Positions 1 to 64,000 of a stretch of DNA of 64,000 nt are shown here, one piece after another. This stretch comes from Lenisia limosa (taxonomy: Eukaryota > Protista > Breviatea), in the NCBI GenBank assembly GCA_001655205.1, contig LPNZ01008239.1, forward strand, positions 1 to 64,000. The letters are read 5' to 3'. Each line of letters starts with the position of its first letter. The first letter of the stretch is position 1. A program made the translations under genes and the position numbers. The notes under the pieces were generated by a model. That model had not been told where the DNA came from, did not search any database, and worked only from the letters and a program-made list of their open reading frames with translations.

Positions 1-790
1 AGGCCAGTCGCTTCTGCAGCACCGTATCCCATCTCCCAGCGTACGTATGGGTGTAAATATAAACTCTAAGTGTGATGATGTATACGAAGCGAATCATTCT
101 GAACTCCTCCTCACCTGAGAATATCTGTTGACAATGGCTGCACCACGTCTTTGGACTAAACCCGGTAAAAGAAAGTATCCTCCCCTCCAAAAAACAACAC
201 CCCCCCCCCTCCAAGTCCAACTAACGCTAACCTGTGTTATCGGAGTGGCAACCTTCTTTTCGGCCTAAATGATCAGCATTCATTTAATGACGGGGTTTAT
301 ATTCTGTAGTACTCTGAAGGATTTTCAGAAATAAACAAAGGAATTTGGGTCAACCAGTGTATTAGTTTCTATAGTAGTCACCAACAGCACTAGACCACCA
401 AATGAGCAGAAAGTGAATACACCCAGACCTGAGCGGCCGGCAACTGGGTCTCAGAGGGACTCAATTTGTCGCGGTCAATGGCTTGTTCCAACCACGCAGT
501 GGCCTTCTGTGTCTATTGTATAAGGTCTAACTGTACAATGTAACTAAATCCTGCACAAACATCACGTTTATTAATTCCTAGGAGATCCTTAACAACACCT
601 CATAACTCCGTTTCTTCATAAGAGATCCTTAACAACACCTCATACGGTTGAACCAAATATCAAGTATTACGACCCAAAATCTTCATTCATTCACATATCC
701 CCCCAACAAAGAAAGCGCTCTGGATCAAGGCGATGGAAATGACAAGCATTAAGGCCATGCCGATTACGGTCGGAGCGTCGCTCCATTGCT
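1..790 (-). CDS. 5' part of an unknown multi-exon gene with a hydrophobic N-terminal anchor or signal; continues beyond the left edge
   Basis: Exons join in phase: QWSDAPTVIGMALMLVISIALIQSAFFVGGY|TQKATAWLEQAIDRDKLSPSETQLPAAQ|AEKKVATPITQ|SKDVVQPLSTDILR|WDTVLQKRLA. The hydrophobic stretch suggests a type II membrane or secreted protein. True start uncertain (758 or further upstream). Confidence 0.5.
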
Positions 791-1378
791 GCGAAATAAA
801 ACAAAAAAACAGGAGGGGTTGACAATAACGAAACCACAAGAGCACAGCACAGTGCAGCACAGTGTAAAGCGGAATAAGTAATGCCGCCTCGGGAGGGGAG
901 GGGCAAGGGCAATATCACAGTAAAAAATCATCCCAGTAGTAATCTTTTGCCATAAAAAACAAACCATCCTCAGTAGTTTCATCCAAGTTAAACTTTTTGA
1001 TATTCATTGCTAGAGAAAGCGGCAGATAATGAGGGAATGTTCGGCGGTAGGTGAAGAGATTTACCCCTTACCAACCTTATCAACCGATATTACTGTCAGA
1101 AACACGACAAATAGTGAGAACGCGCTTCCAAGGCTTCCAGACTAGAGATAAGAACAAATTGAATCGGTTTTTTAACACTCAGCAACCTACCACAGCTTCT
1201 TGGGGGCCTTCCTTATTCTTATCAAAGACATATCCATTCTTAAGCCAAAGGGGAGGGTCCTTTCCATTGCCCTGTGAAAAAAATGGAGAAGACTTCGTCA
1301 TCGTGTCACCTCAGCAATCCATTTTACGCTTTTCTTTTATCTCGCTTCATTCTCTACAACATTAACCCATCATATATG

Positions 1379-4300
1379 TCATGGGTTCAAGCTGGATTTT
1401 ATTTTTCTTCGCCCTATCTGACTGGAACGGAACGCCTGGTTGATTTTTTTCCCCGCGACCGTGATCTGAATGGTCCCGTTCCCCCATTTTTGATCAGAAA
1501 AATAGTAATATAAAAATATATAAATATATATATCCAATAATAATACATCTCTGATACATCTATAGATCATCCACTATACCACTATATAGTATCTATATCT
1601 CACATATATCTATATACTATATAACCTGTCCTGCCCACCCCGCACTCTGAACTCTGTGGCTTGACCTTTAGAAATGTTAGAGCCTTGGTAGCGCCTTGCC
1701 CTTTTTGACGAGCTATCTGCCAGTAAGTCTAAGGGTTTCAATTTAAAGAACATATTCTACATTCTTCCGATAATAATTGGGATAACGAAATTAAATTGTT
1801 TCTGTGTATAGCCTCTGGCTCGTTTTGTTTTTGATTCATATTGCTTCCCTTATAAATTTAGTAATGGCTGGAGAATTCTCGGTTCAAGATGTCATATTCC
1901 TCAGTCTCTTACAAGCGTGGGGGGGGGGGGGNNNNNNNNNNNNNNNNNNNNNNNNNNNNNNNNNNNNNNNNNNNNNNNNNNNNNNNNNNNNNNNNNNNNN
2001 NNNNNNNNNNNNNNNNNNNNNNNNNNNNNNNNNNNNNNNNNNATCACGAACTAAATAATCTGAAACTCCAAACAACAAAATAACAAAAAAAACAAGCAAT
2101 AACAAAACACGAGCAACCAACGCTAAAACTAGACAAAAACCAGAGGACAAAAACACAAAAACAGAAACAAGCCCTTGAAGAGTCCCACTACCGCTCGATC
2201 ACCCTCTCGTACCTGTAAGGCGTTAAAAAAAATTAGGGGGGAAAATACGGCTTATTAACGGTCACAACCCAATCATAACGATAGAGCCGTCCCAAGCATA
2301 CGACCCCCGAGGGGATCAAAGCTGGTAATTTGACTTTGTTGAACACTGTTCAAGATACATTTTTCTGATTTGACCATGCCTCAGGCTCCACCACAATGAC
2401 CGTCTTACTCTTCCCATCGGTGTCGCTTCGGTAGACGTCCTTGAGTTATCTGGTCAGGCTCTATACCTTTGGTTGTCTTCTCCTAAGTCTGTTCTTCCAA
2501 CTATTTTCTCACGGCTTTGCTTTAAAGAGATTGTGTGCAGTTTTTTTTATTTTATACTTCCGACATTTTTGATGTTCAAGGACTGGATGCTCTGGTTATC
2601 GCCTCTATGTCTGCAAGGGTGTGTGGGGCATCTCTGCTGTGTATTGGTCTCAGAATCACTAACTTGTATTCACGCAGAACGTTTTTAGGTGGAGGGTATT
2701 TGTGTTGACCACAAACTATAACTTGATGTAGGGCCGGCACGTGAATTTATCTCAACCCGGCCTCTACAACCCCGAGCGATGCATCGACACTGCTTCTTCC
2801 TGTGGGGGGTTGCCTTGTATTATTGGATTGGGGGCTATTTTATGCCTTTTTTCACTTTGCAGATATGACGCCAGAAATGCCTATGAGCACGGTCTGTCCA
2901 AGTGAAATAAGCATGTGTTTGACCTGACGTTCTGTTTTGTTGATTGTTTTATGTTTGTTATATCCAAGGCGGGTTATATCATTATGTGAGGGAGGCGGTT
3001 ACATCATTATGTACAGACTAGTATCATATCCGTCGTTCAAACTTATTAGGTCGCACAACAATTCCTTTTGTATATTTATTTTCACAGATGGTTCCACCAA
3101 CAACAGTTGTTCCGGATACGCCTCACGCCACTCCAGTTACGCCAGCGCCAACCACTGCGCGTACTGTTGGAGGATTATGGCCGGGAGGAGCGTAACAAGT
3201 TGTTTTTGAGTTGTTTGATCATAAATTCACTTCATATCGCTCCACAGTTTTGATCGCGTACTCAAAAATAAACAAGTTTATATCAAATAACTGACGCATT
3301 AGGAGGTCAGTACTCTTCGAGCCACCCTTGGTCAGCTGACACCCTTCGACATTTCCGACGACAACATGTCTCTGACCACATTAACGTTTGTGCTCCTTTC
3401 TTGCCACGTGAGAGGAAACAACTGCATTCAACCCTGAGATTTTCACTCTTCACAATAATATATGATAATATACTATATACTATATCTATATGTACTATAT
3501 TACTAAAAAAAATCATCAACATTCTATAGAATGACGAAGCTGTTGATGACGTTGCTGTTGACCTAGGTATCAGTCCTCTTAAATTCCGCTCAATCTCAGC
3601 TGCCTTAAAAACAATAGTGAGAGGGGAGACCTCACATCTGATATAGTGTCTTCACCTGGGGGGGGGGGGGATCAGNNNNNNNNNNNNNNNNNNNNNNNNN
3701 NNNNNNNNNNNNNNNNNNNNNNNNNNNNNNNNNNNNNNTTCCCATTCTTTCACAATTCACAATTCAAGAACATAATCGAAGAGGAGAATCGAGTTGATAG
3801 GCCTTTTCTCAGGTAACTTGGGGTGTTCAGGCCTGTTAGCAATTGTCATTTGCAACTTCTTTGATACTGAGCAATGTCCAGATGGTACTTATGCAAAACT
3901 GTTGACGTTTCGCTCTTCCCTTCGTGGGAACTTGCTGAGGTGAATGGGAGCTTTTGTTGATCATGTGAAAACTGAAACAATTTGAACACTCGTGACTCTC
4001 ATTGCGTTTTATTTATTTTTCCGTTTTACACAGTAGTCGTTTTTCCGACTGAACCTCTGGGTGATATCGAAGGCCTTTTCTCTAGCTGTTGAAGACAAGG
4101 ATGATGATACTGTCTGCTTGGCTGGAAATGGGGGGCTATTTTAAGCAAATATTTTGTTCACTTGTCATCATCATCCATACGGTCTCACCCCCCCCCCCAG
4201 AAAGCCGATCTAGCAGATCAATTCATGGTGCTGGCACGTGCTATTCTCGTGTGGCCAGCAGGCATCATACCAGATCACCAGAGTGGGCCCTAATGGGCTC

Positions 4301-7300
4301 TTGCCATTTACTCTGTTCCCACTCATCATTTACTTACATGTATATCCTTAGCTTCTCTATCTTTAAGCTCATGTGTTGACTTTTTTTTTCTTTTTCTTCA
4401 ACTTTTGTTGTGTCTTAATTGGTCGCAGTCCCCTGCTCACAGCCACTACTCAAAGCAGCTTTGAATGAAATGGATGCATTTCTTGGTCCTTACCTGGACA
4501 GCCAAACAAACCTCCCAAAGTCCGTCGTGTTGCGTGTGTTCCAAGTGGGGAAATCTATCACGGTAAATACTATCATTATATTATATATTATATATCGAAA
4601 TATATACGATAGAATTTGATTATATTACACTAGTCTTTATTTATAACAATACTGAATAGTTCCTTCATTGCTCACCAATGTTCAACAAACCCCCCGCCCA
4701 GAATCTCAGTCGATGCTATTATGATGCTGAAGATGGAACATTTGTTGACGACAGTCAGCATATTGATGACGTCATAGCGGACTGTGCAGCAGCCCATGGC
4801 GTTGACCAAACAGTGCTGTCGGCAATGTATGCGGGGCTATTTGTATATTATAAAGTGTTTTTATTGTCATACCAGAAAAAGCTCTCCTATTTACGGTAAA
4901 CTTTCATTTTTTAATCACTAGATGCATGCAAACAGCCTGTGACATGTTTCTCAAAGAAGGTAACGCCAACTGCCTCAGTAACCTCATTGAAGCGGCCACT
5001 GCCATCGGTGAGACAAGGCCTTTCGTCATCCCCAGTTTCATTATTTTTATCCCGAAACAAATACTACTTCTTTTTGTGACAATTGCCTGTTTAAATACTT
5101 GACTCCGCAGGTGAAGGGTCCGGAAAACACCCCATGTGGGCTGAGGAAGTTATCAAAAACTCAACCCGCGACACCCTCACCATTCTTGAAGAACAAACTA
5201 TGATGGCTCTGACTGATTACCTTGATAAGCCTGTTGGAGGGGAAGAGGACTCACAAACCTAGCCAAAACCCTTGTTCTCACTCTCCGTCCTCGGGAGAAC
5301 CATCTTTTTTCTGATAATTTAGGATACCTTTTCTGGAGTTATTTCAGCCCATAAAATCCTCAGTCATTTCGGGGATGTTGAGTCCTCAGCTCGTCAAATG
5401 AAGAAATTATGCTTGAATGCAGGAACACATTTATTCGAAAGTATCAGACCCAACGTTGGAGGCGAGGGAATGATCAAGCTGTTTTTGAGTACACTGTTAA
5501 CCATCATCCAGCTTCCACCATTTGAAATGGAGGAGCTTCTTGAGCTGTCAGAGAGCCTGTCTACTTACCTCAGAGATGAAACTTTTCTTGTGGGAAGTAG
5601 TAGAAATACGGCAAAACCAATATCTTATACAAGCGTTGTTGTTTGCTTTTCCAAGAATCTCAGCTTTCTCTATGCGATGGTATCTTGTTTGTCTTACTTT
5701 GAAATTCGAGCTTTAATATCATGCTATAACTTTTTTTCATAGGTCGTGGCTTTCACTCATTGCCCTAGGCCTTGTGCCAACAGTTCAATACCACGCACTT
5801 CACCCAGGGTGCCAGCACGGTCGTGGGCGAGTTGGCCAGATTGACTGACTCTGTTGTGCGGGACTCCTTTGAGTTGGCGGCTGCTTTTAATGATTGACTT
5901 GATTACTTCAGAGTATTTCTCATTTCTACAGCTTTATCATCTTCTTAGTTCATAGCACTCTTTATATTCTCGCAACACTATTTTTATACACACCCATAAT
6001 CTGCAGACTTGCTCATGCATAACAGGACACGGGTTCGCAACCTGACACCTGAGGTTATGCGGGGCCTTGGTGAAATCGACCAGCTGTCCTCAGATTTCAA
6101 CATCGCTCTCACTAAGTGTGCACAAAACTGCTTTCATTCGACTCCACTCAGTTGTCAACAGGAAACACTTCTAACAACATAGGGCGCGACATTTGGAAAC
6201 CTCAAGTCTTCCACCCAGTTCGGAGGGTCCTCCTAGTTATCAAGGTTTGCTCAAGATCACCTTTCAGAAAGAAATGAGAATTTGGGATGCTTTGATGCTC
6301 TGTGTGACTCTTCTAGAAGCCTTGGATGACAAAACAAAACTCAGCAATATACCCGTTATCAACTTTGAACCCTACTTTCTGCCGCTTGTTAATAGGTATA
6401 GACAGGATAGGCTTTTTCTACACAGGCATTATCCCATTAACGTATTAGACTGTCTGGTACCTCTTTTTCATTTCTCTTTTCTACATCTTTTGTTTTGCCT
6501 CGCATATCTGTTTACCTTCAGATGGGTTAGTGACACTGAGAAAAAATGGATGAATTGGACGGACAACGCTCTAAGTGACGAAACTTGGGACCCCAACGCA
6601 CAACCGGGTAAGTATCATTACTCTTCTATCGTAAACTTGTTTTTTTTTACCTCTTCGCATCATTCTTTAGGCCCTGCACCATCTTGTCACACTGTTTTGA
6701 CAATGATCAACCAAGTGGGTGGATAGGGTTTAATTTTATCATACTGCTGAGGGTTTCTTTGATTCTTTAGATCTTGCCGCTTTTGTCGAACATCACAGCG
6801 CAAAGTGCTGCTCAGGGAGTTCTCTTTCCCATTGCCAATGCGTGAGATGGTTGTTCTTGACTACTTATAATCACTGATGATACGACAAAATGAAATTCAT
6901 ATTATTTCATATGATATGCCCTAATATCATGTGATGGTATTATTTGTGTTAAAAACAAGCATAGATATGGTAATTCTTTGCTTTTGACATTTTAGAGTGG
7001 ATCGCCTCCTTGTCCACTACTCAAACAAAATTACACTTGACTTGGGCAACAGGGTTGGTGTCGTATTGAAACCTGTGAAAATTTTCTTTCAACTCTACTC
7101 TGATACTGATTAACTATTTTAGTTGGCTATGTCATAGTGAATTCATTCTTCTTCTCATCCCATTCAGACGAGCATGCTACCTTCAAGAATGTATCAGAAA
7201 GTCGACCGTCCCAAGTCCACTCTTGGCATCTTCAAGGTTAGCTCTTACTCAAAATTCTTTCCCCACTGACAGCCCTGACAGCCTGTAGGACTCGAAGCCA

Positions 7301-9190
7301 CCACTACCAGCTTTGCCGCAATCTGCCATCGATCAGCTCGAAAAATTCACTACACAATCGGTGAGCCGTTGTATTCAATTCTTCTGCTACCCCCCCCCCC
7401 CNNNNNNNNNNNNNNNNNNNNNNNNNNNNNNNNNNNNNNNNNNNNNNNNNNNNNNNNNNNNNNNNNNNNNNNNNNNNNNNNNNNNNNNCGCCTATCCTCG
7501 CTCTGCTGGATGCTCCAGCAAATTCGAACAATCAAGGTTTGGAAGAGGCTAGCAGTTGCACAGAGGATATCGCGAAGTCCTGATATTGTACTATTACCTG
7601 GAACTCCTTTCCCAGCTAATTGGATATCCCCAAAATGAAACATTGTCCTCCTCTACTCAACCGAATCAGACCGTTATCGGTGCTTCTGAGCTTAGACACT
7701 CAGGCTTTTCGGGACTCTCTATCCGCTCTCTATCTCACTTTCCAGGAGCAGCTACTAGGATCGTGTGGATGGGCAGCAGATCTCGGAGAGTCGAATAGAA
7801 ACCTCTTTAAAACAGGTCGCTCAGCTATCACCCAGGTTCTGGGGATGTGTACATTTTACCCTACCTCCCAACCATCCCAGCCTCTCATCACGTGCAGGTT
7901 GTCAATGGGCTCTTTGAATTTCTTGCTCGGTTCATTGTCTTCTTCAAACACAGGTTAGGATACTCGAATTATGCCTTTCGTATGTATGATTCGAATTCCA
8001 TTTCAATTTATAGTACGATGTATTATATTATATCTATGATATTCTAATATATCATATGATAATACTGAGCTTTAGATTTGGATAACGATTCTAGTTCCAA
8101 GGTTACAATTCTCTGTTTTGTTTGTTTTAGCTTTCAAGATAAAGCCCATTTGATTGATTACGTGGAGGGTGGAATCTGCATTGTTAAAAAGGTCTCATCT
8201 GTCACTCTGGTGTATTATCCAAATCAATCATTTCTAAGGAGGGGGTACTATTCTTTCTTCTATAATTTGTCTTATCCCTCCCACAGAAAGTCACTGGTGG
8301 AGGAGATGTACGTCCCATCTATCAAGTACAACAACTGGGCCTCGCTGCAGTCAGGCTTCTATGCTGAGCTTTCTGAGATATGTAGCATAACAAATGTGGA
8401 ATGTGGTAGAAATACCTCTGAGACCTACGTAGAAATGTGGTAGGTCAGAGAACCTAATCAATGATAGGCCTTCTCTAGTATCACCTGACAACTCAGCGCC
8501 AAGTCGGTTCTCAGCGGGCTTGTCGAGGGTCTGGACTTTGTACTGTTCTCAGGAGGGAGGTACGTTGCAAAGCAGTTGACCTATCCTCCCATCACCCTTG
8601 TCACTTTACAGACGGCGTGTGTTCTATCCTGATGATTTCAACCAGCTGATCAATGAAGTTAATGTTTGTGGATACCTTTATTTCGTCTTCAGATACTATT
8701 TCATTGAGTTGACTATTCAGCAAATCCGAGGCTTCTTTGTCGATGAGCAGTCTGACGGCACCATCAATGGATTACATCCTTCAAGTACGTAAATGTCAAG
8801 GAATTCCATTGATATCTTATGTAGTTAATAATATTATCATAGATTTCTGAAATAAGAACGTTTTGACTGTTTTATACATAAATATCAAATGAGAATGTCT
8901 AAGTATTTCTAACTCGAAGTTGTGAACCAGTACCTCATGCCAATATCTTCAATGACTGCCGTTTTACGTGAGCCAAGTGCTGAGCTTATTCGTCGTTTTG
9001 ACACTGCGGTGAGTCTCAGTTATTGTTTTTTTTTATTTCTAACACAAAACAGCCTTACAAATCCTCTGTGTCTCAATTCACAAAATCTAATATCTACCGG
9101 GTGCTTCTCCACCGCGATGACCCTCGTGCGATTAAGTTCAAAAAGAAGGAGAAGAAGAACCATGATATGCTGGAGGCATCAAGAGACTAG
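1379..9190 (+). CDS. MUN-domain (Munc13-homology) protein of the PATROL1/DUF810 type; many exons, 5' end uncertain
   Basis: Spliced C-terminus RRVFYPDDFNQLINE|QIRGFFVDEQSDGTINGLHPS|VVNQYLMPISSMTAVLREPSAELIRRFDTA|PYKSSVSQFTKSNIYRVLLHRDDPRAIKFKKK...ASRD* (TAG 9188-9190). This resembles the DUF810/PATROL1 end (F..D..L.EFF..GGDGLP..VV; ELI; RVLCHR.D..AS.FLKK). Helical exons run back to about 3090. Whether exons at 1379-2900 belong to this gene is inferred. Confidence 0.75.
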
Positions 9191-9504
9191 TTTTTTGTCA
9201 AGTGGTTGCGTTTTTGTTTTGTTTTTTGTTGCTTTCTGTTATTTATTATTTATTAAAGGTATTTGGGTCACTGCAAAATGAACCTTTTGTGAAAACTCCT
9301 ATACGTTTGTTTGGGTGTCTAAATTAACTTGATCATTTCATTCTACAAATAGTACATCATTAAAAAAAATACAGGATAACCATGTAATCCGAGGAATGTA
9401 ATCACCCATTCATACGAGGATTCTCCACAAAATTGAACTTTGCTGACCTATATAGTCAAGGCATCAACAAGGACATCTTAGCACCAAAAATGTCTTTCAT
9501 TTCT

Positions 9505-12500
9505 CTAATATGAAGCCCTCAATAGTTCTTTATCAACCGCATCAACAAACCTTTGGCCATAACAATCTGGGTCGAAGCACTTTTGCCAGCACTGTCGTTT
9601 TGAGAGATCGGCCACCCAGTAAACGCCATTGGACCTAAATATCAGATGCCAGCTGAGGGAAAAGCTTCCTCTACAAACATCAAGAATTCCCTCCAACTTG
9701 TGATTCCGTCCGACATTCAAACAATATCTGCTTGCAGTGATATTGACCCACAGCAAGTCTCCTGCTCCATCTGGCACTTTAATTGACCTGAAAAATAAAT
9801 GACTCTCATACAGGAACCAGCAGCGTCACTCACACAGACACTCAGCGATTATAAAGAAAATGGATGAATTGCTGTCAAATGAGCATGTCCGTAATAGATA
9901 GAGCAGCAAGGGGGGGTGTCAAATGAGCATGTCCGTAATAGATAGAGTAGCAACGGGGGCTGTCAAATGAGCATGTCCGTAATAGATAGAGTAGCAAGGG
10001 GGGCTGTCAACAGTATATCTAAGAAAATAACTACTGTTATTCAATGAAGAAAATATTTGACCAGAGAGAAGCCTTGGTCAAGCTCACGAGACAACAGCGT
10101 TGGGGTCAATGATTTTGGCATGGTGCTGGACTGCCGCCTTGGCCTCTTCAACGGTAGCGTTTTGCGATGACGTCTACAAAGTTCAGGGGTTATAATGACA
10201 TCAATAAACCAAGCTAAAAACAACTCTAATTAACCAAGAACAATACCATTATTTAATCATACCTCCCCAGGTCGGAATTGCGAGTGTGGGGCTAGAGCTG
10301 GGGGTTTTCCCACAAGAGGAGTCTCGGGCTGAGTCCTAAATGAGGTTATTCTCACTAAGGGGGGTCGTCATATATGATATACATTAGTATTACTTATTTC
10401 ATGTACTATACTATATGCATATACTATATCATATACTACGCCATACTGGGTGTGTGGTATGTCAGGGCATAATTTCAAATGTACATGTATCTATAATATA
10501 TAATTTATATGTAGTAGCTATATGATATGTCCATACCCCATGGGGGTATGGCAAAAAGCCAAATGTATATGATATGATATTATATATGATATTTATAAAA
10601 CCGTATTTTTGCCTGGAAAAGAGAATTGAGCCCATCAATCTTTCGGAAAAATTGGCTTTAACATTGGAAGATGTTCAAAATCCATTGAAGATCCCTTGAC
10701 TATTGTTGATCATCAGATCCGTGAGATTAATAGCCTATTTAACTCACCTGTTCTAATGCATTTTTATACCATCATCAATCAGGAATTGTAAAAATGTATT
10801 TAGTAATATAATTTGTATTATATGAATGGGGGTATGTCATATTTACCTTGTATGTATTATATGACATAAAAACAGGGCTTCCCTACGGTCTGAAAAATAC
10901 CGTTAAAACATCGATATTTATCGAAAATTTATCGAGAAATTCAGTCTTTTTGGGACTGTAGGGAAGCCCTACATATAAATATTTCAATGGGGGCATGTCT
11001 AAGGCCAAAAATGTATACAATATACAATATGACGACGCCCCTAAGGTATGAGGATTGCTACGCAGTGTGNNNNNNNNNNNNNNNNNNNNNNNNNNNNNNN
11101 NNNNNNNNNNNNNNNNNNNNNNNNNNNNNNNNNNNNNNGTTTTTGGGGGGACTTGAAGCCGAACCGTCCGACTGGAATTCGGATGTCTGAATGAAGGTGC
11201 GCCGAAATCGATCTGTTTTGTCAGCAACAAGACAATAAGTAAATGCACAAAGTTGCATAACAACTTAATACTACCCCCACAACACCACCAGATCACACTC
11301 TCTGCAATTATAAGGATTCAAATCATATATCATATCATAGTATATCATATCATATTGTACAGTATCAAAATAGTATGCATATAGTATACTATATCATAGG
11401 TCCTTTATTGTGCCTTTGGTCCAATAATATAGATATTTTTTGGAATAGCTATTGAAGTGAACGCCTACTTTGGAGGGCTCTGTGGTAAAGGCACAAATCG
11501 AGGGGACTCCCATGACGACTGGTTTACTTTGCGAGTGACAATTCTGTACGTGATGTTAGAGAACAATATTATTGTATCATCTCAAAACATTCAAAACTAA
11601 GCTCAATTTGCCACAATGAAAAAGCAAACATAATAAACAAACGTTTTATCTGGAGTCTTGAAAGAAGCAGAGGATGGAAGGATTTTACATCGGGTAGCAT
11701 GGGCAAACTTCTTTGAAAGAGAAACGGGAACCCCCTAAAAAGTGAGCACTCATCACGACCAGAAAACGGGTACAACCCAGGAAGCCTACTCTAACAATCA
11801 GAGGATTCAGGCGGTTGGGGCAATACGACGCCATGCTCCAGGCCAGGTCAGCAAAATTCACTTCATCCGACTCCCCATCCGAAGTGGTGAACCTGAACTC
11901 TTAGATAAGAAAACACCTCCTAAGTGAATTGTTCATCAGTCCTCCAAATGTTTTGGCCCCTGTATACTTCGATATAGTAAATTGATATGACATAATGTGC
12001 ATAATTTCTTAACTTACGTGGCTTGAACTGGGCTGATGGGAAGCGGAAGTTCAGAAATAAAACGACTTGAGGGTCGCCCAGTTTGACCTAAAACAACTCT
12101 CTTGGTGCAATCCTGTGAAGGTAAGAGCAAGATGCTGCCATTATAGTAACAATAGATGAAGTCCCCAAACCAGCCAAATTGTAGCTGATTTGGTAAATAA
12201 TACACCAATTTTCCTTCCTTAATAATTTTCCAATTTTGTAATAACAAAGATAACACTCACCTGGTCAGAGAATGGCGTGACTGTTGGCGCTGCTTCCTGG
12301 AATTTTAGATGCTATGAGCTGAATAGTGAAATCCCCGTCATACGTCATCACCAATGTGGGTATCTTGGGGAGTGGTTTTCGCCTAAGGTGTAAAAATCAA
12401 TGTTGAAAAAGAGTGTGTGTTGACCCCCCCCCCCCTTCGGATGGTTTTGANNNNNNNNNNNNNNNCCAGCCCACCTTGTCAGGGTTGATGAGGGAGATAT

Positions 12501-14618
12501 CGAGGTGGAGTGTCACCGGGCGGAAGAACGCTTGTTTGCCCTGCTTGCTACTCACTAAAAGCCGCAACAGACGGTTTCGGCTATACACCGAACAATCTAT
12601 AATCGTTGTCTGCCTTCCTAGGGGGGGGGGGGGTTGGNNNNNNNNNNNNNNNNNNNNNNNNNCGTCAATGACAAGAAGCGCTTTCAGTTCACGCTCTGTT
12701 GGCATGGGCATGTCGGACACCTTGCCAAAATACAGGGGAACATCAGTCAATGCGTTGCTATCGGTTTGTCCAATATTAGTGACACGAACAAGAACGGAAC
12801 TTTCTAAATAGATCACTGCCATGCTCTTGGCTTTGTAGATTTGGTCTTATTACTTCCTAAATAAACCAAAATAAACCCTCATTAAAAGTGGCTCACCAGA
12901 GTTTGACGCCAATGGCACTGAGAGGCCATGTCCATGGGCGGTTTCTTTGGTTCCTGGCACCCTCTCACTCTCAAACACCACCCTGCATTTTGAGTAGCTG
13001 GCTAAATAAGGGTACCCTCTTTATAGCTATGCTGGGGAGGCAAGCTATGTATTGTAAGGCATATGATTGGGTGAATTGATATTATACTATAAATAAACCC
13101 ATAGATGCCCACTTGGACAAGTCGCTGGTCCGAGTTGAGAGTTTAGCAGCCAGCATTATACGGTCAGTGAGAAGGGTGACAAACACACCCGTATCGCCAT
13201 TAGAGAGAAACTGGAAACATGGAAACCTGAATGAATAAGGCTTTTAATTGTACTGAACAGTTTCGCCACCCGTAATAGTTATCAAAATACGAATGGATAA
13301 GATCTGAACAGACAAGGAGGAAAAGCAGTGCAAAGACTATTTACCTGATGATCAGATGCTGCGAGAACTTTGTGTTTGTGGAACTATCGAGAACGCTGAT
13401 GTGACCTGCAGGCCTGACGGGTGAAACACATATGAAAAACACACACCAAGGTTACAATGCATTACAAAATACCTACACAATAATTCGCCAAGTGCTGTAA
13501 ATGACTCGTAAAATATACGACAAAACACACTGTGTAACCTAAAAATTGTCAAGGAAAGTCAATATAAGAAGAAGGTCAGAAAGAGATAACAACACAAGAG
13601 GGTGATTTTTCACATATGATAAGATATGTAAACAAACCTCATTATCGGATACATGGTTCGGATTTAAGTCCCGAAGATACTCCACATCAAAGTAAAGACA
13701 ACATGGGGTACCCTCCCGAAGAAGCTAAGAAATAAAGGATGCGATGATAGTGACATCTGACTCCACCTCACCTCATAATAAACACGTTTCGCAGGAGAGA
13801 GTGTCTATGACCATGAGCAAAACAATTTGACTTCAAAAAACCCCTCACTAACCTGGTACTGCTTCCAGAATTCGGGTAGAGTCGTGACGACATACTTCCT
13901 TGTACCCCCAGGTTTACTATCCTAATTATTGGAAGTTAAGTCCATGATAGTAGTAGATCCAACAATAAAGAGCTTCAATGCGGTTAATTTTGAGGAGGAG
14001 GAAAGGCATCAGGCAGCCCACAAACCGATGGGATCTGAGACAGTTGGAAAGAGGAGAGATGTGGTTCAAACGCCAGCACAACTTGTCCGTCTGAATTCAA
14101 CCTGATGGGTTACTCCCCAACAATGAATGTTACTATCAAGTATAGAAATTGTCTTAAGCTGAACCCACTTATCAAGTCGCTCAAAAGCCGATTTCTGCCG
14201 GCCGAAGACATTCCAAAGAGGCACTGGAGACTGCTTAATAAAGACCGGAGTAATACTTGTACCAAATCAATGTTCAAACATATGCCAAATACCAAAACAT
14301 GGTTGTGTTGCAAACCTCTTGTGTTTGCTGTGAACCTGACAAGTCATTCTAAAGATATGAGGTGTGAGGAATCTTGATCACGAATATGTGCCTTGTGGCA
14401 ATCATGCATTGTTAAATCCATTTGAACTTACCCTCTGTTGGAGTAATTGAGCTTTTTCTTTCAGCTTCTTTGTGACAGGCGACGTTTTTGGGTAAAACCT
14501 ACCAAGGTGAACCAACGGAAAAAAAATAAGAAATATTCCCCAAAAAATGCAATGAAATTCCAACCCACGAGGCAGTTTTCACCAGTGGAACTTCGTTCTT
14601 CTTCATTGCGCCTTCCAT
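9505..14618 (-). CDS. PRIMPOL: PrimPol (AEP primase-polymerase with C-terminal UL52-type Zn finger)
   Basis: Exons encode PLWNVFGRQKSAF, TRKYVVTTLPEFWKQY, VYYE|LLREGTPCCLYFDVEY (motif I DxE), DSSTNTKFSQHLII (motif II SxH), IDCSVYSRNRLLRLLVSSKQGK (motif III) and RYCLNVGRNHK...SNGVYWVADLSKRQCWQKCFDPDC (C-H-C-C Zn finger). Start MEGAMKK..SFYPK at 14618 is inferred. Confidence 0.93.
9871..10010. repeat. Tandem repeat, 44-nt unit x about 3.1, in a PrimPol intron
   Basis: TGTCAAATGAGCATGTCCGTAATAGATAGAG(C/T)AGCAA(G/C)GGGGG(G/C) starts at 9873, 9917 and 9961, with a partial copy at 10005. No spacers. Confidence 0.95.
10873..10971. mobile_element. hAT-type MITE, copy 1 (99 bp), in a PrimPol intron
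   Basis: Ends CAGGGCTTCCCTACGGTC...GACTGTAGGGAAGCCCTA. Flanks CATAAAAA (10865-10872) and CATATAAA (10972-10979) form an 8-bp TSD with one mismatch. Core ATCGA...ATTTATCGAGAAATTCAGTCT is shared with copies 2 and 3. Confidence 0.85.
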
Positions 14619-14825
14619 TCTACGTAATCATCCATAGCATGTTCCCCCTTAGAATGATAAATGATAGAAGAGGGCGAAGTGTATCATGCTGTGGCTGTGG
14701 ACATAGAGAACTTCTCTGACTCCTTCTGATTCCTGGAATTTCCTTGCGGGGTCAAGTCAGGGTGAGGTGGGGCTCAGGGTATAAATATAAACGTTTATTC
14801 TATCAGATGTCAGTTTTTGGTGTGT

Positions 14826-14891
14826 TGGTGCTCCTTGGTCTGCTTGGTTGGAGGGGGGTGGTGCTCCTTGGTCTGCTTGGTTGGAGGGGGG
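14826..14891. repeat. Tandem duplication, 33 nt x2, upstream of PrimPol
   Basis: TGGTGCTCCTTGGTCTGCTTGGTTGGAGGGGGG at 14826 and 14859. Confidence 0.9.
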
Positions 14892-15457
14892 GGTTGGTTG
14901 AGGGCAGTCAGGTGTTGGCACAGGAGGATGGATTTTACTGACTGTTCAGACGGCCTGATGGTTATGGCTTGGCTACGGCGCTATGGCGCTATGGCTAAGC
15001 TACTAAGCTACTGACGCCACCTTGCGCGCCACTGTTTTTGGCACGGGGGTTGTAGTAGAGTATAGGATATTACTACCCCATGGTTTTTGATGTTTGCTAA
15101 ATAGTAATATATTTCTACTACCCCATTGCTCAGGTTTGCTTGCGCGCTCGTTTTCATTGTTGACGTTTGTTTGTGGTGCTCATTTTGTGCTGACAGAAGA
15201 GGCGAAGAAGCACTCATAAGTCAGAAGAAAGAAAGTTTGCTGGGTTTTGGGGTGGGCCCAAACCCGCTATCGCTAAAGGGGTAGAAATATATGATATAAG
15301 CAAGAGAGCAATAGTAGTTTATTCAGATTCTCCGCCCAAACCTAGGGATAAACTTGTGTATATTTATAACCCTTGCCCAAATATACTCTATATATATAAT
15401 ATTATATAGCTTGGTTCTTGGATTGGTGTCAGGTATGCTGTAATAATCCTTGTGTAG

Positions 15458-18241
15458 GGCACCAAAGGTGGCAAGGAGTGTGGCAGGAGTGGCAGACAGG
15501 ATAAGGTATGTAGTTCCAAAAAAGGAAATTTGTGAAATGATTTGGACATATATTACATGCTGTTTCTCTCTATGACAAATGATTAGGGATAATAACAGGA
15601 TTTTTCTTTGGATTCTTGATGTTAATCAGGTGAGATCGTTTCTATCATGCTGAATCGGCTACAGCCTCTCTTTAGGACTGTGAACACAACCATCTTTTTT
15701 GGTCAGTGGTTATTAATATTTCAACAAGACACGGGATATGTATATGATATACTATATTATATGATATGTATATATACATGTATATGATATGTATCTGATA
15801 TATAATATATGATATCATTTATATGATGTTTAATATAATATACGATATTGATATATTTAAAAAATATATTCATATTCTAATGAAACTTCATCTATCTTCA
15901 ACTTGATTGATAGGAGGACTTCTCAACGTACCTCCCCACTAGGTTCATATTGTGTCAGAGCTTTCGCTGCCTTAAGTTGCCAGCAGTATTTGAGACATCT
16001 TCCTTACACTTTCTCAGGTAAGAATGGTGCAAATTACACCCTTGATGACAACATATCATATAATACATAATACATATAATACTTGTAATATTATGTACTA
16101 TATTTTCTGAAATCACATTAGTGCGTTATCGCAATTAATCCAGCCCTGTGTTATCCTGCAGAGAGTGAGGTGACGTCCCTCTGCGAGGGAGGCCGCAACA
16201 AGGACTTCTCACTGCCGCCACTAGAGAATCTCTCGACCCAGCCATGGCACCACCAGTTGTCCGAGGAATTCAAGCGATGTGACCTTTCATCAAGAGACCA
16301 AGGTACCAGGGCAACATTTTAGATTGATTTAAAGTCCCTTGAATAAGAAATCTGCTTTTATATTGGATAATATTCTATCAAATCATGTTAATCAGAAATA
16401 AACCTAGGGGAATAAGCACATAATACTGCGTTAGAAAATGGGAGTACGAAGAAATAGCCGCCAACCCAGCCAAAAGAATGAACTGAACTTTAGAATTCTA
16501 CCCTGTTTTTATCTAAAGGAACTCTTTTTTTTGCCTTCCACCCCATATAGTAAATATAAAGTTTGCATAACCCATGAATTCAGCACTTTTTGTTTTCTCC
16601 AACATATTTAGGGGCAATTGTAGCTCTGTTCCCGTCTTTACTCTTACAAAACGGTGCAATGCACGCGAAGGCAAAAATTGACCAACTACGTTCGACTACT
16701 TGCTGGGAACCAGATAAGGTTGAAGGGCTCAAGTTTCCATTGTCTTGTTGATAATTATTCTAACTTATTAGATTCACAACGCCATTGTGTCGGAACCTGG
16801 ATTACTGGTTCCGAATGGCCACATTTCAACACTCCAAGACCAACTCAGTGAGGATAAATCCGCTGCTCGTCAAAAAATGGAGTTGCCTGCCCTTATTGCG
16901 TTTAAGGTGAGATTTATGTTGTTTTTACCCTTTCTCTTTTTCTTGTTCCAAGCTTTTTTGTTCTTTTGTTTTTCCTCGAAGATAAAAATGAAATCTATCA
17001 AAATATATTTGAGACGTGGAAATTATGTTATTGAAGGGCATCATTACCTTAATGATTCAGGGAAACGGTAACTCTCCTCGGTTGACTTGGAACAAGCAAA
17101 AAACTGGTCAACTAAAGGTATCAAGCAGTTTTCAAGTAATATCCCAGTACATTTCTAACCATATAGTATATATATACTAGATATGATTTAGCTATAATAT
17201 GATAAGTACTAGTAAAGATCATATGGGATCTCAATTATGAAGGTGCTTGAAGAGTTCTTTCCGACCTTTTGTGACCATCATCATACTGGTATGTTAAGGG
17301 GGGGGGGGTCTTTTCTTGTCGTTCACAAATATTTACTCTCTTAGACCAGAAGAGAGCTCCTCTTGTGTCCCCTCTTTCTGACAAAAAGATGAAGAAAGAG
17401 GTTAGAAGCGTTTTGCTTTGATTTTTTACTTCTTGTTGCTATTTTCCTCTATTTTTTATTTGATATGTATGTAATATAGTAGTATATCATGTAATAGATA
17501 TCATATGATAGCATATGATATCTATCATACAGTAGTATTGATTTTTCCTTCAGCGGCTTCTTTGTGAAGACTGTCAAGAGCTATTTGATTACGCATCGGG
17601 TCAACTCGCAGCATGCAAAATGAAGCCTAAACCGTGGGGAGCTTAAACAACACATGGTATTGAACATGTTCTGGGCTTCTGGTTTATTGAATTTGCTCAG
17701 TTATCTAGGATTTTGTGAGGAGCTGTATTGCGACATACTATATCATCTACTATAATATGCATATTAGTATTTTTCATAATAGTAAATATGTCATAATACT
17801 ATTGAATATCATATCAAATAATTGAAATGGCGTAGTATGATAATCGAATACCGCATTCTTAACATGATATCACCAAATCCAGGTCCTGTAAATTCTGCCC
17901 AGACCATTGCTTTGACGAAGCTCATCGACAAAGAATGAAAGAGGTCGGAGGCGCATTTATCTGATATCCTAATCCCATTTTGGCTTTCCTCTGGACCCTT
18001 GTTCTCAAATATGCAGGTCATGAAGTGGACAGGAATGCACTTTGTCCGCAAGGGGCGTCTTGATTGGTGCCTAAAATATTTCATGGGGTGAGGCTTTTTC
18101 TCTTTTTGACATTTTTTTCTCTTCTCTGAACGTTTTTTGGCCTTTTTCTTATTTATTATTATGTTTTCCCCAGGAGTATTTGCGATCAGAACATCTCCCC
18201 CCCCCCTCCTTTCTACTCAACTAAAAGAGAACAGGTATTAG
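15458..18241 (+). CDS. Protein with a C-terminal YgbA-family domain (NO-responsive, 'nitrous oxide-stimulated promoter' family), possibly fused to an unknown N-terminal region; 5' end uncertain
   Basis: Phase-consistent exons 17061-17117, 17243-17288, 17345-17400, 17554-17633, 17883-17943, 18017-18087 and 18174-18241 give KQKTGQLKVLEEFFPTFCDHHHT...LLCEDCQELFDYASGQLAACKMKPKPSCKFCPDHCFDEAHRQRMKEVMKWTGMHFVRKGRLDWCLKYF. This matches the YgbA pattern (YC..HH; C.EC.EL..YA..RL..C; KP.CK.CP.HCY; MK.VM.W.G). Upstream exons 15458-16906 also chain in frame. Confidence 0.8.
15725..15875. repeat. Intronic cryptic simple-sequence patch (ATATGATAT/ATACTATAT words); representative of about 30 in the window
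   Basis: Near-pure A/T alternation punctuated by isolated G or C. Other large examples: 10370-10600, 17460-17540, 31455-31540, 37870-38000, 38775-38935 and 45605-45730. Confidence 0.85.
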
Positions 18242-18271
18242 AATTCAACTGTAGACAAGATGTGGCTGGTA

Positions 18272-21200
18272 TTATAAACAGAACGCTAATCGCCATTCTT
18301 GACATCTCAGACTTGGATAAACAAGGATACATAAAAAATTTTATTGGGGAACAACGTTATCCTCCCAATACCACTCTTCAAGATTAGCCACTGCCATTCT
18401 GGTTGTAGCGTCACGGAGTTCTTTGGTCCTTCCAATTGGGGGCGTGCAGTATTCAGCCTGCAGCGACCTGTTTTCGTTAGTACTAATCAAGCAAGAAAAA
18501 ACGGTTGGTGTCAGTTACAATCTTGCCACAAACCGAACAGCCTGGTTAGCAATACGGCAAGTGGAAGTGATAAGGGCAGGGGCGGCGGAAGGATGGAGAA
18601 GACAGTGACCGGAAATGGGCCCGACCGGCGGAACCTAAAATATCAATGTTGACAACTGCCAATATCAAGGATAGAAATGTCACAGAGAGCATAGAAAGTC
18701 GTAAAAACATCAGAACGTACCCTTGGTTTTGTATGCAGGCATGTGGGCAGTACGTGATTTGCTCGGGTTACAACAATGTGCGCGTCGTTGAACTGAAACA
18801 TAACGTAACGGTCTAAGGGGATACTGAACATGATAATGGCTAATGATCAAAGTTCCCCCTCACCTGAGAAGTGATAGTGGTTGGTCTATAAGCCTCATGG
18901 TGCTCACTGTAGATGATGTGCGCAATATCGTTACCAACATGCCGCTTCTACAACACATGAGAACTGGAGATTATGCGTTAGGATTAACCAGAGAAGAGAA
19001 TATGCGTACCTTGGAGATTTGCTGGGGGTCGGAGAGACTAGTTGGCATAGACGTGACAATGTGGAACATTGTCTCTTGTTGTCCGGCAGCATGGTAGTGT
19101 GAGAGACGACCTGTCCAATCAGGATGAAAAGATGCGCCAGAAAGAAATCTCATAAAATGCTGTGGACAAGATGTTGATTCATATTTTCAGAGAAGCCGCC
19201 GCCATCATACCAGTACTCAACTGCTGCTTGTCCAAGCCGCCAAGGAAACCTGTATGTCGACCCACGTCCACAGGCCAACCCAAACTGTCCATGAATTCAC
19301 TGAAAGGTCAGATGCATCTTACAAATGTTGACATCCCCCCCCCCCCCCCNNNNNNNNNNNNNNNNNNNNNNNNNNNNNNNNNNNNNNNNNNNNNNNNNNN
19401 NNNNNNNNNNNNNNNNNNNNNNNNNNNNNNNNNNNNNNNNNNNNNNNNNNNNNNNNGGCGGCCTTGACTGGTGTGCGCGAGAATATCTGGAATATTAAAA
19501 AAGGAATAGAGCCATAGTAGAACGTGAAAAAAGAAACCCCCAACCCTTAGAAAAGACAGCAAGTAGAAAACCATTCCGGCAGACCTTGTCGAGATCTTTC
19601 CAGCGTCTCCACGCCCGAAGAGTGTTCGAGATACCGGCGTAGGCCTCGCCACTGCGGCGTCCGGTTGACGACTGTTTCAGCTCAGCAATGGTTCTTGGGG
19701 CCGTGCGTGAGTTCGGCGCTATCGATACTCTGAAGAGGTGAGGTATATGCGCCAGGTTCGGTTTTGTTTTTTGATCGCATATTACTACCATTTGTAACTC
19801 GTTTGAGTGATAAATAAAACATTGATTACACCGCAAAAAACCACTTTCGAAATAGAGAGAGGATTTTAAGCAATACATCAACCCACGAGATTCCCTTCGG
19901 CATTGGCACTGTTGGAATGCCAGAGTCAGAAATCGAGCCTTGGAATACCTAAAGTGTCAAATGAGGCTTTTCTCATGCGACATTGAACAACAATTCACGG
20001 TAGTGGAAATAAATAAAAACACTTCAACAGTAGAAAAAGAGAACATTCTTAAACAGTAGAAAAAGAGAACAGGCCCTCCAAAAGAGCAGCCCAATAATGA
20101 AGGACATACCTGGGGGGCAACTCTGAGGTAATGCAACAGTGGTGAAAGGGACTGGGGTTTTGAGGGGTTCACAAGAGGCGCAGGGCAGTGGGGGATACAG
20201 TCTCCTTCGTTCATTTCCTGGTTCGTGAATCACTTTGATTCAAAATGGACTCCAACAGTACAAATAGAAAAACACCCAATGTTTCGGAGCTGGGTAAGAT
20301 ATGGACTAACAGCCCATAAGAAAACAATACATCATGCTTTCTCACAACCTTCGGGCCTTGACAGTGACATGTTCGATCCCAACAAACCACGGTGCTCATG
20401 TCGATGGTAATCTCGCCATGGTGGGGGTTGATGATGCGCTGTGGAGGCTGGAAAATGGCTTCTGGCAACTTTCCTGTCATTCTCTGGATAGTGGTGAATA
20501 CCCTATAAGGAGATATATTGGAAACACAAAGATATGACCCCCCCCCCCCCNNNNNNNNNNNNNNNNNNNNNNNNNNNNNNNNNNNNNNNNNNNNNNNNNN
20601 NNNNNNNNNNNNNNNNNNNNNNNNNNNNNNGAATGTGAAAAGAGAATGGCTAAAAGTCTCAACATTTGTACACACCTATCTTCGTCATCAGCGCCGCGGC
20701 CGTACGCCACTGGCTTCTTCTCGTCAACAACCTGGGACCATAACAATAACTTTTGGCAAAGAGCTGTAGCGACTGTCTCAGGTTGGGTGAAATTTTCACT
20801 CTCCAAGCAAACCGTTTCTTCGGGGCAGGTATCAACAAAACCGTCCTTGTTGACCCAGGTGAATTGGCACTCGATCGACTCACTTAAACTGTCGTCTCCA
20901 TCTTCCAAACTCATGGTCTGGAAGGTTAACGGAACACTGTTAAAAGACGCGGCAAAAGAGTACGCAAGTAAAGCCTAGTTCAAGAGCTTCAGACCTGCAT
21001 GGCCTCAAGCCCATCAAGTTCAGTGGTGGATCCTCGGCGCATTGGGCTGGTGTCACGGACAAGCTTCGGTGTTGACGGCAGACATGACTCAATTTCAGCC
21101 TTCAATGTCACGATAATAATATACTATATATATATTCGGAAGTTATCAAAGCTTTCGATCGTGACATAAAGAAAAACAAGATCTCAAAGCTTTCGATAGC

Positions 21201-24200
21201 GTGACATACCGTTTTGAACTCGATTCTACTGAGGCCGCTTGAGCCTCTGCAGTCGACTGTCCAAGACTGGCTGAAGGGCGGGATCAGGTGTGACGGCGGC
21301 GTAGTGTCTGTGCGGTCAGCAATATGATAGCCTTGTAAGTATTTCTCAACTCCCCCGTCCCCTCAACCCAGCTACACCGCCCCTTTCACCCACCATGGTC
21401 CACACCACCCCTTTCCAGGCATCGCACAATGACACTGTGACTGCCTCGATAGCTGAAAAGTGAAAAGCGTGATGAAGGGAACAAAAGAAGTGAAAGTTGT
21501 GAAGAAGAAGCAGGGGGAACGAGACAATAAGAAGCAAGGGGAAGGAACAGACCTGAGCTGGACCGCCGGCTGGTCTGTGTCGGCGGCACCGGCCGGGAGA
21601 TGTGGGTTCTCCGGTCCTGTGAACGTCAGAAATGGTGCATTTTATGGATAGAGTGTCTAGTATCAGTTTTTTCAATCAGTGCCATCAATATGACCTGGTA
21701 CGCATAGCTCACCAGCAAGAGCAGGATTGGGCCAGTGATGGAGCATGAACGTGTTGAGGGTGTGTCGCGCAAGAGCCGCGGTGTTGTCTTGTCTACCCCG
21801 TCAATAAAGAGTATACTGTCACTATTCATAACCTGGAACTCCTTATCTAAACCATGCCCTCCCTCAACAGCCTAACTTGCCGCCCACCCTGCTTCAGCAA
21901 TGCCAACAAGAACTTTGAGGATGGTGTCGACAGCAACTACTTGCCCCTAAACTGTCATTCATTGCATTGTACCTCTATCATCTCTTGTGTTGGAAGAGGA
22001 AGCCTACCATTCTCCATTGCTGCCACGCCTCAATGATAGTTAACGCGAATTGAGGAGAGGAAGCTTGTTCCGCGGCATGTGCTAACCCGGTGCAAGCCGT
22101 TTCTAGGGGGGGGGGGGGGNNNNNNNNNNNNNNNNNNNNNNNNNNNNNNNNNNNNNNNNNNNNNNNNNNNNNNNNNNNNNNNNNNNNNNNNNNNNNNNNN
22201 NNNNNNNNNNNNNNNNNNNNNNNNNNNNNNNNNNNNNNNNNNNNNNNNNNNNNNNNNNNNNNNNNNNNNNNNNNNNNNNNNTCATTTGGCATACCTTTGA
22301 TTTGCTTGGTTTCCTCGAGAGCAGCGCCGGACCTGAACGTTTCACCACCCTTCGTGATCCACTGTGCGTATAGAGTCGAGAACACTGTGCCAGCCTGAGA
22401 GGTGACTAGCCAACAACACATCATAACATCATATTCGTAACTGGCCGAATTTATCATCAACCAAGTTTAACCGATTTTGTACCCGGGCACCGTTGAAAGG
22501 CATTCGACCGCTGCCTGAGCTATGCGCGCGGCAGGCTCCAACGACGCCGCAGTTAGTGCATCCAGACTGGGGGGGGGGGGANNNNNNNNNNNNNNNNNNN
22601 NNNNNNNNNNNNNNNNNNNNNNNNNNNNNNNNNNNNNNNNNNNNNNNNNNNNNNNNNNNNNNNNNNNNNNNNNNNNNTTGTCTTTTTGGAAATCAATTGA
22701 AACTCCAAGGCCTACCACAGAGAGCAGTTAGTTGAGATGTCATTAGTGGCAATGAGCGTGGCAAAACACCTGCCAATAGCGTAGAGTGCTTGCAGTCTGC
22801 AGAATAATACGAAGGAAAGGGAGGTGAGGGCAAAGTGCATTCAAAGAGAGAAGGGGCGTGGAGCGAGGAAGGTAAAAAGAGTCACAGAAGAATAATCAGA
22901 ATCACAGTCAAAATAAGGGGGGATATTCGGCATGAGAAAGACTCAGCAGATATTCGGCCTGAGAAAGACTAGGAGATATACGGCCTGAGAAAGACTCACC
23001 TTGTTGGCTCATCGACTGACGAGTTAGTCACCACACCTCGAAGGCAAGTCAGACACTGGTTGATGGCGTTGTCTCGTGGGATGCCTTAACGGTCAAAATT
23101 ATAACAAGAGGAAGTAGCAAGCAAGAGGAATAAACTATTAGGTAAAAAAAAAAAAGTGTATCTACCTCAAGTATAGAAGAAAGCAAATAGTACATAATTC
23201 AAGGCTCCATTTCTGTCTAAAAAAAAAGTCACACCATTTGGGTTGCCCATGTCAGTTAGTCGGTCAATTTCGTGGCATCCAAGCCAGTCCAGAGCTGCAC
23301 CCTGGGGGGTTATACCACCATCAATGTCAACAACACAAAAACAGGGGAGGTACAAACAGTGAATTCGGTGGCGGCCTGGAGGTCTTTGGAGCCGGTCCCA
23401 GGTCGCGACAAACGAATAGCCAATCTGGGGCTGTCAAAAAATGCTCATGTGAAGAGTGTAAAGCCCAAAGAATGCTTATGTGAAGAGTGCCAAGACCGCT
23501 CACCTGAGAGCGTTCAGGAAGGTTAGCGACACGCCTTCCAAAGGCATAAGTGTCAATTTGGAGAGGGACTGCAGACACGTACGAGGATGGACATCTCGCT
23601 CTAGACAGTTGAACCAAAGGAACTGCTACATTCAGTTGATTGCTGTTTTGGGAGGATACATGGGCAAAACGGAGAAATCTAGTAATATGATATGTTACAT
23701 TTATTTTTATTATCTTCTTCAGGACGCAAAAGCCCACGGATAAGATGGTTGATCCAAAGCCTACGAATAAGATGGTTGATGGATAAGAGGCATAGGTCAC
23801 GAAGGGCTGGAGGGATGATGTCGCGTGGAAGGGACATCACCAGAGAGACAACAACGTCGACAGCCTAAGCTTAGGTCACCCATTTATAAAGATTAGCTTC
23901 ACTCCGAGCTCAAAAAGGCCAGTCAAATAGTGATGATTTGATTAGCCCTTTATCAATTGGCATTTGAGCTTCACTTCGGTTCAAAAAAGAACGGTACAAT
24001 ATCGATAGTTTTCGAGAATTTATCGAGAAATTCAGTCTATTTTTGAACCGAAGTGAAGCCCTAATTGGCACTAATTGTGTAACCACTGAAAATCCGCACT
24101 CGTAAAGAAGCCTACCGTTTCCAGAAGGGGAGAGTTGCTCAGGCACGCAGCCACTGCCCATCCTACATCGTCATAATGCGACTTCATTTGAAAGGCTCTG

Positions 24201-27200
24201 TTACAAAGGCACATTGAAAAAAATAATGTGTATACTGTTTTTAGTCTGAATAATTATTCCTGCCCCTATGATATGCCTGTACCCTCTAGAAAGATATTAG
24301 AAGTTCCCTCAAACCGAAAGTTTGCCAAAATGCTCTGATCTGTCCAGGCAGGGACTTGAGAACGGACGATACCGCCACCAGTTCGTAACCCTGGTCAAGG
24401 TCCAAAGCGTTCTGGGGGGGGGGGTGAATGGCTGTATCTGGGTGCTGTTTGTAAAGGACGGAGAGGAAGCGATATAATAGAAATAGCATACCAAAGGCGC
24501 AATGACGCGAGAAGGCGGAACACAATGAGTGTCCATCATTTCATCGGTCCAGAGCCGGCTGCCGTAGTGCTCCGAGCAACTTGCTTCCTCCATGGTAACT
24601 GCCTGTCGGAGTGTCTGGAAAATGCACCCCGTGCCGGCCTGTTCTGAGGCCTCTATCGGGTCGTCGGCCATGAGGCGCAGCAGGAAGGAGAGCATTTTTG
24701 AGGACCTGCCAGAGTCACATGGAGGGCTGATAAGGGCAAATACCATCCCTAAAAAGCAAACGCAATGAAAGTGGAAGGCTCTTTCGAGGGCACAAATGAG
24801 CCGTCAGGTCCGGAGGCGATGACCTTCTGTGAAATCCGAAGAACCAGTTCCTAGGAAGTCAGCTCAAAACAACAGTGAAGAAATCAGAAACGGCTAAGCA
24901 TCATCACTATCATCGAACCTTCCATGCAAGTAGCCCATTGAGAGAGGACCGGATCTTTTCAAAGGATGGGAAGATTTTGTCGAAGAATTCTGGGGTCGCA
25001 ATCGGGATATGAAGAGACAAAAGGTCGAAGAACGTCTAAATTGATCAGCAGCGTAATATCAACGAAAAAAGAAGTGGCAGTTTACCCACATCAACAAGGG
25101 AGGAATAGCCGGATTGGTCAGCCTTTCGGCCCTTTTCGGTCATTTTATCAACAGTTGCAGCAATGATTTGTCCAATACTGATGATCACATACTCCCTGGA
25201 TAACATAAGTGGAGGATACTGTTAAACGAGAAATCATCTTCATTCCTACTTGTGCTCATCAGCAACTCTGAGATCATAGATCATGGACATGAACTCACGC
25301 ACAACCTCGATAAGCTTCGGCTGCTTTGCCATTTGGGCAACATCCTGGGGGGGGAGGTTACGTTTCCTTATGCCAAATTATCATATTACGCTTGACAGAC
25401 TCAACAATGTACAAAAAGATAGACAAGAATAGGAGATGTACAATAAGAGCTGACGCTTACAAATTTGAAAAGACAGGTCATTAGGCATTCCAATGACTGG
25501 GTAGCACAAGAAAGCCATTGTGTAACCTCAAAACCAAAGCCAGACTAAAACTTATCAAAAACGGAACTGAGGGGAGAATAGCACAGCAAAATTGGGTAAA
25601 ATAACCACTATTATCATTGCTTTTTCTTTGAAAAGAGAAAATTGGTGATAATAAATGATGATACTTTGAACCATTAGATAATGAGTACAAGAAGCCGGAA
25701 CAAAAGCAAAGATATTACCGCTATTTGCTGGGGTAGTAATATTGAGTGGTTCCTGATTTCTATATATGTAGTTCCAACCTTAATCAGCTTGAGAAGAGCT
25801 TCAATAGCAGTACGAATTGCCTACATTAATAAATTGGCCTGAAACTTCATTGCTTTAATAATACATATATCATATCATAGTATATCATATTTAGTGTTTC
25901 CCCCAATAAAACATTACCAACCTGTGGGTATGACGGGGAGAAGAGACAGAGAATAGTAAGTCCGCGACGGGCCACCTCCAAGTCAGTGAACAGGACCTCA
26001 CGTAGAACGGGGTTGCTCACAAGGGCTGACAACAGCCTGAATGGTCAAAAAATTGCTTTGTTGCCCAAAGAGAGGCGCTTGAGCTTACATCACAACTTGA
26101 GGCTGAATGGAAGGAACTATGAAGGCGGAACTCAGGCCAATGTTTGGGGGAGTAAGATGATCCATTGGCAAAAGGCAAACATCAAGAGCGGGATACAACT
26201 CTTTCATAATCTGAATACATCAAAAGGGGTCTCCAACAGGTGCAGAATAACACAAGCACATACACTGTTAAAAGTCAGGTCAATCCAAAGCTCCTTGCAC
26301 TGTGCCGTTTCTTAAGGGTGAGTAAAATAATTACAATAAGCAAATTGGTAGTGAGGGGGGGGGGGAGCAAACAAATGTAGTTTTTTGTGGTTTATTCACT
26401 CCCTTGGATTTCTATGATTTTCAAGTGATTCCCCCACGAAGCTTACTGAGGAATTTATCGAAGATGTTCCAAAGCTCAATGACCTCCTCTCTTTGGACTA
26501 CTGCCGAAGGACGGGGGACCAGAGGCTGTGCTGTGGATGGTGATTGGAGCAAAACAAAGGGAATATGAGGGTTATAAGGGTGATTGGAGCAAAGCAAAGG
26601 GAATATGAGGGTTATAAGGGTGATTATACTATGTTGACCTATTGGAAAGGGGGAAGAACATCATGTTAGGAATAACCCACAGGAGGAACGCTGGGCGACT
26701 TAGTCCGATCCTCGATAAATATTGACACATCTCAGACCCTCTTACGTTGGTCTCCGTCAGCCTCATTCTCGAGCAGGACAAATCGGAGGGCGTTCTCTGC
26801 CTGTTTGTCAACTCCAGTACCGACAAGATCTACAATGTCAATGCTAAGGGTGAGAGATTGAGCATATTAGCTGTTTGCATCTTCTACAAATAGATACTCA
26901 ATTTGGCATTATTGTAGAAAGATACCGATGTATTTGCAGAGGAGTTCAAGGCCTGCGTTACGAACGACACTGATGTTGCGCGCAGAAACTAATTTACAGA
27001 GTACTGTAACTAATGCTCGCGACTAAGATTGTCATTTCCAGCCTCAAATATGAGCCTACAAACACAAAAGGAATGAATGCAACAACTTTACTTTGATGAA
27101 CGCATCTTAAGCTACTCGTGTACTAACCTGCCATTTTTTCGCAATAAGATCAGGTAACTTCTCAAAAAGCATTGTAAGGATCTTTAAGGCGTTTATGAAC

Positions 27201-27630
27201 TCCTGGATCTGAAGACATAATGAGAAAACATGAATCCCAAGTGGAGAAACAAGAACTCTCCACAAACAGCCGAGGAACTGGGCGGCTTCGCCTTTGGCGC
27301 ATTGATTCCAAACTCCCAGTTGTTGAACCATGTGTGAAATACCTAGAATGTGAGAAGAAAGGCAAGAAAAAAGGATTCCGACAGAGAAGATTTGGAAAGA
27401 GTGGTTGCTGTAGAGCGAATTCAGATCTGGTGATGAATCTAGATTGTTAATTGATTGAACGGACAAAGCAGTCTCGTACCAAGGTATTGAAGAAGATACT
27501 TAAGCCGCTTCTCGGGCTTAACCGAGACATCAAGGAACTTATCCAGTTTTTTACTTGCCATACTGACGTATAACAAGTGAGAAACCCCGAATCAGCCCCG
27601 AATAGCCGAAAATTGGAAACTATATCTGGC
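18272..27630 (-). CDS. RALGAPA: Ral GTPase-activating protein alpha-subunit-like (RapGAP domain)
   Basis: N-terminal exons ILTMLFEKLPDLIAKKWQ and RNISVVRNAGLELLCKY. C-terminal RapGAP domain: EFMDSLGWPVDVGRHTGFLGGLDK, MFHIVTSMP..QQISK|KRHVGNDIAHIIYSEH..YRPTTITSQ|FNDAHIVV..KPR|VPPVGP...ITSTCRIANQAVRSL. Exact start and last exon are uncertain. Confidence 0.88.
22922..23000. repeat. Tandem repeat, 26-27 nt x3, beginning at a RalGAP splice donor
   Basis: GATAT(T/A)CGGC(A/C)TGAGAAAGACT at 22922, 22949 and 22975. The rightmost copy carries the minus-strand donor AAG|GTGAGT. Confidence 0.9.
23964..24063. mobile_element. hAT-type MITE, copy 2 (100 bp), in a RalGAP intron
   Basis: Perfect 20-bp arms GCTTCACTTCGGTTCAAAAA / TTTTTGAACCGAAGTGAAGC, ending GAAGCCCTA. 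TSD ATTGGCAT (23956-23963) / ATTGGCAC (24064-24071). Same core as copy 1. Confidence 0.85.
26539..26625. repeat. Tandem duplication, 40 nt x2, intronic
   Basis: TGATTGGAGCAAA(A/G)CAAAGGGAATATGAGGGTTATAAGGG at 26541 and 26581. Confidence 0.95.
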
Positions 27631-27871
27631 AACTATCCGCTAACCGTCATTCAACTTTACTTATAAAACAGGTTTCCGCTAAAAAAACAGCCTTGATGAG
27701 CTAAACTAATAAATACAGTTAACTACCACTAAAAAATATTGTGTGCAATATTGTCTGTTTGACCTTTTTGACCTTAGAAAGATAACCTAACCGCTTCCTT
27801 CCTGAACCGGAACCTCGTCCCCTTTTCCGTGCTTTATCACGCTGGGAGGATAATTATTATTTTTTAATCCA
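27631..27871. promoter_or_regulatory. Putative bidirectional promoter, RalGAP / STRAP
   Basis: About 240 bp between divergent starts. Contains CCGCTAACCG, CCGCTAA and CCTAACCGC. Confidence 0.5.
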
Positions 27872-30306
27872 ATGACAGAAGCTATCAGGCAGGTTTGCCA
27901 ATCACAGCATGATCATGGGTCATGCCACCCTTCTCCAATTGTTACCAATGCCATTCATCCTAACAATTAAACCACTGAAACTTCTAAGATAAATGTATTT
28001 GTGCTCACCCTTCAGGCTCCTTTGGTGTGTCCAGGGCACTCAAGACCAGTGGTTGACTTACAGGTAAACTGGGTATCACGTCTTTTGCATTCCTACTCAA
28101 ATGGGTTCTTACACTTATTGCCCCAGTTTTCGAAGCTCCTTCAGCCTGATGAGTTCTATTTGATTTCTGCATGCAAAGGTATGGTTGCAACTCTCTGGAA
28201 GCTCGGTTTTGGTGGTCCATTTCTGACACTGCAGATGGTAACCCTATGATCAGACATGGTGTGACCGGAGACTGGATCGGAACTTTCAAAGTGAGTTCCC
28301 TTTAATGCCAGTGGAAAATAGAAATGAGAGTGTTACAGCTATCATTCAACGTTGATTATAAACCTCTTTACTGATGTGACTCCAGGGCCATAAGGGGTGT
28401 GTTTGGGGCTCGCGCCTGAATCATGATGCTACAGTTGCCGCAACTGCCAGTGCCGACTTCACCTGGTAGGATGATTAAATACTTGGAACACAACTGAGCA
28501 AAAAAGACTTCAGTTTCCGCAGTTTTGGCGATTGTTACAAAGGACCAAATAGGAGTTTCTCTTTCAGAGTCCACAAGCAATATTTATATCAGACATTTCA
28601 GACTTTATTGTGTGGTCAACTTTTATATATATTGTAATTGAGTTATATATTATTTGTTTGTTTCATACATCCCCTTCTTGTTACACCGCTTACTTAACAG
28701 TAAAATCTGGAACGCTGTGTCTGGTGAATGCCTTCATACTTTCGAACACAATCACATTGTCCGTACGTGTAACTTCAACATGGTTTGGGGAGGGGGGTCT
28801 ACATTGTACCAGACAGAAATTTATCAGTAATCTCATTGACTTAGGGAGGAGACAAAGTGGTGACAGGAGGACATGAGAAACTAGTACGTGTGTTCGACAT
28901 CAACAAACCCGATAGTGAAGTTCTTTCAATGTAAGTTTGGAAGAGGTGCGTGCAAAAAGCTATTTTTACGAATTTGTGAGATGAAAACTGAACAAAATGC
29001 TGTCAATTTTCCCCTTCTTCAAGCGTTTTAATGATAGTTATCGATAGTACTATTAATTATGAATAATGGTGCTAAACTATGGGGTTATATCAATAAGAAA
29101 ATACTCAATGTTTATGGGGGTATTTGATTCACCCCCTTAGGCAAGGACATGAAAAGCCAATCAAAGCCCTGATGTTCACTTCCGAAAATAACATCATCTC
29201 TGCAGGAGATGATCCTTTCTTTGCGTAAGTCTTGCTCCATATCCTCATACCAGTATCATACTACCACCATTTTCCATCGCTCAGCGTTGATGAAATCTTG
29301 CTTCGTAAAATAACATGACTTCTGAGTTTCGCTCTTTTGTTATATCTTTTTAACATTTCTTTAATTATCGCCTCAACTCTCATTGTCTAGGATGTGGGAT
29401 ATCAGGACAGGGAAAATTGAAAGGAAAATCGAAACGGCCCCACTCTTGCACAGTGAGGGGTGCTTCTTGATAAGCTTTGGGATAAAGTTGTTGTCAGAAT
29501 GTCTTGAAAATGGTGGTTACTTTTTTTGCCTCGGTTGAAGGTTTAGTTCAACGCACATGGGATGAGAAGTCGATTGTAGTGGCACATGACACTGAGATTT
29601 CAGTTCTCAATTCCATCAGGTTTGTATTGCCTTATAATATTGCTGATAGTACATTGGGTGTCTATAGTTTTATTTGGTTAATAATGCTGGAAGTTAACTA
29701 CTTACCGGTGGAAGGTGATAGTTGATGAATTCAGTCTGGAAAAGGAACAGGCATGGAGTGTTGATGTACAATGCGAGGCCGCTGCTCTTTCTCCGGATAG
29801 GTTTGCTGGTAATTTACTTTTCTAAAAAGAAGCCGCTCTGACAAACCTTATCTTACAAACACTTTAGGAAAGAGTTCATCTGTGGAGGATCAGACTTCTA
29901 CGTGCATGTTTTCGACTCAACAACAGGGAAGGAAAGCCGTGAGGGGATGCATATCCTTGACTTGGTTATGAACCTAATATTCATTCCATGTAGAATGCCA
30001 CAAAGGTCACCATGGACCAGTGCATTGTATGCAGTATTCACCAGATGGGGAGATCTTCGCATCTGGGTTGGCTATCCCTTCAAGTATTTCTGACGTAATA
30101 TTTTAGATCAGAAGACGGAACCATTCGCCTTTGGCAGAGAACCCCTGGTACTTCATACGGATTATGGACTGGCATGGTAGGGGGGTCTTTTATATGATAT
30201 CTGTACATATCATATATGATATCATATGATAGTACTATATTAATTGTTTGAAGATCTCAAAAATAGGTATTGCCTGTCTCTAACCTTTCAGGAAAAGGTG
30301 GAGTAA
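27872..30306 (+). CDS. STRAP: STRAP/UNRIP WD40 protein
   Basis: MTEAIRQ|[16 protein letters not shown]|..[26 protein letters not shown]|[23 protein letters not shown]|.[25 protein letters not shown]; later [41 protein letters not shown]; stop TAA at 30304-30306. Confidence 0.95.
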
Positions 30307-30479
30307 TTGTAATAGCTATTATACATGTAATTCTGATACAACAGGAGGCCATACTTCCCATTTCATCCCAATTATAAATATCATACTGTACATTACATTA
30401 CAAAAGGGGACTCCTCTATCACAACATGAGGTGGTGGGATCCTAGATTGATGAGATTGATGACCCAATGAATTGAATCC

Positions 30480-33400
30480 TGATAAGTCCGATTAACACTG
30501 ATATTCATCATTAATGCCTACGCTCTCATTGACGAATTCAAAAGTGAGCGCTTCGACTGGGATTGGTCTAAACTTGTAAGATTCTTTATTGGGAAAAAAT
30601 TAATTTGTTCCAAGCTATTTAGCCAAAAGATTTTGAACAGAAGACATTCAAAGAGATTCAATCTCACCCGAGTTCGACGCCAACGTTGCACTTGAACTGT
30701 GCAGCTGAAAGGTAAAGGAAGAATAATTGTGATCCAGTTCAATAATCACCAAGATAGCCTTTAGGTGAGGAATCCTGACAATGAGTAATACTCACATCAG
30801 AGTCAATAGCCCTCGTTTCCCCTCACCCTAGCTTGGGAAGATGATGGTGTCGTAATATGTGACGGAGGAGGTCTGCGATATTGTTAAATATTGTACACTG
30901 ATAAAAGGGTATCCGGTGTCATACTCTTCTTCTTTTGTGGCCACAACGATGTACCGTTTGCAATGCGAAAAGCGGTGAAAAGGCACTTCTTCAGGGGCAG
31001 GCTAAAATATCAGGATTCGAGGTCAACCAAATCTTCCAAAACTATTGCAAAAATGACCATTAATTAGGCTATACAAACGTCACCAAAAGATACCCAACTG
31101 GAGGTTGGAAGAGCTCATCATCGTCATAATATGGTAATTCAGGCATTGGTGGAGGCTCAGGGGTGGCTGTCCTACTGCATGAGAAAAAAAATTATAATGT
31201 TGTTCTTGACAGATTAGTTTTTTCACAATCCTCCTACCTGTTTGTCATTTTGTGAGACTTTGGGGGAACAGGAGACTCAGTTCGTTGTACCGACGTAATG
31301 ATCGGTGTCACAGTACTGCTAGCTACGGCGTGAATTGCTTCATATAATACCTCATATCCACTTCGACAAGCCTCAATGATTCTCTGTTACAATGGGATAA
31401 ACCCTCGTGTACGAAAATCGGTCATTTATCATCACAAGTGGATATGGGTTAACAAATGATATACTATACTATATTATAGTAGATACTAGTACTAATAGAT
31501 ATTATATGTTATAAAAAGTAGCTATATGATATGTTTTACATAAGTTTTAGCTGTGAGTCGTTTGTAAGCTGCCCTTAAAACAATTTCGTAATAAATCTAT
31601 AAAGCAACCCGTACTTGTTTTCTTAAAAGGTGTGGAAGGCGAAGAAGAACCTCTTGCAACTCGGACACTACAGTATAAAGGTTTCAACAAGAAGGCCCTT
31701 GAGACCCAGAGTGGACTTACCTGTAGGGTTGGGCAGGCTCTTTTCCAAGAAGGTTTGACATGAGAGGGGATGTTTGATGGAATGACTTAAAAAATTAAAA
31801 GCTTGGAACAATAAAATGATAACGATAACAGTACTACCTTGATAATAGACGCCCCTGGTTTCTTTCTAGTAATAACAACCTCTTTGTCTCGATATAAATC
31901 GCGAAGTTTTGGAATTTCTGGCTCACCTGAAAAGACTAAGACCACACACCATAACTTGATTACAATCGATCTTTATTAACTTAAATGAATTGTATTTCAC
32001 CATCAACCCCTTCTTCCTTCCCACTTTCTGAAGCAGATTGTCTCGTGTTGATGTTGAAAGTATCCGACCTAAGAACCCTACCAATTTCCTGTGTTGTTAA
32101 ACTGAAAAAAACTTAAAAGAAATTAAGACTATTTTTACTGCTACATCGTCTCACCTGTGTCAAATCGTTCCAACTTCGTCGTGGAAAGGCTGCAAAGGAA
32201 ACATGGCACATCATATTATGTACTGTCTGAAGGTAATAAGCAACTGAAAAAAGCACAATCCCAAAAATGACCAAGTTGGACTCCAATATACAAACCTCAA
32301 AAAAGAGCCGATCTAAAAGGTTAGAAGCAAGAGAACAAGCTCATTGCACAAACCTTCCACTATATGCCGTGGTTTTGAAAAATGGATAATAATGTGTCCA
32401 TAAAAGTAAGCCAGTTCTCTGCTGAAACGTTCAACATCTCCTTCTGCTTCTTCTCTGAAACGAGTATTAAGATATTTTGAATACTGCTATAATATGAGAC
32501 AACTATTTTGGTTCAAGACAATAAGCTGTTGTCTTGTCGATTTCCCACTCTGAGGCATGTCCAAGTTGAAGTATCGCTCCAAGGTAAAAGAGCCCACTCC
32601 AAAGAAATTCATGACTAAGAGAAGTGAATACCGAAAATGCCTTCAGAACGATACTCTGAACACCATTCAGAGTCGTCCCTACCAGAGCGTTGTTCTCGTA
32701 AAACTCTCAAAAGGGCCTCTTTTAGCGTCACTTGGCATGAACATTAACGACCGGGCTGATTGGTTATTAATCCAGATCAATAGATCAATACTCACTAATA
32801 ACTGCTGCCATATTGAATGAAGGGCTCTCAACATAAGGTGACCCCTGGGTAGCCGCTACTATTGATGAGCGTCTGGTTCGCCTGAATGGTTATCTCTGTC
32901 GGTTTCTTTTCACCTAAAAAAAGAAGAATCTCTTCGATGAAGTAATAGTTTCCAGACCAAAGCGTGAGTACAAGACAAAAAGATATGATATCATAGCATA
33001 TGTAGGTTTGCCTCGGTTAAAAAGACTGATTAAACATTGAGGCTTAACGAGTACTTCTCAAGACAGTCTTTTTTAGAATGATATCAAATTTACTGAAGAG
33101 ATGCCAACATTTGAGGAGTGGGTGCGGAAAGAGACGACCGTCTTGTTGCCATTCTAGGAGGCTGTAGGGCCTACTGCATTAATATGTGTGTCAAGAGCAA
33201 TTATCCAAAACACCACCAAAGATTGTTATTCTTCTAGCTTTTGTCTTCCCCAAGTTACATCGATAAAAATACAAAGGTACTAAAATTATTACATGCTGGA
33301 ACCAAGGAGGAGTATTACGCCTCCTAGCTGGAACAGCTTAGAGTTTAAACGCCCGACCATTCCTGCCACGGTATTTCAAAAGCTAAACTCACATTTGATG

Positions 33401-33790
33401 TCAGAGGCGAATCCATCTGATTGTCCAAGTCCAGGGTTTGCAAAGAAGACCGGCGAGGCGTTGACGCCTGGTTGGTCAATTGGGAACAACACTTGGTGAA
33501 ATCTACAAAAATGACCCAGGGCGGAGTATGCACTTACCGCCAACACCACTTCACTCAAAACCTCAATCTGAAGTCCTCCAGGTGAGACCCCCCTTCCTCC
33601 CACAAGGCCCACCACTCAACAACAGACCCCCCTTCCTCCCACAANNNNNNNNNNNNNNNNNNNNNNNNNNNNNNNNNNNNNNNNNNNNNNNNNNNNNNNN
33701 NNNNNNNNNNNNNNNNNNNNNNNNNGCGGTGTTGTTACCTCAACAACAGACGAAAGTGGTTCAACTCGAAATGAAGAAGTCCCCATGCTT
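30480..33790 (-). CDS. Unknown multi-exon protein; boundaries approximate
   Basis: Spliceable exons give NQASTPRRSSLQ.., MATRRSSLSAPTPQMLASLQ|RTRRSSIVAATQGSP.. (three RRSS motifs), LKEALLRVLREQ.., REEAEGDVERFSRELAYFYGHIIIHF, RIIEACRSGYEVLYEAIHAV and FHRFSHCKRYIVVATKEEEYDTG. No family recognised. Confidence 0.55.
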
Positions 33791-34235
33791 AATGACTAAA
33801 GTTGATTATAACATAAGAATATTTCACCATCCTCATTTTGCTGAAGACTTTTTTATTGAAGAATACAAACAACCACCAACTGAAGCTGAAGGGGGGGTAC
33901 TGTGCTTTTCTTGATCTTGTTTGTATCGCTGGTTTGCACGTGTGATTAGGGTAGGTGGAGTCTGGATGGGAGAGCCACTCCTTAGTGTGCCCTTAGTCCA
34001 CCCTGAGTCAATTATTAGTTATTTCACTATTTCACTGTCGTTTCACTGTGATTTGATTGGTTAGCGTTGGGTTAGCGGGGGGGGGCAAGCATTTATCAAT
34101 TTTTTTCGAAGAGTATCGAAAAGTTTCGATGGGTGTACAATATAAATACCGCATGGTTGTTTTTTAAAACGCCGGAGGAAATTGTTTCCGTGAACAAAAA
34201 CAACAACAAAAGAACAAAAGAGTAAATTATGGGGG

Positions 34236-37200
34236 ATGCAGAGCCACGTGAATTGAGCAAGCCTTTCTGGGTAAATGGGCTTATTTGCAAACATACGAGA
34301 AATTTGGAGAATACAAGTGTAATTAATGATTAGGTTGTTGCTAAGCATCGCTTTGAAGCCCAGGAAGATAGCGATTTACCTTTTGTGAAGGGTGATCACA
34401 TCCTTGTTACCCATGAAATTGACACAGGTTGGTATAATCATGCGGAATCTGTGCTCAGAACAAATAAGTATGGAGAGTTTGGAATCTCAAGATTCCTTCA
34501 ATCAATTTTGCCTCTCCTCCCTTCCCTAGCTCTGATATATCGTGGATATACCTGTCTTTCAGTCTGTTTTTACATAACTTTTATTCTGTGCTCTTTCATG
34601 TCTATCCCCTGTCCAGTGTCGTCACCCTTTTGCTTTCCTCTCTTCTTTTATGGACAGAATGGCAAAAATGAAGAGATTAATTATCATTGGCTATTCATAA
34701 AGTATTTCAAGTTTTTTGAATATCAAAGTATAAAATTTCAGTTCTTTTTAATTTGATTGTCAAATCCGCGTTTACCCCTTAGAGTGGAGTTTGGGCACTT
34801 TGAATGGCAAATCCGGTCAGATTCCAATGAACTATGTTGAAAAAGTGGTTGATGGAAACAGCATTGAAGCGGGCACCAAGGTTAGTGAGAATAAAGGCTT
34901 GTAAGAGATTGATCTCCACAGTTACGAGCGTTATATGACTTCGATGTGCAAGAAGACGACGATCTTGGGTTCAGTGAGGGCCAGATTATCGAGGTCATCA
35001 CATCGGACGGTGACTGGTGGACTGGCAAGGTTGATGGCAAAGAAGGCAAATTCCCCTCAAGTGGGTGTTGCATTGTCTTTTCTGTTTTTAACTTTTAGAC
35101 TATGTTCGCGAACTCGAAGAAGGAGAGGTCGGTTTCATTGTGTTGCACTTTTGTTGTTTTGTGTTTTCGCCTCAGATAGTGGTTGTCCCAAAAAACATAT
35201 TTTTCTTCAGCCATTGTTTTTTTTCTAAGTCCTCAAAGTCACGATTTTAGCTGACAGCTGATGCAACTAAGAAATCATGCGCTCCTCTTCCCCCCAAAGT
35301 AGGAGTGCTATATTTGTTGATTACTAAAACCAAGGCTACTTTTAACGTGAAAATATATCATATAGTATATGATATATGTATATGATATGTATAATATATA
35401 TATATCATATATATATATATGAAATAACAATTCCCGAATATGTTTTTTTTTTTTTTTTTTTTAACTGATCTTTGGGTATTANNNNNNNNNNNNNNNNNNN
35501 NNNNNNNNNNNNNNNNNNNNNNNNNNNNNNNNNNNNNNNNNNNNNNNNNNNNNNNNNNNNNNCAGGTGGACCGAAGCGATTAGAGGCTCAAATATACTTT
35601 TAAAATCGCAGAACATAACTAAACTCCAAGTTTTGATAATTCAATATGGTTATATTATAGACCCAAATGTCAGCTTGCTATTAATGTAACCGTGTTACGC
35701 TGTTATTCTCCTCAGGCTAACCCTCCTGCTTTCAAGCCTGGTGATTACATTTCTGTAACTAAAGACTATGAAGGACAAAGTAGGTGTAACTAACATTTTG
35801 TTCAAATCAATGGTTGGGCTCAAATGTTTAGAGTCAGATGAGCTTTCCATGACCAAAGGAGATGAAGCCCAGATCCTCACTGTTCGTATGTTGGGTAGTG
35901 GGAAGAACCATATGCTGAGTTGGGAGGGAACATATTGATAATTACCATGTTATTTAAAACTACAATGTCAGCAATTACCCTTCCAGAAGGTGACTGGTTG
36001 ATGTTGACCTTTAAGGGTCGAGAAGGACTCTTCCCCACCACCCACATTATCAACCGTTTGTTTGGTTTGGGCGTTGGAAGGACTTTTAATTCAGAATATT
36101 AACTAGTTTAGGCAAGGACCTTCCGGTCGAGGAAGAAAAACCTGTTGAGCCTCTTCCTGAAGAAGACGTAAGCCTCAGCCAGAATGATCAAAGTTTATCC
36201 CTTTAGTCCACTGAACAGTTCTTTGTTGAACCAGAAGAGACCAAGTAGGCTGTTGTGGTATTTCTTTGCGACTCTTTTACCTTGGTAATTACCCCCAGAC
36301 CTGAAGAGCCTGTTGTTGCCGTGGATGACGGGAGGATTGCGGAGCTACAGGCCTCAAACGCTACCCTCCAGGAACAGGTTAAGACCGCTGAGGTGGGCTT
36401 GCTTTGACTACTGGCAGGGATTTTGTGATAAATTTAGATCCTATCTTGGTGTTTTGTTATAATTTTCGTTCTTACAACCCTAGGCTGCCTTGGCAGCATC
36501 GTCAGAAGAAGTTACCTCAGCTAGAGCCGACTTGGATCAGACTAAAACGGAACTGCAATCCACCGCCGCCGTATGTCGGAGTTCAACGGGCTACTTTCTG
36601 CATCCATGCTAATGCTGTTCTAGGACCTGGAGGCAAAAATGACCGAACTCAGCAGCAAGGCTGACGATATCGAGGCTTTGACCAAACAGGTGGAAAGTGT
36701 ATCGCGGAAACTCGAAGCAAAAGAGGCTGAAGTGGAACAAAAGGAAAACGAGAGACTTGACGCAACTGAGGAAGCACAAACCGCCAAAAACGAAGTCTGC
36801 CTTCTAGGGTGTCAAAATGCAATGCGCAGTGACTAATAATGCAGACTGAGGCCATGCGCGCTGAGCGTGATGAAGCGGTCCATGCCAGGGCCGCAGCCGA
36901 GGATGAACTTAAATCCGCGGGTGCTGCTGCTGAAGGGTGGGTAAAGGGAGATTCCTTAAATCCTAAAAAAAATAATCATAAACAAGCAAAAACACTCAAG
37001 GAAGGGTTCAAAAACGGGTAGTGTCTCTTGAATTCATGCTAAAATAACCATGCAGCACACAAGCCCTGGTTGATGAGCTGAACACCGAGCAAAGTGCCCA
37101 TCAAGAAACCAGTGTTGCCCTCCAAAATATCACCCAGGAGAAAAAGGTCCTTGAAGATCAGGTTGGTACCCTTCTTGCTGTTGTGATCTTTTCTACAATT

Positions 37201-39300
37201 TTAGTCAGCTCATCCCCCAGGTTGCCTCGCTCAAAGCTGAGCTTGAATCAACGAAGTCTTCTGCTGGTTTGGACAATTGGGCAGTTATTTTTGAAATGTT
37301 CATGAAACTACGTTAAATGTTTATGATGATGTTATTGATATGATGCTCTGATAGGATCTACTATGTCATACATACCATATCATATGATATATTATGATAT
37401 CAGTTCTGTGCAGATGGTATAATATTGAAATACCCTATTTAATGGTATGTATAGAAGCCGCCACTCAAAAAGCCTCTTCAAATGGTGCTGCTGCTGATGA
37501 AGATAAACAACTGGTACGGGAAGAGCTGTACAATACACACAGGCTTGAATTTTCCCAAAGCTGTTATGACCTCATTTTTCTCACTATTATTTGCAGTTGG
37601 AAGCAGAAGTGGCACAATTGAAGCAGGCACTGGAGGAAGAAAAGGCCAAAACTACAAGTCAAGCCCAAGAGAACGACGAACTGAAGAAGGTTAGTTCCTA
37701 AATACTTTCAAAAAGCAACATTCACAAAAGGCTAACTCTATTTAGGAGGCAGCAGCTCACGACAACGCCCAAGCCAAGACCCAAGGTAGCTGGCAACTAT
37801 CACCTTCGCACTGCACTTTTTTGGCTATCTTCAAAATAGCTTATCAAACCGGTCAATAGCTCCATCATAGTACATAGTATTATATGATATACTATATGAT
37901 ATACTATACTACTATATGATATATATTGTCAGATGATCTACTAGATTATATCGATATCATATGATATTATTATAATATACTACGTATGATATAATATGAC
38001 ATGAGAGGTTATGGGGAAAACTTGCTTCGGTAAACTTGGTCATAACAAGGGAAGTCTCGATTACAATAAGGGGGTTTTGAAGCACTGAGAGAAGATGTGA
38101 CGAATATCATCTCTACAGCTCATGAATAGCTTTCCTGTATCAGGACATCTACTCTCCTCTTTTTTTTAAGTTTTGTACATATGATATGTATCCAATATCA
38201 CAACATTGTATCTAAATAGACCAGAGTTGGTGAGGAAATTATCACAANNNNNNNNNNNNNNNNNNNNNNNNNNNNNNNNNNNNNNNNNNNNNNNNNNNNN
38301 NNNNNNNNNNNNNNNNNNNNNNNNNNNNNNNNNNNNNNNNNNNNNNNNNNNNNNNNTAATATGTATTCAACTCTACTTTTTACTTTGCTCCGTCCCCCCC
38401 TCTCTTACACTAAAGCTGCTGAAGATCGGGCTATCAAGGCGGAGAAGAGGGTTACTGAGCTAGAGAATGAACTCAAGGAAGCTAAGAAGGCAAAGGGTAG
38501 GCAGAGAATTATGCCCACAATGGTGCTTATCACTTCGCAGCTCCAGCGCCAGCAAAACCTGCCTCAACTAAACCTGCCCCGGCGAAGGCTCAGTCCAAGC
38601 CCGCTCCAGCCCAGGGTAAGCGCAGACATTACTTGCAATCTTTTACGTTTTTATTTGTTGTTATTTGAAAACCTTAAATTTCAGCTCCGAAGCCTACCCC
38701 TGCTCCTGCTAAAGGTTGGTATCGCCATTGTCGTCGTGTTCCTTATTAAAAAGGAGATCATACGTTTGAAATGATAGTATTTTGAAAAGTAATATATGAT
38801 ATACTATACTATAGTCATTTCATATATGCATATGGATATGATATGATATAGTATATAATATAGTATATCTAATAATTATCATATACTATGATATAATATT
38901 ACATTCAATATTATAGTAAAACATATCACATGTACATGTGTGCTTATTGAGCGTTTTACTCTCTTCCTTTTAAATGACCGTCCTTTAGCTCCCGCGCGCC
39001 CCGCTGAGCCAGTTCGTTCCAATTCTCCCCAGAAGTCTGAAACACCGGCTAAGAATGAGCAGTTCCTTTCTGGTGGGTGAACTTGGACCTCTCTCGATTC
39101 TTTCTCAACCCAGTGTATAAGTTGGAGTTACTTTTACTTGCAGTTCGTGAGCTTCTCGCCCGGGGCCGTTTTGAAAAGAAGGAAGAGGATAGCCTTCCTA
39201 AGCGTAAGGGGCTTTGCTGTTATGGATTCGCTGTAACATCATATCTCATAACCTGACAGGTCCCCCTCCCCCTCGTAAAGAGTTCCGTGGAAATTATTAA
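34236..39300 (+). CDS. Adaptor with three SH3 domains, a coiled coil and a Pro/Ala/Lys-rich tail
   Basis: SH3-1 VVAKHRFEAQEDSDLPFVKGDHILV..W..GTLNGKSGQIPMNYVE; SH3-2 LRALYDFDVQEDDDLGFSEGQIIEV..GDWWTGKVDGKEGKFPS; SH3-3 VTKDYEG..DELSMTKGDEAQIL..GDWLMLTFKGREGLFPTTHI. Heptad-rich exons 36300-38500; PAKPAP-type tail; stop TAA at 39298-39300. Confidence 0.85.
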
Positions 39301-39517
39301 TTTTGACTTTTTTGGGGTTTTTGTTGTTGTGTAATATGTATTTAATGGGTGTGGAAACTGGGGAAAGAAAATTAACTCCATTGTGACAAAGACTTAAAAA
39401 TAGATCTAGATACCTGATGGGTTTGGTGAAGCCCTACATTCCAATGACGCTCATCTAAATGGTCAATTGGCAATTCATTTTAACAGAAAAGCTAAGATAA
39501 AGTGAAGCCAGCTTTCT

Positions 39518-42500
39518 TTACCACCAAACCTTAGACGTAGCAGCATTACGTTTTGTCTGCTCAAGCTCAACCTCCTTGAACATGGCCTTGGTTTGCTTCT
39601 TACGGCTTCGCGCTTCCTATGAAAATTAGACCACAAATTACATAAAGACCCCTACCCTCTTTTCAGCCTTAAGCTGAGCCTTTCTCTCCTTTTTGTCGCT
39701 TTTGTCTTCCTTCTTTTCTCTCTTCTCTCCTTTATTGACAATTCTGGGGAGGGGTAAAATGAATAAGTGACACAGAATTGTCCAAAAAAAAAACTCAAAA
39801 TCCACACACAGCCAAAGTTCATCAAGTGACACAAATAACATCAAAGCCCTACATTAGGTCGTCGTCAAGCTCATCAAGATCAGATTCGGACTCCGATTCC
39901 TCCTTCACTCTTCAATAGTTAAAAAGTGCATTGCCAAAGCTGACAACATGCTACCGTAACAATTCATTCTCCCCTCTCACGTTCTGCCGTAGCCTACTGG
40001 AACACCTTGTTTGTCCAGTTCAATCTTCTTGCGGGGTTTTCTAGTTCATTGTAAGTCTCGTCGAAAGGGTGGAATATGAACCTTGCAACATGCCAAATAC
40101 AAACCAACCTGGTGTCAATAATGCGAGGGTGATTCTCAGTGTTGGTGTAGGTAGTGATAATCGTCTCACAGTCCCATTGCTGACCTTGATTTTGTGGAAT
40201 ATTATCCTAAATTGCCAGATTAATCTGATTATAATATAACATAATATGATGGCGGTATGATTTTTTAATTAACTATTTCAGGATGTTCAGAGGGACGGAC
40301 GAGGATTTGATGAAAAAACAATCATGACTATACAAGAGGGCTGCGACGGGTAGATATGAGCAATCATACACCGGAAGATTGGAAACGTCATTTTTTACAG
40401 TGATATTGGTCCAATATTGTCATTCAAATGAAAGTCCTCAAACTTTATCACATGACATTTGCCATATTCGGGCTTCATATACATACGTCATATTTTTTTC
40501 CTTTGACGTGTCACCAAAGTTTCCTTTCTTTCCCCCTCCCNNNNNNNNNNNNNNNNNNNNNNNNNNNNNNNNNNNNNNNNNNNNNNNNNNNNNNNNNNNN
40601 NNNNNNNNNNNNNNNNNNNNNNNNNNNNNNNNNATTTATTTGAAAATTTGGTTTTGAAAAAAATATGACGCATTTCTCAAAAAAAAGACATTTCCAATTG
40701 CCCTTGGGTATATGATACAAAAAAAACAGTTATTTAATACTAAAACGATGATAACTTCAACATTTCGTATTATTTATGCTGTAGACAATCGATAAAAACG
40801 TCAATTTTTTATGAAAAGGATCATCACATCCACACCTTGAGAGGGTCATACCAAACAGTCTTTTTCTTCATACGTGCAGCTGGGGCACTTGCCTAAAGAG
40901 TAAGGGAATATTTCAAATAACAACTGAGAGTTTTCAAAATCAAAAGAAAACGGGGACCCCTCACCTGAGCCAGAGCAGCGAAAGTTAATTTGGGAGCTTC
41001 TGTTTTCTCTGTAACTGATTCTGGTACTGCCTGCGCTTCAGCTTCCTTTAGTTGCTGAAAGGTCAATCTCCAGTTTGAAAAAATATAATAGTAAGTAGTT
41101 CCTAACCCCCACTTTTTCTTTTTTAAGCTGCTCGCGCCTCAGGGCCTTTTCTTCCTCCTTCTTGTTCAATCGCTCAATCTTAGACTGTGAAAACTAAATT
41201 CAAAGTTGAAAGATTTCAAAGGCAAGATAAAACTGTGAATTAAAACGGCCCTTGTACTCTGGCGATTTCTCTGTGTGCCGTTTCCCGAGTGAAGTCATCC
41301 ATTTGTGCTTCATATGTTCCCTTCTTGTTTTGTTCGTCCTAGACAATTAGAAATGAAACCCAAAATGTAATTTTTGGATAACAAATGCTGTCATTATTTA
41401 CCTCCCTTCCATAAAAAATATCACACTGTGGTTCACAATATCGACGGCTCTCTGGCACCGCCCACTGAGAGATACTGGTCAAACACGTGGTCAAAAGCAG
41501 ACATATCCTTGGTGGTTCCTGCAGTGATTCTTTCGTCACTCTGTGCAATGAGGCATGAATCACGTTCACATTAACAAATCAAACAACTTACCTCGCTGAG
41601 ATACCCGATATCCTCATCTCTGTATTCATTCTCGAGAAGTTCGTCAAATTCATCATTCATTGTCTGTTCAAACTCATTTGTTCTTGAGACGTCCCTTGAA
41701 TCTCCGAGTGCAAGAGCCTGTTGAGTCAGAAGAGAAAAATAATAGTGGTCCATACCTTATGGAAGTTCATTCCAGCACCACCCAAGAATGGCGCAGCCGC
41801 CATCAGAGCGTCAATGTCCACTTCCTCCTCTTCAACTGGAATAGTTGAACAGTGGAACTTAGTAAAGGATGAATGATGTGGCATAAACTAAATACTATGT
41901 GTAATAATTAGGGCTTCCTTATGATCCAAAAAAAGACTGAATTTTTCGATCAATCCTCGAAAAATATCAATATATTACCTTTCTTTTTTTCCGACCAAAG
42001 GGAAGCCCTAGTAATAACATTTTGATGTTACAATAAAACAGGATTGTCAATCCAAACAGGGACCGCACCAATTGTAGGGGTGGAAAAGAGTTAATAGTAG
42101 TACGAACTAAAACACCAAATAGATCACAAAAACTGACATAGTACCACACAAAACTCCATTGGTTTGAAGATATTGGCTTACCTTCCTCTACCATATCCGA
42201 GTATTCTGATCCACTGTCTTCTCCATCTCCATCACTAAAAAAATGTTATTTTGCAGTTGACTTAATCGAAATAATAAAGGGATATACAGTCTCAAGAACA
42301 AACAAAATACATCCAAATTATACCTGAACATATCATCATCATCAATATCTTCCCATTCGTCGTCATTGTCATCCTCCTGATCTTGGCCTTCAACTAAACC
42401 ATGATAGACTGAAATATCGAAAATGTATTGATGCAAAGCCGAATTGAGCAAAAACATACCCTTCTTTCTGCCATTTGCAAGGGTCATAAATTCATCATCC

Positions 42501-44259
42501 AACTAAAACAAGAGTCAGAAAACGAAAACCATTATTAATTGAAGGATCCCTCAACTATCAGGATGTTGGAACCCTACATATAAACAGGTAAAGTAACTAA
42601 CTGGGTGGAAACAGATGTCAAGGTTCTCTATTTTAAAGCTATATCAACGTGAAATACAAATGACTATATCATATAAACCTTAAAAAATACAGTTAGTCTA
42701 CTGCTCAATTTCTTATAACCTCCCGCCATCACATTCTGTCTGCTGGTCGATGCAATGACCAACTTTACGGTTCAAATGACGAAAAAAACAAGCGGCTCTT
42801 CAAAATAATCACGTTTTTCAAACATGTTTTAACCCTCATACATCATCTTCTACCATCTGCTCATCAGCTAGCATGTCAACCCGGTGGAACTCATTTTCAA
42901 TGTCAATATCCAGACCGTCTCCATACTCCGCTGAATGCACGATGGTTGGATCGTCATCTGAGATTGTGGGACTGCATATTCAACAATTCAACTACAACCA
43001 CCAGCAGCATACCTTTAGAACCAGGAAGAAGATGGGGAGGAAGCTTCTCAAGTAAAGCTTGAGGAATCTCACTGAGTCCCTTTTTACGAAGATCTACCAC
43101 GCCAATATCAACATCCTAAATACCATCAAACAAGAAAACTGTACAGGAAAGGGAAAAAACAAAAGATATTGATAAAAGATTTTTAAAAATCATCATGCTG
43201 CCCACCTCCTTCTTGACCTTTTTCAATCCAAGAGCCTCCACAAAGTGCCCTGTACCCATCTGCTTCATATGCTTGCTGCAAGATGAGGGTTGTGAACGGA
43301 GGTTTAAGAATAGAGGAATGGAAAACCTGATAAAAAGGAGTATACCTGTAGTCATAGCCATCGTCTGGCACTCCATGATCGAGGAGCTCAGCGGCTGTTA
43401 ACTTCTTGTTATCCTAATAGATGTAACCATGTTGACAAGGCAGTTACCAAATGCCATTTCCCAACCTTCTCTTTTTGCTTTTCGTTCTGAATAGTTCCAC
43501 CAGTCGGAAACTCCTCTGATAAAAATAAGCAAATAATAATAAATGACAATTGCCAAAAAACAATTCCAAATCCCAAGTCAAAAAAAGAGAGTGAACTGGA
43601 GTTCACATCCCAATCTGAGGACTTCTCAAAAAACCCAACTCCCTTGTCAGTCCCCTCCTCCATAAGGACGTACATATCTCACCACCTCCAACCACACCAC
43701 ACCACCTTCAAGTATCCCTTGGAACTACCTCCAACCCACACAACCACTATTTTTGACCAAACCACCTTCAACAATGGTCACTAAAAGACCCAGGGAGTAT
43801 CCATTGGGACCGTTTTCAAAGGGAAATAATTTTTGTAGGACGCAACCCATGGGATTATCTATGGGATTTGGGTGGGCGGAAAAGCGGGACGTGGGTCTGC
43901 TCCTCCCAAATCCCATCTGCCAAAATCTCTAATATACTAAAAAAAAAAAATAGTATTTGAAGTGGGGAGTCACACGACAATCACCAAAAGACAGAAACCA
44001 TCATAACATCATAACCATTCATACTCGTTGTCCCCTTGACTGGCATAAGATAGAAGTCGCCATCATCGGAAGGGTCAACAACATAGTCCTCATTGGAAAC
44101 TTTAGACTAAAGTAGAGTGAAAAAGCCCCAGGTAGACGGTTGAGACTTACAGCCTTGTGGACCAAGTGGTAGGTTTGGCCTTGCTTTTTGTCAAAACGCT
44201 TTTTTCTTCCCTACAGATGGATATTAGCAGCCTATTTCCTCAGAGAGACACTGTACCAT
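39518..44259 (-). CDS. LTV1: LTV1, 40S ribosome biogenesis factor
   Basis: M|GRKKRFDKKQGQTYHLVHKA; PDDGYDY..HMKQMGTG; NDEFDELLENEYRDEDIGYL; QWDCETIITTYTNTENHPRII; C-terminal KKERKAQLKAEKR..EAKKQTKAMFK. The first exon is the ATG alone (44257-44259). Confidence 0.92.
41909..42010. mobile_element. hAT-type MITE, copy 3 (102 bp), in an LTV1 intron, inverted relative to copies 1-2
   Basis: TAGGGCTTCC...AAAAAAAGACTGAATTTTTCGATCAATCCTCGAAAAATATC...GGGAAGCCCTA. TSD GTAATAAT (41901-41908) / GTAATAAC (42011-42018). Confidence 0.85.
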
Positions 44260-44550
44260 ATTGAAAAAGACTTTAGCTGCTACTGATCGACAAACTTGGC
44301 GTGATAACCGCTGACCAACTGTCTAAACTCCACTAAAACGCAGCTACAACGTGACTAAACACCTATAAACACCTAACCAAAACACCAGAACTTGCACCGG
44401 GCAACTTGGCAACACTTGGGTGCCTTTTGGGGTTTTGGGGGGATATTACATACTCTACTACCCCATGGTTCAGTTTATTATATGCAGTTTTTTTTTTTCG
44501 CTTTTACTCGCTTCAGGTTGTTTGCAGGCTGTTCTCACACTGCAGCAATA
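44260..44550. promoter_or_regulatory. Putative bidirectional promoter, LTV1 / LIS1
   Basis: 291 bp between two confidently placed divergent ATGs. Contains GATAACCGCT. Confidence 0.6.
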
Positions 44551-47500
44551 ATGGGGCTTACTCCCAAACAAAAGGAAGACCTCAACAAGGCGATTGTTGA
44601 GTACCTGCTCATTTCAGGGCATAAGGTTTGCTCAAGTACTTCTACTTTATTTCTATTTCTTTTACGTGTGAGCTTTTGTATTAATTTGTGGCTAACTGGC
44701 GATGTCCTAGATTAATGCGATCGGTCGTATCTGGCTCATGTGTGGAGAGACAATGAATCAGAGAAACCCTCCCCACAGCTTTTTTAGTTTTTATTTTACA
44801 ATTCAAGGATTGTGCGAAAGCGGTTGCTGAGGAAACTGGTGCTGAAATCCAATCAAGTTTGCCTCGGGCTGGAATTCTAGAAAGAAAATGGACCTCTGTC
44901 GTACGTTTGTCGAAAAAAGTATGTGGGGAGTGTTGTGGCTGTAATCACACTCTATGTTTTGAACCTTGTTATGTATCTTATGTTTAAAAGAGTCACCCCT
45001 CAGAATCTTGAGCTTGAAGCTGAAGTCCAACGCCTCTCTGAACAGCTTGCCTCAGCACCAAAACCAAGGTGAATTTGATAAGGATTTTTCTTTGCTTTGG
45101 TTCAAAAAAGGGAAAATGAAAGCTTTTCTTTGCATTCACTCATTTAGGGCAAAAATTACCACTCTTGGCCTCCCATCACCTCCTTCAAAGTTAGCACAAT
45201 AAGGCTATCATTCATTTTTCAATCCCCATAATTTAATGACTTCTTAATGAAATTTATTTACTTCAATGTAGAACTACAATGACAGGACATCGCTTTGCCC
45301 TAACTTCCGTTGATATTCATCCAGGTTGGGGCTGAAACAATTGGGATGTCCCTCTGTGATTTGGGACCAGTGCAGTTTGTATTGTTCCCCTTTTTATTAC
45401 TCTAAAATAGTTTTTCCTATGATTGCCACTGCTGCTGAAGGGTCGGAAATCAAGATATGGGATGGAGATACCGGAGAACTTGAGAGGACTTTAAAGGTAT
45501 GAGAGTTTTTCATAATCGCTTAAGAAAAAGACTGATATTGTATTGTTTTATCAAGAAAATTTATTGTGGGATAAGTGAAACCTTCGTAACACAACTGATC
45601 TTCAAAATATGTATATGATGATATACTATATGTATACTATATATTATATATATCATATCATAGTATATATATAATAGTATATGATATACATATGATATAA
45701 TATTACATATACTATATACAGTATATTGTTTCACCATCGTTAATCTCTCCTACCTACAGCACTGTTGCCATATTTACCTTTAAGTCGCATATGAACACAG
45801 TTAATGGGTTGGCGTTCTCTCCACAAGGTTCAGTCCTGGCATCTTGCTCAACGGATCTCACTGTAAAGGTTTGCTGATGAACTACCTTGTGTATTATAAT
45901 GTTGATCTTTATTGCTTTCGGGTGGGTGTTATGTAAAAGACTATTCACATATGATGTTGAAAAATGACACTGTATATCATGGAAACTACACTGTATTAGA
46001 TGGTATTAAATGCTATGTCACATTAATTTCAGCACTATCATTCACCATATTGATTATTGAAGCTATATCATTATTATATTGTAGCTTTGGTCCACAGAGA
46101 CATTTGATAACTTTAAAACGCTCCGAGGGCACAGTCATACCATCTCCGCAGTTGCTTTCAGTCCTTCAGGTATGATCGCAATTTTGGTTCAATAATGCAG
46201 TCAGTCTAGTTCGCTTAGCCCCACAACTTAATTTAACGTTTTTTTAGGGGGGGGAGGGGAGAGAATAATCAATTCAGAGATTTGATTTGTGTTTTCAAAA
46301 CCCTGTGTATGTCTTCGATGTGTGGTCAAAATGTTACCATTTTTTCCCTCACCCATTAGGTGATTATATTTTGTCGGCATCACGTGATGGAACCGTGCGG
46401 ATTTGGGATATTTCCACTGGCCAATGCCCAAAGACACTTTATCACCCCCAGGTTGGTTGCTCAATAATGCCTTTTGAGTTTTGATACTTTTCAACAGACA
46501 ATCTAAAAAGATGACGGAATGTAGACTTATTGACAATTAATTCAAGCATATATTTAGTTTTTCCGTTTTGGGAAAATTATTATGTAGACCCCCGAAACTG
46601 TTTGGATCCGCGCGTTGGATATTATGTCTCTTGCCCAGGAACAGGTAATTATATCAAGTGGTTTAACATTGATGTTGTGAATTGAGTGGCTAATATTAAT
46701 CCTTGTAGGAGTCAGCAGATAGCTCTGTGATTGTGGCCACTGCTGGAAGCGACCATCATGCAAGGATCTGGGAAGGATCTGTTAGTACTCTCTCTTCTCA
46801 GCCAATCATTCTTGCTGGTGAGGGTTGCTTTACTGTACTTAATGTTTATTTATTAATTATTGGTTTTGGGAAGTCTCTGGCTCCTTTTTCACCTTTATAG
46901 GACATTCTCACGTTATTGAAGATATTTGCCTGTCTCCAAAAGTGAGCGCCATTTTGTCGGATGCATACATGTAGCTATATGTTCAGTAAATGTAACTATA
47001 TTTAGTATAGTGTTTTATTTTACTATCTGAACCGTGACTGTGTTTAGACATCATGCGCATTTATGCAAGCAGCCCAAGAAGCCAACCAAAAGGGTGGCCA
47101 AGCAGCAATGTTACAGTAGGAAGGGCCTACATTGTTAAATGATTGGACTTGCGTTTTTGCTTGACATTTTGTTTCACTCAACGCTAACTACCAAGATTGG
47201 CGGCTAACACTACCTCTGAAAATGACCTTAAATTATTCAACTCATCTGAAGCTACTTCAGGTATGCTCGTTCTTCTAAAACCCTCACTATCGCCTGGTCT
47301 TAAGTTTATTTTTCTACAGGCACTTACGTCGCAACGGCTTCGAGAGACAAGACCATCAAAGTCTGGCATGTGCCCAGCAAGGAGTGTGTGTTTACTCTAA
47401 AGGGGCATGACAACTGGGTTCGAGCCCTGGCGTGGCACCCTTGTAGGTGGATTTCTGCTTGCATTCTTAGCAAATATCCCTGACCCCTTCCAGGTGGCCG

Positions 47501-47821
47501 TTATTTGATATCTTCAAGTGATGACCGAACTATCCGCTGTTGGGATCTTCTTGCTGGTGGAAAAATGGTTAGTTTTTGTCTTCTTGTTGTTATTTGACAT
47601 TTTAGATCCGAGTAATTCGAGATGCACACAACCATTTTATCTCAGGAATGGCTCTGGACAAAAAGGTAGCTGGATATTTGGTACCCTTTGGACTTGGACG
47701 AGACAAAAACGGAAATTACCTTTCCTAAAACACCTCTTTCCCCTATTATCTCACTTCACAGGCTACACTTTTAGCAACCGTGGGAGTGGACAAGGAAGTT
47801 AGATTATGGGAATGTAAATAA
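44551..47821 (+). CDS. PAFAH1B1: LIS1/NudF dynein regulator (LisH, coiled coil, WD40)
   Basis: [19 protein letters not shown] (LisH); [16 protein letters not shown]|NLELEAEV; WD repeats [13 protein letters not shown]|[90 protein letters not shown]. Confidence 0.96.
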
Positions 47822-47921
47822 ATCTACTGTACTATCATATGCATTATATTTATTTTTTTTGTTTTGAAACCCTCCCACCTCTAAAGAAAGAAATATCCTC
47901 ACAATAGTCCCCCATTTAAGA

Positions 47922-49400
47922 TCATGAATCCATTTCACGAGCGATCCACTTAAAAGCCTTTTCAATTCCTGTACCGTCCATCACGCTGCATGACGTACAC
48001 TACTCAATTACTGCATCTCAACCAAAACAATAATCATCAGAATAGTAAACGTCCCTGTCTCGCCACTCCAAAGTTATATGAGAAATGAAAAATAAACAAG
48101 GTTGTATCTGGCCGAAGCCGTNNNNNNNNNNNNNNNNNNNNNNNNNNNNNNNNNNNNNNNNNNNNNNNNNNNNNNNNNNNNNNNNNNNNNNNNNNNNNNN
48201 NNNNNNNNNNNNNNNNNNNNNNNNNNNNNNNNNNNNNNNNNNNNNNNNNNNNNCGATTCAGGAGGTGCCCGAGAGTTAAAATTGCAGACATCAAAGGCTT
48301 TATAGAATAATAATATCTTACATAAATATTGATAAGAGTGTAACTCAATAGTATTATACTACTTAACAATTAATATACTATTCCTCTGTATGTATAGATA
48401 CATATGCATACGTTATTACATAAACGAAAATAAGAATACAGCATACCAAACAAGAGCGATTTGATTCAATTGAAGACACCATCAGGGCTTCATGCACCTT
48501 GTTAATAGGCTGTGATGCCTGGATTCGTTATTCCAAAGATAGGAAGAGGCCAAGACATCATACATCACCCTCGCTAACTTGCAGATCGATCTTGTTTGAT
48601 AAAACCACCACTGGGGCCTTGTCAAGCAAAATATCATTCTAAGGTATCAATTACTAGTATAAGATACATCCAACCAAGAAATAGTACTCAAAATGATGAT
48701 AAGATATGGGCACTTCTCCAACCATCATTCGATGCAGCTCTTCCCTTGCTTCTTCCCATCTTTCAGGATCAGTAGAATCAACCTAGGTAATGAAGGTATT
48801 GTAGCAGTTTATAACACAAAACAGTAATAGAGAAGGTGATAAACAAACCCCAAGTAACAATAACAATTAGTCTCTAGTTACCATAAAAACAATCGCATCA
48901 GCGAAAGAGAAATATTCCCTCCAAATGGCACGAGCATGAGAATGCCCCCCCATGTCGATGGTCGTAAATGTGATACCATCCATTTTCTAAAGTATTAAGA
49001 ACAAGACTGCCAAGATTCATCAAATGATGATCTTCTGTTAGGTTATTTGAAAGTGAAAAGAAAAGAATTTTGAACCCCAATCTAACAATTTCTTGTTGTT
49101 GCGGTCTTTGGGTGGGCAAATAGGCTTCAACCTGCCCAGTCTTTAGCTTATACCTTAAAAAGTCAGGGTGTCCAGCTCATCAAGAACCCTCCAAAGGGTA
49201 CAAATATAAACAAGTTAAATATTCTCCAAGAACCCTCTTACAAAAGTGAAGTTTTCCCTGCATTATCTAATCCTAAAAAGTAAAAGAAGCAAATTATGTC
49301 CACCCTCTAAGTCCTCAAACCAATTAGTAGAATTCGAGCCTGCTTCTCTGCATTGAAAAGAGAGAAAATAGAACTCCAAAACCAGCTGAACCAATTCATA
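47922..49400 (-). CDS. Sar1-like small GTPase, divergent (possible SarB); start codon not located
   Basis: GFWSSIFSLFNAEKQARILLIG|LDNAGKTSLL|YKLKTGQVEAYLPTQRPQQQEI|KMDGITFTTIDMGGHSHARAIWREYFSFADAIVFM|VDSTDPERWEEAREELHRMM..VVVLSNKID..TSCSVMDGTGIEKAFKWIAREMDS*. DxGGH and PTQxP are Sar1 hallmarks. Confidence 0.85.
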
Positions 49401-49898
49401 CTTGGAGAAATTCACTTGCCTTGCTTGACTTACCAGTTACTTACTCCTGCTTATTCAAATACAAGTGCATCAGCGTATAAAATCAGTGTGCAGTATATAT
49501 GTATATAAAATTACCAAAACCCAACCAAAAACAGAGCATACATTTGTAGCATTAATTACATGTCCATTTTTGGCCCTTTTCGCCGCGACCGACAAGCGAC
49601 CCAACAGCGAGCTACCAATCACCAACCAACCGCGAGAACAGCAGCAAGGCAGCAAGACACCAGCCCCAGCCAAATCGCAGCCACACACAGACAGCACGAC
49701 AACAGTAGTGTACCTGCCTTATATTTTGAGCACCAAATTTTAGCGTTATATCGCTTTTAATAAAATCCAATCAGATCCAAAGCATCTCCACAGCGTCGCA
49801 AAGTGTTGTGAAAGGGTGGGAAAAGGGGCTTGGAGTAAGAAGTGAGTGCAGAGACGCTTTTTCCATTTCGTTTTTCACCAACCCAGCCTGTGTTCAAA

Positions 49899-51166
49899 AT
49901 GGAAGGGGACGCAACACCAGTCAAGCTTATTCTTCTTGGAGACTCTGCTGTTGGAAAGTCAAAGTTAGTTGATGAATTGACTATTTTCTCCTGTTTTGTT
50001 CGTTTTAGTCAAGGCGGTTTTAGTGTAATTATTGAATAACTTTTAAAGATTGGTGGAGAGGTACCTTATGGATGACTTCCATCCTCAACAACTCTCAACC
50101 TACGCTCTAACCCTGTTCCAACATGAGGCGGTTCTTTCAGATGGTACCAAAGTTCCTTTAAGTAGGAGGGAGGAGAGGAGGATGGGGATTGTGCTTGAAG
50201 GGATTCACTTTATCATTAATATGGAATTTGACCCATTAGATATTTGGGATACAGCTGGACAGGAAGTGTTCTCCAATATGCACCCGGCGTACTATGACAA
50301 AGCACATGTGTGTATTTTGGTAGGTAAACTCTTGTGAAAGCCATAGCAGTCCCAGCCTTCCTTTTTTTTCGTTCTTGTAATTATTAACAATTTTAGGCTT
50401 TTGATGTCACTCGTAAGAGCACATATAAGAACCTGACAAAATGGCACAAGGAGCTAACTGACCATCGACCTGATATCCCAATCATTGTTGTCGCTAACAA
50501 AGTTGATAGTGGGTTTTTTGCCAAATTTTTCTGCGTAATGGAGTTGATGGAAGGCAAAGTGATGCCTTTCCGAAACTTGATGTAGACCTTCCTACTGTTT
50601 TTTGTCTTGATATATCAATAATCATATGACCGATAAGAAGATCACACGAGGGTTTATCCTGAGTGTATCAGAGTATCATTGAGACTTGTTGTTCTATTTC
50701 CTACGAGTGGATATGAGGTATCCCTTCACTGCGTGGAAAAATGATTAATACGCGTGAAAATGATCCAAAAAGTAATAATAACTTTAATAAAAATGAAAAA
50801 ATATTGATAACCAACTTACTTTCTTTGAGCCTTTGCTTTTGATTACTTCTGCTCTTTTATTTCAGTTTTCATGTTTGTAATACCTCTCAGCCGACTATTC
50901 TGTTACAAGCAAGTCTTACAATTTCGCCACCAAGAGGAATCTACCCTTCCATTTTGTCTCAGCTGCTGATGGGACCAATGTTGTTAAAGTGGGTGTTTGT
51001 TTTTATATTTAGGGTGTTTGTTGCTAAAGTGGTGTTATAATGGGTCTTTGCTGTTGTCGTTCACCTCCCTCAGGTTTTTACTGAGGCTGTTAAACTGGGT
51101 AAAAAGTTCCAAGAACACGCTCCAAAGAACTTTGTTGCTGACGTAATGGACTTATTGGTGGGATGA
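49899..51166 (+). CDS. RABL2: Rab-like protein 2 (RABL2), cilia-associated GTPase
   Basis: VKLILLGDSAVGKSK|LVERYLMDDFHPQQLSTYALTLF..|DIWDTAGQEVFSNMHPAYYDKAHVCILV|FDVTRKSTYKNL..W..EL..RPDIPIIVVANKVD..YNFATKRNLPFHFVSAADGTNVVK|VF..DVMDLLVG*. Confidence 0.96.
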
Positions 51167-51706
51167 AGTAGACTTCATTGGTCATGGAACATGGACTTTT
51201 CTGACCTTCTCAGGACACTATTGACGACGAACTTGCTGAATAACTGCCAAGGCAGCGGTTGGGGGGAGAGCTATAGTATTGAGTGTTGGTATTGGGTTTA
51301 CCGTTGTACCTCAATTTTGATATGTGCTCTAATGCATGGGGTTCCGATTACAGAGGTTACTCCTATTATGACCAACTTATCACCATAGATGATATGTAAT
51401 ATTACCATAGATGATATGAATAACTTCATATTTACCCTGTTTCATCTATGAACTGATCTCTATTTCGCTTACAGCACCTTTTATGCATACGCACCGCACC
51501 TTTTTCTGACTCCTTTAGGTAGGCACTAAGGGTATTCCCACTCCATAGAAAGGTGTAAGAGAGGGAAGGGAATAATGACTTTTTCGATCAAACTCATTAC
51601 TTTTCTCATTTTGCTACATTCACTCATGTATATAAATAATTACTGACAAAACACAACAAAAATATTAAAAGATAATGTACAACAATAGAGAGGAGAGTAA
51701 GATAAC

Positions 51707-54700
51707 TTATTTTGCTTTAAATTTCTTGGAAATTGACCTTGAGGAACCCTAAAATTGTTAGAAAGTAATTTCAGGATTCTCGTTGAATCAAATGTATTCA
51801 CCCTATCTGAAAATAGAAACTCACCTTATATTGGTAAATACCCATAATGGTATGAGCATATTCGTACAGCTCTGGTCGTAAACTATTGAGTTAGGAACAA
51901 CCTTCATCCATGCCAAAGGCTTCTTTTCTCACTCTTTTCCAAAGTACAGCCCCACCTGATAACGATGAATTGAGCCTGAGACTTGGCTGCATGCTTGGTC
52001 ATAAACTTTGCTACTCGGTTCACTGCCCGTGTGTCCTGAATATTAGTGTATAAGTCTTCATTTCAAGAGAAAAACTGATGTACATGTCAAAAACAATCCT
52101 CTCTAATGGTTGACTACTTCTCTCTCACCAAAGAAGCGTCAATTTCATCAAACAAATACAAAGGTGACGGGTAAGATGTTTGGAAGGAGAGAGAAAGCGA
52201 AAGGGCGGAGAGTGCTTTTTCACCTCCCGACAGCTGGTTGAACAGCTTCCATGTTCTTTCCGGCTTGATCTAGATGGAATTACTGCAGTGAAGTCTTTAT
52301 TGAAACTAATCTTCATATAGATCCGGCGGTCTTTGTACAATAAAGAGAGACAGAACAGAAAAAGACAGAAGTTAGAAAGAGTTGTTACCTTCTTGCTTTA
52401 TTACCCTCTCACATGGAATGAGATTCCTTCACGAAAAGCAACATAAGGGTCAGGTGACATGTGCAAAAAGGAGTCGCCAATTGTGGTGACTAAAGCGTAA
52501 AACCGAGCGTGCTCAGACTCCACAGAATAATGATCTTCCTACGCTCTTTAAATATCTTCGAAAGATTGGCATTTACCGTCTTAAGAGACTGTTGGAGATG
52601 GAAGTACCTTGATTGACCAAGTTGAGAAAACTCATCTTTTAATCCATCAACCATTACGACCAAAGTAAAAAAACCTTGCTTTTTATATTTGATTTGAATA
52701 TTTACGTTCTGCTCTTCTAGCTGTTGATCAAGCTTTTGAGCTATCATGACCTGATGGTAATAAGTAAGGGAGTAAGGAAATGGAACAACGCTGATAATTT
52801 TGACATCATTATTACCTTTTCAAAGTCAATATCTTCTTTCATTTTCTCTACCACAGCTTCTTCGTTTTCAATCCAATATCTAGTTATCTCCAAATAGGAA
52901 CCTTTTTTCGTTAAGTTGCTCAATAACCTGTTCGTTTTCAAACAAATAGTCCTCTACTTGGTTACATTCATTGAAGAACAGAATTTCATTTTCCTAAAGT
53001 AGTTAGCAACAAAAGCACTTAATGTAAATCAAAACGTGGTTGGACTGACCTTTAAGCAGTCAATTTTTTGAAGTAATTCTGACACTGACGAATTTGAGGA
53101 AGCTTCCTCATCATCAAGTTGAACTTTTGGAATCAGAGGAGTTATCTGCGTAATGGACTTGTTTATCGAATGAAGGTTTATAAAAAACAGTTTGAACATG
53201 TTTTTGAATTGGAGCTATCTTTCCTTTTTTGCTTGATATCGAAAGCTCTTGATTGGATTTCTAAACGCAGTAAGGTCCATAAATTCATCACAAAGCATGA
53301 CTGTATTGAAACCAACTTCATGGAGTAAACTCCTCTGTTTAGTTTTCAAATCATTTAGGTCTTCTAATGATTTGTCCATAACATCCCTGTTTGATTGCTG
53401 CTTGAGAATCAATTCTTTCAATGACTTTTCGCTAGTTAAGAGAAACAAAAACCATTTAGTTTTCAAATCCAAGAGCTTCTTTTGTTTTTCGTTAACTTGT
53501 TCCTTTTTACTTTTAATTTTCAAGAGCTAAACATGAAAAACCCCTCTTTTCACAAACCTTTTTCGTATTCTTTTTCTTGGCCTGTTTAAAGTTAATCAAT
53601 TGAGACTTCTTTTCTTGGAGAGTTGTACAAATTAAAACGACTTATAAACTGTGATGATTGAAGACTTGCTTGTAATTTCAACAAGATATCTTTGTTTGGA
53701 GGACCATATGTTTCAAGAATGTGGTTGAAGCCTCCACTCATAGCCTTTGGTTAACATTAAATCTTACCTTTTGATCTTTAATATTTGCCTTCAAATCACT
53801 CAGTTTTTGCTCCAAAGTACTGTTTTTCTTTTTCATATTTTCAGCTGAACTTTTAAACACAAACAGTCCAATAATTGTGTCTTCCATCACATTCTCTCTC
53901 ACCTTCTTCAGATTTCTGAACGACAAGCTTTTCTTGACGTCTTATGGACTCAAATGACCCTTTGATGGCCTACACTGTGAAAATATATATTCTATGTTGG
54001 TTCTGGAAGTTGGTTCAGTAAATACAATTTGTATTTCATCCTGAAGTCACCCTTAGTATTAAGATTTTTACAGCAAGTAATATCCAGAATTAATTCATTC
54101 ATAGCACATAAAATGGGGCTTATAATCAGAGATATGAAGAATATGTTGGAAAAATAATAGCTTTCAAGTAGGAAAATAGGCGACTATTATTTTTGTCATA
54201 ATTGGAACCAGTTTGCACCCCCTTGAAAATAGGGTAATTCATTCCTGTTTAAATAAACTATTGACAACAAATATACGTATACTGCGGTGCACTTTGTGTG
54301 CAACCTGATTCAAATTTGGAATTGTAACAAGAAGGCTATTTCAGGCACTTTAACTTCAATCTTAAAATGAATTGCAGAGTCCTAATAAAACGGTTTATAC
54401 TCTGTTATTCTGTAACTAAAAGTATTGCAACTACAAAAATAAGTACAGACTATGTTGTTGTATGAAATGTATATAAGGCACAATAAATGATGAGTCTCTT
54501 ATCACAAACAATAACTGTTCACACCCAATTGTCGGGATGAATCGGATTTTTTTTCTCTTATCAAACCGAAAATAGTTTGAACAATCCTAAATGCTACGGT
54601 GACACATATCCCATTTACTTTCTTTGAAGAGTTGATCTTTCTCGTGATTTCTTGTTTCTTCTTTGACCATCTCTGAGAGATACACTCATTTTTAGCCAAA

Positions 54701-57700
54701 TTTTTCTTTAGGCCACTTTGTTTCCTAAAGGATAAGCTGGAAACAATTAATGATAAACATTTCAGATAATAATAATATTATGATATATTAGTAGATCAAA
54801 CTAGTATAATATACTTAAACTAGTATTCTGTTCAAATGAACATATCACTTATGACCATAATCAACTTGGGTAATAATACTATATGTAATAGTAATGATTA
54901 TCATAATAATTAAAATGATAATAACGTAAGTAAATATCCGTTTTGGCTCACTCTTGTATTATGTTTAGGTCATTTTTAAATCTTCCTATTTTGACTTTCA
55001 TTTCAACAAGATCGGTTGTTGAGAGTCGCAATCCATCTGTTATCCAAAACCTAGAGAAACTCAAGAAAGAAATGAAAACAGGAAAAAGTTAGACATATTA
55101 TCGTGATTTGTGATACCCTAATTCAGCAATGACTATGCTTGACACCAACCGTGAAGTTATCATATTCGGAGACTGTGATCCTATTTCACCATTTTGAAGA
55201 AACATCTGGATAGATGAGTAGTGCAAGAAACACACAAAACAAATAACACAACACTCACTTTGCCTGTCTGATCTACTATGTTGTAGGAAAGTAAGGATGA
55301 ATTTGGGATATAATCGTCTTTTTCGCAAAACTGCCATCTTCCAAGCAATTGGATAAATGCCTGAATTAATCATAAACGTGCTTGTATAAAAACCCTGATA
55401 CTCTCCAACACAAACAAACCGGTAGGATGTCCTTCGAACAAGTAATGCAATCAATAAGCGGTTTCATATCCGTGCTGCAACGCTTGTATTGCTTGCATTC
55501 GGATGTAATTAAACACGTCACTGGTGTCTTGATGCGTCTTTCTTCCACGATGGAAAGTACCACATTTGATGCTTCTCTTGATGCAACTAACACTGAAGGA
55601 GATAAATTGCTTTTGATAATTCCAATTCTTCACGTTTTCCTTAATCCTCACCAGTTGTTTCTAACTTTCCTTGTAAAACAGAATTGACAGCCAAACTGTA
55701 CTTTTTATCGACCAATGTAGCTATTGAGTGAGATAAAGTTTGATAATGGTTTATTAAGGGTTATATACAAGGTTATTATTACCTTGAGTTGACAGTATGC
55801 CAAAAACTTCAGAAGATTTCTGTTTTGCATCAGCAACAATAGTTTCAATTTCGGTCTCTGTCTACAGTTACTAAGTGAAATAACATTTCCAAAGATCAGT
55901 GAGTTGAGATCTGAAAGACACTTAACAATACTTTCCTCTCTAAACAATGTAAAAAGATACTCCGGAACACCATCTCACTCTCTTTCTTTCAGTAGCATTT
56001 CATCTTTTGTTAAGTTAATCTGGGCACCAATTACATTGTACCTAAACATGTCAAAAAGTCCCCGCATCAAAGAAGATAAACAATTCTAATAGTTCTCTCA
56101 CTGGGTTTGCGCTTCTGAAAAGTCCTCTTGATGGACCTCTTGTGCTTTTTTATGATCATTAATAGCTAAGTTTAGTACCTCAATTGATTTTTCTGCATCA
56201 TTTATCGAATAAATGTTTTAAAACAACTTCTTTGTGAATTTTGCTGATAATATCTTGATTTTGGACAAGTAATCTCTGCATTTTTGACAGTCTGAAACGT
56301 GACAAAAGGTTAACCTACTCTGTTTCGGTGATTAAAAGGCTTTCAGATCTAAATATTGAGAAATTTTAAGTAAATCCCACTTTGAAGCATCATTTCTTAA
56401 AGATAACCCAATTGAAGCAGCAACTGAACCGGTAAAAGAATTATTTTCAATAATGGATGCCTCAGCTTTCCCTATTTCACTTTCCTATGTTGAGGTTAAT
56501 GGTTAATAAATGGACTAAGATTTTAAACCTACAAAATCAAATGCAAATGACTGGTTTTTTTCGGCAGCTTTCTCAACTTCTATTATTGCGTTGGCAATCA
56601 TCTTTTGATTCTAGACAATAAGAGTTTTGTCTAAAACCTCAGCTTCATTGTCATTTTCAAATGTCATCTTTTCTGTCAAGGTTAGCATTTCATGATTAAA
56701 TCCTCTTAATTCTTTTTCAACGAGAGATGCTTCTTTCTGTAAAATTAAATATCAAATGGACACACCTTCAATTGAGCAATTTCAGTGGAATTTAATAAAC
56801 TGGTTTGATACTCCATTTGAATTAACTTGTCAGTCTTTTCTATTTGTTGAGAAATTGATTTTTCTTCATTTTCCTGTAATTTGAGTGTATTACTCAATTT
56901 TTCCAAATCTTCATTTAGTAAGCTTATATGATTGGTGAATTTGCCAGATTTATTTTCAAGAAGTTTAAGAATCTGATTAGTTTTAACCTTCAAACTGCAG
57001 TGAGCACCATTCTTGAAAGTAGGTAATGATCATGCTTTTCTTGATTGAGAATATCAGATCGTTGTTCATATCAAATTAGTAAAGATCATAAACTGAACAT
57101 GCTTCTCTATTACATCATCATAAATTGCTCTTTTCAGTTGACAATTCAAGTTAACCAAAAAAAAATACTTGATGTTCAATTTCTAAATCATCAACTTCTT
57201 GTTGTACCTCTAAAAGAGCTGTTTGATATGTGGTCATCTTCTCTCTTATTTGACCATTACCTGAAAGAGTGAGAGTGCTTTCTATGAGAAAATGGAATCA
57301 ATAATAAAAATGTGTAGAAATCACAGAGATGCAATAATAGAATGGTTCTTTTGTCACAATATTTGATTGTGTCTGTTGAACTAAAAGAAAGTGTTACACA
57401 TACCAATCACGTTTTCAACCCAATGGAGAAGATCCACGGGGCCTTTTGCAATGAGAAGAGTTGAGTGCTGTTGTATAATGCACCTTTCAGGGTATTCAAG
57501 ATTGAGGTTGAAGCGATACAGTAGTAATGAAAAGAGCTCTGCAGTTTTAGTACTTATCATTAGCACAAACGCAAATACAATATCAAATCAGCACAAAATA
57601 CATCGATTCATACTTACCTTGTTTTGTAATCTTTTTGCCAGGGTGAATACCTTGACTGAAAGGAATGATGACTCTAGAGAATAAATGGGGTTGATTTTGA

Positions 57701-58253
57701 GCTATCTTACTCTGATTGGTATTCTTCTTCAAAGCAATAGTAAGATGAAAATGTTTTTGTGACGTAACGAGTAATTTTCAATAGATTTGATCTGAAAAAA
57801 ATCACAACAAAAGATTTCAAACTTTTGCGGGCTGACGGTGTGAAAGTTGAGACATACAGCAGCAAATGACTTGTTTGACTTAACAGAATCTTCATTCAAA
57901 AGCGACTGGACATTGTTTCCTCTGATTGATGCGGCTGAAAAGCCAAAAACAAAGCAGACAGCTAAGTTCATAAAATAGGGGAAACATACAGTATTTGGCT
58001 ATTTGAAAAACCAAGCTCACCATCAAAAACAGTAGATTTACCTGTTCCATTTGGGCCAATAACAGCAGAAAAATTCTCATCAAATACGCCCTACAGAAAT
58101 AATAAAGTGGAATAAAACATATAGAAATTTAGGAAGAGGACAAAAAGTAAGACGACCACCAAGGAACCTTACAATTAATTCAGGGTCTCTGAAGCACTTA
58201 AATCCTTGGAGTTCAATGCTTTCCAGAACCAGTCTTTCTGTTTTGGCAACCAT
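51707..58253 (-). CDS. SMC ATPase, SMC4-like but highly divergent
   Basis: N-lobe LVLESIELQGFKCF..FDENFSAVIGPNGTGKSTVFDG..FVFGFSAASIRG (Walker A at 58034-58057); long coiled coils and a hinge-like region near 55100-55600; C-lobe EGISFHIKPERTWKLFNQLSGGEKALSALSL..PSPLYLFDEIDASLD..AQFIVISHR..MGIYQYK. A possible N-terminal extension reaches about 58743. Confidence 0.9.
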
Positions 58254-59035
58254 CTTAACAAGAGTCAATCTCAATTGCAATCTGCATCATCACACAACTG
58301 TCCTTTTTCTTTATTTTTTATTCCTTGATCCTGGAGAGTCGGGAAATCCAAGGGGAATCTCAACAAAGTTTTTCCCCTCTTGTTCCCAGCTCACCTTTGA
58401 TAGTTTCTTTTCAGCTTCTGCTCCTCCTCGTGGATCAGGATCAGGATTAGTGAGTCGTGAAGATGTCAGCTGTCCCGTTTGTTGTATTATTATTAAGTTA
58501 TTGAGTGAGTTATATCAATGAAAAAAAAACACTGTTGTTGGGGAACAATGTTGGTGGAGCATCAATCAAATGAGACAGAAAAGTTACGCCGCCGTATGGA
58601 ATTGAGAGGAACGCTGCGGCACGGCAACGGGAGATGAGAGCTGGATAATGAGAGGTGGATGGGAGCTACGCTAGACGGAGGGAGAGACAGAGGAGGAGTT
58701 GGTGACGAGTTGCAGAGGAATTGAAAATCTAAAGGATTCATCCGCCGCCGGATTTCTATAGGCGAGCGTACGAGCACGCAAATCGCACGCAAACACACAA
58801 AACGAAAAAAAAGAAAGTTGGAAAGTTTGTCTAGAGTTCAGCATTTCAAGTTCAAGTTCAAGTTCAGCAGTCCAGCGCCATCATACATACATTTATAATA
58901 TTTAAACGATGAAACGATGAATATGCGATGAATATCTATCTACCTCTCTTCTATCCACTAGGTGTCCACTAGTGATCCACAACTAAAAAAACAAAAGAAC
59001 AGCAATAATCTGAACCCTTTCTTCAGAGACTAAAT

Positions 59036-60240
59036 ATGGGTTTGCCCGCTTTAATCTCTTCTTGATAACTCCTTTAGAATCGTCATCTCAAAAGTAGGCT
59101 TGATAGATACTTTGGCATCATTATCAACCTGTATATATTTATATGACTAGACTTGAGGATTTATTCCAAAAGGACCTTGTCAAGTACTGCGATTTGGTAC
59201 AACGAGAAGAGAACCTGTTTGCTGTTGTTTCTAACTTAGGGGAGTGGCCATTCAAGAGATTGGAGTTCTTGGGTGGACTGGTGGTTATGCTGCTCAATGT
59301 TTGCTTGGGATTCAGAGGTTTATGCATAATTTTTCTTTGGGCTCATCAACGCAGCGTATACGAATAGAAGTGGTACGCTGTCAAAAATTATCAACTTGGT
59401 CAATAATGAAGCTTATCCTATCCACCTACAACTTGTTGGTGGGGTTCTGTATGGGGCCTTCAATTTTCCCTCCTTTTCATTCCAACAATAACCCATTCTA
59501 GACAGCTATTCAGTGTTTGACAACTTTGGTCCGAAACCACAGACCAAACCAAGGTGAGATGAGGATGACTGATAGTAACTACTTTTTCTATTTCTGATTT
59601 CAAAAAGTGACGCTAATTCCTCACCTCTAGAATTAGCAAAGTCCTCTGGGCTAATAGGGAATCTTGCTGCTCTCCTCGAATCTCAGCATGAAGAGACAGT
59701 TTGCTTGAGCTACTTCATTCCTCATACTTGTGAAAATTGTGACAAGTTAAATATTTTGATCGAATAATATTATCTTTTAGAGAAAATGGGGTGCCCATTG
59801 CCTTCTCTTTACAATTAGTGGGAACAGTTCCTGTCAAGCCACTGCGATGAAAGTGCCCAATTTGAAAGTATGTGTTTCAATTGTATTTTCAGTTTCAAGG
59901 CCTATGAATACCCTTTTCCAGATGTGATAAGATAAAATCACACTAAAAAAAATGACCTTTCCAAACAGTCCTTTGGTGTATAGTTGCACATATCTACTCG
60001 TCTCAGCCCTCGTGAATGGTCTTGAATTATTTTATTTAATTATTTATGGATGCTCAGAGGGAGGAACGAGGCTCATTACATTTTTGGTGATCCTTTGTCT
60101 TAGTTTATTCATTATAGTAGTTGTGTTAAAACTCCTCTTATTTCTTGTAGCGATTACTCACTGATGTGTCTCGAGATGACTGGTACTATTGGACTGTAAA
60201 CGACGCATATGAGATCCAAAAGCTCCTCCAATGGGCTTAA
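59036..60240 (+). CDS. Armadillo-like helical domain protein, ARMH2-like
   Basis: M|ESSSQK|LEDLFQKDLVK|GVAIQEIGVLGWTGGYAAQ|..LQL|TAIQCLTTLVRNHRPNQ|ELAKSSGLIGNLAALL..|RKWGAHCLLFTISGNSSCQ..|RLLTDVSRDDWYYWTVNDAYEIQKLLQWA*. Recalls the ARMH2 motifs A.Q.IG.L..TGG, KFW..Y.L, and L....W..W..N.A. Match is from memory. Confidence 0.65.
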
Positions 60241-60398
60241 TACCATTGGGCTTCATCTATGGATGGATTTGCCTTGAACAGGAAATAATGGTGTCCTGTT
60301 GTTTCTCTTGTATTGGGAACATTAAATAGATGAATCAATACAAGTAACTTACAACCAAACTACACACTATACAATACCTAAATTATTACATCATTAAC

Positions 60399-63300
60399 TC
60401 ATTGGGGGATAATTGGTCGAAGTTTCCAGGGCCTTGGCTGTTCAGAGCATTCTCGAACTTTGAGCAAGTGTCCAACACACACTCCAGTTCATCATAGAGC
60501 TTATCTCTCTCATCTGGATAATTAGCGGCCAATTACATGTGTTAAGGGTAAATACAAGTTCACTCACTAGCAATAGCGATGACTTCGGCTTCGAGAGCGG
60601 TCACCTGGAGGGTAAGTTTTTTTTACAATGCGATTTGGAATAATGATTCAATTAGATAACACAATGCATGTTGCTATTGATTATGTCCATTCACATCTGT
60701 CCCAAAAAAAAGACAGAATTACTTAATATCGATATTATAGTATAGGTGAAAACTGATTAAGAGATGTTTATGATACCTGAGCTCGAAGAGGCGCCACTTC
60801 TCCAGCAGTAGCCCGCAAAAGGGACGACTCTGCCTCTAATGAGTTCACGGCTCGTTGTGAGACTGCTGCAACTTCCTGAAAGAATAGTAGATAAAAGAAA
60901 TATCAGAAGCAGCTAACCTCAGTATTCATCACAGAATGCCTCAGTTCTCCAGCCTCATCCAGTAATAAACTTGCCTTCTTTCGACTATCGTCAATTTCCT
61001 GAGTCAACTCTTCGTTATCACCTTCCAATTTCGAAACCCTGTCAGTTAAGTGTTGAATCTGATTATCTTTGATATTGAGGGAAAACTGGTTAACGAAACA
61101 AGGAACTTCTGACTCCTCAGCTGAAGACGACAATTGGAGTTGTAACTGTGAAAGAGCGGCCTTCAGGCAATTGTTTTCTTCAGCCAGTTCCTTGAGAGTA
61201 TTTTTTGACTAATAAACACTAAATAAAAACGTTTTCGAGCTGATCTGTTACAGCTTGAACAATTTCTTCCATTTTTGAAATCTCCAATTCATGAGTCTCG
61301 TTTGTGGTTCTTAGAAGTGATGGTTTTGTTCAAATAGCTTACTGTTGGATTGATTTGGAAACTTGTTCAACTTCTCGCAGTCGTGACAACAAGCTTGCTT
61401 CCGCTTCTTGATGTTGAACAACCAATTCTGTCTAAAAAAAATATAAAAACAAACTAAACACCTCCTGAATACAATAAAACACGAGAGCCCAAAACCTTCT
61501 CATAACGGAACTCTTCAAAAAGTGCCTCCTTTTGTTCAATGGCTAAATTCTGATGAAGATAAACTCAGAAAAGAGGTAACTCTCACCTTTAAGTTGTTAA
61601 TAGTTTGTTTCATTTCCTCATTTTCTGTCTGAGCATTATCGAGCTTTGCTTGAATTGAGTTTAAGGCGTTCTAAAGAATTTTAAACATTGAGCACATGTT
61701 ATGTATAATTGACATAATCTAAATAAATGCTTCCTACCTGAAGCTTGAAGGATTTTTCGGTTTCCTCTGAAAGCAACGATTCTTGGTTTGTCATATTTTT
61801 TGAATATTGCTCATCTGAAGAAACAATCTTTGTTTTAAGGGTTGAAACATGCGTTTCATAGTGTTGTTCTGCGAGGTTAAAGGTGTGTCACATGTTCAAA
61901 TAAGCGAGGTGGAATCCCAACCAACTCATTTCTTCACTTCTAAGGGCTGCAGCTTGCTTTTCAGCCTCAAGCTCTTCGGTGTGAATAGTTCTGAGATCAT
62001 CGATAAGGGAGAGGGACTCGGACAGCTGTTGTTCATTGGACTTTCGCTGGTTGTGCTCTTCCTTGAGAGCCTGTGTTTTGGCTTTGAGACTCTCGCGAAT
62101 GATCTGAACATCTTGCTTGATGGTCTCAATCACCTAAAATGTGAGAAACTATTGACAGGGAGATTCCATAAAAGTCAAAAACAACGGTTTTTTCACCAGT
62201 TCATAGTTTAGGGGGTCCACTACAAAAAACCTACCTTTTCCTTCGTCTTGACATCCACAAGTAACAGGGCATTGCGCTCATTAACTACACTTAAGGAATT
62301 TTTCAGCTCATTTAGATCATGGCTTATTTTTTCTAAGGCCTCTGTCTTTGTGTCTGCCCTTTGCTTGTGGCGTATAATGTCTATCTCGAGCTGTGACTTC
62401 TGGAAAAGGTAAATACAACCCAATTCAAAATAGATGAAATAAGGTAAGTCACCCACTTCTTTTTGAAATATTGACTTTACTTCTTCGATTTTAATAGCGT
62501 TCAAAGTATCTTTTGAAGTCAAGGCATCCTAAATAATTGGATAAACAAGGCTAGCCAAAAAAGTAAAAATGTATTTTTGACTCCCCGGAAGGTGACCAAC
62601 CGAATACTCTATTCCAGCTGTTTTGAGTTCAGATTTAAGCTTTTGGATCTCTATTGAATGATCAAGAACAAGCTGCTTCTTTTGGGTTTCTTCATCATAG
62701 GTCAACTGCTTCTTATGAGACTCAAAATCATAAAAGAGGTCCTTTTTCTGCGTTTCTAAGTCAGCAATGATAATGTCTTTCTCCATGACAAGCATCGTCT
62801 TTTGAGACTCAAGTTCGTTTTGAAGCTCCTTCTTTTGTGCTTCAAAAGTGGAAATAATACTTGTTTTCTCTTTCGAGAATCAGGTTAATAGCAAAAACAA
62901 ACTCGAGTTTTAAGGTATTTATTTCCTCTTTAGATTTGGTAAGGTTGTTGTCGAGGGCGTTTTTGACTTCTTTAAGAAGGGAAGAAACCTAAAGAGTAAA
63001 TTAATAAGAATTACTCATAATCAGCGAAAAACATTAAGGGCATACTTGCTGGAATGACTCTTGCGCTTGAGCAACTTCTTCTGACAGCTGCGTTACCTGC
63101 TGCTGAGACTCCTCATATTCATCCTAAAAACAATAAACCAAAAAGATACGTAAACCAACAGATTTCTGCTCAAGTTTGTCTTGCTTGTCTTGAAGATTCA
63201 ATTGGCAGGATTCAATTTCGACAGCTAATTCTAAGAGACTATTAGCTATGCTCAAAAAAAGGTCTTGTATTGGATTTAAGGTTTAACCTGAATTGGTGGT

Positions 63301-64000
63301 TATAACACAAACCTCCGATTTCTAGAACTAAAGATTCATTTTTGGCTGTCAATTCATCGACTCGAGTGTTGGCATCTAAAGTAAAATCAAGGTGGTGGAA
63401 CTAACAAACCGTTGAAATCATCCAATAGCTTCTTGAATTTCATCTCTTGCTCGGATCTAAGTGCGGCAGCTTGGTTTAGATCACGTTGCAAACTAGAATG
63501 TTTAATGAACATTTTCCAATCAAAGATACCTTTCAACTTGTTGGGTTAAGAAGTTGTTGTTTTCTGTGAATTCGTTTTGGAGTTTTTCACAGATATCCTT
63601 CGCTTCTTCAGCAACGATCTTGCGATCAATCGATTGCTAGTTTAAAGTGAGTTTAAAATTATCCATTCTACACAACTGGCAGATTATGAGGGAAAAGAGC
63701 AGAACACAAAGCCATATTATAACCGATTCTGTTTGCCAAAACAAAAATTGAATCAATAACCTACCTTCATCTCAAGGTCATGAAGAGCGGATTCCAAACA
63801 GTCAACCTGGGTTCTAGATTGAGCAAGCTGCTTTTCAAGATAGTTGATGGCCGCTCGGGCCGCACCTAAATCACCATGCTTCTCTTCCAACTCTAAAAAC
63901 ATATAAACGTTTCAAAAATATTGCATGGAATTTTAAAAAAATTCAAGCCAAAAGTTTGTTACATTTTTGGTGTAATACTATATGATATGCATATGGTATA
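60399..64000 (-). CDS. Long coiled-coil protein, 3' part; 5' end lies beyond the window
   Basis: Heptad-rich E/K/L/Q exons, e.g. ARAAINYLEKQLAQSRTQVDCLESALHDLEMK, IETIKQDVQIIRESLKAKTQALKEEH and NQIQHLTDRVSKLEGDNEELTQEIDDSRKKA. Last exon DERDKLYDELECVGHLLKV..TNYPQ* (stop 60399-60401). No family identified. Confidence 0.75.

Follow-up and report, generated by a model that had tools for sequence, protein, structure and literature searches.

Are neighbouring genes of the protist Lenisia limosa placed on opposite strands as a rule? The question is raised by contig C8239 (69,710 bp), whose first 64,000 bp are the window analysed here and in which the initial annotation read 15 consecutive genes in perfect strand alternation. 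A splice-aware gene finder recovered 15 blocks whose coding strands run minus, plus, minus and so on to a final minus. No same-strand pair, and so no co-oriented run of the polycistronic or operon type, was confirmed on the 69.7-kb contig. A strand switch at all, or nearly all, of the 14 junctions of the window largely holds. It is close to certain that at least 12 of the 14 alternate; that the window contains no tandem pair at all is doubtful. Genes 1, 7 and 14 are the more weakly evidenced, with model scores near the null level, and the locus with a YgbA-like domain may hide one tandem junction, a reservation already attached to the first reading.

The gene finder was built on ~183 kb of the 49-Mb L. 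limosa assembly, with donor and acceptor matrices refined by iteration and with codons modelled in two classes, and the null for its chain scores was reversed sequence, where the largest score was 17-21. Permitting micro-introns from 18 nt upwards left the models described here unchanged. Codon self-training alone was dropped as a strand caller (the strands were noisy), as was exon chaining without splice-site matrices, which fused half of the contig into one 'gene'. Pfam and PDB checks used single exons as queries. A Pfam search with long ORFs taken as exons returned no hits, and tRNA and Rfam searches returned no matches. Words taken from dispersed repeats, compared with public sequence collections, matched bacterial sequences only by chance and otherwise two tiny metagenome contigs.

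Matches of individual exons to a protein family or a structure, not all of them strong, back the strand of ten blocks: Munc13-like (faint, plus), PrimPol (minus), YgbA (plus), RalGAP (minus), SH3 (plus), LTV1 (minus), LIS1 (plus), Sar/Arf (minus), RABL2-like (plus) and SMC (minus). The ab initio scores of genes 2 and 15 (94 and 356-374) are far above the reversed-sequence maximum. A marker that uses splice signals and excludes codon information made 70 sense and 7 antisense calls across the blocks.

Gene 1 (232..1301, minus) is partial at the contig start and has a chain score of 14.9, approximately the 95th percentile of the null, with an intron marker of 0 plus/2 minus; Pfam gave no hit and the product has no assigned family. 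Gene 2 (2385..9190, plus; 5' end undefined) encodes at least 907 aa in 29 exons, with a chain score of 94.4 and an intron marker of 7/0. It is possibly Munc13/PATROL1-like, given a weak TPR_PATROL1 match (E 0.01) that falls below the Pfam model's cut-off. Gene 3 (9553..14618, minus) encodes a PrimPol-like primase-polymerase with a Herpes_UL52 zinc-finger exon at 9553-9786 (E 6e-7), an N-terminal PrimPol-like motif seen by eye in the chain at 14066-14618, and an intron marker of 0/6. Gene 4 (15579..18240, plus; chain scores 22-27) combines an N-terminal part of no named family with a YgbA_NO-like C-terminal domain (17554-17646, weak match, E 0.016). A strong donor (AAG|GTGAGA) at 16907 joins the upstream plus-strand exons to the YgbA part, and the two are probably spliced together; the locus could instead be two co-oriented plus-strand genes.

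Gene 5 (18341..27561, minus) encodes a RalGAP/RapGAP-domain protein of 1343 aa in 41 exons, complete from ATG to stop (chain score 245.7), with a Rap_GAP match at 19010-19108 (E 2.2e-5). Gene 6 (27990..30306, plus; chain score 14-16, intron marker 2/0) is annotated as a STRAP/UNRIP-like WD40 protein from N- and C-terminal motifs recognised only by eye; Pfam and PDB searches returned nothing significant. For gene 7 (30668..33467, minus), a protein without a family match in Pfam, summed chains score 27.1 on the minus strand versus 13.2 on the plus strand, and the intron marker is 0/4. Gene 8 (34334..39256, plus; chain score 140.9) encodes an SH3-domain coiled-coil protein, with SH3_1 at 34334-34426 (E 8.4e-5).

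Gene 9 (39530..44258, minus; chain score 95.6) encodes the pre-40S ribosome factor LTV1, with an intron directly after the ATG and an N-terminus at 44258 that reads MGRKKRFDKK...LVHK. The LTV Pfam model found no match when searched exon by exon across the genome, whereas the single-exon PDB search did reach an LTV1 homolog (6g18_t, E 2.1e-4, at 40111-40206). Gene 10 (44551..47821, plus; chain score 63.4) is LIS1/PAC1, with LisH_PAC1 (E 2.5e-6) and WD40 exons at 45770-45871 and 46335-46409. Two GTPase genes follow: gene 11 (47922..49346, minus), of the Sar/Arf family, with an Arf exon at 48879-48986 (E 3.6e-8 to 4e-6), and gene 12 (49899..51243, plus; chain score 36.6), a hand-read RABL2-like small GTPase with Ras exons at 50236-50322 and 50397-50507.

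Gene 13 (51900..58253, minus) encodes an SMC-family ATPase. Its C-terminal head matches SMC_N at 52105-52236 (E 2.5e-9), a Walker A exon at 58022-58090 aligns with SMC1/SMC4 heads, and the N-terminal chain scores 19.3. Gene 14 (59143..60240, plus) is a candidate helical-repeat orphan of 150 aa in five exons, ATG to stop; its score is only 13.9, and its four introns are clean (GTNNG...YAG) with good acceptors. Exon 1 found no relative among 1.8 billion proteins, and Pfam, Atlas and representative-protein searches gave nothing for the gene. Gene 15 (minus) runs from 60386 through 64000 and on to the contig end at 69701, and encodes a giant coiled-coil protein of at least 1659 aa in 49-51 exons (chain score 356-374, intron marker 2/17).

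At the seven divergent junctions, strands were assigned either by a family or structure match or by an ab initio model, and ATG-to-ATG distances there are 174-1083 bp (median ~510), a range slightly wider than the 240-800 bp given in the initial annotation. The LTV1/LIS1 spacing of ~293 bp (ATG 44258 to ATG ~44551) reproduces the earlier 291 bp, and the Sar/RABL2 spacing is ~550 bp. Convergent stop-to-stop distances are 100-804 bp (median ~310). Three pairs are separated by only 100-146 bp, so their 3' ends would have to abut or overlap. Tandem spacers measure 580-650 bp in two clear non-paralogous cases. A search for promoter motifs in the spacers found nothing convincing beyond a modest enrichment of TATA-like k-mers (GTTATA in 11 of 17 spacers, 4.1 expected). 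Promoters common to divergent pairs, and 3' ends that overlap, are predictions from these distances.

Of the 25 junctions that could be scored outside the window, 19 switch strand (76%, CI 55-91%; P=0.007 versus 50%). This count pools three samples: the surroundings of small-GTPase genes on 17 other contigs (14 alternating, 3 tandem), randomly fetched contigs (3 and 2), and pairs of family hits closer together than 1.7 kb (2 on opposite strands, 1 tandem). It is a small sample focused on conserved small-GTPase genes, a class that may favour bidirectional promoters; it omits about a dozen unscorable flanks, a flank of 1.5 kb may reveal tandem neighbours slightly less readily, and several neighbour genes were called by a gene finder trained on the same sequence. 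A strand test based on homology alone, using Pfam hits from ten family tables, yielded too few pairs. Different-family hits 2-6.5 kb apart lie on the same strand in 9 of 11 cases, which fits next-but-one neighbours or multidomain proteins and by itself lends no support to alternation.

Tandem junctions do occur. Coronin (WD40_4, 2e-18) is followed by a Rab gene on contig C7481 across a 580-bp spacer, the C-terminus of PPDK (PEP-utilizers_C, 2e-10) by a Ras gene on C5558, and Helicase_C by a Ras gene 1.3 kb away on C5944. Two Ras genes form a tandem paralogue pair on C9482. There is also a probable minus, minus pair on C5000, and a transposon-associated tandem junction beside a piggyBac-like element on C8238. 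The genome-wide rule proposed in the initial annotation is therefore retained here as an excess of opposite-strand neighbours and given up as an obligate arrangement.

We lean towards a genome-wide bias to opposite-strand neighbours, strong yet not absolute, that affects roughly three quarters of junctions and is likely caused by genome compaction. The alternative that survives best confines strong alternation to dense blocks of conserved housekeeping genes, with a genome average of 55-65% and mostly tandem arrangement in lineage-specific, duplicated or transposon-rich regions. Conserved genes indeed abound in the window and at the GTPase loci, the random contigs are near parity with one tandem junction adjoining the piggyBac-like element, and one tandem case is the paralogue pair. 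However, the counts are too small to separate such an effect from a uniform 75%, and four window genes that lack conservation (1, 7, 14 and 15) fit the alternation all the same. We regard this regional reading as rather unlikely.

It is improbable that gene orientation is random, with ~50% of junctions switching, and that the window is the luckiest of several hundred. The window is one of the striking cases reported out of ~724 windows, and close different-family hits outside it are split evenly between same-strand and opposite-strand pairs. Against this, the probability of 14 switches in 14 junctions at random orientation is 6e-5, as had been calculated at the outset; this corresponds to an expectation of ~0.04 such runs in 724 windows, the majority of which are far shorter, and the excess of switches recurs in the independent outside sample.

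Slightly less probable still is an artefact, in which wrong gene models, or scaffold pieces inverted at N gaps, create false switches or conceal tandem pairs. Elsewhere the gene finder fused the tandem PPDK and Ras genes into one model, the weakly scoring genes and the ambiguous YgbA locus leave some room for error, and the window contains 15 assembly gaps. However, 12 of the 14 switches sit in uninterrupted sequence, and thus the gaps are not the source of the alternation. The only gaps within switch regions (1932-2042 and 33645-33725) are both in divergent spacers, and the others fall inside genes, in predicted introns wherever the exon model is strong enough to tell. Further against an artefact, the ten matched blocks have their matches, some weak, on the assigned strand, the splice-signal marker is concordant in every block where it fires, and the longest exon-free stretch in the large genes (at most 500 bp) is too short for a hidden tandem spacer. 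An obligate rule, with every pair divergent or convergent through compulsory bidirectional promoters or termination by convergent collision, could draw on the lack of a certain tandem junction on this contig and on the three closely spaced convergent pairs, but is already contradicted by the family-supported tandem junctions on C7481, C5558, C9482 and C5944, as well as by the cases on C5000 and C8238, and we give it almost no credence.

A strong but incomplete bias to opposite-strand neighbours remains our preferred explanation. If about three quarters of neighbours are on opposite strands, most genes are head-to-head on one side and tail-to-tail on the other. We infer that compaction of this intron-rich protist genome is the likely driver. 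A head-to-head pair would need one short promoter region common to both genes, and a tail-to-tail pair one common termination zone. A tandem junction would have to fit a terminator as well as a promoter into a single spacer, and its downstream promoter would lie in the path of upstream read-through. Deletion bias, together with selection against such interference, could enrich alternating arrangements while still allowing tandem ones. On balance, and jointly with this explanation, we favour the view that the 15 genes of the window are real, protein-coding and mutually unrelated, and that their alternation is an extreme local case of the bias and not a law.

To our knowledge, almost every eukaryote studied so far has a near-random gene orientation, and the exceptions on record consist of long same-strand arrays. 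These directional gene clusters include kinetoplastid polycistrons, the unidirectional arrays of dinoflagellates and chromerids, and the operons of nematodes and Oikopleura. They resemble the present case in being genome-wide, non-random orientation rules in protists and small animals, and represent the opposite extreme, with long same-strand runs and rare switches, whereas same-strand neighbours appear to be a minority in L. limosa. The head-to-head pairs of animals, plants, yeasts and sponges likewise join unrelated genes on opposite strands with starts less than ~1 kb apart (ATG to ATG only in the case of L. limosa). Such pairs are frequent where genomes are compact. Here, in contrast, most genes seem to be covered and each pair is flanked by tail-to-tail junctions, which produces runs of alternation.

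The fraction of opposite-strand junctions in published compact genomes is 43-53% (Theileria spp., PMC4761415; Amphimedon, PMC4773876). In Amphimedon ~45% of genes are head-to-head and only 43% of junctions are opposite-strand (PMC4773876). In Theileria 46-53% of junctions are opposite-strand and the median 3'-3' intergenic distance is 126-203 bp (PMC4761415). Convergent pairs with overlapping 3' ends (cis-natural antisense; Theileria) share the very short tail-to-tail spacers seen here, 100-360 bp in most pairs, and tail-to-tail spacers are shorter than head-to-head ones both here and in compact apicomplexans (PMC4761415). The L. limosa pairs differ in that transcript overlap is a prediction from these distances and in an apparently higher junction frequency. 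As estimated from our sample, the opposite-strand excess is well above the range of the other compact genomes.

The whole genome may consist predominantly (75-85% or more of junctions) of alternating divergent and convergent pairs, a degree of strand alternation that would exceed any so far described in eukaryotes; we find this plausible, with our judgement leaning slightly against it. The pattern would help in annotating the L. limosa genome, since the strand of a neighbour would predict that of a gene. If the alternation is genome-wide, the default packing of genes in this organism would rely on bidirectional promoter regions shared between neighbours and on termination zones that are likewise shared and overlap. 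A free-living protist with mostly opposite-facing neighbours would then be a natural test case for bidirectional promoters, transcriptional read-through and convergent termination as shapers of genome compaction.

Ab initio exon chains divide the window into 15 blocks of alternating strand (-,+,...,-). They were built with a custom gene finder, a dynamic programme that joins open exon segments on each strand via GT...AG introns and scores them by two-class codon log-odds, donor and acceptor matrices and intron composition. Training was iterative, on about 183 kb of the same genome (contig LPNZ01008239.1, a few random contigs and 30 Ras-family loci). Against 28 exons with Pfam-fixed strand, 23 were called correctly, one wrongly, and four were missed. 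As a null, the contig was reversed without complementing: the best chains in its 2-kb windows on each strand reached 17 at most, with 15 as the 95th percentile, and scores below about 15 were therefore taken as unproven. A marker using the splice-site matrices only gave 70 sense versus 7 antisense calls across the blocks, and is not fully independent because the matrices were partly trained on these very genes.

Spliced models were searched as single exons, and family or structure matches, some of them weak, fix the strand of many genes. On the minus strand are PrimPol (gene 3; Herpes_UL52, 6e-7), RalGAP (gene 5; Rap_GAP, 2e-5), LTV1 (gene 9; PDB 6g18_t, 2e-4), a Sar/Arf GTPase (gene 11; 3.6e-8) and SMC (gene 13). 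The C-terminal head of SMC (52105-52236, minus strand, 2.5e-9) and its Walker A exon (58022-58090, minus strand, aligned to SMC1/SMC4 heads) share a strand and thus belong to a single gene of about 6.3 kb. The plus strand carries a YgbA-domain gene (gene 4; weak match, 0.016), an SH3 coiled-coil protein (gene 8; SH3, 8e-5), LIS1 (gene 10; LisH_PAC1, 2.5e-6, plus WD40 exons) and a RABL2-like gene (gene 12; Ras exons, also read by hand). Gene 2 (plus) has a chain score of 94 and a faint, below-cut-off TPR_PATROL1 match (E 0.01); the coiled-coil gene 15 (minus) scores above 350. Gene 6 we take to be STRAP, from our knowledge of the protein and by eye alone (motifs GDWIGTF and SEDGT-RLWQ...YGLW). 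In LTV1 the initial coding exon consists solely of the start codon, followed directly by a 46-nt intron (GTACAG...GCTAAT...TGTAG; 44210-44258, minus strand), after which the next exon reads GRKKRFDKK...LVHK, the LTV1 N-terminus. From this ATG (44258) to that of LIS1 is about 293 bp; the initial annotation gave 291 bp, so its hand-splicing was accurate here.

Perfect alternation over all 15 genes had been proposed; the pattern is real and near-perfect, with a tandem (same-strand) pair conceivable at its weaker loci. At the YgbA locus, the plus-strand exons ahead of those with the domain run without a stop into a strong donor (16907), so one gene is likely, and two tandem plus-strand genes less so. 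Gene 14 (59143-60240) encodes 150 aa and is interrupted by four introns, whose donors fit GTNNG and whose acceptors are good; its exon 1 found no match among 1.8 billion proteins, and the marker makes no calls in it. Should gene 14 prove spurious, its neighbours SMC and gene 15 would form a -,- pair. A search for relatives of genes 1, 7 and 14 found none, and their chain scores are close to the null level; the marker backs gene 7 (0/4) and gene 1 (0/2).

Assembly gaps do not account for the pattern. Homopolymers of G or C, 12-15 nt long, directly border most N runs (e.g., 1932, 3676, 7402, 12638, 19350, 20551, 22120 and 22582), and the gaps probably mark read failure after homopolymers or C-rich intron-end repeats, not joins of unrelated pieces. 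They lie mostly inside genes, and in predicted introns wherever exon models are strong enough to judge. Gaps occur in the divergent spacers at 1932-2042 and 33645-33725, and 12 of the 14 strand switches lie in gap-free sequence. The strand pattern is independent of the gaps.

The contig (69,710 bp) belongs to a 49-Mb assembly of 11,727 contigs, whose ORF-level gene calls are present in the ENA portion of the protein collection. The window is intron-rich nuclear DNA of about 40% G+C, with about one gene per 4.6 kb and introns of about 40-300 nt. Across the window and the fetched loci, the median intron is about 85 nt, about 80% of donors are GTNNG, a CTAAC/TTAAC-like branch box lies 8-13 nt upstream of YAG, and sense strands are rich in T; splice signals alone predict gene strand about nine times in ten. 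One contig (C6231, 6589-15056) departs from the short-exon pattern seen elsewhere, with kinase and mitochondrial-carrier matches in almost uninterrupted open frames 129-282 aa long, and may hold intron-poor genes or a second organism within the assembly. An exact 20-mer of one of the genome's dispersed repeats was found in two short JGI metagenome contigs (Ga0233424), whose sample may contain the same or a related organism.

Alternation had also been read as an obligate genome-wide rule. This reading is wrong, as tandem junctions occur on other contigs. After a stop-terminated coronin gene (WD40_4, 2e-18) comes a co-oriented Rab gene 580 bp downstream (C7481), two Ras-family genes stand in tandem (C9482), and Helicase_C and Ras matches lie on one strand 1.3 kb apart (C5944). 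On the C5558 locus (2708-3015, minus strand) the C-terminus of PPDK (PEP-utilizers_C, 2e-10) is directly upstream of a co-oriented classical Ras; the finder wrongly fused the two, a warning that tandem pairs can be hidden. We also recognised by eye a piggyBac-like transposase remnant (C8238, about 3371-4675, minus strand). It adjoins a co-oriented gene, among the few tandem junctions seen.

A strong and unusual genome-wide bias to alternation is nevertheless likely from the sampled junctions. Around 17 small-GTPase genes, 14 scorable junctions alternate versus 3 tandem; every alternating junction has a neighbour whose chain scores 18 or more, or which belongs to a recognisable family, e.g., Tom22 (6.6e-6) or TPR (6e-4). 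Randomly fetched contigs gave 3 versus 2, and family matches less than 1.7 kb apart 2 versus 1. Pooled outside the window, 19/25 scorable junctions (76%) are opposite-strand (exact CI 55-91%; P=0.007 versus 50%; about a dozen flanks were unscorable), in a sample whose GTPase loci may be biased to housekeeping-type promoters. Different-family matches 2-6.5 kb apart are co-oriented in 9/11 cases, an ambiguous class that may comprise next-but-one neighbours or multidomain proteins. Published compact genomes are lower than this 25-junction estimate, at 46-53% in Theileria species (PMC4761415) and 43% in Amphimedon (PMC4773876). At a switch probability of 0.76, a 14/14 run has a probability of 0.02, so a few windows of this kind would be expected in the genome.

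Divergent ATG-ATG spacers measure 174-1083 bp (median about 510) and convergent stop-stop spacers 100-804 bp (median about 310). In three convergent pairs the stop codons are 100-146 bp apart (18241-18340, 47822-47921 and 60241-60385), from which we infer that 3' ends or UTRs must abut, overlap or share a termination zone. No motif stood out in a promoter search of the divergent spacers; the TATA-like word GTTATA / TATATAAC is present in 11/17 of them (window and loci) versus 4.1 expected, a weak enrichment with positions left aside. Two tandem junctions between non-paralogous genes are clear, and their spacers of 580-650 bp would correspond to about one promoter plus one terminator. Pressure to shrink the genome would favour shared promoter and termination zones, and alternation would avoid read-through into a downstream promoter. 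Together, sharing and read-through avoidance may favour alternation while still permitting tandem pairs.
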